A stretch of DNA of 64,000 nucleotides from Styela clava. Lineage: Eukaryota. The notes under the pieces were generated by a model. It was not told where the DNA came from. It saw only the letters and a list, made by a program, of their open reading frames with translations, and did not search any database. The DNA lies in the NCBI RefSeq assembly GCF_964204865.1, contig NC_135263.1, forward strand, positions 13,702,001-13,766,000. Direction: 5' to 3'. The translations under genes were made by a program, and so were the position numbers. Positions 1 through 64,000 of this stretch are shown here, piece after piece (position 1 is the stretch's first letter; each line of letters opens with the position of its first letter).

Positions 1-920
1 GTCATATCCCACTGCTTTGCCATCTGAAAGGCTTGCTATAGTGCCAAATACTTCATTGATTGTTGCTGGTCTAAGAAATAAGGACTCTTTCACTGAATTT
101 TTGAGATTAGTCAAGAACGAGTCATTAGAATGTGGAATCTTTTCAGACAGTTGTGGGCCTATAGAGGTAAAATAATTGTTAAGGTAATTGGCAATGCACA
201 CTGGATCACTTACTTTAGTCCCATTGTCAGTTCTCAGAGCTTTGATTGAACTCTTTTTTTCTTGTTTGATGTTAGCTAAATGCCCAATCAATTTCCGAGT
301 GGATTTAATGTCACCACAAATTTGTTGGAATTTATTCAAGTAATACAACTTTTTTGCTTTAGTTATAAAAGTCTTAAGTAAAATACTATAAGTTTTATAT
401 TGTGTGTAGTTACCTTTTTTAAAGTGTGTTTTATACATTTTACGTTTCTTTTTAATGGAAACATGAATCCCTTTTGTGAGCCAAGGTTTCGCAAAACGTC
501 TCGATTCGCGTCGACTTAATGGACTCATTGGTGCATGTATATCGATAATTGAACGAATTATGTCGATGAATATTTCAAAAAAAGTGTTCAAGTTATCACT
601 TGTGATTTGACAATTCGAAATGGGACTTAGGGATGATTCTAGATTAGATCTATATGCGTCAATAGAAAAATGTTTCATATTTCGTTTGAGTATTAGATCT
701 CGATTTTGACCCGGTCCAGAATTTTGAGGAGAGACTGTGCAGAACTGTGGATTATGGTCACTGATGTCACTAAGAATAATAAAGCTTGCTAAGTTATAGT
801 TTATTGCATTTGTGAGGATATTATCAATAAGTGTACTAGAAAAACGAGTTACTCTAGTTGGTGATCAAAGGCAGTGACAAATTAGCTAGCAGCATGTCAG
901 TATATTTCATGGTGGTCAAA
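1..920 (-). mobile_element. 5'-truncated non-LTR retrotransposon (LINE, L2/CR1-group-like) ORF2 fragment: end of APE endonuclease plus linker towards RT; runs off the left edge
   Basis: Minus frame 861->1 is open: PTRVTRFSSTLIDNILTN...SDISDHNPQF (APE C-terminal motifs)...KPWLTKGI...IANYLNNYFTSIG...KAVGYD. A frameshift near 862 joins upstream KYTDMLLANLSLPLI. Abuts RNB-family sequence at ~921. Confidence 0.85.
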
Positions 921-921
921 T

Positions 922-2310
922 CATTTACTCTAGTACAAATTTCGGAAGAATATTCATTCAGGAAATTTCCGAAAAGAGAGTTTGGAATTCTCTGGAGCTA
1001 TTTTATGAATACTAAACTCTTCATCGAGATCGACATTTTATTGCTTCCAGGTTGAGAGATATCAAAGATTGGACAGTAAACATATTGTAGGTAAACGTAT
1101 GCATCGTTACAACCAATGTGCAAAAAAATATGTTGATGACAACGTAATCACAAAACGTACATCTATTGCAACAGATAAATGTAAAAATTGTGATAACAGT
1201 CTTATTGTTCCACAAGATATGTACAATGAATCACAAAGCGTTATTTCGAAGAAAAATGTTTGCGTCGGGAAACTTGCGCCTTTCTTGCCTACTTCAGATT
1301 TATTTCTCTCTATAGAGCCACCGCAGTCAACTAGAATGGTCGTTAAATATCATCGAGACGTGAAGTTAGCATCAGACTTGCTCGAAGATAATATCGTAGA
1401 TTTCACCTCACCGTTGCGGAAAAGTTTAAGCAAAATCAACCAGCAAATACTAATAGATTCTAATTTTTTGCCGAGATCACCTCCGTACTCACTAAATGAT
1501 TTCCTTGGTCTGATTTGTGATCGTTACAAATCTCCACACTTGGCTGACGATGTGAATGAAAATGGGAAAACCATTGTACTTCTTAATGATGTTAACTGTA
1601 GTCCCGATAGTTACTTCAATCAGAAATACGTGAATTTGAATCGCAACAACATTGACGAAATATTAGAGGATTGGGAAAATGAAAAATTTTCGGAGAAAAT
1701 CAAACAATTTTTTGAAGGTCAAAAGTCTCAACCAGAATCAATCTTATATCCGTATAATAATAACGGAAGTGATACATTGTTCACCGTAGCATCCAATTTC
1801 AGACTGAAACTACAAGTGTCAGAATATGACGTTGGAAAAAACGACGAACTCAGCTTAAGATTGCTCAGCATCGGTACAAATTGTCATTTATGCTTGACTC
1901 ACATAAACGACTTGGCATTCATATCGAATAGAGCAGACATTAATGCACTTGGAATCATGAAAAACATAGAATTCTTGGAAAGAGCACGTACAAACGGACG
2001 AAAACCTTTGATTTTACGTCTTGAAAATACTCAAGTGAAATGACATTTCAAAATTTTATTCTGACGGATCCTTTATATGTTCGAAGCCGGTTGGCGTAGG
2101 CGATTTACTTTGCATTCGACAAGATATTTTAGAGTGTGGTACTATACAGTACGTTTGGGTAGCTTATGCAGTGGTGAAAGATATCGCTAGTGACAAAGTT
2201 TTGTTCTCGGTTTGCACGTTATCACAGGATGTTGAGTCTAGCAAAAGCCCTATTTTTTCTGTGGAAGTTATACACATTCCACAGTGCCATCAGACAAAAA
2301 TTGGAAATGA
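922..2310 (+). pseudogene. CCCH-RNB (HELZ2-like) family copy A, pseudogene; 5' part cut off by the LINE
   Basis: Homology to the family starts FTLVQISEEYSF at ~923. Frameshifts near 1020 and 1080, an in-frame deletion (LADDVNENGK lacks ~40 aa present in paralogs) and a TGA at 2041. The 3' remnant DLLCIRQD...VWVA...FSVEVIHIPQCH continues to ~2310. FTSPLRK retained. Confidence 0.85.
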
Positions 2311-3430
2311 ACGGTCATAGGCATTTGTATTGTATATCCGTTTTAAGCGTAGTTGGATACCAACATACATGCATTAGTTTAGCGCTTCTATAAACGTAAA
2401 CAACCTGTATTTCATATAAATAGGGCTTTTCATGTACATATATAAGGATTTCATTACGTTAATTTTCTATAGATTTTTGCATTTCTAACTGCATATGTTA
2501 GCTTCAGCAAATATATTCAAAAGTTCAATCAAATAAATACCTTTTTTATGTGATTGATGATGTTTATTTTCAGAAGATACGTTCCTATTTTTATTATGCA
2601 TGTGAAAGTTGTTAAAATATACATATTGCAATGCATATCATTCACTTAATATATCAAGCAGAAAATCAAGAATTAATGGAAATTCCAAAGATATGCATGT
2701 CTCTGAAACGAGCATACAAGAATTCATTTGAAAACAAATAAAATTAACAATGAAGTTAAAAGAGTCCCGGTATACAACAATATCATTTTGTGTTCAAACT
2801 AATTAAAGTAGTGTAATATTTTTGTTGTTTTTGTGGCCTACCTATGTGACGTAATCGTTGACGTATTTGTGAATAATCGTTTACGTAATTGTGACGTAAT
2901 CATTGAATCTTGCTTATTAGCCACGGTAATAAAGAAGGGATTCGAAGCTCGTAAAAACATCCATACTATCCTTTTTCATTATTTGTTATCAACCATAAAT
3001 GTACCATCTAATAAAAATGAGACGTTCGGAGTCATCGAGAATGTTTAAGGTTGCTCGTTTTTGATTAGTCCATAGTGACATCATAAACCAGAATCCAAAA
3101 TTAACTCCAACTCTGATTAAAACCGTTGAAACCAAAATCAATTATTCATAGGTTACAAATAATAATTTTGTAAAATAATAATTTCACAAGTTTTCAGAAA
3201 TATGTTTTATACCGGTCCATATCAAATCAAAATTTCATTCTCCGAATATCATCAACATAGAAACAAATTTAATTCTAACGATTTCAAAATAAATATAAGT
3301 GGATGTACGTACGTTTCAATCGGTACGACGTACATTATTACCTGAATTATTAATAAGAGTTCAGACTTATGACATGTAACGATATTATGTTTATTTTGAA
3401 TATGTATTTGCTGTTAGATTAAGGTATATA

Positions 3431-3492
3431 CAGGTTGGGCCAAAAAATGTTGTTCAGAATGTAAAAACGGTAATATTTTTTGGCCCATCCTG
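3431..3492. mobile_element. 62-bp Tc1/mariner-like MITE (second copy 38648-38709)
   Basis: TIR CAGG(T/A)TGGGCCAAAAAAT, flanked by TA on both sides. Confidence 0.6.
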
Positions 3493-4107
3493 TATATATA
3501 TGTATATACTGCTCTATATCTTTTTAATAACAGTTTTTCGAATTGAGAATTTGATTATATGTTTTGTATATCATTCAAATACTAAAATAAAACCAATGAA
3601 GCTATGGTTATTCATCACTGTAGGGGGCGATCTTCGTACAGAGAATTTTGGGTTCAGAAACAGTTCTATCAGGTAATCCTGGGTTATCTTGTACAAATCA
3701 GAGCAAGAAAATTAACAAATAATATTGTAGACTCAGACTATTTCTATAACATAAGGCTGAGGTTCGAATCAAAGATTATGTACATAAAATGAGATGCTGA
3801 TCTTGCAAAGCACGATTAGTTGTCAAAATTTTGCAATGATCAGGCTTAAACACAAGTACGATGAAGCAGTATCTGGACCCAGGAATCGATTCATCGATGC
3901 AAAATTGATGCACTCATGCGCCTCATAGCCAAGTACTGCGTGTTTTTTTGTCTTTATTTGTTTTTATTTAGAGAACGTAAAATCAATCAGGACGATTTTT
4001 GAAAATAATGAATAGTGAAAGTATGACATATTATTTTAATGCTAAATAAACTCACTGAAACAATATATAGGCAACTCCAATCAATTACAATAAAATATAT
4101 TGACAAT

Positions 4108-4606
4108 GGACCTTTCCCCGACCTTTGACCCCCGAATTTTTTTTCCTATACTTTACGATTGCGAAATTTTCGAGGCTATTTCAAGAGTGCTTTTGCGAGC
4201 TGGCGCCTGCAACATGGGGTATGTGTTTTAAACCATCATTATGATTCATCGCATGCAACAATCTGTTTTTTAAAAGTACCGGTAAAGAATTTTAGACCAG
4301 TCTATCACAGCTATTTCTATACTAATATTTTATTACCGTAATTAAATTAAAACTCCTAGAAAGACAGAGTGATCATTAAATTATCTTATTTATGTTTAAG
4401 TTTCCGAAACACAACTGAAAACTAACGAATAGAGTTCAAAAACGCGAAAAAGAGGTAATGTTTACAAACACGCTTGAAAATCTGTCTGAGTGATAAAAGT
4501 GTCTGAGCGGATGCGAAAAGGGAGCATTGTTACGTCACTTTTGGCATCTTGCTGATTGGCCAATGTCACGTTGTAAACAAGGAAGTCCATTCTTGGGGAA
4601 AGGTCC
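4108..4606. mobile_element. MITE with GGACCTTTCCCC TIRs and AT target duplication (ISL2EU/Harbinger-related type)
   Basis: GGACCTTTCCCC...GGGGAAAGGTCC flanked by AT. Absent at the paralogous site (~39325). A related diverged end lies in inverse orientation at ~14975-15039. Confidence 0.7.
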
Positions 4607-5396
4607 ATAATGAACTAATCGAGAATTCTCATACGATTTTTATAGGACATTGGAATATAAATTGGCTTGAATAAACATTATAAAATTTCCTCATCTCAAT
4701 AAATTAATCCACTTCTGTCAATTTCACCCGTTCACCGGAATAAAGAATTTATGAGTTAGATGATTTATTGTATTTATGTCTAGAGCATTTTGAAACCTTA
4801 TATATATATAGTTTTTATACGATATAAATCATCATTCATGATCTTTCTTACCACATTTTTTGAATTCAATCTTGATTTTCTTGAAATAGTCTTTGATATT
4901 TTCGTCATCCAAGTTTTTGTGACTTTTTGAAAACAGTTGGAAGAGGAAAATTTTGATTTTATTAATACCAACGTGTAGTCATTATCCGAATTATTGTGAT
5001 AAATACTCTTTGTTTAGCAGGTTATATAGCAAATTTGAGGATTTGAGAATTGACGAAATTAGGTGTATGCCCAAGGATTGGGCACGTATTCCACATGCAT
5101 CGCTCACTACTACGTTTCAGTAAATGAAAAATCTCAGTCCGTTTGATATTTTAAAAACAATTCCTTCATCGACATCTAATTAAAGCTCATCAATGTTAAT
5201 TAAATAAAAAAACATATATATCTTTTAAGTTTCATTAGTAAAAATTAATTAGAATTTTGAAACTTTCATACTCTGAAACTTCATTAAAAGAGCCATTGCA
5301 TTACGGAAAATTTGCTTTGTGTCTATAAAAAGATTGGATGCATTAATTAAGCCATATTCTTAATAGTTTTGAAAAACGAGCTATCATATTACAAGA

Positions 5397-5427
<31 letters not shown>

Positions 5428-5442
5428 TACGACTCCAAATAT

Positions 5443-5704
5443 CAGGGGTGCCAAACCTGCTTTCGACCGCGATCGACTAAAATCTTCAAAATAGCTCGCG
5501 ATTGACTGATCGGCCCAGTCTCAAATACTGTATGTGTGTATTGTATTTTGCGCATTTCTCAGTACTTTATTTTTGCTTCTTTAAAATACTGGTTAGAGGC
5601 AATTTTTGGGATATTTTATTAAATTCACTCAACTTTAGACGCGATAGACTGCTCGAGACATGGCGATTGACCGTCGATCGCGATTGACGTGTTGGCCACC
5701 CCTG
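5443..5704. mobile_element. hAT (Charlie-like) MITE; second copy 40119-40380, 14 bp past the stop of the intact RNB gene
   Basis: CAGGGGTG...CACCCCTG termini and subterminal CGCGATCGAC motifs; no clear TSD. Confidence 0.65.
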
Positions 5705-5717
5705 AAATAACCTTTGG

Positions 5718-6108
5718 TTAAAGCAATCTTTAAAATCTATAAATGAAAAAATCGACGCAAAAAGCTAAAATAATAAAGCAAAAACATATGATTAAAGTAG
5801 GCATAGAAAAAATGTTGTTGACTGTTTTTGCAATTTCGCAGTTACAATTAGGAATCTGTATAATTTCAATCGAAAAATCTCCACTGTCACAAGGGTTGTC
5901 ATTTCGCGATAATGTGCAAACTCAAAACAGAACATTGACATTAGTAATTTCTCTGACAACTCCATAGGCTACCCAAACATAAAAATCAGCATCGCATTTA
6001 GAGACATCTCGGCGAATGCAAAGGAAATACCGGTTTTGTACATTTGAACGAGCCTCCCGAACAGAATATTGAATCCCAGTGGATTCGAACACTTTCTAGT
6101 CGTAGAAT
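5718..6108 (-). pseudogene. CCCH-RNB family copy B: 3' remnant of the TM-tailed gene
   Basis: Matches 40395-40796 (ILRLESVRIHWDS...FSMPTLIICFCFIILAFC) with an 11-bp deletion near 6028 and a premature TAA at 5730-5732; joined to unrelated DNA above 6108. Confidence 0.85.
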
Positions 6109-7638
6109 TTCCGATAAAAAAGTAAATCTGTTTTGATCTCGAAATGATACGCTTTGTGATACACCGTGAAGGTATTTTACGAATTCTGTTCTGAACTTAG
6201 GAATGCACTTGCTTTGTTTCAGCATCTCAGAGACCATGGAATAACATTTTTTATCATCTTTGAACTTATTTAGCATACTGAGTCTTTTTCGAACAGTTTG
6301 GATGAATGTATCCCAATTTGGCATATAGCGTTCATAAGAAAACCAGAAAATAATATAAACGCCTGTACATGCCTATAGCATATAAACTCAAAACTCGTAT
6401 CAAAATTACGAAGTAATCTATATATTTTACCTTATCATACGCCATTACCTTCATCCATTTTGACAAAAATTTCGATACAAGTTTATTTGCTGTGATTTCA
6501 TAAAAATTAACAGTGCATAGTTTGCTCATTAAATGAAATGCAAGCCTTGTCAAATAAACGCTTCGGCTTTGCCAAAGCAAGAAAGTTTTTGCTATTGTCG
6601 GGACAAACTCACGTTGACAAATTACTCTTTGACAATGGTATATCTTTTTCTGTAATATCATAGTAAATTAATAATACCTTACTGAACTAAAATATCTACC
6701 AGAGGCAATTTATAAACATTTTACTAGAATTACGAACTTCAATGCAAATATTCTTCAGAATGATAGTTGAGACTGAAAGAACACAATGCGTAAATGTTAC
6801 ACGCATTGAAACCTAAAATTGACATTTACGATTTCAAATTCATTCAGATTTAACGAGTAGGCTACAGTACAAATGGTACACTAAGTGGAGCTATGAATCG
6901 TTTTGTCATTATTTCGTTGGTCATTCTTTTCTATTCTTCTATTTGTAAAAATAATAGCGTTTCTTATTATCTTCGGATACATTGGTTAACAATGGTTGTT
7001 GTTGTCTATAGAAGGCTATTACTTTTATTATTTGAAATTTCCCATGGGCTCTGTGGGATTCGTTTTTCTTTTTCTATTTGATGGACATGGAATAATTAAT
7101 CAGTTAACATTTGTCGTCAAGTGAAATCACTCTCAACGTAATTTTGATGTTATTATCAGTAGGAGACAAAACCATGATGGCATAAAACAAAATATACCTT
7201 TTGGTTATATGACCTTAGTTGTATTATATACACCTTATAATCGCGATGATGTAATTTCCAGATAAATATCACAAAATCAAGGATGGGCCAGGAAACAACA
7301 GAACCAGTGTCAGAATGTGTAATACATTACTTCCTAGAGTCCTAGACGTTCAAGTGATACGTGTTTTAAAATAACCAATCCCCTTATAAATATTGTAATT
7401 ATGAATATGAATGCATAGCGGTATGGCATATAATTATATAGCATACAATTAACATTTTTGCTAACAATTCTGTCACTAAGCTTTTAAAAAATGAAGCATA
7501 AGGTCATTGTGCAATAAGTTTCACATGGTATACCACAAAAATAATAGATACATATTGTTTACGATTGTAAAAGCGGAAAACTAATGCATATATGCTGGTA
7601 TCCAACGACGCTAAATATGGGATCTACAATACAATAAC

Positions 7639-9306
7639 TTAGAGCTGTTCATTTTCGTTTTCAGGTTGATGGCACTGTGGAATCTGTATAACTTCCACAG
7701 AAAAAGTTTGGCTCTGGCAAGACTTATCATCCTGTGATAACGTGCAAACAGAGAACAAAACTTTGTCATCTGCGAACTCTTTCACCACTGCATGAGCTAC
7801 CCAAACGTATTGTATAGTACCACACTCTGAAATATCTTGACGAATGCAAAGTAAATCGCCTACGTCGACCGGCTTCGAACATATGAAGGATCCTCCCGAA
7901 TAAAATTTTGAATCCCAGTTCACTTGAACATTTTCAAGACGTAAAATCAAAGGTTTTTGTTCGTTTGTGAGTGCTCTCTCCAAGAATTCGATGTTTTCCA
8001 TGATTCCAAGAGCATTAATGTCTGTTCTATTCGACATGAATGCCAAGTCGGGATTTTTAATGTGGGTCAAGCACAAATGACAATTTTCCCCGATGCTGAG
8101 TAATCTTAAGCTGAGCTCGTCGTTCCTTCCAACGTCATATTGTGACACTTGTAGTTTCAGTCTGAAGTTAGTTGCTACAGTAAACAATGTATCGAAACCA
8201 ACCATCTTGTATGGATATAAAATTGATTCTGGTTGAGATCTCTGACGTCCGAAAAATAGTTTGATTTTCTCTGGAAAATTTTCATCCCCCCAATCCTCTA
8301 ATATTTCGTCAATGTTGTCACGATTCAAATTTACGTATTTCTGATTGAAGTAATTATCAGGATCGCAGTAAACATTCTTGAAAAGTACAATGGTCTTTCC
8401 ATTTTCATTGTTCACTTCCACGTTGTAGTGAAGTTCACCGTAACGCATTTTTCTTGTTGGTATCGACTTTCTCATATTATGTTTCACGTTATTAAACATA
8501 TATGACACTGAAAATTTAATTTCACTTACATTCGATATCATCGCCTCAGCCAAGTGTGGAGTTTTGTAACGAATACAAAGTAGACCACACAAATCATCTC
8601 GTGAGTACAGTGTTGAGCTTGGCGAGAGAATAGAATTAATTAATATTTGTTGGTTGAATTTGCTTTCATATTTACTCAGAGGTGAGGTGAAATGTACAAT
8701 ATCATCATCGCACAAGTTTGATGCTAATTTTACATCTCGGTGATATTTAACGATCATTCTTGTTGACTGTGATGGTCCTTTAGAAAGAAAGAAATCTGAA
8801 GTAGCCAAGAAAGGCGCAAGTTCCTCTACGCAAATTTTTTTCTTTAAAATAACGCTTTGTGATTCCTTGTATATATCTTGTGGAACAATAAGACTGTTAT
8901 CATAATTTTTCAATTTTTCTTTTGTAATAGATGTACGTTTTGTGATTACGTTGCCAACAACATATTCTTTTGCACATTGGTTGTAGCGATGCATAACTCC
9001 ACCAACAAGTATATTTGCCTTCCAATCTTCAACATTTCCCAATATAGCGGGGATATAATCACTGTTTCTCCGAAGAGATTTAGTGTCCATGAAATATCTC
9101 CAAAGAAATTCATGCTCTCTCGGGGGTTCTATTAATGAATATTCCTCCAAAATATGTACTAGAGTAAATGTTGGTGCGCTTGCATTAAGAGAACAATTGG
9201 TATGAAAATAAATTGACAGAGCCAATGAAATATTTCTTCTTGAAAAACCGTTTGAAGATCCAACTGTATGTAAATGATTTGAGATTCCATTTTGGCTAAA
9301 TTCCAT
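7639..9306 (-). CDS. CCCH-RNB family copy C: 555-aa N-terminally truncated ORF lacking zinc finger, OB fold and catalytic D-x7-DD motif
   Basis: Uninterrupted ORF homologous to the C-terminal ~3/4 of the paralogs (LALSIYFH, HFTSPLSKY, LCLTHIKNP, LCIRQD, WVAH). The ATG lies at a rearrangement junction. May be a pseudogene. Confidence 0.6.
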   Translation of the reverse strand: MEFSQNGISNHLHTVGSSNGFSRRNISLALSIYFHTNCSLNASAPTFTLVHILEEYSLIEPPREHEFLWRYFMDTKSLRRNSDYIPAILGNVEDWKANILVGGVMHRYNQCAKEYVVGNVITKRTSITKEKLKNYDNSLIVPQDIYKESQSVILKKKICVEELAPFLATSDFFLSKGPSQSTRMIVKYHRDVKLASNLCDDDIVHFTSPLSKYESKFNQQILINSILSPSSTLYSRDDLCGLLCIRYKTPHLAEAMISNVSEIKFSVSYMFNNVKHNMRKSIPTRKMRYGELHYNVEVNNENGKTIVLFKNVYCDPDNYFNQKYVNLNRDNIDEILEDWGDENFPEKIKLFFGRQRSQPESILYPYKMVGFDTLFTVATNFRLKLQVSQYDVGRNDELSLRLLSIGENCHLCLTHIKNPDLAFMSNRTDINALGIMENIEFLERALTNEQKPLILRLENVQVNWDSKFYSGGSFICSKPVDVGDLLCIRQDISECGTIQYVWVAHAVVKEFADDKVLFSVCTLSQDDKSCQSQTFSVEVIQIPQCHQPENENEQL

Positions 9307-10417
9307 TTGATTTGTTGTGCTTGAAGACTTCGTATGTTTGAAAGCAATACTATTCGTTTTGTTAAATATTAATCAAATAGTACATGCTATGTCGAAATAA
9401 TATTGCTATCGAATTGTGTTAAGTCATAAACCAATTAGGGAACTTGGTTGATCGAGCTTAAAATGTACTTGATAAATTTGAAAATGAACATAACCATTGT
9501 ATTGTATTGATTGTTATCTGGCAACCTTGTTTGATGTTGTTTTCGAGTAACTAAGATACATAGCCAAAATGTATTTATTTAATAATACCAATAGCTACTC
9601 GCGGGTGACTTTTTAATGTATTTTCAATTTTCGTGACATTTCGAAATATCAAACATTAACACTTTCCGTGTTTGGATAATTGACGTCAACACTTATATTT
9701 AATTTGATTACTTTCCTGACAGTTGTATCCAAAACTACAGTATCGGCTACTACAAAAATCTATTTTTGCGATAAACAGTTGTTGAAATAATTTTCATGTA
9801 AAATATATGATAAATTTTTACCTAGATGTTGGTATCATGTACCCAAAAATTCGTTAGTTCGAAGCCACGATTATTTCATTCACTCATTTTGTAACTAGCG
9901 CCTCAGATTCCAAACGGCTCTGCCTAACTTGAAGTTACGTTATTTTTAGAAATAGAGAGTAAAGGCACATGTCTTAATTAGGTCATCAAAACGACAAACT
10001 TGCCTTTCTTATTCTAATAGATTTTGTATTAATGCCTTAACATTGGAGAAAATCTTGCATGAACCTTTTGTGATCTTCAGATAAGGAAGTTCGGATGGAA
10101 TTATGATTTGGTTTTTTTAGTAATAAGTCGAAATTATCGTATGTTGAAACTAATTTTTTTTTTTTTTTTTTAATCGCCAGTGACATTAGTGATCAGTAAA
10201 TATATAAATTAACAGAAATTTCCCTGTTCGTGATTTCACCCAAATTGATTTTCCAAATACGAATCTAAAAAATTGGAATTCTGCAATAAATTTTCTGATA
10301 TTTTCAGAAGTCGCGCAACAAACATTCTCTGCGTCGCTTCATGATGGAGGGTTGGAGCGCTGAACTTCGTAAAAACGAGGTTAACAAGCACGCAAGTAAC
10401 TGTGTCTAGCGAATTCT

Positions 10418-10625
10418 CGGTTTCGTTACATTTGAACCCAAGTACATCTGAATCCACGACAATTGCACCTGTATAGTATCGCACCTATGGAAATTGCACT
10501 GGATATTTGAACCCAAACTAATCCTAACCCATGGATTTTAGCACCCGCATTTAGATTGAACGCGCGGATATACGGGTACAAATGTATGGGTTCAAGTGTA
10601 CGTGGCTTCAAATGTGTTGTCACCG
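10418..10625. mobile_element. Short MITE with CGGT...ACCG ends (second copy ~45925-46132)
   Basis: Imperfect inverted ends cggtttcgttacatttgaaccc / ttcaaatgtgttgtcaccg and repeated acatttgaaccc-like motifs. Confidence 0.5.
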
Positions 10626-10845
10626 ATATCTCTTATGTGCGATTCATAAATTATCTTATAAATACATCTTACGCATTGTCGTCGTTGAACAAAACCATTC
10701 ACTCTCTGATCACTCAGCCTTATTAATTGCAATCGCCAGCTACCCGGGCAGGCCAAGCAGTTGTTTGACCAGGCGGCTTGCTCTGCTGTACTTTTTGTAG
10801 TCTGTGTTTTTGAGATTAGGTCGTGTAACAGTAGTCTATGGATAC

Positions 10846-12118
10846 TAGAGATGTACCGATACCACTTTTGTCGCCGATACCGATACCGATACCAGCTAAA
10901 AACGCCGATACCGATACGCCGATACTACAAAAAGGCCGATATTACCGATATTCCGATACAGATACTATGTAATTATTACTTAATTAGGTATGCTGTGTAG
11001 GGCAGACGGGTTAAAACAATGGTCTTTAAGCGTTGTTCATAGTACACATTATTTCAGATCGAAAAAAAAGATATATATATCACATAATATGAAATTAATG
11101 TTTGGTATCCATATGCTGAAACTGATTAAGATACATTGTACAGTAACGCTAGTAATCTCGGTGTTCAATTAGAAAACTCATAAGCCGGGATGTCCAAATT
11201 TAATTTAATGTTAATAACGCGAGCTTCGAGTATCGTTATTCGTGTTTAAAAGAATATCGAATATCACCCACACATTCTAGCGCCGCCGTCCTACGTTCAA
11301 ATTAAAAGCAATTTACAAATATTTAATTTAGTGGCTAATCGTAATCGTCGACGCAATAAGTCAAAGCCAACATGAAAGAATATCAATCAGCACCGACAAA
11401 AATAAGGCCCACCGATAACCGTTGAGGATGTTTTTTTACTTCACTATTTTATAATATTTTACAATTGATATCTTATATTTTGAGACAGTCTAGGGCTAGG
11501 CGGTCAAGTCAATATATCTATAGAGAAATCGTGTAGTTAAGCAGAATTAAAATTAATACCTGTGTAGTGGGATAATTGTGTCGGAATTTAGTTTATCGAT
11601 GTCGACGGACTAAATGACACTCGTACTTGACGACAAACAGTCAGGATTTATACCTGTGCCAAAAGTCCATGTGCCGTTAATAAGGAAGGACCCCAATTCC
11701 ACTGTGTGATTTAAAACCGGGCGCCTAGTTGCTTTTTGTTATGTGCTGTGTTGATATATTTCTTCATAAAAACTATGTAATATTAAAAATGTCAATAAAA
11801 AAATTTGACAGCGAAAATAGCCAAATTAGTTGAGCTAGTTTAGCTGATAAATAGCTAAAAACACGTGAGTCCTATTCTCTCGCAGGGGTGGGGACATGTA
11901 TGGCTCATAGCTCACGATCTCTCCAGACAAAAATAAATTAAAAAAGTAGTATTCCAACTTATTTTTTAAAACATTCTGGACCATATCAAAAAGGTAAATA
12001 TATCGGCAATATCGGCCTTAATCTAACCGATACCGATACATGGCCGATACCAAAAAAATGGCCGATATTGCCGATACCGATACCCGATACCCGATACCGA
12101 TACATCGGTACATCTCTA
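10846..12118. mobile_element. Non-autonomous hAT element (second copy 46351-47421 with internal deletion)
   Basis: TIR TAGAGATGTACCGAT / ATCGGTACATCTCTA; perfect 8-bp TSD ATGGATAC (10838-10845, 12119-12126); subterminal CCGATA arrays. Confidence 0.85.
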
Positions 12119-13419
12119 ATGGATACATGAAATGTTCAAGTTACATGTTGTGAACTACCCGTGTAACAGACAATGGAATGAGTGAATTGCCAAAAAATAA
12201 ACAAACTCATAGGCCGTAATTGATGTTATCGTATCGGTATTGATGTATTGCGTTAGTCAACAGATACTGTAATATATTATCGGTACCGGTCCGAGTGTCT
12301 TTTAGGTGAAGATACGGGACTCATCAAAAAAGGAATGAATGACTATTAACTTTTAAGATTAGTTTTTCGTCATTGCAATGCTAGATTGTGTAATCAATAT
12401 AACAATAGAGCCAATCTTCAAAGGAAAACAAAATATTTTCCCCAAAAATAAAATTCTAGACGAAGCTGAACCTGGGGACCATCGTAACTCAATAGTACCG
12501 GTACCCGGACTGCCCTAGCTTTACCAGGTCCTGTAACAATGTCAATTCATGCGTTTTGTGTCAACATAAGATGAAATGATAAAGGATTTCGACTCACAGC
12601 TGCAGTATTAATTTAATGTACTTTTTACCATTTACAGCAACTCACCTTACCTCCCTAAAGTGCGTCACAGGTATCGAAAAACCATCTATTTCGCGTCGCT
12701 AGATTTTGCGTCACGCTTGGCGGATTAAAAACCGTCTTCCCATAAGAAAAAAATAATACAGCAAAATTTTGGATGAAATACTAAATCTCATAGAAAATTT
12801 AGGAATAAATAAACGGAATAGCAAAAATACGGTCTTTATCCCCTGAAAATTTCAAAGCAATTGGTTCATTAGTTAATGAAAAAGGCAATTTTTTTATACG
12901 GTAACAGAAAGAAGAAAATTCCATCAACAATAAAAAAAATCTATAGGTCCATTTCGTGTCCATTACCTAATTTTTTTATGAAGTAGGCAAACACAAAAGC
13001 AAGACTTTATTAACTTGAATCCCCGCGAAGAACAGGCCAAACTGTTGACGAGGAAATTTTGGTCTTGTTTATTTGTGAGCGCTCCAGCGTGTTAATTAAA
13101 GAAGATTAGCGAGAAACGACATTAATTAAAAAAAATTAGCGAAAGAAGGAGAAAATATGCGAAAAAAAATTCTCTCGAATATATACTATGCCCAATGTAT
13201 GTCAATTTCTTGTTTTACGCTAAAGTTGATGCTTTACAAACATATTAAATGGTAACGAAGACCCCCTGATTAGGAAAAATTGTCTAAGAAAGCCCCTTTC
13301 AACCAGGAAGTTGCTCTTGCCTGGTTTCGGGCTCACCGTTCTAAGTTAACGGCGATGTTGCTTATCAATGCTTTAATGTACAATTAAAAATTTATGACAA
13401 TTTAAAAATTATTTCCACC

Positions 13420-13550
13420 ATCTCTGTTCTTCTGAAAGTTGTGATAATTCCACCACGGCAAAATGCGAATATATCGATTCCGACATTGAAAATAAAGTCC
13501 ACAATTTGTAGAAGTCTTGGAATTCCGAGAAAACCTTGAAATCTCTTGCT
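13420..13550 (-). pseudogene. Degenerate remnant of a further sulfotransferase paralog (last exon); second copy ~48715-48850
   Basis: Minus strand reads RFQGFLGIPRLLQIVDF...(shift)...YIRILPWWNYHNF, versus RMQDFLGIPRLLQPGDF...YCIRPWWNGYDF in the last exon of the adjacent gene. Confidence 0.7.
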
Positions 13551-14479
13551 CTATTGCAACGGGTATATATAATAACATTGAAAGTTTAAAAAAATTTCAA
13601 TTCAAAAGCCTCAGATACAATTTTCATGCAACAATGACTATAATTTATCCATAAAGCCATTATCTGGAATGAAAACACAAAACAAAATAATGGAGACTTT
13701 TAGAGACTTTTGATTCTAATAAAAAACAACATTTATTTTGAGAAATTATTTGTAAAACTATTTATAAAGTTTCGCAATAAGGCACTAACCTTTTCGGATA
13801 GAACATAATCTTGTTCGAGCATCTTCCAAAAATTTGACATCTTGATTACTACTCCAAGTGAATATACTTTGCATCCTAAAAATATTAGAACATTGAAAAT
13901 ATGCTTCAAAATTATCGCCTCGTCTGCGCTGTAAACCTCATGGTTACACCGACTTGAAACATACAGCAGTCACATAAGATATTCGAATTATTCCTGTGTC
14001 GTAATTAAATTGAGTAGTTGGCAAGCAGGCCAAGCTTCGCTATTCAGCAGGTGAACTAGTCAAAACAAACTATAAAATATTTGACTTTGAGCTCTTTCGC
14101 AGTTTCTCACAACATGTTTGTACACTGATGACGACTTTATTCGAATTAATTAATGTACGATATCAGTAACATATAATATTTGTAATGAATCACGTCGTGT
14201 GAGCTTCCGGTAATCTGCCGTTAAGTCCGCTAACACACGTGAAGGCTCAAGCTGTAGACCGGTAATCAAATAGAACAGCAAAAGGTTGGCGACGTCAGGG
14301 TACAAAACGACGGCCATTTTTGTTTTCTCTCATATATATGTAATGTTAAACTGAAAGCACAATAGAGTTATATTTTAAACGCTAAAAATGAGCCCAAAAT
14401 ATAGAAGTTTCAGAAGATTAATTTAAATATACATATGTGTATGATAAAAGTGTTGGGTGGACGTGTGTAGACTGTAGAT

Positions 14480-15286
14480 CAGTGGTTCTCAACATGTGGT
14501 ACGCGGAAGGTGATCAAGTGGTACGCGAACAGCTTTAATTTATTGCAACAATTAACTTTTGAGTTGGCCAAAATATGCTGACCACGCTTTATCTTCCATA
14601 CTGTACCGCTGAACGGCCTTTATGAATGTTTCCCCGGGCATCAATTTCCTTGCTTATTTCCGTAACCAGCAATAATCAGTAAACATTGCTTTGTTTTTGT
14701 AGTTTTGTGTGTTATTTGTCAGTTTTTAGTTGCGTTTCAAAAAAAAATTGTGAATGTAATATCTTAATTGTCATTATGTCTTCAAAGGAACATTAATTTA
14801 GTTGTTGTAATCAAAAATGAGTCTCACAAATGGTGCGATAGACTAATTTAAACTAAGCTATCAGTGCCTGTAAGCGGCACATGGTTGATTGATTTTAATA
14901 AAAATGAGCGTTTTCAAACACATAAACCAGCTTATAAGCGCCAACACATAAAAACAATCTCAAAATGAGTATAAAATTTTTCGCAATATAAAGTATAGGA
15001 AGAATTTTTCTGGGGTCAAGGGTCGGAGAAACGTCCTATGGGCCAGTCCAGTCTTTAGAAATCGCCCTCGCCTGCTATTGTCCACGAACGAATCGAGGTG
15101 GGCATGTTTTCGTCCGTCTTGCGAATTAGGTCACTGAGGATGTAGTGCCACATTATAAAATACTCCCATAGCGCGTGTCTTGTGCCATTGTTCCACGCGC
15201 CAAAAAGGGGGGCTTTTTCAGTAGTACACGGCCAGAGTAAAAAACAGTAAAGTGGTACACGGTCAGTAAAAGGTTAGGAACCCCTG
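14480..15286. mobile_element. Non-autonomous hAT (Charlie-like) element 170 bp upstream of the sulfotransferase ATG (second copy 49779-50586)
   Basis: CAGTGGTTCTCAAC...GTTAGGAACCCCTG ends; perfect 8-bp TSD CTGTAGAT. Confidence 0.8.
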
Positions 15287-17445
15287 CTGTAGATGAACGA
15301 CTTGAAGTTAAAAGTATACAATTATGAGGCATCGTGGTTGGCATCGAAAATTCGCCGATAACTTTGTTCATAGACGAGTCTCCTCCGCAATGTACTTACT
15401 TTGTATACTACTCTGTATCTCTGTTTTACTAGTCATTAATTTGAAATCTTAAGCTATGAATTTTAGTAGACTATCGTTATTATTAATTATTTTATGTTCA
15501 ATGCTGATGTACTTCATATTCTACCTGTTCATATCAAATCACAACATCGGTGTCAGAAAGACTCAGGACCGTGACATTGAAGCAGGTAATGCAAGTTCAC
15601 GTTTATTGTGATGTATGGACCAAAAAATGGCTAATATCAGAGAAAATTTTTGTGAAGATGACAAAAGTAAAAGTTTCCCCGAAACGCTGATTATAGGAAA
15701 AAAATCTATGAAGAATATAAATACTACAATTGTAAATTATACATAATTTCAAACTAGTTCGAGTTTAGCTTGTAGAAATCTGGTTTTTTATAAAAGAGGA
15801 CATTGAAACATAGTGGCTAGTTTTTAACGTATAAACATCCCTGTATCTTGTCTGTGGGAAATTTGAGACTTCCTGCAGCACTACTTCATGACAACAAAAG
15901 ACTACAGATTTACATTGCGAAGAAGAAAAAAGTTACAGATCGAACTTGAAAATCTGCAAAGTAACTTACTATACGTTATCTAATCATGTGTTAGGCTGGG
16001 TTGTCCAAGAAATGGCGCAGTTTACTTGATGTGAGTGGCTTGTATTACATATATACTACTTTCTTCAAACTCCTAACTTTAATTTATTCCATAAACAGGA
16101 ATTACCATAGATGATCGTCTTCATATACGAATAGCTGAATGGAATCATTATTTAAAACTTTCGCAGAGTACGGTATGATATGAAGCAGTTTTCAGCAATA
16201 TACGATATGTGCAGGCATATTGTTAGTATATATACCGGTATATTAGTATTTTTACACACTAATGTTATAACTTTGGCGTTCTAAAATGCGTAATATGGCT
16301 AAAATAATATTGGTTTCAAGTTCTAATAGTCTTATTAGTTTAACAAGCAACAAAATCCTGAATTTGGACAACACATGGTACATATGTGTGTTTATTCTGA
16401 TTTTTATAACCTCTATGTAGAAGAAAACAAAACGACTGCCGAACATCATTGGAATAGGAGTCAAGAAATGTGGAACAGAAGCTATGATAACATTTATTCG
16501 ACAACATCCATTTATTAAAACGCCCAATTACAAAGAGACGTTTTTCTTCAACGAAAAATATGATAAAGGACTGGATTATTACAAGTAAGCCTTGTCTTAT
16601 TTTATTCCTGCAAACTGATATTTTTTCCTGTGCAATATTTTACTTCATATGATGAACAACATATTATATATATATATATGAAATCGATAAAGTCGTTGTG
16701 AAACTAAGAATCTAGTAAACGAGAAACGATTCCGCATTGTATGTTCACGTTCTAACAAGCTGTAAAATTTATTTTTTTGTGCGTAAGGTGATATTTTTAG
16801 AATACCGTTATTGAAAATTTCAATTTTGGAGTCAAATATGCGTTCCCATCATTACCAGTGGTGACCTGACTCCGGAACATCTCAACTGGGGTTTCTCTGA
16901 TTTATAGTTTTAACATTGACTTACTTGCATATTCGACAGACGGCCCTCTATATCAAGATGCGTCTGAATGCTTGTTTAGTTTAGTTTTTTAATATTATCA
17001 TTGAATGAAGAAAATAATATTCGTATATGAGTGAAAAAAAAATTTGGAATAATTTTTGGTCTATTAAAATGTACGTGTTGTTTGCAGTAACCAAATGCCA
17101 GAAGTTGCAGATGATGAATTGATCATGGAGAAAACACCACCGTATTTTAATTCTCCTCCGGAATCACTTCCAGAAATAATCAATAAGAATGTTCCAAACG
17201 CTAAATTGATATTAATACTGTGCGATCCAGTAAAAAGAAGCTACTCAGATTTCGTTCACGAGGTATCGTTTGCTAAAAAAAGACTAAGGACAATATCTTG
17301 ATAGTTCAATTCATGATGTGATGTTGGTAAAAACAAAAAATGAATTCACCGCTGGTTCATGCCATTGCGTTTGAAAATCCGCACAGCGAAATCAAGTTGC
17401 TTTTGTTTATGACATTATCTATCTATGTCATCATTGCAAACTAAC

Positions 17446-17914
17446 TATAACGGCTCAACGCCATACGATGGCGATGTGCTCGTTAGGGTGATTGGAATAA
17501 ATAGATCGTACAGGCACTTTATTTTTGATGACGCGGTTCTGTCTGAGTTCCTTTCAAAGTTCGAAACGATTGTCCAAAGATGTTTATTGTTGAGTCAAAA
17601 TAGTAGTCAAATAATGATGAAATAGTTGTCAAACAGTAATCCGGTAAAATACAGTGCTATTACACAGGAGGGACCAATAATAACTATACGAAACAGGAAA
17701 TAGAATTATATGATGTAAATTTAAACTACGCCTAACTAATAATACTAAAACCCCCCGATTGATTAAGATACAAATTTATACGTCCTACCTCCAAGCGGCT
17801 CACGCCGAAAGAGATCCCGCCAACACCAAAATGGTCAGGGTTCAATGCCCTAAGTTACCGTTGCCAGTTTAGTTACAATAAGAGCGGTCACTGTTTAGAA
17901 TCATGGCCGCTACA
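17446..17914 (-). repeat. 3' LTR (469 bp)
   Basis: Direct repeat of 24860-25442 apart from the insertion in the latter. Confidence 0.95.
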
Positions 17915-18364
17915 TGGCTCCCCAAATCAGTTCCTCTCGTATGGAAGTACTTGATAAAAACAAGAACCAACAAAGTGAAGCTTCGATGCCGGTGCACCAT
18001 TGAGCATTTCAAATTGAATAATGTCAAAACATAACGATTGGCTCCACCGTCGGGGAAACCCCACAAACAAGTAATAACAAGCGAAAATGAAAAACACTTT
18101 GCAGTTATGAAGGTTAAACAACGATTGGCTCTGCCGTCGGGAAAACCCCACATACAAGAAAAACAGAAAGCACTTTATAAAATTACAAAGGTATCAAATT
18201 GTGAGAAAAGTTGTAAACTCGTCAATTACGTTCAATAGAAACACACAAAGCATATGCAAATAGCAAAACACTAACACAATAAGAACGTAGTGATAAAATT
18301 AATCAACTACTAACACAGTAAATAAGTAAAATCAAATTACTAACAAAATAAAGGTGTAATGCAA

Positions 18365-21300
18365 TCAATCCTCCACAGACCTGGAACCCTCATTGGCAAT
18401 TAAAAGAACAAGCTTGTGTACAGGCCGGTCTAAATAAGCTGTGGCCCCAACCCGCTTACCATTGGTTGTTAACAAACTTGTGGCAAGCTGAAGTCTTACT
18501 TTACGCACTAGCCCATCACCACTGGGGAAAACCTCAACAACCCTTCCTAATTTCCATGAATTTCTAGGAGACCCATCCTCAATAACATGGACAATATCAC
18601 CCAGAGCAAGATTTCTCTTTGGAAAGACCCATTTCCGTCTTTCTTGCAAAAGGTGAAGGCATTCTCGTCGGTACCTGTACCAAAATTCATTAACAAGATA
18701 TTGTACACGTCTCCATCGTTTTAAAAGATACTGATCAGACTTTTGGAAATTACCTGGAGGTGGCAACAAAACCTTGGGCTTGAGTGTTAAAATGTGGTTA
18801 GGAGTCAGTGGCTCAGGTGCCAGAGGATCACTCAAATTAGCAACCGCCAATGGTTTCGAATTAACAACCTGCTCAGCCTCCACTAACACAGTGCGAAATG
18901 ATTCTTCGCATAATATGTGACCAAACTGTAAAAACAGGGGCTCCAAGGCAGAACGAACAGTTCGTATCTGCCTTTCAACAAAACCCTGCATATGACTCGA
19001 ATTTGGCACCCCAAATTTGAAATCCACCCAGTCACATTCACCCTGTAAGAGAAAGATTTTGATCTTGACTTGATCAAATTCCTTATAAGCCTTTCTTAAT
19101 TCGTTACTTGCACCAATGAAATTGCTACCACAATCCCAGCGTAGCTGTTTCACAGGGCCTCTTCGAGCAGTGAACCTACGCAAAGCATTGATAAAAGAGT
19201 CTGTGCTCATAGAATTCAGAGATTCTAGATGTACAGCTCGTGATGACAAGCAAATGAATAAAATTACCCATCGTTTCAACATGGACCTTTTTTCTTTAAT
19301 AAAAAAATGCCCAAAGATATCCATGCCACAATATGTGAACGAACTGTCAAAATCAAACCTATCTTTTGGCAGGTCAGCCATCTTCTGGCCATGTGGGTTA
19401 CCTCTAATTTTTTTACAAGGAACACAAGCATGTATTTGCTGAGAAACAGCAGAAGTGCCTCCCAAAATCCAATAACCAGATTGCCGTATAGCATTTAGGG
19501 TCATATAACGACCCATGTGGCCACCACGGACATGAAAATGGTGAATAATAATACTTGTGACATGACCTTTTCTAGGCAAGACAACAGGGTGTTTTACCTT
19601 AAACTCCTCTTGAGAGTTTCGAATTCGTCCCCCAACTCTGACAATGCCAGAGTTATCAAGGAAGGGGTCTAATCTTGAAAACCGGTTTTTAAATGAGACT
19701 TGATCTGAGCAAGCAGAATTCTTTAGTACACTTAGATCTTCACTAAAATATGAACGCTGAAGGGAAAATATAATTAAATTTTCCGCCTGGCACAAGTCAT
19801 CAGAAGTAACTTTCTGAAAGGCAGATTTAGGATTCTTGAGAAAATCCTTGTACCTAATACAGTTTGCAACTGCACGTTTTGCTTTAAACCAAGATGAGAA
19901 AACATTAAGTCTAGAGATATCAAAATCTTTGCCTGAACAGTCAGCTTTGAAGGCGATGGTTCGATGCACAGAGCATCCCTTCATCTCCTTCTGCACTTCT
20001 AACATTACTTCATCATTCTGTTCAGGCTTTACTAATGGAGGAACAAATTTTCCTTCACACCACAAAAACTCTGGCCCGTTCAACCACCTACAACCAGCAT
20101 TTAGCTGGTCTGCTTGCAAGCCTCGACTCGCATCATCACTCGGGTTTGCCTTGGTAGGTACATGATGCCAGGATGATGGACTAGAAAAATTATGGATAGT
20201 TTGCACCCTATTAGCCACAAAAACATTGAAACGTTTGCTCTCATTTTGTATATACCCCGAAACCACCATACTATCGACCCAGAAAAACTCTGTGGCATTT
20301 TTCAATTTTAGTTCAGTTTTAACCAAACTACTCATTCTGGCAGACACCACTGCTGCAGTCAATTCCAACCTGGGAATTGTAACATGTTTCAACGGAGCAA
20401 CTCTGGCCTTACCAATTACAAAGGCACAATGTGCTTTGCCACAATCATTAACCAGACGTAAGTATGTACACTGGCCATAACCACTTTCAGAGGCATCGGA
20501 AAAGTGATGCAGTTCCACATGCTTGACATTACCAAAATTTACCGGCTTATAGCAACGATCTACTCTCAAATTCACCAAATGACAAAGATCCTTTTGCCAT
20601 TTTTCCCATTTAACCCTGAAAATCTCAGGAATGGGTTCGTCCCAGTCATAACAATCCTTGCACAAGGCTTGGAGGATTTTCTTACCCTCGAGAATGACTG
20701 GTGCTACCAGACCTATGGGATCATACACACTACTGACTGTGGAAAGAATTCCCCTTCTTGTAACAGGAGTAACCTTCGAGTCAATACGAAAACACAAGCA
20801 ATCACTCTCCACTAACCAGTCCACACCCAGAGCTCTTTCAACAGGTAAGGGATCAGATTTTGGATCCAAACACTGTACACTAGGAGACACAGACAATTGA
20901 GGAACGCTTTCAAGAACCTCCCGACTATTAGACATTATCTTACAGAGATTTAAACCAGCATTCGAACACAAATTTGTGCTATTTTTTATCAACTCAATAG
21001 CATCCTCTGCATTTGGCTTTGAAGTCAGACCATCATCAACGTAAAATTCATTACGAATGAAATCTGCTGCTTCCTTACCAAAGGAAGACTCACCATCATC
21101 TGCAGCATGCTTTAACCCGAAACTTGCACAGCCAGGTGATGAAATTGCACCAAATAGGTGAATTTTCAACTTGTAATGGCATAAGTTACCAGTCATATCA
21201 CTATTATCCCACCATAAACGTAACAGATCACGGTGCGGTTCATCAACTAAAAATTGATGAAAAAATGCTTTAATATCACACTTCACAGCCACTCTCTCCA

Positions 21301-24300
21301 TACGAAATCTGAGCAAAATACCCAAAAGACTGTTCATCTGGTCAGGCCCAGGAAGCAAATAATCATTCAAACACACACCACCATATTTTGCAGAACAGTC
21401 AAACACAACACGAATTTTATCAGGTTTCTTTGGATGATACACACCCAAATGAGGAACATAATTCACTCTACCATTGCTCAAACTTACTTCATCATCAGGC
21501 ACCCGTTCAGCATAATTCTCAATGATGTCCGACATAAATTTATAATAATCATTTTTGTACTTCTGATCTCGAAGCATACGCTTCTTCAGCTGCCCATGTC
21601 TTTTTTGAGCAAGAGGCAAATTATTCGGAAGGTTGATTTGTTGGGATCGTAAAGGTAACGGAAGTTTGTAATGGCCATCCTTTTTAGTGATGCCATCTGA
21701 GAGAATTTTTAGAAACCTGTGGTCTTCTGCTGACATATTTTGTTGATTGCCACAGTGCTCAACAAAATCAGCATTAAACATCGAACACACCTGATTGGGA
21801 AGTAATACTTCTTTTACTTTAGTGGAGAAGACAAACTTCTCCACGGGATCGACTTTGGAAGTAGCACCACATGCTAGCATCCTATGACTTACATAGCAAT
21901 CATTATCACCATGGCAAACTTTTCCAATAACACCCCATCCAAGTATGGATCTTTGAGCATATGGCTCAGTTTCTAGACCGGCTATTATATCTCGAGGTCT
22001 GATAGCATTTGGTGCATTGCTGCCTATAAGCATAGAAACAGGGAGATCTGGCATATATGGCATTAAGTGCTTGGCTACATCAGCTAAATGTTTCCACTTT
22101 TTGCAGACTTCAGATTTGGGAATTTGAGATCTCTTGACAGGGATCTCATCTCGGGTATATGCTCTGGGAACAGATGTAATATCTTTATGATCATAACTAG
22201 AGACTTGAATATTTTTAAAAACCTTGCAACGAATTAAGTCATTGCAGCTGGACATAGTGGATAATGATATCTGGGTGTCAACACCCTGTAACCCCAGTTG
22301 CTGTAGCAACTCACCTGTGATAAAACTTGTTTTAGACTGGCCATCAAGAAGACAGTAACATAACACTTCTTTTGAAGTGTTACCTTTGACCCATACTGGA
22401 ATAATCATGGATTGGTCCACACCATCATGTTGGTCAACTATTGAGCATACTTCAGAACAGAAAGATTGGTTACTTTCAGTCTGTTCTGGCTTATTGTCAA
22501 CATGAAAACATGTCAAATGGCCCTTATTGCACTTTCTGCAAGAAGCCACGTTTTTGCAGGACTTTGCACTATGACCCTTGGACATTTTCACTTCACAAGA
22601 ATAACATAAAAAATTATCCCAGAACAGTTTCCTTCTTTTTACCAAAGTAATTCGTAAGAATGTTTGACAATCACCAATTTTGTGAGGCCCATTACCATGC
22701 AAGCAACTATCTCGTGAAACATTAGTGCTAAAGGAATTTTTATTCATTCGATGACCATATCTCGAATGATTAGACTTACTATTTTGCTCAGTATTATACT
22801 TGGACGGGTTGAAATTCTCATCAAAAACTGTCATCTTAGGACAATGCATCACTGAGGCACGATTTAAAATAAATTTTGCAAACTCCTCGAATGGAGGATA
22901 TTTGGGGCAGTTTACCTTCAAGTTATCAGAGGTGTTTACATTAAACTTACACTTCCATTCATAAACTGACTCTTTCCACCTGTTAAACAATGAAGAGGGC
23001 AAAACTCTTTTGATTAACGCACATAGCTCTGAGGGAAAATCGAGAATTTTTAAATCCTCTACAACCTTTTTAACCTCAACAATTTGCTGAAGGAAATCAG
23101 AAAATGCCAACATGCCTTTTATATCATTTGGGCCAATTTTAGGCCATGATGCCAGTTTTGTTCTAAAGGCTATACTAATGACACTGTCATCACCATAGCG
23201 ATCTTTTAAGGCCTTTTTAGCTCTTTCATAAGAATTCTCGGATTGTAATAAAAACAAACCTTCAACCATACTTTTGGGTTCACCTGTCAAGTGACGTTCA
23301 AGCAGATTCATTTTATCTGCGTCATCAAGCAACCTTTGCTCAACTAGCTTTTTAAATGAACTCTCCCATTGTGGATATTGCAATGGATCCCCATCAAACA
23401 CCCTAACTTTGGCTACAGGAGCTCTTTGGACTGATAAAATGTTACTCATTAAATTGGTCATATCATGGGAAAGATTGCAGGTCTGTGGAGGAAGAGCAGC
23501 ACTATTCACAGTGGGAACAGAGATATTATTATCATTACAATGAGTTGGTAAGCTGCCTGAATTGGCAGACACAGTGGTAGTTTGTGTACAACAGTTAAAG
23601 GGAGCACTAGCAAAACTAGATACATTTGAAACATTTTGTGATACATTAGAAACAGTAGGCACTGATGGACATGAATTTACATTAGGGGGTGGCAAAGAAA
23701 AGCTACCAACATTTACAACACCAGTGGAAATGGCATCTTGGGAAGCACTAACATTAGCAATGGATGGTCGGGGATTGATTACAGGACTATAGCTCGATGC
23801 TTGGCAGGGAATATCAACAACAGTGGATAAAACTTGATCATGATTAGAAATATCTGAATTATTTAGCTCCATTTGAGGATTAATAACCATGCACGCTGGG
23901 GCCTTATTTAAAATAGGAGATGATTTTGAATTTGCATTAAAACAATTATTATTAGGATTGAAATAATTATTTGCACCTCTGATTAGATCCACATCAACAC
24001 TGAAAGGATTTTCGGCCTCTTCAGCTTGAAGACAAACTAGCGCCCTGGCTTTTTTCTCCGCTATCTCTTTTTGAATCTGAAGTTCCTTTTCTTGCTCTAT
24101 TAGAAGAGACTGTTGTTTCTGAAGTTCCTTTTCTTGCTCCATTAGACGAGACTGTTGTTTTCGAATTTCTGTTGTGGCTTCCATCGCGGCAACTTCCTTT
24201 TGCAATTCGAAAAATTCCTCTTTTGCTGAGACTTTGCTTTGATGAGACAATGAAGATTTCACACTGGTTACAGATCGAGCAGAGCTGTGTCGCTTTGAAC

Positions 24301-24705
24301 TTGGATGATGCGATCGAGAACATTGGGATTTTTCTTCTAACTCTAATATTTTCGGGCTAGCAGTTTCAGAAACTTTTACGATATTGTTAATACATTGTTC
24401 ATAACGACAAATGAAATTATTCAATTCAGTTTCCTATAAAATGTTCTTCATATTTTTGACAATGGAGGATAAACTTGATTTGTACTGCACTAGTTTTAGA
24501 AACACCTCTTGGATACCAGAACTTTCCACTTCATGGAAGGCTGATTTCAATGAGTTACTATTTTCTTCACTGCTAGTGGTGACAGAAGTCATTTCAGCAG
24601 CAGAGAATATTTTGATTGGTTTGCTTTTTGAAGTTTCACATAGGGATGAGATTTCCAAACCATCTTTTGAATTAGCAATATGATTTCTTCAGATTTTGTT
24701 GACAT
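18365..24705 (-). CDS. BEL/Pao gag-pol polyprotein; 2019-codon open frame 18365-24424, N-terminus disrupted by TAG (24434-24436) and a probable frameshift near 24690
   Basis: Gag with three Cys/His knuckles, protease LLDGQS, RT YVDD, RNase H HFSDAS, integrase HH-CC and D-D-E (MDIFG / WDCGSNF / VERQIR), C-terminal WKLGRVVEVFPSGDGLVRKV typical of BEL/Pao. Confidence 0.9.
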
Positions 24706-24859
24706 GATTAGATGGTGGTAATCTAATTGCAGCTGATTACAGGATTAGGATAGGCCTACGCGGCCTTCTCAGCAGCACAACTTACTGATTATATGACGTT
24801 TTGCTGCAACAGTTGCAGATTTTGACAATGTCCTCCCGCGGTTTGATGGTGTATTTTAC

Positions 24860-25442
24860 TATAACGGCTCAACGCCATACGATGGCGATGTGCTCGTTAG
24901 GGTGATTGGAATAAATAGATCGTACAGGCACTTTATTTTTGATGACGCGGTTCTGTCTGAGTTCCTTTCAAAGTTCGAAACGATTGTCCAAAGCAGTTTC
25001 AGAAACTTTTACGATATTGTTAATACATTGTTCATAACGACAAATGAAATTATTCAATTCAGTTTCCAATAAAATGTTCTTCATATCTTTGACAATGGAG
25101 TAGTCAAATCAAATCAAAATAATCAAAATAGTAGTCAAATAATGATGAAATAGTTGTCAAACAGTAATCCGGTAAAATACAGTGCTATTACACAGGAGGG
25201 ACCAATAATAATTATACAAAACAGGAAATAGAATTATATGATGTAAATTTAAACTACGCCTAACTAATAATACTAAAACCCCCCGATTGATTAAGATACA
25301 AATTTATACGTCCTACCTCCAAGCGGCTCACGCCGAAAGAGATCCCGCCAACACCAAAATGGTCAGGGTTCAATGCCCTAAGTTACGGTTGCCAGTTTAG
25401 TTACAATGAGAGCGGTCACTGTTTAGAATCATGGCCGCTACA
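24860..25442 (-). repeat. 5' LTR (583 bp) carrying a ~107-bp inserted copy of gag sequence
   Basis: Same as the 3' LTR except that 24994-25100 copies 24361-24467. Confidence 0.9.
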
Positions 25443-26646
25443 CTAACTATATATAGATATGATTACTGCGTTGTAATTACCACAAAAATAATATTTTATC
25501 AAAGTTTTCGCAAACCATGAACATATTGGCTTCCCCCGTAAATATAAGAAGCTGATGCAAATTCCTCAAACATAAAAGTTAGCGATAAGCACAACATTTT
25601 TGTTACGAAAGAAACGCTATATCAGTTTTTACGAGTCTATGGGAACTGAATTATATTCTGAACCGACCATGCGAATAGAATATTTCAAATTTTTTTCACA
25701 ACAACTGTGACAAGTGAAAAAAATATATTATGTCAATTCCACAAACCTATTGAACACCGCAAGAGGTATTTAAATTCAGTTTCATTTGTGTTGTGTCGCT
25801 ATTGTTACATTTGGATTGGAGTAGCAATAAATGATGCCGCTTTTGTTGGCTATACAGAGTAGTTATATTCATTCTAATTATCAAAGTAAAGTCTATATTG
25901 CCGGGATAATCATTTGTTTTTCTCGTAGTTTGCCCTGGAATGAAATTGTCGAGTCAGAGAATTTTTTCGCAACAAAAAATGAGCCACGACAGAAAAAGGT
26001 TGAGAACCTCTGGCTTAGACCGTAAACCAGAAACCCTTATTTTTATCATAAAATGCTTTACTATGTTGTACATTTTTTTAAGGAAGACAATTCCTTTGTT
26101 TTGCAGAAAATAAAACCCCCCAATTTATCAACGGTGACTCAATACAATTCATTTGATGATTATTTGGATGTATACATCAACAGAGTGAAGACATCTTTAG
26201 ACAAAGATAACAATATAACAATAACAAACGTCATGTCAAGTTACAAAAATGATTATGCAACAACTCTTTTAACAACGGGACTATATTCAATTCATCTTCC
26301 TCGTAGATAAATACATTCAATTCATCTAATTTGCTCATTTTGAACGGAGAAAAAATGATTGAGGATCCAGGACATCAGGTTTGTGCACGATGTACGCTGC
26401 TAATCATTGTTTTACGAGCCCTTGGTGTTGCGTAAAGATGAGGTAAACACCACAGTTTGATTTAGTTCATTTGATTTCAGTATAATTCGTTTACCAGACT
26501 CAGGGTCAGGACTTGTATTGGTGATCATTCAACCATGCGATGACGTCATAGTCTTAAATGGTGTGATATTAAACTAAGAAAAAGTGCGTACGCAGAATTT
26601 GGTCGAGGGGCATATACAAAATTTATAGTTTCTGGCCGTATATTTT

Positions 26647-26950
26647 TATTACTTATCGATTTTAATCGGTAAGTATGTTGATAGGTATTTGTCTGTCTGT
26701 TTGTTTGTCTGTTTATTTGTCTGTTAGATGCACGCGATATCTCACGATCGCAAGATCGAGTTTTGCATGTGCATTCATCATATGTCGTACCAGTAGCCTA
26801 TTGATTTTGGATGAATTATGTCGTATAATTAGCGAGTTATTAATTAATTAGTGATGAGACACAAGGTGTCACTATGGAGTAAGAGCGCTGTTTTGGGGGA
26901 TCCCCTTACTTTCAATCGATAAATCTTCGGTCTCTGACGATATTCTCGTT
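26647..26950 (+). mobile_element. Non-autonomous Helentron/DINE-1-like (HINE) element in intron 5
   Basis: Inserted in a T run with no TSD (empty site gtatatttttatg at ~53635); subterminal inverted ttatcgat / atcgataa, (GTCT/GTTT)n microsatellite and 3' short hairpin. Confidence 0.65.
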
Positions 26951-27966
26951 TTATGTTTTTGTAGCTTTTAGATATTTCACAAAAAGGGAAAATCTAACGT
27001 GACACAAAGTAAGATTCGTTAAAATTCATTATGACGTAATAATGATTTTATGTAAAATGTGTTGCGTTGTCATGAACAAATTTCTAAACTATGCACGTAC
27101 TTTAATATGAGGTCCAAACGTAGTTACTAATTCTTGTATTATTTTCAAATTTAAAATTAGTAATAATAAGACAAGTTTTTTTTATCAAGACAATAACAAT
27201 CTTCAAAACATCTAATTACCTAAACTCTTTGACCCGGATTGTAGGAGGTTTATTTATATATTAGAAAACATTGAAGTACCAAACTTAATAATAGTCAATT
27301 GATTTGTAAAGGTAGAACGAATGCAAGATTTCCTCGGGATACCAAGGCTTCTACAACCAGCAGATTTTGTTCGAAATTCACGGAACAGCCTATATTGTAT
27401 TCGACCATGGTGGAATGGTTACGACTTTAAAGCGGAATTCAACAATTCTCCGGATTGGGAGAAAAATTTGATATGTTTGTCAGAAACAGACATAAAAATG
27501 AAAAAGTAAATGCAACGAAAAACCATATTATTGAATTGAAAAACCTTTATCGATCTTATAACAAAGAACTTTATAATATGTTGGAGATAAATTTCGGATG
27601 GCTATGAATTGTAGTTGCCAGTTTTTACCCAACTAGCACTGTTGAACACTGTAACACACTGCTTTCGTAGAAATATAAGGTACTTCTCGTCATTCTAAAA
27701 TTTAATTAAGCATTGCGAATTTTTTCTATAAAGGGAGCTTTGGCATACTGTTACCCGAGTGTTGAAGTCCAAACCTACATTGACAATAAATCATAATTCC
27801 CCTGCACCAATTTTTATCTCATTTTATCAGTAATAATTGTTGTTGGCGACAGGTATATTTTTAATATTTGTGTTATTTCGTGGTTGTTAAAAAAGATGGA
27901 ATTTCCGTTTTTTTATAATTCTGGGTAAACCATGTAGCAGATGTTCTGCATCGCCATGTCTCATTT

Positions 27967-28188
27967 GGGCGCTTCAGAAGTATATGTGTACCAATATGGA
28001 GGTAGGCTAACTAATTTTGTTCGCCTACTAAACATCAAGTTGTGTAAAGAGACTGACACCTATGGGCAGGGGGATATTCACTTGTCTAACACAGGCAGTC
28101 CCCGAACTTGTAATAGAATTAAAATAAGGAAAATTAGAATAAAATTATGGCCTAACCCTAAACTGGTATACATACTACATGAGTACCC
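27967..28188. mobile_element. Unclassified MITE-like insertion with 6-bp TSD
   Basis: GGG...CCC ends flanked by TCATTT; absent at the paralogous site (~54685). Confidence 0.6.
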
Positions 28189-28699
28189 TCATTTGCTCAA
28201 CATTTTAGTCCACAAATAAACTATTCAAATCAGTAGGTCTCGGGACATTGATATGTATCATTCGTTTCTTTTTTGTTTTATGGAAGTTTGTTTACTATAG
28301 CAACAAATATTCGAACTTGGTGTGGCACGCGATGAGAATATTTCAGCATCTATCCTTATTATAGTTATGAAGGGTATAAACAATCAAAATTCAATTCAAG
28401 GATCAATTGAAATGATATTGACTGCATTATCACATCAGAATAAACAATACGAAAAACCATTATACAAGGAGCTGCTATATTATTGTAATACCCGGAATCT
28501 TTTCGATTCAGAATAGACTTGAAATTTTGGACGTGACATCTGTACCCGAGCTGTCTTATATGCGAGACCAACGAAACTAGTCCAACACGCTTACTAAGAG
28601 GCTCCGTTAGAAGAAAAGAAATTATCGCTGTACAAGCCGAAACTTTGGTTTTAAATACAACTCTCTGAAAATCTTTCAAATTAAATATTGCTCCTGACG

Positions 28700-30040
28700 T
28701 AAATTTGTATTTTGCAATAACTGAAATTGTCAATATTTAATATTTCAAAATGTTATAATTAAATATAATTGAATATGTAATTAATAAAGTTTAGAATGCC
28801 AGCCACCTGTTGTTGTCGCAATAGTCAAATAAATACATATTTACTGTGCCTTCCAAACATTCTTACATATTTACCTTCAAAAACAGTATGAGACCATTAA
28901 ATATTTAGTTTATGTACAATTTCTTTGTTTTAAGTTATCGACTTTATTAAATCTCGACCACACGGGGCTCATCATTAGTTCATGATTTAATTAACTGTAT
29001 TTCGACATATCATGATAAATAATTAGCAAGATGGAATTTGATTTTCGTCAGAACTATCCCTTTATTAAACGCAACACATCGACTATAAATTTAGATACTT
29101 ATTGAGACAAAGAAGGACAGATGTATAATGGGTTTAAGAATTACGAAAAGGATAGAATTGTGATGTATAGTGTTCGGTATACGTAAATTTTATCCCAATA
29201 AAATAGGGTCAGTGAAAACCAATATCCATAAAGTTTTCTGTGAATAGTGTTTAAACCCATTTGCATTCTAATCGAAGCTTTAGTTAGCCAGGTAGTCATA
29301 GGCGCATGGGTATAAGTATCCTCGGCTGGATGTGGCAAATGTTCGAATATAAAACCGCAAACCCGGGAAACTAACCTTATCTTCAGATAGTAATGAAGTT
29401 GATTAATAGTATATACCAAGTTCCAAATTTGAGATATATATCAGATTTGCCTTATTTTATAATTGTATTGACGTTATAAATCAGTTATAATTTACTACAA
29501 ACAACCGAAAGCTGATCCCTTTGTTTGCCAATGAAGCTGGCCAATAGCCTACTGTTAGTTTATACTCATAACTCATATTTTTAGAAGAAATGCTACAAAT
29601 CGTGATGTTCGCGCTCAAGCATATACCGAGTACCAAAGCAAACTTTGGTTTGCGTGTGGATACTAACTCTGTCAAATGAGCGAGTCAGTTTGTTTGGTAT
29701 TCATTAGATCATTTTATGTTTTTTGTAAAATAAAAACAAAAACTAGTAAAGGTATAATAATCGTCTGTGATTTCTACACACCAAGTGTTTTTAGCTTCTG
29801 TGATTGATTCTAATGATGCGAAGATGGAAACATGTCAAAATTATATGACTTTCGGATCATGCAAATTCGGGTATAGGTGTACAGTCATCCACCAGAAGAA
29901 CATTCCGATTCAGAATTATTTATTGCTACTGTAGCGGAACTTTCAAAGGGTAATAACTTAACAGTTGGAATCAAAAGAATTGATGCTGAAATTCCCGAAA
30001 CCTATTTTTTTCCGAATAATCCCTGGTGTCGAGCAAATGC
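28700..30040 (+). repeat. Upstream region plus 5' end of copy D, duplicated at ~33000-34552
   Basis: Colinear similarity from tgtcaatatttaatatttcaaaatgtta through the zinc-finger codons. Confidence 0.8.
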
Positions 30041-31991
30041 TGAAGTTGGTGATCTTGTGTTATTTCAAAAATCAAAAAAAGTGAAGAAGATACGAAAAAT
30101 GTCAGGAAGTTGGAGACAACCACTTGATTATAACTGCGGTAGAATAGTTAAAATATTGTTGAAGGCGATCCAACATAAAGTCAACCGGATGAAAATTAAT
30201 GTGATATCAAATCTGGTTAAAGCTTTTACAATAGACACTGAAGGAACCGTACGTTATGATGACGCTTTCAGCATTGAAAAGTGTAAGAAATGCAGAAAAC
30301 CCGAATGTAGTAAAATAGGAATACACATCTCTGCCCAGTCGACAGATACAAACCCCCTATATACAGATAAAAATGGGTTTTTGGAAGGTCGTGTTACATT
30401 GGGGCTGTCATTTTATTTCCATACCTCCTGTTCTCCGAATGCAAGCGTTCCAACATTTACTCTAGTAAACATCTTCAAAACGTATCCCTTTCTGAAATTT
30501 GAAAAGAAAGAAGAGTTTAAAATTCTCTGGAACCATTTCATGAATGCCAAATATCTTCAAAGGTGTAGTTATAGTATTGTAGCTCGGTCACGAGAAATTG
30601 AAGATTGGAAAGTAAATTTACTTGTCGGTAAAATGATGCATAGCTACAACGACAGCGCAAAGAAGTATATTTCGGGTCATGTAATCACTAGACATACATC
30701 AATTCAAATAATGAAAAGAGAAAGCAAAATTCTCCTGGTACCACGTGATTTTTACGATGGCGTAAAAAGTATTATATCAAAAACATGTTTTGGTGTTGAA
30801 GAACTCGCGCTTTTTCTAGCATCTTCCGATTTGTTTCTTTCTGTGGAACCAACGGACTCGACTAAAAGAGGCATTAAATACAATCTAGGAGTTAAGTTAG
30901 CATCAGACTTAATTCAGGAAGATATACCGCAATTTACTTCGCCGCTGCGAAAACTTCCGAGCAAGATCAATCAGCAAATATTAATGAATTCGTGTGTGTC
31001 ACCGAGCTCGACCTTGTTTTCGCGAGATGATTTGCTTGGTCTGCTTTGTATTCGTTACACAGATCCATACTTGGCTGACGCTTTGATAACCAACGTTGGC
31101 ACGAATACCTTTTCAGTCGCATATCTTTTCAACAATATAAGACGTCGTATACGCCATTTTCAACCAACAAAAACAATACGTTATGATCAACTTCACTATA
31201 ACGTGGAAAAGACAGTTGAAGACGAGAAGACTATTGTGCTTCTTAGAAATGTTCATTGTGAACCTGGTACTTATTTCAATCAAGAATACGTTACTTTGAT
31301 TCGCGGGAACATTGATGAAATTTTGGAGGATTGGGGAAATGAAAATGTTCCGGAGAAAATTAAACAATATTTCGAAGGATCTCAACCGGAATCAATTCGA
31401 TATCCCTATAAGAAGAGAGGTTGTGATACATTGTTCATCGTGGAATCCAATTTTCTTGTTAAGCTCCAAGTTTCAGAACATGACGTTAAAAGAAACAAAG
31501 AACTCAGCTTAAGATTACTCATTATCGGGCCAAATTGTCATTTGTGTTTGACCCATATCAAAAATCCTGAATTAGCATTCACATCAGATAGAACAGACAT
31601 AAATGCTCTGGGTATCATGGAAAACATTGAATTTTTGAAAAGTTCATCCACAAGCGAACACAAACCTGTGATTGTACGACTGGAAAATGTTCAAGTTCAG
31701 TGGGATTCAACGTTCTATTCGGGGGGCTCGTTCATAAGTTTGAAACCGGTTAACGTAGGCGATTTTCTTTGTATTCGCCAAGATATTTCTGAATGCAAAA
31801 GTAGACCACCGTATGTTTGGGTAGCCCATGCAATAGTCAGGGAAGTTGCAAATGAAAAAGTTTTGTTCTCGGTGTGCACTTTATCACAAAATGACAGATC
31901 TTGTGGAACAGGGCGTTTTTCAGTGGAAATTATACAAATTCCAAAGTGTCTTCAATCTGACGACGGAATCGAAAAGTCCAAAAGCACTTGA
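29824..31991 (+). pseudogene. CCCH-RNB family copy D: full length but frameshifted in the zinc finger (36-aa ORF 29824-29934; main frame open 29877-31991, first ATG 30099)
   Basis: tgtacagtcatcc versus tgtacacacagtcatcc in copy E = 4-bp deletion. Main frame has AFTIDTEGTVRYDDAFSIE, IGIHI, FTSPLRK and FLCIRQD...WVAH...FSVEII. Could still encode a 630-aa protein from 30099. Confidence 0.7.
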
Positions 31992-34326
31992 AGTGTATCA
32001 CCTATTTTTGGGATAGATTTTAGTTTTGTTCAGTCAACTTGGGCATTAACGAACTGCAAAATTGTAAAAAAATAATCATTTATATGCAACACCATGCATT
32101 TGCTTCAATATGTTATTTTGTTGATGTATATATTTCCTTTGTTTGTTTATATAATAAAAACAGGAGGAAGTTCTTAAAATGAACAACCGATAAATTCTAT
32201 CATAACAAATCCTTTCGATAAATAACTTGAGCATGTAAATAAATATGCAAGCTGTTTTCAATATATATATATGCATATTCTGTATTTTCATGAAAGTAGA
32301 TTTGGGAACTTACAGAGATAGACCTCGCCAATATTACCGTGTCAGCATCACACAACAAATTACAATAAATAAAATGCCCGTGGGGAATTCTAAAAAATGA
32401 AAAATACAGTCACAGTTGAAAAGCTTTTACCTAATGTATCAAAATATTGAATCAATTTAACAACTTTAAAGTTTTATTATACTTAGAGAGCGCAAAACGA
32501 TATCATATACATATCGTAAAATATATCAATTTATTTCAGTGGTTTTGTATTGTCATTTTCACCTCTTAAGCTTTGATTTCCAAAATTAAAAAAATTAACA
32601 TGCTCATTATTTTCAGTTGTGGGGAATTGTCTTAATGAGTACATAAGGATAGTTACTGAATATATTAATGCTTTTAACCACTTTTTATTAATAGTTAATG
32701 TTATTTTTTTGAAATAAGGATGTTGCCTCAATTGATCGTCAGACACGTAGCAAAATATTCTGGTATTGCGGTATTGTATTTTACATATACATTTAATTCG
32801 AAAAATAAAAAATACACTGCCGCCGCTGCACAAGAACCTGCTATTTATATGTGAAGACAGCGATCTTTCGGGTTCGGCATAGACTTGAGATTGTGGCCGT
32901 GTCAATTCTTACTCAAAACTTTTACCTGAGATGCCAATACAACAAGTCCAAAACTATTACCGACAAACTTGTCTCACTCGGTAAAGTCGTAGACCGCTTG
33001 GCAATTTGTCAATATTTAATATTTCAAAATGTTAGAAATATATTTGAATATGCAATTAATGAAGTTTAGAATACCCACCACCTGTTGTTGTCGCAATAGT
33101 TAAATAAATACATACTTACTGTGCCTTCAAAACATTCTTACATATTTACCTTCGAAATCAGCATGAGAACAATGAACACATAGTTTATGTATAATTTATT
33201 TTTTCCAAGTTATCGACATTATCTAATCTCGACCAAGTAAGGCTCATCATTAATTTGAGATTTAAATAACTGTATTTCGACATATCATGATAAATAATTA
33301 ACAGAATAAATGTTGATTTTCGTCAGAACTACAACTTTATTAAACGCAACACATCGAATATAAAATTAGTTTCTGATTGAAACAAAGAAAGACGCATAAT
33401 GGGTTTGAGAAAAGGGTAGAATTATGATAGACAATAGCACTCGGCTACATAATTTTTATAACCATAAAATAGGCCCAGTGAAAACTAATATCCATGCGAG
33501 AAGTGTTCGAACTCGTTAAATTCTAAACAAAGCTTTAGTTAGACAGGTAGTCATATGCACGTGAGTATAACTCTGCCAATAAGTTTCCCCATTTGGAATG
33601 CGGCAAATGTTCGAATTTAAAACCGCAAACCCGTGAAACAAACACAACTATAATTTCAGGCCCTGGCAATCGGGACATCTGATACATTATGTTGCTTGTA
33701 TAAAAAAAACTTATTTAAAAAAACTCATTGTTAACTAATAGAGTTTAGATAGTAATGAAGTTTCCAAATTTGAGATATATATCGGCTTTGAGTTTATTTT
33801 TATAATTGTAATGACGTTATGAATTAGTTATAATTTGGTTCAAACAACCGAAAACTGATTTTTTGTTTGCCAACAAAGCTGGCCAGTTCTGTTTGTTTAT
33901 ACTCATAACTCATATGTTTTTTTTATAAATGCTCCAAATCATGATATTTGTTTTCAAGCATACAGAGTTTACGCCATATCCAAGCAGACTAGAAAAAAAA
34001 ACGTCCGAAAAAAAAATCACAAATGGTGACTATAACCATGAATGCTGCAAAATAAATGTAGATATATTGTATTTACTCTAATCTTTTTCTGCTAGAAAAT
34101 CTATTTTAAATTGAATGACATTCATTGCTAATCCTGCTGAAAAGCAAACTTTGTTTCTGCATGGATACTAAGTCTGTCACATGGGCGAGTCAATTTGTCT
34201 GGTATTCGTTAGAATATTTTATGTTTTATGTGAAATAAAAAAAATTTAGTATTAGTATAATAATCGTCTGTAATTTATACACGCCAAGCGTATTTAGCTG
34301 CTCTGATCGACTCTAGTGATGCAAAG

Positions 34327-34552
34327 ATGGGGAAATGTCAAAATTATATGACTTTCGAATCATGCAAATTTGGGTATGGGTGTACACACAGTCATCCAGC
34401 AAAAAAAAAACATTCCGATTCAGAATTATTTGTTGCTACTGTAGTCGAACTTTTAAAGGATAATAACTTAACAGTTGTAATTAAAAGAATTGATGCAAAA
34501 ATTCCCGAAACTTATTCTGTTCTAAATAATACTTGGTGTCTAGCCATTGGTG
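34327..34552 (+). pseudogene. CCCH-RNB family copy E: 5' fragment (intact CCCH finger plus start of OB fold); ORF reads on to 34584
   Basis: MGKCQNYMTFESCKFGYGCTHSHP...IKRIDAKIPETY...W is homologous to the N-terminus of D; homology stops at ~34552. Confidence 0.8.
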
Positions 34553-35337
34553 CAAACTGTGGAAGTGGTCGTACATGCAAATAGTTAGCTTAGTCGTATA
34601 GGATGTCACCACCGACGTTCAAGCGATTAACGCGTTCGGAAGTGAAATATGTACCAAATATACACCCAAATACCATCTCTGTGGTGTAATACATTGTGTA
34701 TAGGCAGTCAAATGATTTATCCTCGCACATCTATCACTTTATCCGTTTTTATTTATTATCTCAAAAATCCCTGACAATATGTTTATATTTTCAACATTTA
34801 CATATTTCCTGTTCACAGTGAATCATTCTATTAATTAAGCATAGTTTCTAGTTAGTATTGGGTATTATTGTTTCCTAATATAAATTGGAATCTGTCGTAA
34901 TTTTGCATGCAACATATATGCAACATTGTTTGTAGCAACATTTACTCTTTTGTGTAGATTTATGAATAAAGCTTGTTTCCGAAGAATCTTATCGCAACGG
35001 CAAATAGAACTCCACTACAACATTATTGAGAGAATTTCATATTCCAACTATAATAAATAGGCCATTAATCGTCGGAATAATTTTGTTGTTTTTAAAATGG
35101 AGCAATAATAAGTAATATTTATTTGTAAAAAAATTTCCATTTCGAGCAAAACCTATTTATTCTGCCAATTATACTTGTAACAGTGTATATGCTTTATATT
35201 AATATATTGAGAATCAAAGTAGGTTGAAAATTGATAATTCAATTTTTACTAATACATATTACAGATATTTGAGATAAGACATTTGCTGGCTAGGCTAGGT
35301 CCTGTTTTCTTCAAGATTACTGATAAACAATGTGAAG

Positions 35338-37537
35338 ATGAGTAAGATATGCAGAGTGTACGACAATTTTGGAACGTGCCAATTTGGATATAAATGTAAA
35401 TATGATCATCCAACAAAACACTTCAACTCGGAAATTTTTACTGCAAAGGTAGAAAAAATTAGTAAAACTAATAGGATTATAATTCACAGAATTGACGATG
35501 ACAGATCAGAAACTTATTTCTTTCCAACTTCTCCCTGGCATCGACTGGATGCTAAAGATGGAGATCTTGTGATATTTCAAAAATCAGAGAAAGTAATAAA
35601 AATTTACAATGAAAAGAATCAAAAATATAATATTGGCAGGATAGTTATAGTAATGCCAACATCTATCGGTGATCAAACCGGCGTAATACAAATCAATAGA
35701 GTTCCAAATCAAATCCAACATTTCAAATATAAGTTCCAAGACAAAGCTTTTACGTGGGACACTGAAGGAACCAAACGTCGCGATGACGCTCTCAGTATTG
35801 AACTATGTCAGAACAAAGAAAACTGTAAAAAAATAGGAATACATATCATTGCTGATTCTATATGCTCAAATCCTTTACATATAGATGAATATTCAATTGG
35901 TTTTTCGAAGAAAAATACTAATCTGGCTCTTTCATTCTATTTTCATACTATCTGCTCTGAAAATATAATCGCACCGACATTCAATTTAGTACGAATCTCG
36001 AAAGAATATTCATTCAGGGAATATCTGAAAGATCCAGAGAAGAAGAAAGAGTTTAATGATATTCTTTAGCCATTTTTCATGGATACTAACTACATTCAAC
36101 GGGGACGACATGTTATCGCGTCTACCTTGGGAAGTAAGTATTGAAGACTGGAAAGTAAGTTTACTTGTTGCTAAACTTATGCACCGCTACAACCAATGTG
36201 CAAAAAAATATGTTGTTAGCAACTACAAACTGTTGGTAATTACAAAATGTACATCTATTGCAACAGAAAAATGGGAAAATTGTGATAACAGTCTTATTGT
36301 CCCACAAGATATATACAATGAATCACGAAGCGTTATTTCAAAGAAAAAAACTTGCGTCGAGGAACTTGCGCCTTTCTTGGCTACTTCAGATTTATTTCTC
36401 TCTGTAGAGCCACCGCAGTCAACTAGAATGGCCGTGAAATGTCATCGGGACGTGAAGTTTGACTCAGATTTGCTTGAAGATGATATCGTAGATTTCACCT
36501 CACCGTTGCGGAAAAGTTTTAGCAAAATCAACCAGCAAATACTATTAAATTATATTCTTTCGCCGAGATCACTTCTGTATTCACGAAATGACTTGCTTGG
36601 TCTGATTTGTGATCGTTACAAAACTCCACACTTGGCTGACGCTGTGATACCAAATGTTGGTGCAATTAATTTTTCAGTCTCATATATTTACAATAACGTA
36701 AAACACAATTTGATTAACCTGAGACCAACTAGAAAAATTTGTTATGGCGAACTTCACTACAACATGGAGGTCGAAACTGAAAATGGGAAGACCATTGTAC
36801 TCCTTAAGAATGTTAACTGTGATCCTGATAATTACTTCAATCAGAAATACGTGAATTTGAATCGTGACAACATTGACGAAATATTAGTGGATTGGGGAAA
36901 TGAAAATTTTCCGGAGAAAATCGAACAATTTTTTGAAGGTCAAAATTCTCAACCAGAATCAATCTTATATCCTTACAATAATATCGGTTCTGATACATTG
37001 TTTACTGTGGCATCCAACCTCAGACTGAAACTTCAAGTGTCAGAAAAGGACGTTGGAAAAAACGACAAACTCAGCTTAAGATTGATCAGTATCGGGTCAA
37101 ATTGTCATTTGTGCTTGACTCACATAAAAAATCCCGACTTGGCATTCATATCGAATAGAGCAGACATTAATGCTCTTGGAATCATGAAAAACATAGAATT
37201 CTTGGAAAGAGCACGTACAAACGGACGAAAACCTTTGATTTTACGTCTTGAAAATACTCAAGTAAAATGTAATTCAAAATTTTATTCTGGAGGATCCTTT
37301 ATATGTTCGAAGCCGGTTGGCGTGGGCGATTTACTTTGCATTCGACAAGATATTTTAGAGTGTGGTACTTTACACTACGTTTGGGTAGCTCATGCAGTGG
37401 TGAAAGAAATCGCGAGTGACAAAGTTTTGTTTTCGGTTTGCACGTTATCACAGGATGTTGAGTCTAGCGAAAGCCCTATTTTTTCTGTGGAAGTTATACA
37501 CATTCCACAGTGCCATCAGCCTAAAATTGGAAATTAA
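35338..37537 (+). pseudogene. CCCH-RNB family copy F: full length, nonsense codon plus frameshift
   Basis: MSKICRVYDNFGTCQFGYKCKYDH (CCCH) and TWDTEGTKRRDDALSIE. TAG at 36067-36069 where paralogs have TGG (ILW). A 4-bp AAGT duplication at ~36132-36139 shifts the frame; the remainder is open to 37537. Confidence 0.85.
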
Positions 37538-40500
37538 CGGTCATAGGCTTTTGTATTGTATATCAGTTTTAAGCGTTGATGGATACCAACATACATGCAT
37601 TAGTTTAGCGCTTCTAAAAACGTAAACAACATGTATTTCATATAAATAGGGCTTTTCATGTACATATATATGGATTTCATCACGATAATTTTCTATAGAT
37701 TTTTGCATTTCTAACTGCATATTTCAGCTTTAGCAAATATATTCAAATGTTCATTCAAATAAATAAATACCCTCTTTTATGTGATTGATAATGTTTATTT
37801 TCAGAAGATACGTTCCCATTTTTAATATACATGTGAAAGTTGTCAGAATGTACAATTTGCAATGCATATCATTCACTTAATATATCAAACAGCAAATCAA
37901 GAACTAATGAAAGTTCCAAAGATATGCATGTCTCTGAAACGAGCATACAAGCATTCATTTGAAAACAAATAAATTAACAATGAAGTTAAGGAGTCCCGGT
38001 ATACAACAATATCATTTTGTGTTCAAACTAATTAAAATAGTGTAATATTTTTGTTGTTTTTGTGGCCTACCTATGTGACGTAATCGTTGAGGTATTTGTA
38101 AATAATCGTTTACGTAATTGTGACGTAATCATTGAATCTTGCTTATTAGACACGGAAATAAAGAAGGGATTCGAAGCTCGTAGAAACATCCATACTATCC
38201 TTTTCCACTATTTAGTATCAACCATAAATGTACCATCTAATAAAAATGAGAAGTTCGGAGTCATCAAGAATGTTAAAAGTTGCTTGTTTTTGATTAGTCC
38301 ATGGTGACATCATAGACCAGAATCCAAATTAACTCCAACTCTGATTAGAACCGTTGAAACCAAAATCGATTATTCATAATAACTTCGTTAAAAAATAATT
38401 TTACAAGTTTTTTGAAATATGTTTTATACCAGTCCATATCAAATCAAAATTTCATTCTCCGAATATCATCAACATAGAAACAAATTTAATTCTAACGATT
38501 TCAAAATAAATATAAGTAGATGTACGTACGTTTCAATCGGTACGACGTACATTATTACCTGAATTATTAATTGGAGTTTAGACTTATGACATGTAACGAT
38601 ATTATGTTTATTTTGAATATGTATTTGCTGTTAGATTAGGGTATATACAGGTTGGGCCAAAAAATGTTGTTCAGAATGTAAAAACGGTAATATTTTTTGG
38701 CCCATCCTGTATATATATGTATATACTGCTCTATATCTTTTTAATAACAGTTTTTCGAATTGAGAATTTGATTATATGTTTTGTATATCGTTCAAATACT
38801 AAAATGAAACCAATGAAGCTATGATTATTCATCACTGTAGGGGGCGATCTTCGTACAGAGAATTTTGGGTTCAGAAACAGTTCTATCAGGTAATCCTGGG
38901 TTATCTTGTACAAATCAGAGCAAGAAAATTAACAAATAATATTGTAGACTCAGACTATTTCTATAACATAAGGCTGAGGTTCGAATCAAAGATTATGTAC
39001 ATAAAATGAGATGCTGATCTTGTAAAGCTCGATTAGGTGTCAAAATTTTGCAATGATCAGGCTTAAACACAAGTACGATGAAGCAGTATCTGGACCCAGG
39101 AATCGATTCATCGATGCAAAATTGATGCACTCATGCGCCTCATAGCCAAGTACTGCGTGTTTTTTTGTTTTTATTTGTTTTTTTTTAGAGAACGTAAAAT
39201 CAATCAGGACGATTTTTGAAAATAATGAATAGTGAAAGTATGACATGTCATTTTAATGTTAAATAAACTCACTGAAACACAATATACAGGCAACTCCAAT
39301 TAATTACAATACAATATAATGACAATAGAGAACTAATCGAGACTTTTCATACGCTTTTTATATGACATTGGCTTGAATAAACATTATAAAATTGCCTCAT
39401 CATAAGAAATTAATCCGCTCCTGTCAATTTCGCCCGTTCATCCGAATAAGGAATTTATGATTTAGTTAATTTATTGTATTTATGTCGAGATTATTTTTGA
39501 AACCTTATATATTGTTTTATACGATATAAATAATCATTCATAATCTTTCTTACAACATTTTTTGAATTCGATCTTGATTTTTTTGAAATAGTCTTTTATA
39601 TTTTCGTCAACCAAGTATTTGTGAATTTTTGAAAACAGTAGAAAGAGGAAAATTTTGATTTTATTAATACCAAAGTGTAGTCATTACCCGAATTATTGTG
39701 AAATATACTCTTTGTTTAGCAGGCTATATAGCAAATTTTAAGATTTAAGAATTGACGAAATTAGGTGTATGCCCAAGGATTGGGCTGGTTTCAGTGAATG
39801 AAAAATCTCAGTCCGTTTGATATTTTAAAAACATTTCCTTCATGGACTAGTTAAAGCTCATCAATGTTATTTAAATGAAAAACATATATATCTTTTAGGT
39901 TTCATTAGCAAAAATTAATTAGAATTTTGAAACTTTCATACTCTGGAACTTCATTAAAAGAGTCATTGCATTACAGAAAATTTACTTTGTGTCTATGGAA
40001 AGATTTGATGCATTAATTAAGCCATATTCTTAATAGTTTTTATTAGTTTTGACAAACGAACTATCATATTACAAGATATCACTATATATATATATATATA
40101 TATTACGACTCCAAATATCAGGGGTGCCAAACCTGCTTTCGACCGCGATCGACTAAAATCTTCAAAATAGCTCGCGATTGACTGATCGGCCCAGTCTCAA
40201 ATACTGTATGTGTGTATTGTATTTTGCGCATTTATTAGTACTTTATTTTTGCTTCTTTAAAATACTGGTTAGGGGCAATTTTTGGGATATTTTATTAAAT
40301 TCACTCAACTTTAGACGCGATAGACTGCTCGAGACATGGCGATTGACCGTCGATCGCGATTGACGTGTTGGCGACCCCTGGAATAGACGTTTGGTTAAAG
40401 CAATCTTAAAAATCTATAAATGAAAAAATCAATACAAAAAGCTAAAATAATGAAGCAAAAACATATAATTAAAGTAGGCATAGAAAAAATGTTGGTGACT

Positions 40501-40796
40501 GTTTTTGCAATTTCGCAGTTACAATTAGGAATCTGTATAACTTCAATCGAAAAATATCCACTGTCATGATGGTTGTCATTTTGCGATAAAGTGCAAACTG
40601 AAAACAGAACATTGGCATTAGTAATTTCTCTGACAACTCCATGGGCTACCCAAACATAACAATCAGCATCGCCTTTAGAGATATCTTGGCGAATGCAAAG
40701 GAAATCTCCTACATGGACCGGTTTTGTACATTTGAACGAGCCTCCCGAACAGAACATTGAATCCCAGTGGACTCGAACACTTTCTAGTCGTAGAAT
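36180..40796. repeat. Segmental duplication block 1, copy b
   Basis: Colinear with 1100-6108. Confidence 0.9.
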
Positions 40797-42650
40797 CAAA
40801 GGTTTTCGTCCCTCTGTAATGGCTCTCTGCAAGAATTCAATGTTTTCCATGATACCCAGAGTATTTATGTCTGTTCTATCTGACATGAATGCCAATTCGG
40901 GATTTTTTACGTGGGTCAAACACAAATGACAATTTGTTCCGATACTGAGTAATCTTAAGCTGAGGTCGTCGTTCTTTCCAACGTCCTTTTCTGACACTTG
41001 AAGTTTCAGTCTGAAATTAGATGCTACGGTAAACAATGTATCAGAACCGTTATTATTGTAAGGATATAGAATTGATTCTGGTTGAAAATTTTGACCTTTA
41101 AAAAATTGTTTTATTATCTCCGAAAAATTCTCATTTTCCCAATCCTCTAATATTTCGTCAATGTTGTCACGATTCAAATTCACGTATTTCTGATTGAAGT
41201 AATTATCAGGATCACAGTTAACATTCTTAAGAAGTACAATGGTCTTTCCATTTTCATTTTCGACCTCCATGTTGTAGTGGAGTTCGCCATAACAAATTTT
41301 TTTAGTTGGTCTCCAGTTCATCAAATTATGTTTTATCTTATTGTAAATATATGAGACTGAAAAATTAGTTGCACCAACATTTGTTATCACAGCGTCAGCC
41401 AAGTGTGGAGTTTTGTAACGATCACAAATCAGACCAAGCAAATCATTTCGTGAGTACAGAAGTGATCTCTGCGAAAGAAATGAATTTATTAGTATTTTCT
41501 GGTTGATTTTGCTTGAAATTTTCCTCAAAGGTGAGGTGAAATCCACGATATCATCTTCGAGCAAGACCGATGCCAACTTCACGTCCCGATGATATTTAAC
41601 GGCCATTCTAGTTGACTGCGGTGGCTCTACTGAGAGAAATAAATCTGAAGTAGCCAAGAAAGGCGCAAGTTCTTCAATGCAAATTTTTTTCTCCAAAATA
41701 ACGCTTTGTGTGTCATTGTATATATCTTGTGGAACAATAAGACTGTTATCACAATTTTCCCATTTTTCTGTTGCAATAGATGTACGTTTTGTGATTACGT
41801 TGCCACCAACATATTGTTTTGCGCATTGGTTGTAACGATGCATGAGTTTACCTACAAGTATGTTTACTTTCCAATCTTCAATATCTCTCAACCTAGAAGC
41901 AATAAAATGCCGATCTTGATAAAGAGATTTAGTATCTATGAAATATCTCCACAGAATTTGAAACTTCTTTCTTGGACATTCCATGAATGAATATTCTTCC
42001 GAAATTCGTACTAAGGTGAAGGTTGGTGCGCTTGCATTCACAGTACAATTGGTATGAAAATAAATAGACAGAGCCAACGAGTTATTTTTCTTTGAAAAAC
42101 CATTTGAGTATTCATTTATATGCAGAGGATTTAAGTTTGTGGATTCAGCAATGATATGTATTCCTATTTTATTACAATCAGATTTTCTGCATTTTTGACA
42201 TTGTTCAATACTGAAAGCGTCATCGTGACGTTTGCATCCTTCAGTATCTAACGTAAACGCCTGCACCTTCATTTTTCCTCCGATAATTTTATCACCGATA
42301 GCTTTTAACAATATTGAAACTATTCGACCAATATTAAGTTGACTTCCTTGTTGTGGTTTCCTCCAATTGTCTTCTTCGTCGTGAATTTTTATAACTTCAT
42401 CTGATTTTTGAAATATCACAAGATCCCCGTTTTCAGCATTTTTTCGATGCCAGTAATTTTTAGGCAGGAAATAAGTGTCTGACTTTTCATCTTCAACTCT
42501 TTTAATATAAATTCGGGGTTTTGCATCACTAACTTGCTCTACGACCGCGGCAAAATATTCTGTGTTTATATTTTCTGATAAATGAACTTTTCTACATTCA
42601 GATCCATACATGCATGCTCTAAAAGTGATATAATCTCGGCATGTATTCAT
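40395..42650 (-). CDS. CCCH zinc finger - OB - RNB (RNase II family, HELZ2-related, helicase-less) protein with C-terminal transmembrane tail, 751 aa; copy G, the only intact family member
   Basis: ATG at 42650; C-x8-C-x5-C-x3-H (CRDYITFRACMYGSECRKVH); RKNAENGDLVIFQ...IGRIVSILLK (CSD/OB-like); AFTLDTEGCKRHDDAFSIE...IGIHIIAE; FTSPLRK..SKINQKIL; DFLCIRQD...YVWVAHG...FSIEVI; hydrophobic tail IFSMPTLIICFCFIILAFCIDFFIY-RFLRLL. Confidence 0.85.
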   Translation of the reverse strand: MNTCRDYITFRACMYGSECRKVHLSENINTEYFAAVVEQVSDAKPRIYIKRVEDEKSDTYFLPKNYWHRKNAENGDLVIFQKSDEVIKIHDEEDNWRKPQQGSQLNIGRIVSILLKAIGDKIIGGKMKVQAFTLDTEGCKRHDDAFSIEQCQKCRKSDCNKIGIHIIAESTNLNPLHINEYSNGFSKKNNSLALSIYFHTNCTVNASAPTFTLVRISEEYSFMECPRKKFQILWRYFIDTKSLYQDRHFIASRLRDIEDWKVNILVGKLMHRYNQCAKQYVGGNVITKRTSIATEKWENCDNSLIVPQDIYNDTQSVILEKKICIEELAPFLATSDLFLSVEPPQSTRMAVKYHRDVKLASVLLEDDIVDFTSPLRKISSKINQKILINSFLSQRSLLYSRNDLLGLICDRYKTPHLADAVITNVGATNFSVSYIYNKIKHNLMNWRPTKKICYGELHYNMEVENENGKTIVLLKNVNCDPDNYFNQKYVNLNRDNIDEILEDWENENFSEIIKQFFKGQNFQPESILYPYNNNGSDTLFTVASNFRLKLQVSEKDVGKNDDLSLRLLSIGTNCHLCLTHVKNPELAFMSDRTDINTLGIMENIEFLQRAITEGRKPLILRLESVRVHWDSMFCSGGSFKCTKPVHVGDFLCIRQDISKGDADCYVWVAHGVVREITNANVLFSVCTLSQNDNHHDSGYFSIEVIQIPNCNCEIAKTVTNIFSMPTLIICFCFIILAFCIDFFIYRFLRLL

Positions 42651-45600
42651 TATCACATTGCAGTAGAGATATTGAGGAAATCAGGGCGATCAAATGTCCT
42701 AGATTAAGAATCTGTATTTGTGAAAATTGACTGATTAGTTTTTAACATATAATACAATGAAATAAAATATTAAAACAAAGCGTATAACATATGCCTAACG
42801 AATGATGTTGCAAACGCATTGTTTTAATTTCTGTAAGTTTCGTATATAAGTCAGAGCTGTAGCGATAAATTGAGAACAATAATTACTCTGGAATGTGCCC
42901 ATTAAATCGTGAAAAAAAAATAGTGAAAATAAATAATTCTCGTTTGTGATAACTTTGAAAATCACGGATCCTTAACATTTCCGATTATTGTCGATTGTTT
43001 GATCCTATATTTTCGACAAACATGACGATAAGATTAAAAAATATGAAATCATAATATTACTTATCAATGATCTCAGTCTCAAGCTTCATACCTCAACTAG
43101 TTGACTGGCCAAAACAAACTGTAATGTTTATATTTAAAGCTCGACTGCAGTAGCTCCCAACATGTTTCTACACTGGTGGCGATATTGTTTAATTGAATTA
43201 ACTAATGTACGATATCATTATAGTAACAGAACTTTAGCCAATCGCTCGCCCTGTGAACCTCCTAAATCTTTTACCAATAATACGTTCAGAATGACTACGC
43301 GCTCTACAACGACAGTAAAATGTTCTTATGAGTAGGCGTAATCAAGCGTACTCAGTCAGACCTAGCCAGGCGTAGCCAAATTTCAAAAACATTTTAGCGC
43401 CATTCTTTGAGATATTGTTTGATATCAATGGCTAATTTTATTTGGCTTTGTTTGAAGCGAAAGGCACGAGTGAGCGTCCAATTACGTCATTATACAAAAT
43501 ATATTCAACGAGAAGTAACTGAGGTGGGTTCGCCCTACTTGACGAACAAATATTTCAATGAATAAACAAGTACAATTTTATGTGAAAATTACCTGAAAAA
43601 TTATTACCACAGTAAGACAAAACAAAATAATGAAATTAATCCAAAAATCCAGTACAATTACAAGTATCTTCAACACAAAAGGACGGTTCCTAAATTGAAA
43701 AATTCTGAAAAACTACTTTCCCCTATTATTCGTAACAGTAATACAATGAGATTTATCCCTAAAATGTTCAGGGCTGAATCAATTCGGGTCGTCAATAGCT
43801 TTTAATCTAATATATCGCAACGTCCACAGCTGACTATTCAAGTGAGATGCGAAAAGGTTGTTCGAGCTATATACTGTCAACTTGCTCACCATCAAATAAC
43901 CTAGCTCATCAAATATAAAAACTTACTAAACCTTTTGCTTCATGAATGTGCAAATAGTATAAAGTGCTACGAAAATTTCAACGAGATGGGTTCACCGTTG
44001 TGAGTGGCATAACATCTGTTATATTTGTACAGAAAATTAAATTGCACTTGTAAAATATGACATCTGCTCATATAATTTATTATACAGGACAAGCAACAAT
44101 AACATAAAAAAAAAGGAAATTTTAAAATGAGGGAGTCCATTTTAATTAAAACATAATAAAAAGTTTGGGAGCATGCATATCATTGTAATCATTTGATGGA
44201 ACTTTGTCAGCAATACATATTTGAATAAAAATCGGTTGGTGTTTTATGTCGAGTATGAAACAGGCCCATTAGAATACTATTTGTAGAGCTATTTTGATAA
44301 AAAATTAGGAATTGTTTTAGAAATAGTATATGATTTATTTTAGAAACGACATTTAGTTAGACGTTGCACGACACTAACAACATATATCTCTACCAACAAA
44401 ATAAAATTATAACATTGTAGCTAATGTAGAAATTACACGTTCGCGTTTATTGTCGCTAAATTTTGCAATGACTGAGGTTTTTACCATTTTATTTAAGAAT
44501 TAATAGAATTTATTAATCTCAGCATTACTTAAAATACGTAGTTCTAAGTTTAAAAAAAAATAAATGTTTCTGAAATCAATGCAAATTTTCATATTCAGCT
44601 CAATCAAATTTGTTCGAATCCTAAAACTGCTATTGAATAAATATAAAGCAGTATACATATATATTTATATATGCCTCAAGCCTCCCAATATTTCTCAATC
44701 ACTATAACATCGACCAACTCAAAACTATTAAAATCAGAAATACACCATGTGTTTTTCCTTAATTAAAATTGGAACAAATCTTTCTTTGTCCCAATCATCC
44801 TCTAAATTCTATTTGATTTGTTGTGCTTGAAGACTTCGTATGTTTGAAAGCAATACTATTCGTTTTGTTAAATATTAATCAAATAGTACATGCTATGTCG
44901 AAATAATATTGCTATCGAATTGTGTTAAATCATAAACCAATTAGGGAACTTGGTTGATCGAGCTTAAAATGTACTTGATAAATTTGAAAATGAACATAAC
45001 CATTGTGTTGTATTGATTGTTATCTGGCAACCTTGTTTGATGTTGTTTTCGAGTAACTAAGATACATAGCCAAAATGTATTTATTTAATAACTCCAATAG
45101 CTACTCGCGGGTGACTTTTTAATGTATTTTCAATTTTCGTGACATTTCGAAATATCAAACATTAACACTTTCCGTGTTTGGATAATTGACGTCAGCTCTT
45201 ATATTTAATTTGATTACTTTCCTGACAGTTGTATCCGAAACTACAGTATCGGCTACTACAAAAATCTATTTTTGCGATAAACAGTTGTTGAAATAATTTC
45301 CATGTAAAATATATGATAAATTTTACCTAGATGTTGGTATCATGTACGCAAAAATTCGTTAGTTCGAAGCCACGATTGTTTCATTCACTCATTTTGTAAC
45401 TAGCGCCTCCGATTCCGAACGGCTCTGCCTAACTTGAAGTTACGTTATTTTTAGAAATAGAGAGTAAAGGCCCATGTCTTAATTAGGTCATCAAAACGAC
45501 AAACTTGCCTTTCCCATTCTAATAGATTTTGTATTAATGCCTTAACATTGGAGAAAATCTTGCATTAACCTTTTGTGATCTTCAGATAAGGAAGTTCGGA

Positions 45601-48600
45601 TGGAATTATGATTTGGTTTTTTTTAGTAATAAGTCGAAATTATCGTATGTTGAAACTACTTTTTCTTTTTTTCTTTTTAATCGCCAGTGACATTAGTGAT
45701 CAGTAAATATATAAATTAACAGGAATTTCCCTGTTCGTGATTTCACCCAAATTGATTTTCCAAATACGAATCTAAAAAATTGGAATCCTGCAATAAATTT
45801 TCTGATATTTTCAGAAGTCGCGCAACAAACATGCTCTGCGTCGCTTCATGATGGAGGGTTGGAGCGCTGAACTTCGTAAAAACGAGGTTAACAAGCACGC
45901 AAGTAACTGTGTCTAGCGAATTCTCGGTTTCGTTACATTTGAACCCAAGTACATCTGAACCCACGACAATTGCACCTGTATAGTATCGCACCTATGGAAA
46001 TTGCACTGGATATTTGAACCCAAACTAATCCTAACCCATGGATTTTAGCACCCGCATTTAGATTGAACGCGCGTATATACGGGTACAAATGTATGGGTTC
46101 AAGTGTACGTGGGTTCAAATGTGTTGTCACCGATATCTCTTATGTGCGATTCATAAATTATCTTATAAATACATCTTACGCATTGTCGTCGTTGAACAAA
46201 ACCATTCACTCTCTGATCACTCAGCCTTAAATTGCAATCGCCAGCTACCCGGGCAGGCCAAGCAGTTGTTTGACCAGGCGGCTTGCTCTGCTGTACTTTT
46301 TGTAGTCTGTGTTTTTGAGATTAGGTCGTGTAACAGTAGTCTATGGATACTAGAGATATACCGATACCACTTTTGTCGCCGATACCGATACCGATACCAG
46401 CTAAAAACGCCGATACCGATACGCCGATACTACAAAAAGGCCGATATTACCGATATTCCGATACCGATACTATGTAATTATTACTTAATTAGGTATGCTG
46501 TGTAGGGCAGACGGGTTAAAACAATGGTCTTTAAGCGTTGTTCATAGTACACATTATTTCAGATCGAAAAAAAAGATATATATATCACATAATATGAAAT
46601 TAATGTTTGGTTTCCATATGCTGAAACTGATTAAGATACATTGTACAGTAACGCTAGTAATCTCGGTGTTCAATTAGAAAACTCATAAGCCGGGATGTCT
46701 AATTTGAATTTAATGTTAATAATGTTTAATGTTAATTTAATGTTTTTTTCCTTCATTATTTTATAATATTTTACAATTGCTATCTTATATTTTGAGACAG
46801 TCTAGGGCTAGGCGGTCAAGTCAATATATCTATAAAGAAATCGTGTAGTTAAGCAGAATTAAAATTAATACCTGTGTAGTGGGATAATTGTGTCGGAATT
46901 TAGTTTATCGATGTCGACGGACTAAATGACACTCGTACTTGACGACAAACAGTCAGAATTTATACCTGTGCAAAAGTCCATGTGCCGTTAATAAGGAAGG
47001 ACCCCAATTCCACTGTATGATTTAAAACCGGGCGCCTAGTTGCTTTTTGTTATGTGCTGTGTTGATATATTTGTTCATAAAAACTATGTAATATTAAAAA
47101 TGTCAATAAAAAAATTTGACAGCGAAAATAGCCAAATTAGTTGAGCTAGTTTAGCTGATAAATAGCTAAAAACACGTGAATTCTATTCTCTCGCAGGGAT
47201 GGGGACATGTATGGCTCATAGCTCACGATCTCTCCAGACAAAAATAAATTAAAAAGTAGTATTCCAACTTATTTTTTAAAACATTCTGGACCATATCAAA
47301 AAGGTAAATATATCGGCAATATCGGCCTTAATCTAACCGATACCGATACATGGCCGATACCAAAAAAATGGCCGATATTGCCGATACCTATACCCGATAC
47401 CGATACATCGGTACATCTCTGATGGATACATGAAATGTTCAAGTTACATGTTGTGAACTACCCGTGTAACAGACAATGGAATGAGTGAATTGCCAAAAAA
47501 TAAACAAACTCGTAGGCCGTAATTGATGTTATCGTATCGGTATTGATGTATTGCGTTAGTCAACAGATACTGTAATATATTATCAGTACCGGTCCGAGTG
47601 TCTTTTAGGTGAAGATACGGGACTCATCAAAAAAGGAATGAATGACTATTAACTTTTAAGATTAGTTTTTCGTCATTGCAATGCTAGATTGTGTAATCTA
47701 TATAACAATAGAGCCAATCTTCAAAGGAAAACAAAATATTTTCCCAAAAATCAAATTCTAGACGAAGCTGAACCTGGGGACCATCGTAACTCAATAGTAC
47801 CGGTACCCGGACTGCCCTAGCTTTACCAGGTCCTGTAACAATGACAATTCATGCGTTTTGTGTCAACATAAGATGAAATGATAAAGGATTTCGACTCACA
47901 GCTGCAGTATTAATTTAATGTACTTTTTACCATTTACAGCAACTCACCTTACCTCCCTAAAGTGCGTCACAGGTATCGAAAAACCATCGATTTCGCGTCG
48001 CTAGATTTTGCCGTCACGCTTGGCGGATTAAAAACCGTCTTCCCATAAATAAAAAAATATTACAGCGAAATTTTGGATGAAATACCAGATCTCGTAAAAA
48101 ATTTAGGAATAAATAAACGAAATAGCGAAAAATACGATCTTTATTCCCTGACAATTTCAAAGCAATTGGTCCATTAGTTAATGAAAAAAGCGATTTTTTT
48201 TATACGGTAACAGAAAGAAGAAAATTCTGACAACAATAACTAAATGATCCATAATTCCACTTCGTGTCCATCACCTAATTTTTTTATGAAGTAGGCAAAC
48301 ACAAAGGCAAGATTATATTAACTTGAATCCCCGCTAAGAATATGCCAAACTGTTGACGAGGAAATTTTGGTCTTGTTAATTTGTGAGCGCTCCAGCGTGT
48401 TAACTAAAGAAGATTAGCGAATGTCAATTTTTTGAGAAAATGAGAGAAGGAGAAAATATGCGAAAAAAAAATTCTCTTGAATATATACTATGACTAATGT
48501 ATGTCAATTTCCCGTTTTACGCTAAAGTTGATGCTTTACAAACACATTAAATGGTAACGAAGACCCCCTGATTAGGAAAAAATGTCTAAGAAAGCCTCTT

Positions 48601-50762
48601 TCAACCAGAAAGTTGCTCTTGTCTGGTTTCGGGCTTAGCGTTCTAAGTTAACGGCGATGTTGCTTATCAATGCTTTGATTTACAATTAAAAATTTATGAC
48701 AATTTAAAAACTATTCCCACCATCTCTGTTCTTCTGAAAGTTGTGATAATTCCACCACGGCAAAATATGAATATATCGATTCCGACATTGAAAATAAAGT
48801 CCAATCTGTAGAAGTCTTGGAATTCCGAGAAAACCTTGAAATCTCTTGCTCTATTGCAACGGGTATATATATTAACATTAAAAGTTTAAAAAAATTTCAA
48901 TTCGAAAGCCTCAGATACAAATTTCATGCAACAATGACTATAATTTATCCATAAAGACATTATCTGGAATGAAAACACAAAACAAAATAATGGAGACTCT
49001 TAGAGACTTTTGATTCTCATAAAAACAACATTTATTCTGAGAAAATATTTGTAAAACGATTTATAAAGTTTCGCAATAATGCACTAACCTTTTCGGATAG
49101 AACATAATCTTGTTCAAGCATCTTCCAAAAATTTGACATCTTGATTACTACTCCAAGTGAATATACTTTGCATCCTAAAAATATTAGAACATTGAAAATA
49201 TGCTTCAAAATTATCGCCTCGTCTGCGCTGTAAACCTCATGGTTACACTGACTTGAAACATACAGCAGTCACATAAGATATTCGAATTATTCCTGTGTCG
49301 TAATTAAATTGAGTAGTTGGCAAGCAGGCCAAGCTTCGCTACTCAGCAGGTGAACTAGTCAAAACAAACTATAAAATATTTGACTTTGAGCTCTTTCGCA
49401 GTTTCTCACAACATGTTTGTACACTGATGACGACTTTATTCGAATTAATTAATGTACGATATCAGTAACATATAATATTTGTAATGAATCACGTCGTGTG
49501 AGCTTCCGGTAATCTGCCGTTAAGTCCGCTAACACACGTGAAGGCTCAAGCTGTAGACCGGTAATCAAATAGAACAGCAAAAGATTGGCGACGTCAGGGT
49601 ACAAAACGACGGCCATTTTTGTTTTCTCTCATATATATGTAATGTTAAACTGAAAGCACAATAGAGTTATATTTTAAACGCTAAAAATGAGCCCAAAATA
49701 TAGAAGTTTCAGAAGATTAATTTAAATATACATATGTGTATGATAGAAGTGTTGGGTGGATGTGTGTAGACTGTAGATCAGTGGTTCTCAACATGTGGTA
49801 CGCGGAAGGTGATCAAGTGGTACGCGAACAGCTTTAATTTATTGCAACAATTAACTTTTGAGTTGGCCAAAATATGCTGACCACGCTTTATCTTCCATAC
49901 TGTACCGCTGAACGGCCTTTATGAATGTTTCCCCGGGCATCAATTTCCTTGCTTATTTCCGTAACCAGCAATAATCAGTAAACATTGCTTTGTTTTTGTA
50001 GTTTTGTGTGTTATTTGTCAGTTTTTAGTTGCGTTTCAAAAAAAAAATTGTGAATGTAATATCTTAATTGTCATTATGTCTTCAAAGGAACATTAATTTA
50101 GTTGTTGTAATCAAAAATGAGTCTCACAAATGGTGCGATAGACTAATTTAAACTAAGCTATCAGTGCCTGTAAGCGGCACATGGTTGATTGATTTTAATA
50201 AAAATGAGGGTTTTCAAACACATAAACCAGCTTATAAGCGCCAACACATAAAAACAATCTCAAAATGAGTATAAAATTTTTCGCAATATAAAGTATAGGA
50301 AGAATTTTTCTGGGGTCAAGGGTCGGAGAAACGTCCTATGGGCCAGTCCAGTCTTTAGAAATCGCCCTCGCCTGCTATTGTCCACGAACGAATCGAGGTG
50401 GGCATGTTTTCGTCCGTCTTGCGAATTAGGTCACTGAGGATGTAGTGCCACATTATAAAATACTCCCATAGCGCGTGTCTTGTGCCATTGTTCCACGCGC
50501 CAAAAAGGGGGGCTTTTACAGTAGTACAAGGCCAGAGTAAAAAACAGTAAAGTGGTACACGGTCAGTAAAAGGTTTGGAACCCCTGCTGTAGATGAACGA
50601 CTTGTTAAACGAAGTTAAAAGTATACAATTATGAGGCATCGTGGTTGGCATCGAAAATTCGCCGATAACTTTGTTCATAGACGAGTCTCCTCCGCAATGT
50701 ACTTACTTTGTATACTACTCTGTATCTCTGTTTTACTAGTCATTAATTTGAAATCTTAAGCT

Positions 50763-53700
50763 ATGAATTTTATTAGACTATCGTTATTATTAATTATTTT
50801 ATGTTCAATGCTGATGTACTTCATATTCTACCTGTTCATATCAAATCACAACATCGGTGTCAGAAAGACTCAGGACCGTGACATTGAAGCAGGTAATGCA
50901 AGTTCACGTTTATTGTGATGTATGGACCAAAAAATGGCTAATATCAGAGAAAATTTTTGTGAAGATGACAAAAGTAAAAGTTTCCCCGAAACGCTGATTA
51001 TAGGAAAAAAATCTACGAAGAATATAAATACTACAATTGTAAATTATACATAATTTCAAACTAGTTCGAGTTTAGCTTGTAGAAATCTGGGTTTTTATAA
51101 AAGGGGACATTGAAACATAGTGGCTAGTTTTTAACGTATAAACATCCCTGTATCTTGTCTGTGGGAAATTTGAGACTTCCTGCAGCACTACTTCATGACA
51201 ACAAAAGACTACAGATTTACATTGTGAAGAAGAAAAAAGTTACAGATCGAACTTGAAAATCTGCAAAGTAACTTACTATACGTTATCTAATCATGTGTTA
51301 GGCTGGGTTGTCCAAGAAATGGCGCAGTTTACTTGATGAGGGTGGCTTGTATTACATATATACTACTTTCTTCAAACTCCTAACTTTAATTTATTCCATA
51401 AACAGGAATTACCATAGATGATCGTCTTCATATACGAATAGCTGAATGGAATCATTATTTAAAACTTTCGCAGAGTACGGTATGATATGAAGCAGTTTTT
51501 AGCAATATACGATATATGCAGGCATATTGTTAGTATATATACCGGTATATTAGTATTTTTACACACTAATGTTACAGCTTTGGCGTTCTAAAATGCGTAA
51601 TATGGCTAAAATAATATTGGTTTCAAGTTCTAATAGTCTTATTAGTTTAACAAGCAAAAAATTACTGAATTTGTACAACAAATGGTACATATGTGTGTTG
51701 ATTCTGATTTTTATAACCTCTATGTAGAAGAAAACAAAACGACTGCCGAACATCATTGGAATAGGAGTCAAGAAATGTGGAACAGAAGCTATGATAACAT
51801 TTATTCGACAACATCCATTTATTAAAACGCCCAATTACAAAGAGACGTTTTTCTTTAACGAAAAATATGATAAAGGACTGGATTATTACAAGTAAGTCTT
51901 GAAATATTTTATTCCTGCAATCTGTTATTTTTTCCTGTGCAATATTTTATTTCAGGTGATGAAGAACTTATTATGAAGTAGATAGAGTCGTTGTGAAACT
52001 AAGAATGTAAATTACTTTGATAATTGAAAATTTTAATTTTTGGGTCAAATATGCGCTCCCGTCATTAATAATGGTGACCTGACTCCGGAACAACTCAACT
52101 GTGGTTTCTCTGCTTTATAGTTCTAACATTGACATACTTGCATATTCGACAGACGGGCCCTCTATATCAAGTTATGTTTCAGGCCTGAGCGCGTGTTTGA
52201 TTTAGTTTTTTAGTATTATCATCGGATAAAGAAAACTATTATGAGCATGTATTTTGATCTATTAAAGTGTGAGTTTTGTTTGCAGAAGCCAAATGCCAGA
52301 AGTTACAGATGGTGAATTGATCATGGAGAAAACACCACCGTATTTTAATTCTCCTCCGGAATCACTCCCAGAAATAATCAAAAAGGATGTTCCAAATGCC
52401 AAATTGATATTAGTACTGTGTGATCCAGTAAAAAGAAGTTACTCAGATTTTATTCACGAGGTAACTATATATAGATATGATTACTGCGTTGTAATTACTA
52501 CAAGAATATTATTTTATTAAAGTTTTCTCAAACCATGATTAAATTGGCTTTCCCCGTAAATATAATGCTCAGATGCAAATTCCACAAAAATAAAAGTTGT
52601 AGCGATAAGCACAACATTTTTGTTACGACAGAAACGATAATAAAGTATCAGTTGTCAAGAGTCTATGAGCACTAAATTCTATTCTGCACCGACTATGTGA
52701 ATAGCATATTTCAAGTTTGTTTTACAAGTTACCATTGAACCCAACCTTACGTACCCCCTTCAACTAGACAGAGCGTGTTATCATTATACCTGAACAACTG
52801 TGACAAGTGCAAGTGTAGAAAATCTCAATTCGTCTGGAATAATGAACTAAACATAGTCATCGAATCGCTTAGCCCTAGACCACTGGTTCTCAACCCAGGC
52901 CACATGAACATTTCCCCAAACCTAGTTAACACCACCAGAGTTTTTGAAATTCGGTTTCATTTGTGTCGTTATAGTTAAATTTGGATCGGAGTAGCAATAA
53001 ATGATGCTTCTGTTGTTTGCTACAAAGTAGTAATTTGTCATACAACGCTTTACTATATTGTACATTTTCTTACAGAAGGCAATTCCTTTGTTTTGCAGAA
53101 AATAAAACCTCCCAATTTATCAACGGTGACTCAATACAATTCATTTGATGATTATTTGGATGTATACATCGACAGAGTGAAGACATCTTTAGACAAAAAT
53201 AACAATATAACTTTAAAAAACGTCATGTCAAGTTACAAAAATGATTATGCAACAACTCTTTTAACAACGGGACTATATTCAATTCATCTTCCTCGGTGGA
53301 TAAATACATTCAATTCATCTAATTTGCTCATTTTGAACGGAGAAAAAACGATTGAGGATCCAGGACATCAGGTTTGTGCATGATGTATGCTGCTTATTTT
53401 TGTTTCACGAGCCCTTGGTGTTGCGTAAAGATGAGGTAAACACCACAGTTTGATTTAGTTCATTTGATTTCAGTATAATTCGTTTACCAGACTCTGGGTC
53501 AGGACTTGTATTGGTGATCATTCAACCATGCGATGACGTCATATTCTTAAATGGTGTGATATCAAACTAAGAGAGAAGTGCGTACGCAGAATTTGGTCGA
53601 GGGCATATACAAAATTTATAGTTTCTGGCCGTATATTTTTATGTTTTTGTAGCTTTCAGATATTTCACAAAAAGGGAAAATTTAACGTGACACAAAATTA

Positions 53701-54312
53701 GATTCGTAGAAATTCATTATGACGTAATAAGGAATTTTATGTAAAATGTGTTGTGCTGTCATGAATAAATTTTTAAACTATGCACGTACTTTAATATGAG
53801 GTCCAAACGTAGTTACTAATTCTTGTATAATTTTAAATTTGAAAATTAGTAATAATAGAGCAAGTTTTTTTTATCAAGACAATAACAATCTTCAAAACAT
53901 CTAATTACCTAAACTCTTTGACCCGGATTGTAGGAGGTTTATTTATATATTAGAAAACATTGAAGTACCAAACTTAATAATAGTCAATTGATTTGTAAAG
54001 GTAGGCCGAATGCAAGATTTCCTCGGAATACCAAGGCTTCTACAACCAGGAGATTTTGTTCGCAATTCACGGAACGGCCTATATTGTATTCGACCATGGT
54101 GGAATGGTTACGACTTTAAAGCGGAATTCAACAATTCTCCGGATTGGGAGAAAAATTTGATATGTTTGTCAGAAACAAAGAAAGGCAGAACCAGACATAA
54201 AAATGGAAAAGTAAATGTAACGGAAAAGCATATTATTGAATTGAAAAACCTTTATCGATCTTATAACAAAGAACTTTATAAGATGTTGGAGATTAATTTT
54301 GAATGGCTATGA
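50763..54312 (+). CDS. Heparan sulfate glucosamine 3-O-sulfotransferase-like type II membrane protein, ~375 aa (exons 50763-50892, 51406-51479, 51728-51891, 52286-52460, 53099-53371, 54001-54312)
   Basis: GT-AG exons join in phase (1128 nt). N-terminal TM anchor; KRLPNIIGIGVKKCGT (5'-PSB loop), KETFFFN..YDKGLDYY, MEKTPPYF, KLILVLCDPVKRSYSD (3'-PB), TGLYSIHL..W, QDFLG, CLSETKKGRTRH. The exon 2 model is less certain. Confidence 0.85.
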
Positions 54313-55278
54313 ATTGTAGTTGCCAGTTTTTACTTTAACTAGCACTGTTAAACACTGCCACTGTAACTGGCTTTCGTAGAAATATAAGGTACTTCTCGTC
54401 ATTCTAAGCTTATGGTTTAATCAAGCATTGCAAATTTCCTTCTATAAAGGAAGCTTTGGCATTCTGTTACCTTATTGTTTAAGTCTAAACCTACTTTGAC
54501 AATAAATAAATTATTCCATCGACACAATTTTTATCTCATCTTCAATAATGATTTTTGTTGGCGAGAGTTATATTTTCTATCATTTATGTTGTTTTGTATA
54601 GTTGTTAAAAACGGTGGAATTTCATAATTCTTTTTATAATTCTGAGCAAACCATGTAACAGATGTGCTGTATCGCTATTCCTCATTTGAAGCACAACATT
54701 TTAGTCTATCAGAAAGCAGTAGGTTCAGGACAATAAATTTGATTCAGTAAATACGTCAAGATAAACAATATGAAAAACTATTAGATCAAGGTTAGTATTT
54801 TACATACAAATAGAATTCTAAAAGTAGGAATTACACTGGCATTGCTGCACGAGGAGCTTCTATATTTGTGTAATGACCGGAATATTTCTGATTTGGCATA
54901 AGCTTGCGATTTTGGACGTGACATTTGCATCCGAGCTGTTTTACCTGTGAGGCCAACAAAACTAGTCCAACACGCTTACTAACAGACTTGTCTTAATCAG
55001 TGAATTCAGCGTTCCTTAGGCGAAAAAATTATCGCTGTAGAATTTGACACTTAATTTGACAATTTGGTTTAAAATGCAACTCTCGTCAAACCTTTCAAAT
55101 TAAATATTGGTCCTGACGTCAATTTGTATTTTGCAATCACTGAAATAGTCAATATTTGATATTTCGAAATGATATAAATACAATTGATATGCAATTAATA
55201 AAGTTTCGAATGCCAGCCACTTGTTGTTGTCGCAATAGTCAAATAAATACATATTTACTGTGCCTTCAAAACATTCTT

Positions 55279-55390
55279 CGGACCTCCAGAAGTATGTCCA
55301 ACAAGATGGCGCACAACCTGAACATAGTAGTTGCACCAGGTTAGGGTTCAGGTTGTGCGCCATCTTGATGCACATACTTTGGGAGCTCCC
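55279..55390. mobile_element. 112-bp palindromic MITE with 6-bp TSD
   Basis: Flanked by ATTCTT; internal inverted repeat caagatggcgcacaacctgaac / gttcaggttgtgcgccatcttg; absent at paralogous sites ~28865 and ~33138. Confidence 0.75.
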
Positions 55391-57671
55391 ATTCTTACAT
55401 ATTTACCTTCAAAAACAGCATGAGAACAATAAACACATAGTTTATGTACAATTTCTTTGTTTCAAGTTATCGAATTTATTTAATCTCGACCAAGCAAGCC
55501 AGTGGTATATATATGTCGAACACAACACAAATTTGTTGTGCAGAACAATAGAAAACACAACATATTTTGTTGTGTAAATGTTGGTGCAAATTGTGGGATG
55601 TTGTTATGTAATATTGTTTCCGGTATCGGGGGATTAATCGCATTGTTCTGTGCCCTCGTCAACCGTGTGTTAGTCATTAAGTTTATGGTATATTTTGCGT
55701 ATGTTTACTGATCGACGTATGTCAAAATAATTGAAAAACGCCATTTTTATTTTAAGCGCGTTTTTTAATTTTCATTTTTTTTTATATTTTGATTTGTATT
55801 TTTACAGTTGTTTTTATTTTTCATTATTTTTTTATTTTCGGTTTATTTTTGATTTTGAAAATTTTATTTTATTTTTTTTAAATTTTACAAGAAATCGATA
55901 GTTCAACATCATATTTACCACAGAGATTCTTTTTTCACAGACTTTACTGTTGTTTTTGATAATTTGCGAATGCAATCAGCATTTCAAGTACATGTACCCA
56001 CACTACTTGCATTTTGAAATTTGGATTTCATCAATATTACGTAAGTCAGTACATATATGTGAGTATTATACGTCAGCGAAACATGACTGTATTCCTCATA
56101 TCAATGCTCGCAAGTAGATTGTTCTTCCTCGTATTAGAAGTGAATAAGATATGATTTATTTGATTAGCTTTCATCATTGGCAGCTTTCGTTTATGTTCTT
56201 TAGCTTCCCAAATAGGCAGACCTAGTGATATCCCTACATTCCCCAGATGTGATGCCAGACTTCAATACCTAACTTCGGTAAAATTGTCTTTGAATATTCA
56301 GAAAATGGCATATTTATCAGTGTAGAGTAGATGGTCTGTCATATACATAACACATTTTTATAAGTTGCAAATAGTTTCATCGCTATTGGCAAAATATTTA
56401 CCACCCTCTAAATTTCAAAACACAACCCCCCAATAATGAAAATATATATATATCGGCTGCGATATATATCAGCTTCTCCTATCAAATCCTTCACCCAAAT
56501 ATATCTAAATCAATATTGGAATACTTATATTTTTACTAACACTAGATATGAAACAAGCCTGCCTGGTGGAATGCCGTAAAATTCATCTCACTAATTTCTA
56601 GTATACGCCTGACAAAAAGTACGAGTTTAAAAATAAATATTTTTACAAATCTTTATAAGGTATTGAAATAATACCTATATATCTGTTGTTATGACTCACG
56701 CAGCGTAGGTAGCCATTACTTTCAATTATTTCATTTCCTACTAAGCTGAAATGTGGGTGGAGTTTTGTCGTTCCACGCTCCACGTACTGCTTTAACCACG
56801 AACAAGAACAATCCTTTCGCAACTTCAATGGTCATCTTAGAATTTAGACGGTGTTTCAAATTTTTATCGTTCGTTGTTGACATCAGCAAAACGTCAGTAA
56901 ACATTTATATAGCGAATCTGCACAATCACTACATTTCTATTGACAGTGGGGGAAAATGTACATTTTGAGTTGAACCTATGTGGCCTATTTTCGAGTAAAT
57001 AAATCTATGCATTGGTATCAAAAATCTGCGCATTAGAATATTATTTTTCGCATAATATATTCTGTATATCAAAGTCTCAAGCATTCGGAATGTTCAAGAG
57101 GAGGCCGAGATTGGAGAATCAACCTATAAGATCCAATATTTTCATTCCGAGTTCAGATTTATAGTAAGATGTAAAGAGTTTTCTAGAAGCCATTCTTTTA
57201 TTTTTAGGAATTCCTTCGATGCTCTCAACCTAATTTGCTTTTTTTTATTATTCACAGCACGCTTTCATATAACATTCGTACAATTCTTTTTGAATTCGGT
57301 TGTAATTTTTGCTGAGATTGCGACAGTATTTTAAAGGTTATATCCATAGATATATGTAAATATTGCTATATAAGTTTAATATGAAAGCAAACTTCCAACA
57401 AGCAGTGACTCAATAGCACGAATTGTTTTCTTCGAAAAGGAGCTCTATGTATTAGCATATTTCTGTATAGAAAGGCCGAGTTGTCTGCATGATGATTTGG
57501 ATGTATACCAAAAAATAAGAAAATAAAAAAAAATTAAAAAAAGTAAAACATACTTTGGAAAGATGCAAACAATCAATTTTAGCTATCATGCGAGAATATA
57601 GGAAGAACACGGTCTTGATCTCACTGCGTATTTTATGCAAACGATTCGACTTTCAAGCAAGCTCTGATATT

Positions 57672-58124
57672 CAGGCTTGTCCATGGGACACATTTTTCTG
57701 TCCCATTCCCATCCCATAGAAATTATGCCTGTCCCATCCCATTCTATGGAATTCCCATTGGAATAAAATTCAAAAAAAAAAAATTGGTACATTTAGGTTT
57801 AGCGTTACTAAATAGAACTACATGTATGAAGAGACATGCAAAACAACAGAATTTACGGACTTTGTTAACTTTATATTCATAACTATTATACATGTGTCCA
57901 TCAGCCCTTCACGAAGTATGTTGTTAATGCTGAATATATGTTGTTCTTTATAACTAACAAGAGAGTTATGCTCAAATATATGGACACGAAATCCATAACG
58001 GAATTTTTTACCATAATGTCCCCCAAAATCATACGGTTTTCGTGTCCCACGTGTCCCATGGGAAATACAAATGTGCGATGTCCCATTCCATCCCATGGGA
58101 ATCCCATTCCCATGGACAAGCCTG
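57672..58124. mobile_element. hAT-like MITE inside the palindrome arm (mirror copy 63173-63624)
   Basis: TIR CAGGCTTGTCCATGGGA, near-perfect 8-bp TSD CTGAT(A/T)TT, subterminal TCCCA/TGGGA repeats. Confidence 0.75.
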
Positions 58125-58556
58125 CTGATTTTCATATAAATAACACAGAAATAATTTTAAAAAATTTATAGTTTTCATAATCACAATTCATCCCAAGAAC
58201 ACAAAACATAATTATATACAGATATATTAAGAAGAGAAGACACAAAAAATACCACACAAATTCTATGAAATCTCACTGCTAAAATTTTAAGAACATTTTA
58301 ATAATGATAATAACCATTTTACTGTATTGAACTTAAACGGAGAAATATTAAACGACGATTGCTAACAGTTACAAAAACATTATTGAATTGATAATAGATT
58401 GGGTATCAATGAAAACACAGTGGAATTTTGGATACCTAGTTGATTTTGAATGGAACAAATTTATAGATTTTATCAATGATTACACTGACAATAAAAAATT
58501 GGTAAATTTCGACTTTTCCTTATAACTATCAGCAAATATATACCTTAGTTTTTACA

Positions 58557-59512
58557 CCAACTTCATTTTCTAGTCAAGCGAAAAATTACAGTTCATTACT
58601 ATAAAAGAAATAAATTACTTTTTAAAGCTTTTGAAGAAAAAAAAAATACATTTTCAAAATCCATAAAACATTATTGATCAAAAATTAAATAAAGAACCTA
58701 ATCACACTACAAAACTTCCACGCCCGAAGGACTAAGTTGTATATACTTATCGCTTTGTGTAAAAACTTTCACTTGAATCGTTTTTTATTTTAATTTTTAA
58801 ATTTCACTTCATTTGACGCGAAATGGACGTATCCTTTGTCCTGTCCGATATCCATTTTGTTATTATGCTATTGTTGTAGTTGGAATTCTTCTTTTTGTTG
58901 TGAAAAAAAAATCGCGTTTCTCATTAACTACAAGACCAATTGCTTTTACTTTGATTAGTTTCAAAGACTTGTGTGGTCTTTATGGAATTATTCATTCCAA
59001 AATTTTTAACTCTTAACTATATGCACATATATATTTGAGTTTTTAAACCAACTTCATCTTGCAGTCAAGCGAAAAATTACAGCTTATAATTAGAGAAAAA
59101 TAAATTAGTTTTCAAAGTTTTTGATAAAAAACACACTTCTCTCATTTTTAACATCCATAAAACAGTATTCATCAAAAAAGAAATGAAGAATCTAATTATA
59201 TTGCAAAACTTCCACGCCAGAAGGACCAAATAGTATATACCTATGAGAAATGCTTTGCGTCAGCATCTTTGTTTTGAATAGTTTTTTATTTCAATTTTGG
59301 AACTTCATTTTATTGGACACGAAATGTACCTATAGTTGCTTTCTTTTTCATGTTATTGTTACGTTATTGTTGGTGTAATTTCACTTTTTGTCGCTTTTCT
59401 CTATCTATGGAACCAATTGCTTTGAATTTTGCAGTGGTTAAAGATTGTTGTACTCTAATTAATTTAAAAAACTTTTGTGGGCTCTATGGAATTTATTTTT
59501 CATTCCAAAATT
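58557..59512. repeat. Two diverged ~490-bp tandem units inside the palindrome arm
   Basis: ccaacttcat..agtcaagcgaaaaattacag at 58557 and 59048; aaaacttccacgcc.gaaggac and tatggaatt..ttcattccaaaatt recur with the same spacing. Confidence 0.7.
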
Positions 59513-62500
59513 AAAAAAAAATGCGTCAGTCTGCCGATACTGTACGATTATGATGCTATTTCATTTTAGCTTTCGTGTCCATATATTGGAGCATTGATTT
59601 TTTGTTTTTATAAGAGCAAGCAAGGCCATGCGCACCGACTCAGGAGTAAACGAGACTGACCTCGATACATTGTACGAGTTAAAAATAAAATCTCCGGCAA
59701 ATGTTGTTCATATGTCATAACAATAAAATCTTGATCACATTTATTATTCGACAAAACAACCCCAGCAAAATCAGAACCAATATATCCTAGAAAATTTTCT
59801 GTCAGGGTTTTTTGACGTTGGCAAGATATAGAGATTTGAATTATACGTTTTTTTTTACTAAAATCGCGGCATTGGGCCTTTCAGCAAATCTTACGATGGA
59901 AATTTTGGACTTGCAGAATATTACGGAATCTGCAACGTAGAGTGTTCTATTCACTGAAAACATCACAAAGATAGAAACTATACTCATCAAATAAACTGTT
60001 GCAAGTTCAATTATTATTCGTTTTCATACGTTTTCTGTGTACGTAACTAATCAGTAGAGTAAATCCACATCTTGCAATCAAACTTGATTCTAAAGATATA
60101 AAAAATATGATTTGTCTCAGTATTATTTCGCATGATGCAAATGTATTTGGTGTACTTGCTTCTGAATCTACTTATTTTGGGGATTGCACTCAATACAGCA
60201 TTCCACTTTTTAGATGTATATATTCGCTTTTAACAAACTTTGAAGTCAAAGAGATTACAAAAAATTAGTCTTAAGTGACCACTAACTGTATGCGAAAAAA
60301 AAAAAAAATTTTAAAGGCACAAGTTGATATGGTATCACAAGAAGACTTTAATATTTTTTCGTCTGGAACGATTATGAAAAACGCAAAATGATAAATCGCT
60401 GATAAGAACACATTTCGGATTGAGAGTGCGCTACCGGTAAAGTTTTCTCGGATAGGATACGGTCGAACGAAAACTTTTAACTTACCCTTACTGGTATTTT
60501 TACGCAGGAACGTAGCAAAGTTGAAAATGTGTAATATTAAGCTGTGATTAAAGAGCATTGTTATTGCACATATACTAAAACAAAAACACTCACTTGATCC
60601 TGTTGATTGCACCTCGGACGTAATTTTGGTAATGCGTACCAAATTCTGTACTTGAATGCACTGGAAAATGGAACCGTTTCAGACCAATGTACAGTTGTAC
60701 TTCGCTGATTGAAATTATTGAGATGATTTTAATAATATATCTGTCTTAAGGCTACCATAATAACAGAAACAAGAGAGCAATTCCCAAATATATGTACACG
60801 TTAACCAGAGCGAAGCAATGCTTACCTTTGACGCTACCGGTACCCTCTACCGGTAGCGCACTCTCAATCCGAAGTGTGTTCTTATCAGCGATTTATCATT
60901 TTGCGTTTTTCATAATCGTTCCAGACGAAAAAATATTAAAGTCTTCTTGTGATACCATATCAACTTGTGCCTTTAAAAAATAATTTTTTTTTTTGCATAC
61001 AGTTAGTGGTCACTTAAGACTAATTTTTTGTAATCTCTTTGACTTCAAAGTTTGTTAAAAGCGAATATATACATCTAAAAAGTGGAATGCTGTATTGAGT
61101 GCAATCCTCAAAATAAGTAGATTCAGAAGCAAGTACACCAAATACATTTGCATCATGCGGAATAATACTGAGACAAATCATATTTTTTATATTTTTAGAA
61201 TCAAGTTTGATTGCAAGATGTGGATTTACTCTACTGATTAGTTACGTACACAGAAAACGTATGAAAACGAATAATAATTGAACTTGCAACAGTTTATTTG
61301 ATGAGTATAGTTTCTATCTTTGTGATGTTGAATAGAACACTCTACGTTGCAGATTCCGTAATATTCTGCAAGTCCAAAATTTCCATCGTAAGATTTGCTG
61401 AAAGGCCCAATGCCGGGATTTTAGTAAAAAAAAAACGTATAATTCAAATCTCTATATCTTGCCTACGTCAAAAAACCCTGACAGAAAATTTTCTAGGATA
61501 TATTGGTTCTGATTTTGCTGGGGTTGTTCATTAAATTCGATTTTGTCGAATAATCGATGTGCTCAATATTTTATTGTTATGACATATGAACAACATTTGC
61601 CGGAGATTTTATTTTTAACTCGTACAATTTATCGAGGTCAGTCTCCTTTACTCCTGAGTCGGTGCGCATGGCCTTGCTTGCTCTTATAAAAACGAAAAAT
61701 CAATGCTCCAATATATGGACACGAAAGCTAAAATGAAATAGCATCATAATCGTACAGTATCGGCAGACTGACGCATTTTTTTTTAATTTTGGAATGAAAA
61801 ATAAATTCCATAGAGCCCACAAAAGTTTTTTAAATTAATTAGAGTACAACAATCTTTAACCACTGCAAAATTCAAAGCAATTGGTTCCATAGATAGAGAA
61901 AAGCGACAAAAAGTGAAATTACACCAACAATGACGTAACAATAACATGAAAAAGAAAGCAACTATAGGTACATTTCGTGTCCAATAAAATGAAGTTCCAA
62001 AATTGAAATAAAAAACTATTCAAAACAAAGATGCTGACGCAAAGCATTTCTCATAGGTATATACTATTTGGTCCTTCTGGCGTGGAAGTTTTGCAATATA
62101 ATTAGATTCTTCATTTCTTTTTTGATGAATACTGTTTTATGGATGTTAAAAATGAGAGAAGTGTGTTTTTTATCAAAAACTTTGAAAACTAATTTATTTT
62201 TCTCTAATTATAAGCTGTAATTTTTCGCTTGACTGTAAGATGAAGTTGGTTTAAAATCTCAAATATATATGTGCATATAGTTAAGAGTTAAAAATTTTGG
62301 AATGAATAATTCCATAAAGACCACACAAGTCTTTGAAACTAATCAAAGTAAAAGCAATTGGTCTTGTAGTTAATGAGAAACGCGATTTTTTTTCACAACA
62401 AAAAGAAGAATTCTAACTACAACAATAGCATAATAACAAAATGGATATCGGACAGGACAAAGGATACGTCCATTTCGCGTCCAATGAAGTGAAATTTAAA

Positions 62501-64000
62501 AATTAAAATAAAAAACGATTCAAGTGAAAGTTTTTACACAAAGCGATAAGTATATACAACTTAGTCCTTCGGGCGTGGAAGTTTTGTAGTGTGATTAGGT
62601 TTTTTATTTAATTTTTGATCAATAATGTTTTATGAATTTTGAAAATGTATTTTTTTTTTTCTTCAAAAGCTTTAAAAAGTAATTTATTTCTTTTATAGTA
62701 ATGAACTGTAATTTTTCGCTTGACTAGAAAATGAAGTTGGTGTAAAAACTAAGGTATATATTTGCTGATAGTTATAAGGAAAAGTCGAAATTTACCAATT
62801 TTTTATTGTCAGTGTAATCGTTGATAAAATCTATAAATTTGTTCCATTCAAAATCAACTAGGTATCCAAAATTCCACTGTGTTTTCATTGATACCCAATC
62901 TATTATCAATTCAATAATGTTTTTGTAACTGTTAGCAATCGTCGTTTAATATTTTTCCGTTTAAGTTCAATACAGTAAAATGGTTATTATCATTATTAAA
63001 ATGTTCTTAAAATTTTAGCAGTGAGATTTCATAGAATTTGTGTGGTATTTTTTGTGTCTTCTCTTCTTAATATATATGTATATAATTATGTTTTGTGTTC
63101 TTGGGATGAATTGTGATTATGAAAACTATAAATTTTTTAAAATTATCTCTGTGTTATTTATATGAAAATCAGCAGGCTTGTCCATGGGAATGGGATTCCC
63201 ATGGGATGGAATGGGACATCGCACATTTGTATTTCCCATGGGACACGTGGGACACGAAAACCGTATGATTTTAGGGGAAATTATGGTAAAACATTCCGTT
63301 ATGGATTTCGTGTCCATATATTTGAGCATAACTCTCTTGTTAGTTATAAAGAACAACATATATTCAGCATTAACAAGATACTTCGTGAAGAGCTGATGGA
63401 CACATGTATAATAGTTATGAATATAAAATTAACAAAGTCCGTAAATTCTGTTGTTTTGCATGTCTCTTCATACATGTAGTTCTATTTAGTAACGCTAAAC
63501 CTAAATGTACCAATTTTTTTTTTTGAATTTTATTCCAATGGGAATCCCATGGGATGGGATGGGACAGGCATAATTTCTATGGGATGGGAATGGGACAGAA
63601 AAATGTGTCCCATGGACAAGCCTGAATATTAGAGCTTGCTTGAAAGTCGAATCGTTTGCATAAAATACGCAGTGAGATCAAGACCGTGTTCTTCCTATAT
63701 ACTCGCATGATAGCTAAAATTGATTGTTTTCATCTTTCCAAAGTATGTTTTATTTTTTTTAATTTTTTTTTATTTTTTATTTTTTGGTATACATCCAAAT
63801 CATCATGCAGACAACTCGGCCTTTCTATACAGAAATATGCTAATACATAGAGCTCCTTTTCGAAGAAAACAATTCGTGCTATTGAGCTATAACCTTTAAA
63901 ATACTGTCGCAATCTCAGCAAAAATTACAACCGAATTCAAAAAGAATTGTACGAATGTTATATGAAAGCGTGCTGTGAATAATAAAAAAAAAGCAAATTG

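What the first reader, a model, noticed from the sequence alone, without database searches (positions are those of the whole stretch)
922..42650. Expanded family of helicase-less HELZ2-like proteins: CCCH finger + OB fold + compact RNase II (RNB) domain
Seen: seven single-coding-exon paralogs or fragments share C-x8-C-x5-C-x3-H, then R.nA..GDLV.FQ...GRIV.IL, AFT.DTEG....DDA(F/L)SIE...IGIHI, LALS.YF, FTSPLRK...INQQIL, LCLTHIKNP..AF, LENVQV.W, LCIRQD...YVWVAH...FSVE.I. Established: TID-x7-DDA.S...GVHIAD and TSPIR(K/R)Y are RNase II/R/Dis3 RNB motifs, preceded by cold-shock OB folds. HELZ2 is an interferon-induced CCCH/helicase/RNB 3'-5' exoribonuclease. From memory, its post-RNB region contains LCLEH..P..CF, YLCIR, YTWVAHG and FTVELL just before helicase 2. 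Inference: these genes keep the finger, OB, RNB and the beta-barrel preceding helicase 2 but have lost both RecA motors. That gives a ~720-750-aa stand-alone RNA-binding or nuclease effector, a domain architecture I do not recognise from any named family. The rapid birth-and-death pattern suggests an antiviral or anti-transposon RNA-surveillance system.
Basis: partly seen in the sequence, partly recalled or inferred. Interest (0 to 1): 0.92.

Follow-up and report, generated by a model that had tools for sequence, protein, structure and literature searches.

The report
Helicase-less HELZ2-derived gene family, sea squirt
A sea-squirt (Styela clava) gene cluster holds many copies of a short, intron-less protein built from the RNA-cutting middle part of the antiviral enzyme HELZ2 but lacking both of its helicase motors; whether it still cuts RNA is untested.

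Summary
The window has seven copies or fragments of one family, and only one is intact (40398-42650, minus strand, 751 aa). The genome is Styela clava, because an NCBI "uncharacterized protein" is identical to a paralog. It holds 63 matching segments in four places and at least 13 intact single-exon ORFs of 687-756 aa.

Pfam and a PDB profile search do not recognise the family. An exhaustive HMMER scan of 1.84 billion proteins found one outsider, an ascidian HELZ2-like protein. Profile-profile comparison with HELZ2-like proteins gives 99.8% probability (E 5e-28). It covers the RNB domain and the post-RNB region and stops just before helicase 2. An AlphaFold model (pLDDT 74) matches RNase II/Dis3L2 (Z about 18). 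Its C-terminal barrel matches UPF1 domain 1B (Z 6.9).

No helicase sequence lies in the window or in either cluster. Two canonical multi-exon HELZ2-like genes sit elsewhere. Trees nest the family inside tunicate HELZ2. Median dN/dS is 0.34.

The active site is rewired. Asp 1, 3 and 4 and the motif IV Arg are kept, Asp 2 is Arg, motif II is deleted, and only 16 of 39 HELZ2-invariant RNB positions remain. Distant members lost all catalytic residues. Nuclease activity and an immune role remain untested. Another first-stage note flags a copy of this family on another piece of the genome.

The parts
40395..42650 (-). Copy G: the only intact family gene in the window (751 aa plus stop)
   Evidence: Uninterrupted ORF. 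100% self-match. Contigs of runs guessed to be RNA tile 40209-42503 with no splice joints.
42582..42641 (-). G: CCCH zinc finger (C4-x8-C13-x5-C19-x3-H23)
   Evidence: All four ligands are invariant in 10 paralogs. Pfam zf-CCCH and zf-CCCH_DUS3L hit copy F at E 7.9e-4 and 6e-6.
42306..42563 (-). G: single OB/cold-shock-like domain (residues 30-115)
   Evidence: Model residues 24-115 match OB folds at Z 7.5. hhalign to the OB_HELZ2 region of a HELZ2-like profile gives E 2.3e-4, probability 44%. GD.V...G.VV.IL aligns with columns conserved in at least 90% of HELZ2-like rows.
41421..42275 (-). G: compact, diverged RNB domain (residues 126-410)
   Evidence: hhalign 99.8% to the HELZ2-like RNB. VIA-align to RNase II 2ix0: Z 17.8, rmsd 3.8 over 232 residues, model 113-420.
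42219..42248 (-). G: RNB motif I (D135-x5-R141-x-D143-D144). Asp 1, 3 and 4 are kept; Asp 2 is Arg.
   Evidence: Site table over 50 aligned sequences. The spacing equals RNase II D201/D207/D209/D210 (my knowledge of RNase II numbering).
41520..41537 (-). G: RNB motif IV, T-S-P-L-R-K (the Arg is equivalent to RNase II R500)
   Evidence: S373 and P374 are invariant. R376 is present in 9 of 10 Styela paralogs and 34 of 34 HELZ2-like rows. The following R-Y became K-[I/N].
40926..41420 (-). G: S1-like region after the RNB (residues 411-575)
   Evidence: Aligns to HELZ2-like residues after the RNB. Structural alignments to Rrp44 and Dis3L2 run on to model residue about 570, at the end of their S1 domain.
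40521..40925 (-). G: Cys/His-bearing linker plus six-stranded beta-barrel (residues 576-710), the equivalent of the stalk and 1B domain of helicase 2
   Evidence: Model 618-705 matches UPF1 321-414 at Z 6.9, rmsd 2.7, 82 residues. The barrel end lies 78 residues before the Walker A motif in P0013, against 81 in UPF1 (for P0013; UPF1 numbering from my knowledge). C577, H580, C652 and H670 are conserved in at least 90% of 50 sequences.
40398..40520 (-). G: lineage-specific hydrophobic C-terminal tail (residues 711-751)
   Evidence: It lies in T-rich DNA that is not homologous to the 3' ends of paralogs L004 and L006. It is shared only with recent G-type copies; the tail of B carries a stop. pLDDT is below 50.
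891..2290 (+). Copy A: pseudogene, query residues 195-713 across three frames
5721..6108 (-). Copy B: C-terminal fragment of a G-type copy, with in-frame stops
7639..9306 (-). Copy C: 5'-truncated copy (555-aa ORF). Finger, OB and motif I are missing. Motif IV reads SPLSK.
29877..31991 (+). Copy D: 704-aa ORF whose zinc finger is destroyed by a stop and frame change just upstream
34327..34536 (+). Copy E: short, diverged N-terminal fragment (30% identity)
35332..37537 (+). Copy F: near-full copy split into two overlapping ORFs (245 and 493 aa) by a frame change near 36060

Best explanation
These are genes of a tunicate-specific, tandemly amplified, intron-less family that descends from the nuclease module of HELZ2.

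Each intact protein (687-756 aa) has these parts in order: one CCCH zinc finger; one OB/cold-shock domain (the second CSD of HELZ2 is deleted); an RNB domain about 90 residues shorter than in ascidian HELZ2-like proteins; an S1-like domain; a Cys/His-bearing linker; and the beta-barrel (1B-like) that in HELZ2 opens helicase 2. The protein ends where the RecA domains would begin.

Shown here: the homology, the fold, the absence of helicases, the nesting inside tunicate HELZ2, purifying selection, and birth-and-death turnover.

Inferred: the protein binds single-stranded RNA with finger, OB and S1 and threads a 3' end into the RNB channel. In Styela the residues known to be indispensable in RNase II-type enzymes are invariant (Asp 1, 3 and 4 and the motif IV Arg). 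I therefore take these copies to be still Mg-dependent 3'-5' exoribonucleases with a loosened active site. Without a helicase they would be limited to unstructured or pre-unwound RNA.

I put the odds of retained catalysis at about one in two; the identity and ancestry part alone I hold at about 0.9. The fast-evolving finger and OB region may diversify target choice. A role in RNA surveillance against viruses or retroelements is plausible but untested.
For: Family and copies.

The only outsider in an exhaustive HMMER scan is an ascidian HELZ2-like protein.

hhalign gives 99.2% (E 1e-19) and 99.8% (E 5e-28) over 556-581 columns, family 126-716 against P0013 284-1014. Pfam places the RNB of P0013 at 277-645 and AAA_11 from 1071.

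The family shares the tunicate-specific Cys...Cys insert between DDA.S.E and GIH.

AlphaFold: pLDDT 74.3. In Foldseek the top 43 hits are all RNase II/R, Dis3, Dis3L2 or Ssd1, the best at E 1.3e-13. VIA-align gives Z 17-18 for the RNB and Z 6.9 for the barrel against UPF1 1B. The ESM Atlas nearest clusters are all RNB.

Trees: the family is monophyletic (SH-aLRT 100) inside a tunicate clade (99 and 97) that is sister to vertebrates.

dN/dS: median 0.34 over 115 pairs; RNB 0.23-0.47; finger and OB 0.4 to above 1.

D135, D143 and D144 are present in 10 of 10 and R376 in 9 of 10 Styela paralogs.

Human HELZ2 is active with Asn at Asp 2 and is inactivated by mutating Asp 3 (PMC10516660).

No helicase sequence occurs in the window or clusters. 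NCBI's 710-aa model equals the bare ORF. Contigs of runs guessed to be RNA cover the ORF without joints.
Against: Direct Pfam RNB matches fall below the curated threshold: best E 0.046 within the alignment of window copies plus P0001, and 22.3 bits against a cut-off of 29.3 for P0008.

Only 16 of 39 RNB columns that are at least 90% conserved in HELZ2-like proteins are kept. Specific losses:
- Asp 2 is a positively charged Arg.
- The motif II segment is deleted.
- The EE of the LVEE.M..N motif is GK.
- The Asp of HIAD is Ala.
- RRY.D is RK[IN].S.

Distant family members P0003-P0006 have lost all three Asp and the Arg yet keep the whole architecture. The function shared by the family therefore does not need catalysis.

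The good AlphaFold model depended on an alignment that contained 34 canonical HELZ2-like rows. The paralog-only alignment gave pLDDT 36.

Expression rests on contigs of runs only guessed to be RNA. No activity, binding or induction data exist.
Confidence: 0.5

Rival explanations
1. Pseudonuclease. The Styela proteins, like the distant members, have lost catalysis. They act purely as RNA-binding proteins that clamp or sequester RNA 3' ends or specific transcripts, as yeast Ssd1 does with its dead RNB fold.
For: 23 of 39 HELZ2-invariant RNB positions are lost, motif II is deleted and Asp 2 is Arg. P0003-P0006 lack every catalytic residue but keep the full length and the strongly conserved C-terminal half. 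The Ssd1 pseudonuclease is among the top structural matches at E 1.6e-11 and Z 16.3.
Against: Asp 1, 3 and 4 are invariant across 10 paralogs and the motif IV Arg is kept in 9 of 10, although those paralogs differ by dS up to about 0.9-1.2 and by 20-43% in protein sequence. P0002 and P0008 also keep D-x7-DD. The residues lost are ones whose single mutation RNase II tolerates (my knowledge of the Y253A and E390A studies; not tested here).
Confidence: 0.36
2. The ORFs are exons of larger genes. Transcripts join them to helicase exons elsewhere, so the proteins are not really helicase-less.
For: The two canonical HELZ2-like genes of this genome are multi-exon. Transcript evidence here is fragmentary.
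Against: Every intact copy starts at a Met directly before the finger and ends at a stop. No helicase-like sequence lies in the window at E below 6. The nearest helicase-like hits are about 4.5 Mb and 5.8 Mb from the two clusters. NCBI's model is the bare ORF. No joints were seen in four runs. Homology between paralogs ends 180-250 bp outside the ORF.
Confidence: 0.03
3. The copies are decaying, non-functional duplicates, for example retrocopies of a partial HELZ2 transcript, without a function of their own.
For: Six of seven copies in the window are broken. The genes are intron-less while the parental genes are multi-exon.
Against: At least 13 intact ORFs have dN/dS of 0.25-0.62. Full-length relatives at 24-28% identity exist in other datasets. 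Ligand and motif residues are invariant.
Confidence: 0.03
4. The gene is cargo of a mobile element and owes its copy number to transposition.
For: It is multi-copy and single-exon. Copies sit on four contigs. A young Pao LTR element and a MITE-like repeat lie beside copies.
Against: Copies are organised as a repeated unit of three to four genes with a 28-37 kb period, as tandem segmental duplication produces. Flank homology is short and without terminal repeats. The Pao element has its own LTRs at 17444-17894 and 24858-25422 and contains no family copy.
Confidence: 0.03

Closest known systems
HELZ2 (vertebrate interferon-induced 3'-5' exoribonuclease/helicase; canonical tunicate orthologs such as Ciona P0027, 2584 aa, and Styela P0041, 2760 aa)
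   Same: Homologous OB, RNB, S1-like and pre-helicase-2 barrel regions (hhalign 99.8%). A CCCH finger sits at the N-terminus. The family nests in the tunicate HELZ2 clade. The second catalytic Asp is non-canonical, as in human HELZ2, which has Asn there.
   Different: No helicase 1 and no helicase 2. One zinc finger instead of about six. One CSD instead of two. The RNB is about 90 residues shorter, with motif II deleted. Size is about 720 aa against 2600-2900 aa. The genes are intron-less and tandemly amplified. Pfam RNB and OB_HELZ2 models no longer recognise the proteins.
Clavelina lepadiformis 'HELZ2-like' 1500-1550-aa paralogs (P0013, P0022-P0026, P0040)
   Same: They are the nearest relatives in the trees (SH-aLRT 80-88). 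Like the family they are shortened HELZ2 derivatives, present as several paralogs, with Asp 2 replaced (by Arg, Glu or Lys).
   Different: They keep a full helicase 2 (AAA_11 and AAA_12), both CSD regions and a canonical-length RNB that Pfam recognises at E 1e-40. They have no CCCH finger.
DIS3L2 / RNase II / RNase R (stand-alone RNB exoribonucleases)
   Same: A CSD-RNB-S1 layout without a helicase. These are the best structural matches: Dis3L2 at E 1.3e-13 and RNase II at Z 17.8.
   Different: The family has one CSD, a CCCH finger and an extra 1B-type barrel. About 60% of the conserved RNB positions have changed. By tree and shared inserts it descends from HELZ2, not from DIS3L2. The genome's own DIS3 and DIS3L2-like genes are separate.
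Ssd1 (yeast RNB-fold pseudonuclease)
   Same: An RNB fold with a degraded active site used for RNA binding. The distant family members P0003-P0006 are in that state.
   Different: Independent origin. The Styela copies still carry three of the four Asp and the key Arg.
UPF1-type helicase domain 1B (beta-barrel)
   Same: The C-terminal barrel superposes on UPF1 321-414 (Z 6.9, rmsd 2.7). It also sits at the same distance before Walker A in HELZ2-like proteins (for P0013).
   Different: Here the barrel is orphaned from its RecA domains. This Z range is also reached by unrelated barrels such as the V-ATPase N-terminal domains.

Membership tests
RNB superfamily (RNase II/R/Dis3; Pfam PF00773) | Direct match to the RNB profile above the curated threshold | tested here: not met
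   The best match within alignment A1 (window copies plus P0001) is E 0.046, in 1 of 7 sequences. Relative P0008 scores 22.3 bits against a cut-off of 29.3. The PDB profile search found nothing.
RNB superfamily (RNase II/R/Dis3; Pfam PF00773) | Homology to bona fide RNB domains by profile-profile comparison | tested here: met
   hhalign gives 99.8% (E 5e-28) to HELZ2-like proteins whose RNB Pfam scores at E 1e-40 to 1e-77.
RNB superfamily (RNase II/R/Dis3; Pfam PF00773) | RNB fold | tested here: met
   AlphaFold model at pLDDT 74. RNase II 2ix0 gives Z 17.8, rmsd 3.8 over 232 residues. The Foldseek top 43 hits are all from this family. Caveat: the model's alignment included canonical HELZ2-like rows.
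RNB superfamily (RNase II/R/Dis3; Pfam PF00773) | Four motif I aspartates | tested here: inconclusive
   Asp 1, 3 and 4 are present in 10 of 10 Styela paralogs, and Asp 2 is Arg in 10 of 10. Distant members P0003-P0006 have lost the motif I aspartates, keeping at most a Glu at position 1. Human HELZ2 is active with Asn at Asp 2.
RNB superfamily (RNase II/R/Dis3; Pfam PF00773) | Motif IV TSPIRRY with the catalytic Arg | tested here: inconclusive
   S and P are invariant and the Arg is present in 9 of 10. The following R-Y..D became K-[I/N]..S.
RNB superfamily (RNase II/R/Dis3; Pfam PF00773) | Motif II (D.EA..R...) and the LVEE.M..N acidic pair | tested here: not met
   The motif II segment is deleted and EE is replaced by GK in 10 of 10.
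RNB superfamily (RNase II/R/Dis3; Pfam PF00773) | 3'-5' exoribonuclease activity | not testable with these tools
   Needs a biochemical assay.
HELZ2 | Two UPF1-like SF1 helicase domains flanking the RNB | tested here: not met
   No AAA_11/AAA_12 match in any family ORF. None in the window or clusters.
HELZ2 | HELZ2-type OB, RNB and post-RNB region | tested here: met
   for the RNB and post-RNB region. The OB is supported more weakly, at E 2.3e-4.
HELZ2 | Descent from the HELZ2 lineage (phylogeny) | tested here: met
   The family nests in the tunicate HELZ2 clade with SH-aLRT 99 (LG+G4) and 97 (C20 mixture). These were quick searches and the family stem is long (1.3-1.7).
HELZ2 | N-terminal array of C2H2/CCCH fingers | tested here: inconclusive
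   One CCCH finger in Styela. Two finger-plus-OB modules in P0003-P0005. Human HELZ2 has six.
HELZ2 | Induction by innate immune signalling | not testable with these tools
   No suitable raw RNA data could be laid; only contigs of runs guessed to be RNA were available.

The most novel reading that the evidence does not exclude
A minimal stand-alone RNB nuclease has evolved in tunicates from HELZ2. It works with a rewired active site: Arg in place of the second metal-binding Asp, no motif II, and an orphan helicase 1B barrel reused for RNA handling. It has been amplified into a birth-and-death array whose fast-evolving finger and OB modules aim different paralogs at different viral or retroelement RNAs. 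This would be a germline-encoded, diversified RNA-degrading immune family in animals that lack interferon.
Probability: 0.18. Interest if true: 0.78.

Novelty: new variant of a known kind. Interest (0 to 1): 0.6.

Why it matters
HELZ2 is a recently characterised interferon-induced exoribonuclease whose helicases are thought to feed structured RNA to the RNB domain.

This family is a natural experiment in which the nuclease module was cut loose, compacted and amplified. There are at least 13 intact genes and many wrecks in one genome. The family occurs in the sister group of vertebrates.

It offers four things:
- A small, expressible RNB variant for asking which active-site elements are dispensable.
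- An example of a helicase accessory barrel surviving without its motor.
- A candidate lineage-specific RNA-surveillance family.
- A case where Pfam-based annotation fails ("uncharacterized protein") although the ancestry is recoverable.

The family also shows both states, catalytic residues kept and catalytic residues lost. That is useful for studying how pseudonucleases arise.

Tried and rejected
- **Direct Pfam scan** of all window ORFs: only weak CCCH hits and no RNB.
- **HMMER profile of the window copies plus P0001 against PDB sequences:** chance hits only.
- **hhalign against single DIS3 and DIS3L2-like proteins of the same genome:** motif I aligned correctly, but probability was only 2%.
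- **AlphaFold with 10 paralogs only:** pLDDT 36, unusable. This was replaced by the 50-row alignment.
The organisms behind P0002-P0012 stay unknown.
- **Word-index protein search:** returned only one paralog.
- **Helicase exons near the genes:** none. The many helicase hits elsewhere are MOV10-like and IGHMBP2-like genes, not partners.
- **Apparently helicase-less HELZ2-like database entries of 1430-1566 aa:** two of the four scanned begin with the tail of helicase 1, so they are fragments. The other two show no helicase domain and look like partial or chimeric models. None is a counterpart of this architecture.
- **Membrane-anchor reading of G's tail:** not rejected but weakened. The tail lies in T-rich, non-homologous 3' sequence shared only by very recent copies.
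- **Mobile-element cargo:** rejected on flank analysis.
- **Literature search for HELZ2 in tunicates:** nothing found.

Full report
**What is in the window**

The window is G000:C18:13702001-13766000 of a 377-Mb assembly. GC content is about 33% and there are no N stretches.

A tblastn search with the longest family ORF finds seven loci:
- A: 891-2290 (+), three frames.
- B: 5721-6108 (-), C-terminal fragment.
- C: 7669-9279 (-), 5'-truncated.
- D: 29898-31949 (+).
- E: 34327-34536 (+), short and diverged.
- F: 35350-37516 (+), split near 36060.
- G: 40398-42650 (-), intact, 751 aa.

D looks long, but its zinc finger is destroyed by a stop just upstream of the ORF. G is therefore the only intact copy.

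The 2019-aa ORF at 18365-24424 is unrelated. It is a Pao/BEL retrotransposon polyprotein flanked by 99%-identical LTRs at about 17444-17894 and 24858-25422. I only describe it.

**Organism and family size**

NCBI's "uncharacterized protein LOC144422904 [Styela clava]" (P0001, 710 aa) is residue-for-residue identical to the ORF in locus L010. The genome is therefore Styela clava.

A six-frame search of the whole genome gives 63 matching segments in four places:
- C18:13.65-13.86 Mb, which includes this window.
- C5:12.88-13.27 Mb.
- One copy on C2.
- One truncated copy at the end of contig C247.

Thirteen loci carry uninterrupted ORFs of 687-756 aa that start at a Met directly before the finger.

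On C18 the D-type (+), F-type (+) and G-type (-) copies recur in the same order with a 28-37 kb period. D-type copies sit at 13731898, 13769027, 13797445 and 13830217. The array therefore grew by tandem duplication of a multi-gene unit. Copies A, B and C of the window are the decayed tail of the preceding unit.

Between paralogs, DNA homology stops 180-250 bp outside the ORF and shows no terminal repeats.

**Are the genes alive?**

Pairwise dN/dS (NG86) over 115 pairs has a median of 0.34 and a range of 0.25-0.62.

By domain:

| Domain | dN/dS |
|---|---|
| RNB-like part | 0.23-0.47 |
| Terminal barrel | 0.24-0.43 |
| OB | 0.4-0.8 |
| Finger | 0.2 to above 1 (short, noisy) |

dS differs several-fold between domains of the same pair, for example 0.16 against 0.73 in G versus L004. 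This points to gene conversion or recombination among paralogs.

Contigs from four runs (three studies) that the index guesses to be RNA tile the G ORF from 40209 to 42503. In run X1 the flanks are not covered. No joints were reported. This is consistent with an unspliced transcript but is weak evidence. The runs are not on record as RNA, the pieces are short, and some come from paralogs. One contig carries a 15-nt insertion that matches the 5-codon indel seen among paralogs.

**What the protein is**

Pfam sees only a weak CCCH finger. A profile of the window copies plus P0001 finds nothing in PDB sequences.

An exhaustive HMMER scan of 1.84 billion representatives with a 10-paralog profile returned 15 hits. 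Fourteen are family members. These include full-length relatives at 24-28% identity from unnamed assemblies (P0002-P0006). P0003-P0005 carry two finger-plus-OB modules.

The single outsider is P0013, a Clavelina lepadiformis "3'-5' exoribonuclease HELZ2-like" protein of 1540 aa. Its Pfam domains are OB_HELZ2 at 42-135, RNB at 277-645, AAA_11 at 1071-1313 and AAA_12 at 1322-1514.

Profile-profile comparison gives:
- Family against P0013: 99.2% probability, E 1e-19, 556 columns, family 126-716 against P0013 284-1014.
- Family against an alignment of eight HELZ2-like proteins: 99.8%, E 5e-28, 581 columns.

The match therefore spans the RNB and everything after it, up to about 57 residues before helicase 2.

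The OB region matches the OB_HELZ2 part of a HELZ2-like profile more weakly (E 2.3e-4, probability 44%). The roughly 147 residues that separate OB_HELZ2 from the RNB in P0013, which hold the second cold-shock domain, have no counterpart. The family has one CSD.

The family also shares a Cys...Cys insert between DDA.S.E and GIH. Ciona and Clavelina HELZ2 have it and a scallop HELZ2 lacks it.

**Structure**

With paralogs alone AlphaFold failed (pLDDT 36). With a 50-row alignment (16 family and 34 HELZ2-like rows, no human sequence) the model reached pLDDT 74.3 and pTM 0.59.

- **Foldseek:** the 43 hits at E 0.001 or better are all RNase II, RNase R, Rrp44/DIS3, DIS3L2, Dss1 or Ssd1. The best is human DIS3L2 at E 1.3e-13. 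UPF1 helicase cores follow at E 0.006-0.02.
- **VIA-align, RNB:** E. coli RNase II gives Z 17.8, rmsd 3.8 over 232 residues (model 113-420 against chain 181-549). T. brucei RRP44 gives Z 18.1.
- **VIA-align, OB:** residues 24-115 match OB folds at Z 7.5.
- **VIA-align, barrel:** residues 618-705 match UPF1 321-414, which is domain 1B, at Z 6.9 and rmsd 2.7 over 82 residues.

That Z alone is in the range of generic barrels. However, the barrel end lies 78 residues before Walker A in P0013, against 81 in UPF1. This fits the barrel being the 1B domain of helicase 2. The protein stops where the RecA domains would start.

Caveat: the model leaned on canonical HELZ2 rows, so it illustrates the homology rather than proving it independently. 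The ESM Atlas feature search, which uses no alignment, also lists only RNB clusters, at a score of 0.80 that counts as a lead only.

**Helicase-less?**

- No family ORF has an AAA_11 or AAA_12 match.
- tblastn with P0013 finds nothing helicase-like in the window. The best such hit is E 6, inside the Pao element.
- A genome-wide search puts helicase-like sequence no nearer than about 4.5 Mb (C18) and 5.8 Mb (C5) from the clusters.
- The same search shows two canonical multi-exon HELZ2-like genes, with RNB followed by helicase exons, at C17:11.70-11.72 Mb and C1:14.74-14.76 Mb.
- NCBI's 2760-aa Styela HELZ2-like protein P0041 has the full architecture.
- DIS3 and a DIS3L2-like gene are also separate.

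**Origin**

Trees were built on the 573-576 family-anchored columns. In both, the family is monophyletic (SH-aLRT 100) on a very long stem (1.3-1.7 changes per site). It sits inside a tunicate clade with Ciona, Styela and Clavelina HELZ2. Support for that clade is 99 with LG+G4 on 60 rows and 97 with the C20 mixture on 30 rows. The tunicate clade is sister to vertebrate HELZ2.

The nearest branch is the Clavelina group of 1500-aa OB-RNB-helicase-2 paralogs (support 80-88). These were quick searches; the careful search did not finish.

**The active site**

Human HELZ2 has Asn at the second of the four RNB aspartates and is active. Mutating the third abolishes activity (PMC10516660).

In the ten intact Styela paralogs:
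- Asp 1, 3 and 4 (D135, D143, D144) are invariant.
- Asp 2 is always Arg (R141). Clavelina paralogs have Arg, Glu or Lys there.
- The motif IV Arg (R376) is present in 9 of 10.

Against that:
- Only 16 of the 39 RNB columns that are at least 90% conserved in 34 HELZ2-like proteins are retained.
- The motif II segment is deleted.
- EE is GK.
- The HIAD Asp is Ala.
- RRY.D is RK[I/N].S.

The distant members P0003-P0006 have lost the Asp triad and the Arg altogether while keeping the architecture. P0002 and P0008 keep D-x7-DD.

My reading is as follows. The function shared across the family is RNA binding through an RNB-type channel. The Styela branch keeps exactly the residues known from RNase II work to be indispensable (my knowledge of that literature). 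It may therefore still cut RNA, at roughly even odds.

Four residues are conserved in at least 90% of all 50 aligned sequences: C577, H580, C652 and H670. They look like a zinc site tying the linker to the barrel. This is an inference; I could not measure distances in the model.

**The tail of G**

Residues 711-751 are hydrophobic. An earlier first-stage note reads them as a membrane anchor.

The coding DNA there is T-rich and not homologous to the 3' ends of paralogs L004 and L006. It is shared only with very recent G-type copies, and in copy B it contains a stop. It is followed by a MITE-like repeat at about 40004-40305. Model confidence is below 50.

It may be a true tail anchor or an accidental read-through. 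I leave it open.

**Comparison and verdict**

The family works like, and descends from, the nuclease module of HELZ2. It fails the defining helicase features of HELZ2 and falls below Pfam's RNB threshold. It is best filed as a new, tunicate-specific variant within the RNB/HELZ2 kind.

No paper linking HELZ2 to tunicates was found. Database entries that look helicase-less are fragments or partial models.

The antiviral or anti-retroelement role is suggested only by ancestry, array dynamics and the faster-evolving recognition modules.

Another first-stage note (s1-817635) flags a stand-alone copy on another piece of this genome, in agreement.

Noticed in passing
window 17444-25422: A young, apparently full-length Pao/BEL LTR retrotransposon sits between family copies. 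Its LTRs are 99% identical (about 17444-17894 and 24858-25422). It has one uninterrupted 2019-aa ORF (18365-24424, minus) with DUF1759, Peptidase_A17, integrase and DUF5641 domains. Described only.
   Followed up: partly
window 40004-40305: A MITE-like repeat lies directly 3' of gene G, with terminal inverted GGGGT[C/G]GCCAAC-type ends. Contigs of runs guessed to be RNA pile up there at 3-15 times the depth over the gene and run off into many different flanks. It is therefore a dispersed, possibly transcribed repeat.
   Followed up: partly
L030:1-1098 (-), i.e. up to about window 1-680: A 366-aa ORF ending in a ...FDTVDH... motif, typical of non-LTR (LINE) reverse transcriptases, lies at the left edge of the window next to pseudogene A.
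   Followed up: no
G000 C14:7.73 Mb, C13:7.30-7.41, 12.47, 13.57-13.66 and 14.39 Mb, C5:7.10 Mb, C8:24.03 Mb, C1:21.73 Mb (L038-L048): There is a second expanded set of long single-ORF helicase genes, with at least 15 hits. The one scanned (L038) is MOV10-like, with the MOV-10 beta-barrel, helical domain, AAA_11 and AAA_12. MOV10 is another RNA-surveillance/anti-retroelement helicase, so Styela may have amplified several such families.
   Followed up: partly
L037 (G000 C18:9127189-9128700 region): A single-exon 1022-aa IGHMBP2/SMUBP-2-type helicase (1B domain, AAA_11/12, R3H, zf-AN1).
   Followed up: partly
P0013, P0022-P0026, P0040 (Clavelina lepadiformis): Another ascidian has at least seven paralogs of a half-size HELZ2 (OB-RNB-helicase 2, about 1500-1550 aa, no helicase 1, no fingers). 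The second catalytic Asp is replaced in them by Arg, Glu or Lys. HELZ2 has therefore been repeatedly remodelled in tunicates.
   Followed up: partly
P0003, P0004, P0005 (unnamed Logan assemblies): Distant family members of 864-879 aa carry two consecutive CCCH-finger-plus-OB modules. They have lost every RNB catalytic residue while keeping the C-terminal half well conserved.
   Followed up: partly
G000 C18:13.70-13.86 Mb: The array is built from a unit of three to four genes (D-type +, F-type +, G-type -, sometimes C-type -) repeated at least four times with a 28-37 kb period. The G-type copies at 13742398 and 13840775 are nearly identical in protein sequence (dN 0.002, dS 0.007), which indicates a very recent segmental duplication or possibly an assembly duplicate.
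   Followed up: partly
paralog pairs, e.g. G vs L004: Synonymous divergence differs several-fold between domains of the same gene pair (RNB 0.16 against barrel 0.73). This suggests gene conversion or recombination among paralogs and would confound simple dating of duplications.
   Followed up: no

What the first reader, a model, noticed from the sequence alone, without database searches (positions are those of the whole stretch)
40395..40500. The only intact family member has a C-terminal membrane anchor
Copy G ends ...NIFSMPTLIICFCFIILAFCIDFFIY-RFLRLL*: ~25 hydrophobic residues plus a short basic tail and no N-terminal signal peptide, the pattern of a tail-anchored protein. Copies A, C, D and F stop shortly after IPQC/IPKC with polar tails, so the family has soluble and anchored types, and remnant B shows the tail predates the duplication. 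Inference: an RNB-type nuclease held on the cytosolic face of ER, mitochondria or peroxisome. This would parallel membrane-targeted antiviral isoforms (prenylated OAS1 p46, ZAP-L) that reach viral replication membranes.
Basis: partly seen in the sequence, partly recalled or inferred. Interest (0 to 1): 0.8.

Follow-up and report, generated by a model that had tools for sequence, protein, structure and literature searches.

The report
Young UTR-derived hydrophobic tail on HELZ2-like protein
One young branch of a sea-squirt (Styela clava) family of helicase-less HELZ2-like RNase II-type proteins ends in a membrane-anchor-like hydrophobic tail, but that tail was recently recruited from 3'UTR DNA, occurs in no other relative, and has no demonstrated function.

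Summary
The tail is real. Copy G (window 40398-42650, minus strand, 751 aa from its ATG) ends in TLIICFCFIILAFCIDFFIY plus RFLRLL. This is the only transmembrane-grade segment in the protein, and the N-terminus is a CCCH finger, not a signal peptide. Contigs from runs guessed to be RNA cross CDS, tail and stop without a splice.

The context changes the reading:
- **Organism and family size.** The genome is Styela clava. The family has at least 60 loci and at least 13 intact ORFs, so G is "the only intact member" only within this window.
- **Tail distribution.** All other intact copies, and eight more distant relatives from other assemblies, end in short polar tails. The tail DNA exists at five loci: G, a 99% identical intact twin, a pseudogene and two remnants (one is B).
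- **Origin.** The tail aligns with the 3'UTR of short-tailed paralogues. It therefore arose when deletion(s) removed the ancestral end and stop codon.
- **Selection.** The evidence is mixed. The tail changes as fast as most flanking non-coding DNA, the G branch has dN/dS near 0.9, but 6 of 10 tail changes are synonymous.

The "RNB-type" call is supported: hhalign to an ascidian HELZ2-like protein gives 99.1% probability, and Foldseek matches DIS3L2, Rrp44 and RNase II.

Verdict: a plausible but unproven tail anchor, most likely a young near-neutral extension.

The parts
40398..42650 (-). Copy G coding sequence, 751 aa from the conserved ATG (42650-42648). Stop TAA at 40395-40397. Single uninterrupted ORF.
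   Evidence: identical to G000:C18:13742398-13744656
40398..40520 (-). Lineage-specific C-terminal extension: the 41 codons after the IPNC Cys codon, NCEIAKTVTNIFSMPTLIICFCFIILAFCIDFFIYRFLRLL. It replaces the ancestral 'HQPE...' polar end.
   Evidence: this DNA is found at only 5 genomic loci
40416..40475 (-). Predicted transmembrane helix, residues 726-745 (TLIICFCFIILAFCIDFFIY).
   Evidence: KD19 2.83 and Hessa sum -2.6; AF2 models residues 724-750 as an isolated helix after a low-confidence linker 711-725
40398..40415 (-). Short basic C-terminal end RFLRLL, net charge +2.
   Evidence: read directly from the sequence
40119..40380 (.). 262-bp MITE-like element starting 15 nt after G's stop. 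It is shared by G, L002, L003 and B, and contains AATAAA hexamers (minus strand; TTTATT at 40231-40236 on the plus strand).
   Evidence: inverted repeats 40119-40132 / 40367-40380 and 40139-40153 / 40349-40363; shared insertion; very high contig depth in the runs, and the X1 contig ends at 40209
5721..6108 (-). Remnant B: a 3' fragment of a G-lineage copy carrying the same tail, an internal TGA, and a TAA three codons before G's stop.
32051..32140 (+). 3'UTR segment of short-tailed copy D, 102-191 nt after its IPKC Cys codon. It aligns colinearly with G's tail-coding DNA.
   Evidence: score 29.6 against a maximum of 25.3 for 400 random window pieces; z = 5.1
2391..2487 (+). 3'UTR segment of short-tailed copy A that aligns with G's tail-coding DNA.
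   Evidence: z = 4.2

Best explanation
Copy G belongs to a Styela clava-expanded family of helicase-less, HELZ2-derived proteins built as CCCH finger, OB/CSD-like folds, a divergent RNB core and a C-terminal beta-barrel.

In one recent sublineage, deletion(s) at the 3' end removed the ancestral polar C-terminus ('HQPE...') and its stop codon. The reading frame now runs for 41 codons after the IPNC cysteine, through T-rich DNA that is 3'UTR in the paralogues. Because T-rich codons encode F, I, L and C, the extension is a very hydrophobic helix followed by RFLRLL. That is the sequence signature of a tail-anchor.

The extension is transcribed. If the protein is made, the tail should be captured by the cytosolic tail-anchor triage machinery (SGTA/BAG6/GET-TRC40). 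The outcome would be insertion into the ER membrane, which the high hydrophobicity and low tail charge favour, or degradation.

I judge it most likely a young, nearly neutral variant rather than an established, selected membrane-targeted isoform.

Shown: the tail, its restriction to one sublineage, its UTR homology, its presence in the contigs and the RNB kinship. Inferred: translation, membrane insertion or degradation, and neutrality.
For: Distribution:
- The tail DNA occurs at only five loci.
- Every other paralogue ends in a short polar tail. So do distant relatives P0002-P0006, P0009, P0011 and P0014.
- The tail clade is a terminal branch nested beside L004 and L006.

Origin:
- Homology between G and its nearest short-tailed relative L004 stops at the IPNC codons.
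- The tail DNA aligns colinearly with the 3'UTRs of copy D (z 5.1, above all 400 random controls) and copy A (z 4.2).
- The tail is 55% T.

Lack of clear constraint:
- Substitution density is 0.081 per site in the tail, against 0.083 in the adjacent CDS and 0.090 in the farther flank.
- The G+L002 branch has 5 synonymous and 14 non-synonymous changes.
- L003 has two stops, and B and B2 are truncated.

Expression:
- A 599-nt contig of run X1 runs colinearly over 40209-40807. It crosses CDS, tail and stop and continues into the MITE. No joints were found in four runs.

Published background:
- Noncoding-derived C-terminal tails are typically hydrophobic and are triaged by BAG6 towards degradation or membrane targeting (bioRxiv 10.1101/2022.07.20.500724).
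- T-rich DNA tends to encode transmembrane segments (PMC7005711).
- Young yeast de novo proteins reach the ER through C-terminal TMDs (PMC11384008).
- A hydrophobic TMD with low tail charge favours the ER (PMC5450235).
Against: - The tail's hydrophobicity (KD19 2.83) is reached by only 0.2% of random read-throughs in this window. None of 57 alternative or read-through frames of paralogue flanks comes close; the maximum is 1.94.
- Six of the 10 substitution events in the tail across the five copies are synonymous. The expected share is about 0.23-0.26, giving a binomial p of about 0.02 by my arithmetic. The TMD residues are invariant except for one I-to-V change. This could reflect purifying selection on the anchor.
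- Two intact ORFs of about 750 aa carry the tail.
- The exact deletion events cannot be reconstructed. The proximal 3+2-nt indel model and a roughly 100-nt deletion model both have partial support.
- The runs are only guessed to be RNA.
Confidence: 0.62

Rival explanations
1. Adaptive membrane-anchored isoform. The new tail is a functional tail-anchor that tethers this HELZ2-like RNB protein to the cytosolic face of the ER or another organelle, for example to reach RNA on viral or retroelement replication membranes. It is kept by selection in G and L002.
For: - The geometry is ideal for a tail-anchor, with extreme hydrophobicity.
- Synonymous changes are in excess and the TMD is nearly invariant across five copies.
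- Two intact copies exist, and the tail lies in the contigs.
- The parent family is related to HELZ2, an interferon-induced cytoplasmic exoribonuclease (PMC10516660).
- The family is large, tandemly amplified and evolves at dN/dS 0.3-0.6, as immune gene families often do.
Against: - The tail is found in only one young sublineage.
- Three of its five copies are dead.
- The G+L002 branch has dN/dS near 0.9.
- The tail evolves at the rate of most neutral flanking DNA.
- G and L002 are 99% identical, so they count as one observation.
- No localisation, protein or activity data exist.
Confidence: 0.22
2. The hydrophobic tail is ancestral to the family and was lost in the 'soluble' copies.
Against: - B and B2 are G-lineage fragments that share the same MITE and flanks.
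- All deep clades on contigs C18, C5 and C2, and all outgroup relatives, share the short 'C[HL]Q...' or otherwise polar ending.
- The tree needs a single terminal gain.
- The tail DNA is homologous to paralogue UTRs.
Confidence: 0.02
3. The tail is not part of the protein. It would be an assembly or annotation artefact, or the mRNA would be spliced or polyadenylated upstream so that the tail is never translated.
For: - Contigs cannot define RNA ends, and the runs are only guessed to be RNA.
- Expression appears low and fragmentary.
Against: - The same sequence is present at five loci.
- It also occurs in independent runs from three studies.
- One contig spans CDS, tail and stop and continues 186 nt beyond, with no joints.
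- No AATAAA lies upstream of the stop within the tail. The first hexamers lie inside the MITE.
Confidence: 0.06

Closest known systems
HELZ2 (interferon-induced 3'-5' exoribonuclease of the RNB family)
   Same: - Profile-profile homology to Clavelina HELZ2-like: 99.1% probability, E 7e-19, over query positions 123-694 against residues 284-1014. This covers the RNB domain and the region after it.
- CCCH finger(s) lie at the N-terminus.
- The second of the four canonical RNB aspartates is replaced. It is Arg here, while PMC10516660 reports Asn in human HELZ2, which is still active.
   Different: - There are no UPF1-like helicase domains.
- The protein is about 710-750 aa rather than more than 1500 aa.
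- It is intronless and amplified to at least 60 loci.
- The Pfam RNB model is not reached at its threshold.
- Copy G adds a hydrophobic C-terminal tail that HELZ2 lacks.
Tail-anchored (TA) membrane proteins (GET/TRC40 clients)
   Same: - A single very hydrophobic segment of about 20 aa ends 6 residues from the C-terminus.
- There is no signal peptide and no other TMD.
- A TMD GRAVY near 2.8 with tail charge +2 lies in the range that favours the ER in mammalian and yeast data (PMC5450235).
   Different: - Membrane insertion is not demonstrated.
- The TMD contains an Asp.
- The segment is evolutionarily brand new and unconserved.
Hydrophobic C-terminal extensions from translated 3'UTR or noncoding DNA, and de novo TMDs from T-rich sequence
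   Same: - The tail-coding DNA is 55% T and homologous to paralogue 3'UTRs.
- It matches the described rule that noncoding-derived C-termini are hydrophobic and are routed by BAG6 to degradation or membranes.
- It also matches the findings that T-rich DNA yields TMDs (PMC7005711) and that young proteins use C-terminal TMDs to reach the ER (PMC11384008).
   Different: Here the extension is fixed in the genome by deletion of the stop region. It is not produced by translational read-through, and it sits on a large folded RNB-type protein rather than a microprotein.
Membrane-targeted antiviral isoforms OAS1 p46 and ZAP-L
   Same: The concept only: a C-terminal variant that could bring an RNA-directed effector to endomembranes.
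   Different: By my recall, those isoforms use CaaX prenylation generated by alternative splicing, and their antiviral benefit has been shown. G ends ...RFLRLL, with no Cys at position -4, uses a putative TMD, and has no functional data.

Membership tests
Tail-anchored protein (topological class) | Single transmembrane segment within about 30-40 residues of the C-terminus | tested here: met
   Residues 726-745 of 751; KD19 2.83 and Hessa sum -2.6; modelled as a helix over 724-750. DeepTMHMM and Phobius were not available.
Tail-anchored protein (topological class) | No N-terminal signal peptide and no other TMD | tested here: met
   The N-terminus is a CCCH finger. The best KD19 window outside the tail is 1.35.
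Tail-anchored protein (topological class) | Post-translational membrane insertion with the N-terminus facing the cytosol | not testable with these tools
   Needs localisation and protease-protection experiments.
RNB (RNase II-like) exoribonuclease family | Match to the Pfam RNB model PF00773 above its gathering score | tested here: not met
   No hit for G at E <= 1. Five of 21 family members hit only below threshold; the best is E 9e-5 at 22 bits against a cut-off of 29.3.
RNB (RNase II-like) exoribonuclease family | Homology to or fold of the CSD-RNB-S1 architecture | tested here: met
   hhalign to an RNB-containing HELZ2-like protein gives 99.1% probability. The top 42 Foldseek PDB hits are all RNB proteins (DIS3L2 at E 1.8e-13, Ssd1, Rrp44, RNase II, RNase R), but global TM-scores are only 0.2-0.25. 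All the nearest ESM Atlas clusters shown are RNB, at score 0.80, which is a lead only.
RNB (RNase II-like) exoribonuclease family | Four conserved active-site aspartates in motif I | tested here: not met
   The family motif is FTLDxEGxxRHDDAFSIE. D135, D143 and D144 are invariant, but the second position is an invariant Arg141. Human HELZ2 carries Asn there and is active (PMC10516660), so activity is neither shown nor excluded.
HELZ2 | RNB domain flanked by two UPF1-like helicase cores | tested here: not met
   No AAA_11 or AAA_12 domains in G or any family member, whereas Clavelina HELZ2-like has them. The family is HELZ2-derived, not HELZ2.
CaaX-prenylated antiviral isoforms (OAS1 p46, ZAP-L type) | C-terminal CaaX box | tested here: not met
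   G ends RFLRLL* with no Cys at position -4.

The most novel reading that the evidence does not exclude
A membrane anchor was born de novo from 3'UTR DNA on a member of a rapidly amplifying, HELZ2-derived RNB nuclease family in an ascidian. Selection keeps it, which creates an endomembrane-tethered RNA-degrading or RNA-binding effector. This would be an invertebrate-chordate counterpart of membrane-targeted antiviral isoforms, caught within a few percent of sequence divergence of its origin.
Probability: 0.17. Interest if true: 0.65.

Novelty: new variant of a known kind. Interest (0 to 1): 0.36.

Why it matters
If the tail works as an anchor, this would be a datable case of a soluble RNA-processing or innate-immunity-type protein gaining a membrane address through capture of 3'UTR sequence. 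The ancestral UTR is still visible in paralogues, and dead and live copies sit side by side. That makes it a natural test of the idea that noncoding-derived hydrophobic tails lead to membrane localisation. If the tail does not work, it is an ordinary example of a stop-loss extension in a fast-turnover gene family, and it should not be annotated as a membrane protein class. In both cases, the 'soluble and anchored types' picture of the family needs correcting.

Tried and rejected
- **Sequence searches against the PDB.** phmmer and a family-profile hmmsearch found only weak CCCH-finger matches and no RNB hit. Sequence alone did not support RNB until profile-profile and fold comparisons were run.
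- **First AlphaFold run.** The 12-paralogue alignment gave pLDDT 35 and was unusable. Adding the distant relatives raised it to 68.5.
- **First origin model.** A 3-nt plus a 2-nt deletion just before the ancestral stop has some support against copies A and F. The colinear match to UTR segments about 100-200 nt downstream in copies D and A fits at least as well. I therefore claim only 'deletion(s) removing the stop region'.
- **Capture from another gene or repeat.** Rejected, because the tail DNA exists only at the five G-lineage loci and ends before the MITE.
- **Ancestral tail.** Rejected by the tree and the outgroups.
- **Word-based protein search.** It found only one S. clava protein.
- Read laying was used once on 4501 letters. 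The window has no N.
Full report
**1. What is at the coordinates**

The minus strand of window 40395-42656 is one open frame. From the ATG that is conserved across the family (42650-42648) it encodes 751 aa and ends ...IEVIQIPNCNCEIAKTVTNIFSMPTLIICFCFIILAFCIDFFIYRFLRLL*.

The best 19-residue Kyte-Doolittle window is 2.83 (residues 726-744). A simple sum on the Hessa biological scale gives -2.6 kcal/mol. The next most hydrophobic window in the whole protein is 1.35. The N-terminus is a CCCH zinc finger, which gives weak Pfam and PDB matches, and is not a signal peptide. The stated pattern is therefore real: one C-terminal TMD, a short basic end and no signal peptide.

The tail is also more hydrophobic than chance read-through usually gives. 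Translating from 200,000 random positions of this window gave KD19 >= 1.6 in 3.6% of trials and >= 2.8 in 0.2%. None of 57 alternative or read-through frames of the paralogues' own 3' flanks exceeded 1.94.

**2. Organism and family**

The only database protein found by the word search is an 'uncharacterized protein LOC144422904 [Styela clava]'. The window is C18:13,702,001-13,766,000 of a 377-Mb assembly.

Searching that genome with G gives at least 60 matches. They lie in tandem clusters on C18 (13.65-13.86 Mb), C5 (12.88-13.27 Mb) and C2. At least 13 ORFs are intact and start at the same Met-x-x-Cys. 'The only intact family member' is therefore true only inside the window. Pairwise dN/dS among intact copies is 0.3-0.6, so the family as a whole is constrained but fast-evolving.

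**3. Is it RNB-type?**

Direct sequence methods fail. There is no Pfam RNB hit for G and no RNB hit against PDB sequences, even with a family profile.

The exhaustive profile search found only 15 proteins. They include five full-length distant relatives, P0002-P0006 (from Logan assemblies, unnamed), and at E 8e-5 a Clavelina lepadiformis '3'-5' exoribonuclease HELZ2-like' protein.

Further evidence then supports the RNB call:
- With the distant relatives added (alignment A2), hhalign against the HELZ2-like protein gives 99.1% probability and E 7e-19. The match spans family positions 123-694 and HELZ2-like residues 284-1014, which covers its Pfam RNB domain (277-645) and the region behind it.
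- Five of 21 members give sub-threshold Pfam RNB hits.
- All nearest ESM Atlas clusters shown are RNB proteins, at score 0.80, which is a lead only.
- An AlphaFold model built on A2 (pLDDT 68.5) hits only RNB proteins among its top 42 Foldseek PDB matches. These include DIS3L2 at E 1.8e-13, the pseudonuclease Ssd1, Rrp44, RNase II and RNase R. Global TM-scores are low, at 0.2-0.25.

'RNB-type' is therefore supported, and the family is a helicase-less derivative of HELZ2.

Whether it is an active nuclease is open. Motif I is FTLDxEGxxRHDDAFSIE, with the second canonical Asp replaced by an invariant Arg. Human HELZ2 has Asn at that position and is active (PMC10516660).

**4. Distribution of the tail**

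Every other intact or near-intact paralogue ends 5-13 residues after IP[QKN]C with a polar tail, such as HQPENET, HQPEIERS, HQPKIGN or LQSDDEIEKSKST. The distant relatives P0002-P0006, P0009, P0011 and P0014 also end in short polar tails right after the conserved VVEVI strand.

The 106-nt tail DNA occurs at exactly five places in the genome:
- G.
- L002, at C18:13,840,775, which is 99% identical and intact.
- L003, at C18:13,808,349, which is 95% identical and has two stops.
- Two 3' remnants: B in this window, and B2 at C18:13,779,839.

All copies that reach that far share the 262-bp MITE-like insertion beginning 15 nt after the stop, and they share the flanks beyond it.

In a maximum-likelihood tree rooted by the distant relatives, G+L002 is a terminal branch with 100/100 support. 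It is grouped with short-tailed L004 and L006. G-L004 dS is 0.30, while G-B non-coding divergence is about 6%. The tail was therefore gained once and recently. B shows only that the tail predates the G/B segmental duplication.

**5. Origin of the tail**

Homology between G and its nearest short-tailed relative stops at the IPNC codons. The tail-coding DNA is 55% T.

It aligns colinearly with the 3'UTRs of short-tailed paralogues. For copy D, G's AACTGCGAAATTGCAAAAA matches AACTGCAAAATTGTAAAAA lying 102 nt after D's Cys codon, and further blocks follow. The score is 29.6, against a maximum of 25.3 for 400 random window pieces, with z = 5.1 against dinucleotide shuffles. Copy A gives z = 4.2 and copy F gives z = 3.0.

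A more proximal alignment to A and F, needing a 3-nt and a 2-nt deletion that destroy the ancestral TAA, also has some support. I cannot resolve the exact events. Both models agree that deletion(s) removed the ancestral polar end and stop, and that the frame now runs through former UTR.

**6. Is the tail in the mRNA?**

Thirteen runs hold the stretch or part of it. Nine look like transcriptome assemblies ('RNA?' is the tool's guess), and none is on record as RNA. I laid four of them, from three studies.

Contigs of those four runs laid on 39300-43800 cover the gene (40209-42503), the MITE (a high-copy repeat), and a few isolated short pieces in the outer flanks. They do not cover 42622-42772 just upstream of the ATG.

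One 599-nt contig of X1 runs colinearly over 40209-40807, crossing CDS, tail and stop and continuing 186 nt into the MITE. No joints were reported in any run. That contig's three differences from the window are exactly L002's variants, and a 15-nt insertion in X2 is the L002/L003 state. The transcripts probably come from the twin copy L002, which encodes the same tail.

The contig ends 22 nt past an AATAAA inside the MITE. This fits a poly(A) site there, but contigs cannot prove ends.

**7. Is the tail under selection?**

The evidence is mixed.

Against constraint:
- Substitution density among G, L002, L003 and B is 0.081 per site in the tail. It is 0.083 in the adjoining CDS, 0.090 in the farther flank and 0.037 in the MITE.
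- Since the split from L003, the G+L002 branch has 5 synonymous and 14 non-synonymous changes, roughly dN/dS 0.9.
- Three of the five tail-bearing loci are dead.

For constraint:
- Six of the 10 substitution events in the tail are synonymous, against an expected share of 0.23-0.26. My binomial arithmetic gives p of about 0.02.
- Within the TMD the only amino-acid change is I to V.
- Five of those events are T/C transitions in a T-rich sequence, where roughly 40% would be synonymous. The numbers are small, and some events lie on pseudogene branches. I treat this as a hint only.

**8. Mechanism**

Published work shows the following:
- Polypeptides from noncoding sequence typically carry hydrophobic C-termini. 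The BAG6 triage complex captures them for proteasomal degradation or membrane targeting (bioRxiv 10.1101/2022.07.20.500724; see also PMC10364623, listed).
- T-rich DNA readily encodes TMDs (PMC7005711).
- Young yeast de novo proteins reach the ER through C-terminal TMDs and post-translational insertion (PMC11384008).
- For tail-anchored proteins, a very hydrophobic TMD with low tail charge favours the ER, whereas high tail charge favours peroxisomes or mitochondria (PMC5450235).

G's TMD (GRAVY about 2.8, tail charge +2) would by those rules be ER-biased. This part is inference.

The AF2 model places an isolated helix (724-750) after a low-confidence linker of about 15 residues behind the last beta-barrel. 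That geometry is compatible with a tether.

My best reading, at about 0.6, is a young, nearly neutral UTR-derived extension whose product is either membrane-inserted or destabilised. An ancestral tail gets about 0.02, and non-translation or artefact about 0.06.

**9. Limits**

- No dedicated TM predictor was available.
- The runs are not certified as RNA.
- The BEL/Pao element noted in passing was only described.

Noticed in passing
window 18365-24424 (-): An uninterrupted 2019-aa ORF of a BEL/Pao-type LTR retrotransposon. Its Pfam hits are Peptidase_A17 (E 6e-48), DUF1759, integrase H2C2 plus rve, and DUF5641. It sits inside the gene-family array. I only described it.
   Followed up: partly
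window 40119-40380: A 262-bp MITE-like element with terminal inverted repeats CAGGGGTGCCAAAC / GTTGGCGACCCCTG. Related sequence is very abundant in the transcriptome-like runs, with depth about 40-200. It appears to supply the AATAAA and 3' end for the G-type genes.
   Followed up: partly
window about 42263-42266 (G codon 128): G has a 15-nt in-frame deletion (loss of VVSSL) relative to L002 and L003. The X2 contig shows the undeleted state. G and its twin therefore differ in the linker just before RNB motif I.
   Followed up: no
G000:C18 13.70-13.77 Mb versus 13.77-13.86 Mb: The window's gene order looks repeated further along the contig. B pairs with B2, C with L024, D with L015/L016/L017, F with L021/L022/L012, and G with L003 and L002. 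This points to recent large segmental duplications of the whole array.
   Followed up: no
window 42219-42248 (-); family motif FTLDxEGxxRHDDAFSIE: In RNB motif I the second canonical Asp is an invariant Arg in all 12 S. clava sequences aligned. By my reading of the alignment the Clavelina HELZ2-like protein has Ile there. Human HELZ2 has Asn and is active (PMC10516660). Whether the family is catalytically active is unresolved.
   Followed up: partly
L007-L011, L023, L026 (contig C5), just upstream of the ATG: The translated sequence immediately upstream of the start codon is conserved (...GNVK|M) in the C5 copies. This could mark a conserved 5'UTR or a splice or trans-splice acceptor. I did not examine it.
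   Followed up: no
window 34327-34536 (+): An additional short N-terminal fragment of the family, 30% identical to G residues 3-69, lies just upstream of copy F.
   Followed up: no

Follow-up and report, generated by a model that had tools for sequence, protein, structure and literature searches.

A HELZ2-derived gene family without helicases and with an altered RNB active site in Styela clava

RNB enzymes are processive 3'-5' exonucleases with a near-invariant site of four aspartates and a tyrosine cap. A gene on C18 of the 377-Mb Styela clava genome departs from this design: the second aspartate of its motif is an arginine and the domain around the motif is shortened, which raises the questions of what such a protein can still do and where it came from. 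The window analysed here is a stretch of 64,000 nucleotides (C18:13702001-13766000), and the gene, called G below, lies on its minus strand. An earlier note on this DNA read the motif as a rewired RNB active site; that reading holds in part, and the note missed the HELZ2 origin of the gene, the loss of helicases, the expansion of the family and the removal of the Tyr253 cap. The features of G are as follows (window coordinates; E. coli RNase II residues are given as equivalents).

40395..42650, minus strand: gene G, a single open frame of 751 aa with its Met at 42650 and the domain order CCCH-OB-RNB-S1-1B
42582..42641, minus strand: CCCH zinc finger, residues 4-23 (C-x8-C-x5-C-x3-H; Cys and His conserved)
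42306..42560, minus strand: single OB or cold-shock-like barrel, residues 31-115 (five strands in the model; OB match Z 7.0)
41400..42281, minus strand: RNB domain in shortened form, residues about 124-417 (structure matches: Dis3L2 by Foldseek, E 5.5e-14; RNase II by VIA, Z 16.1)
42219..42248, minus strand: active-site motif D135-x5-R141-x-D143-D144, corresponding to D201, D207 (here Arg), D209 and D210; reads DTEGCKRHDD
42072..42155, minus strand: remnant loop of 29 residues where RNase II has the 55-residue Tyr253 end-cap segment (pLDDT 47-61)
41847..41852, minus strand: G267-K268 replacing the conserved EE (E389/E390), from the alignment
41523..41537, minus strand: TSPLR, with S373 (S497 equivalent) and R376 (R500 equivalent), from the alignment; roles as described in PMC9841401 and PMC10516660
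40992..41399, minus strand: S1-like region, residues about 418-553, boundaries approximate (structural alignment and collinearity with HELZ2)
40533..40991, minus strand: HELZ2 pre-helicase-2 region with a UPF1-type 1B beta-barrel (HHalign and structure match); the gene stops before the RecA domains

Fold and ancestry of gene G

The RNB likeness of G is seen in its predicted structure. An AlphaFold (AF2) model built from an 18-row alignment reached pLDDT 70 and pTM 0.60, with pLDDT 70-83 at the motif (a model from the 14 close paralogs alone, at pLDDT 34.7, was set aside). Residues 112-417 of the model match residues 182-547 of RNase II (2ix0; rmsd 4.1, 225 aligned, at the Z score given above), and Foldseek returned 43 matches at E<=0.001, with RNB proteins throughout among the matches listed. 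Since the predicted fold matches RNase II, the likeness is not a chance one. Pfam RNB gave 13.4 bits for a paralog in the window (copy D) against a cut-off of 29.3 and no match for G; PDB sequence searches with G, A1 and A2 returned no RNB protein, the matches being weak ones to CCCH. In the ESM Atlas, RNB clusters appeared for G at only 0.80 (a lead), and the distant relative P0002 gave no match.

Pfam recognizes the zinc finger only weakly, with zf-CCCH matches in 6 of the 18 members at a best E of 5.7e-6, and there is only one OB barrel according to both the predicted structure and the structure match. Its profile gave no significant match to the CSDs of HELZ2 or DIS3 (E 0.32 for a HELZ2 CSD exon), and for this reason the label "CSD1" is withheld. 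In the S1-like region, the model aligns with the C-terminal ends of Dis3L2 and Rrp44 as far as residue 569, with a different domain packing (rmsd 11-14). The 1B barrel matches UPF1 (2gk6 312-429) at Z 7.1 (rmsd 5.5, 101 aligned), a middling score tied with V-ATPase barrels; its Foldseek E is 3e-3. Two local peculiarities of the gene were also seen. Relative to its 99%-identical twin L002, G misses five residues just before the motif, and the corresponding 15 nt are present in an RNA contig. At its C-terminus (window 40398-40514, minus strand), G, like L002 and L003, carries a hydrophobic tail about 40 residues beyond the usual family end (mean hydropathy 2.8 over 19 residues), which may be a membrane anchor or the product of read-through into the 3' UTR.

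The genome contains two intron-rich HELZ2 genes (C1:14.74-14.77 Mb and C17:11.69-11.72 Mb) as well as DIS3 and DIS3L2. DIS3 is a single open frame of 952 aa (L031:124-2979) and DIS3L2 (L032) almost so. Both HELZ2 genes have the canonical four-Asp motif, with helicase matches on either side of the RNB domain; one was modelled with the guidance of transcript-contig exons and the other by homology, with approximate boundaries. When the family profile was compared by HHalign with the two HELZ2 models, it matched them at 98.3% (E 2.3e-14), collinearly over residues 124-711 of G, as against 36% for a set of DIS3, DIS3L2 and RNase II; all 20 of 20 shuffle controls stayed under 1%. The helicase pair that flanks the RNB domain in HELZ2 is absent from G, whose frame runs from Met to stop, and none of the 34 genome matches to the AAA_12 helicase falls in the clusters on C18, C5 and C2. 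The N-terminal zinc finger that characterizes HELZ2 is present, in CCCH form. What G lacks relative to HELZ2 is thus helicase 1, a CSD and the RecA portion of helicase 2, and the intronless state of the family genes suggests that the family arose through retroposition.

Two other readings were considered and rejected. That G might be one large exon of a full HELZ2 gene does not agree with its Met-to-stop frame, its unspliced stop codon and the lack of AAA_12 in the clusters. An origin from giant-virus RNB proteins, which the Atlas and BFVD list, was set aside as G matches HELZ2 through the pre-helicase-2 region (the tree described below contained no viral sequence). Word-index protein searches gave P0001 as the only paralog, nothing among longer proteins and no HELZ2 from other species. 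A description of a helicase-less, HELZ2-derived family was not found in the accessible parts of the literature on HELZ2, ascidians, tunicates and invertebrate expansions, a search that excluded most subscription journals. Separately, UPF1-like helicase matches occur on C13, C14, C5, C8, C1 and C18, many in open frames of 645-1042 aa and several in tandem; they may represent an expanded group of genes resembling ZNFX1 or MOV10.

A probably rebuilt 3'-end pocket

The three motifs reported in the earlier note are present exactly as it gave them: DTEGCKRHDD (42219-42248, minus strand), DTEGTVRYDD (30234-30263, plus strand) and DTEGTKRRDD (35758-35787, plus strand), as is the FTSPLRK segment with the R500 equivalent. 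Its description of the change as "second catalytic Asp replaced by Arg" is right about the arginine and overstated in the word catalytic: the first, third and fourth aspartates bind Mg, and the second hydrogen-bonds the terminal 3'-OH and is no Mg ligand (PMC8097288). A second Mg is coordinated through the equivalents of D209 and S497 (PMC9841401). With RNB landmarks placed through motif anchors and profile alignment, the three Mg-binding aspartates and the equivalents of S497 and R500 are all present in G. These are residues of a kind known to matter, as the activity of human HELZ2 is abolished by D1601N, S1920L and R1923L (PMC10516660), and RNB homologs missing any one of the active-site aspartates may, according to PMC8097288, be assumed to be inactive. 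The position corresponding to D207 does vary: human HELZ2, an active enzyme, carries Asn (PMC10516660), and Dss1 has Glu (DxxxxxELDD; PMC8097288), so a change at 207 is not new by itself. Supplementary Figure S4 of PMC10516660, an alignment of HELZ2 proteins, may bear on how variable this position is among them. No precedent was found, in the parts of the literature covered, for a reversed charge at 207 combined with deletion of the cap.

G differs from RNB enzymes at further positions. D207N is said to keep partial activity, and E390 to read a 2'-OH; literature reports of D207N or E390A activity were not found. The E389/E390 pair is replaced by Gly-Lys in G and the RRY.D of RNB enzymes by RKISS, and the Y313 position is still aromatic. 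A further change concerns Tyr253, which determines product length and stacks against the RNA's terminal base (PMC3293843; PMC9841401); when it or its counterpart is mutated (Y253A, Y595A), RNase II and Rrp44 remain active and leave longer end products, Rrp44 being five-fold slower (PMC3827031). The segment that carries it, delimited as running from the GxH strand to the strand following CSL, is variable in the family and has no conserved aromatic equivalent. Across 14 paralogs, the cap remnant has 3 invariant columns out of 26; the surroundings of the motif have 18 out of 35 and the remaining RNB domain 59 out of 226. The earlier note had called the PMLP/CSL block unrecognisable, and indeed the Y253/PMLP/CSL block has no sequence counterpart in G.

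Measurement of the domain shows where the shortening lies. The spacing from D209 to R500 is 230 codons in copy D and 291 in E. coli RNase II (NC_000913.3), just as the earlier note had counted, and 233 in G; its figure of about 60 missing residues is accurate relative to RNase II and too small relative to the parent, given that the spacing is 355 and 334 in the genome's two HELZ2 genes and the shortening against HELZ2 amounts to 100-120 residues. Relative to RNase II it is confined to two segments. One is the Tyr253 segment and the other is the Y313-E390 stretch (46 residues in G versus 78 in RNase II), which is already partly shortened in HELZ2 (72 and 61); the E390-R500 stretch is unchanged (108 versus 109). 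The length of the cap loop shrinks stepwise, through 55, 47, 40, 29 and 20 residues.

Copies, selection and distant relatives

The C-terminal domain has 31 matches in the genome; the 25 full-length ones are spread over C18 (18), C5 (6) and C2 (1). From 57 matches to the RNB region, 30 loci were fetched (L028 and L030 overlap); 13 are intact single frames, each over 700 aa and with identities of 55-100%, and 17 are broken or partial. The full DxxxxxDxDD motif is absent from all 13 intact copies, which read D-x5-R-x-D-D, and R500 is kept in 12 (L015, otherwise intact, has Trp). Among the broken copies, position 207 is Cys in L009 and L012, and neither these two nor L016 has R500. The annotated protein P0001 (Styela clava LOC144422904) is identical to the frame at L010. 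Within the window, four relatives of G are in various states of disrepair.

29825..31991, plus strand: paralog D, frameshifted in the CCCH finger, with 4 nt missing relative to its twin L019; motif at 30234-30263
35338..37537, plus strand: paralog F, split over two frames near 36060-36140; motif at 35758-35787
7639..9306, minus strand: paralog L016, 5'-truncated, without the motif and with Ser at the R500 position
891..2290, plus strand: decayed paralog, multiply frameshifted

The earlier note leaned on D and F as support for conservation of the motif; both are broken in the assembly, and the 13 intact copies serve that purpose better. At C18:13.65-13.86 Mb, D-, F- and G-type copies are each present three or four times, some of them almost identical to one another (100% for L019 and L020); this recurrence suggests recent segmental duplication or redundancy in the assembly. 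The tandem cluster has many dead copies and points to birth-and-death evolution. It also contains a Pao/BEL retrotransposon polyprotein frame of 2019 aa (window 18365-24424, minus strand; Peptidase_A17, integrase, DUF1759 and DUF5641). Elsewhere in the window are a fragment that we take to resemble a LINE endonuclease/reverse-transcriptase frame (1-864, minus strand; no Pfam match) and two frames with a likeness to sulfotransferase exons (52979-54312, plus strand).

The family is under purifying selection. A codon model fitted to 13 of the 14 aligned rows (L002 was dropped as a near-copy, and the broken L013 and L018 were kept) gave omega 0.38 overall, 0.29-0.48 by region and 0.29 around the motif, with lnL -12518.9 versus -12693.6 at omega 1. 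Transcription was assessed with runs X1, X2, X3 and X5, none of which is on record as RNA and all of which are taken to contain RNA because they hold spliced HELZ2 contigs. Contigs from X1, X2 and X5 cover the G frame in pieces, and one crosses the stop codon unspliced; G and L002 are indistinguishable in these contigs, and for an intronless gene carry-over of DNA is possible. The upstream flank (42850-43385) had no contig cover in the three runs taken as RNA, a gap that carries no weight here. The results on copies, selection and transcription bear on the proposal that these genes, duplicated from a retrocopy of HELZ2, are now decaying and serve no function. It draws on the 17 of 30 broken or partial loci, D and F among them, and on the intronless state of the genes. 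Against it stand the 13 intact frames, the contigs from spliced-RNA runs that span the frame, and five distant relatives of 689-879 aa (27-35% identity), three of which have a doubled CCCH-OB module; the selection test largely refutes it, and we consider it very improbable.

Those distant relatives come from a full-library search, which gave 12 matches: P0001, ten relatives at 27-38% identity (the five above and five fragments) and one unrelated repeat protein of 5028 aa that was dropped. A metagenome scan with P0008 found no locus. Seven of the ten cover the motif. P0002, with Lys at 207, and P0008, with Arg, keep the three aspartates and R500; P0003, P0004, P0005, P0006 and P0010 have 0-1 Asp in the motif segment, so that no shift of the alignment restores the triad. 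The earlier note had named variability of the motif across the wider family as a point against its reading, and such variability exists, in that five of the seven have lost the motif; it had also argued for selection on the three aspartates, and here it is borne out, since D201, D209, D210 and R500 are kept across three lineages and lost as a block elsewhere. In a tree of 17 rows with HELZ2 as outgroup (three C-terminal fragments omitted; P0008 and P0010 partial), the triad is found in three long-branch lineages, which are about 28-35% identical and all have Arg or Lys at 207, and was lost at least twice, in P0004 (a long branch) and in the clade of P0003, P0005, P0006 and P0010.

How much this retention means depends on the background of conservation. 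Among the genome's own paralogs 33% of columns are invariant, which makes within-genome conservation weak evidence. Across all ten triad-keepers, 30 of 273 RNB columns are identical, and just five of those 30 (D135, D143, D144, R376 and I148) are missing in every one of the four full-length losers. For columns already invariant among the paralogs, the chance that four chosen ones also survive in the two distant keepers comes to about (30/89)^4 = 0.013, a figure that rests on two sequences only. Block loss and retention of these four residues would fit a working catalytic site, as far as two distant keepers can tell from their sequences.

Function and comparison with known systems

On the reading that we prefer, and for which we see an even chance, G is a compact HELZ2 descendant that has shed the helicases and still acts, slowly, as an Mg-dependent RNase whose pocket for the RNA 3' end was remodelled; it is this remodelling that leads us to propose slow, non-processive action. 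The CCCH, OB, S1 and 1B domains would bind single-stranded RNA and guide it into the RNB cleft, where the three aspartates and the serine would hold two Mg ions and R376 the scissile phosphate. Arg141 may grip a phosphate at the spot where Asp207 normally reads the 3'-OH. With the tyrosine cap absent, RNA would be released early and longer products left, and a protein lacking helicases would be limited to unstructured RNA. Its role could be the degradation of foreign RNA or of RNA from mobile elements; by analogy with the published roles of HELZ2 and from the birth-and-death pattern of the cluster, a defence role seems likely.

Counting against activity, the Y253 segment, the EE pair and the RRY.D motif are all changed in G, a combination beyond any single published mutant met in the literature covered; the missing R500 of L015, L009, L012 and L016 counts on the same side. 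The loss of the cap, E390 and RRY.D residues would be expected of a pseudo-nuclease RNA clamp, in which the triad and the arginine bind metal or phosphate without turnover, in the manner of a D209N trap. The distant relatives lend themselves to this reading as well: the motif is lost in five of seven while other invariant residues of the fold stay, from which it follows that the family has some function free of catalysis, and conservation across the family is strongest in the C-terminal region, where 28 of the 45 invariant columns are found (from residue 530 onward). Fungal Dis3L2/Ssd1 proteins, moreover, are known to have lost activity repeatedly (PMC8097288). What speaks against a clamp is that precisely the four chemistry residues covary, and that the Ssd1 type is defined by loss of the Mg-binding aspartates (PMC8097288), all three of which G keeps; for G itself we regard it as possible and somewhat doubtful. 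The third way of reading the site is a nuclease of a changed type, an endoribonuclease or an enzyme acting on 3'-phosphate or cyclic-phosphate ends, that would need no free 3'-OH. Both sensors of that end, D207 and Tyr253, are altered in G, and the residues for the chemistry are retained; all three triad-keeping lineages share a basic residue at 207, and the cap loop has shrunk by steps. P0008, however, has Arg207 together with most of the cap, a Tyr about in place and E390, so that Arg207 and cap loss are not tied, and in the RNB literature covered these domains are described only as 3'-5' exonucleases; judged from the residues present, such an enzyme seems improbable.

Two observations on the wider family concern RNA and metal binding. 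The triad-less P0003, P0005 and P0006 have their CCCH-OB module doubled at the N-terminus, as would be expected if RNA binding had replaced catalysis. Ten Cys and His residues (C151, C159, H165, H199, C574, H575, C577, H580, C652 and H670) are invariant, triad-less full-length members included, and may form zinc sites at the surface of the RNB domain and ahead of the 1B barrel.

What emerges is an overlooked HELZ2-derived family, missed by Pfam, for which a part in tunicate RNA defence is plausible. With site-less sister branches alongside, it is a natural test of which RNB parts catalysis needs; if the changed type of nuclease were true, it would have arisen from HELZ2 through loss of both helicases and of the Tyr253 cap and the gain of Arg at 207, and then have expanded into an RNA defence family of invertebrate chordates, some of its branches active and others dead. 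Production of HELZ2 in bacteria or baculovirus did not succeed (PMC10516660), and a family protein of about 715 aa from an intronless gene should express more easily.

Set beside known systems, G is neither a canonical RNase II nor HELZ2 and, on the best reading of its sequence, is likely an RNB nuclease. With RNase II, RNase R, Dis3/Rrp44 and Dis3L2 it shares the RNB fold (Z about 16), D201, D209, D210, S497, R500 and an S1-like domain, and it differs from them in the D207-to-Arg and E390-to-Lys changes and the two shortened segments. With HELZ2 it shares the collinear RNB, S1 and pre-helicase-2/1B regions and the N-terminal zinc finger, and human HELZ2 also varies at the second aspartate; in contrast, G has no helicase, one OB barrel instead of two CSDs and an RNB domain 100-120 residues shorter, and its family has Arg at 207 (Asp in the genome's HELZ2), lacks the Tyr253 segment and introns, and numbers at least 25 copies. 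That branches of G's family lost the RNB active site more than once and independently recalls Ssd1/Sts5, but those are fungal proteins derived from Dis3L2 (PMC8097288), whereas this family comes from HELZ2 and G keeps the three Mg-binding aspartates. Dss1 likewise tolerates a change at the second aspartate, although its Glu is a conservative replacement and in G the charge is reversed.
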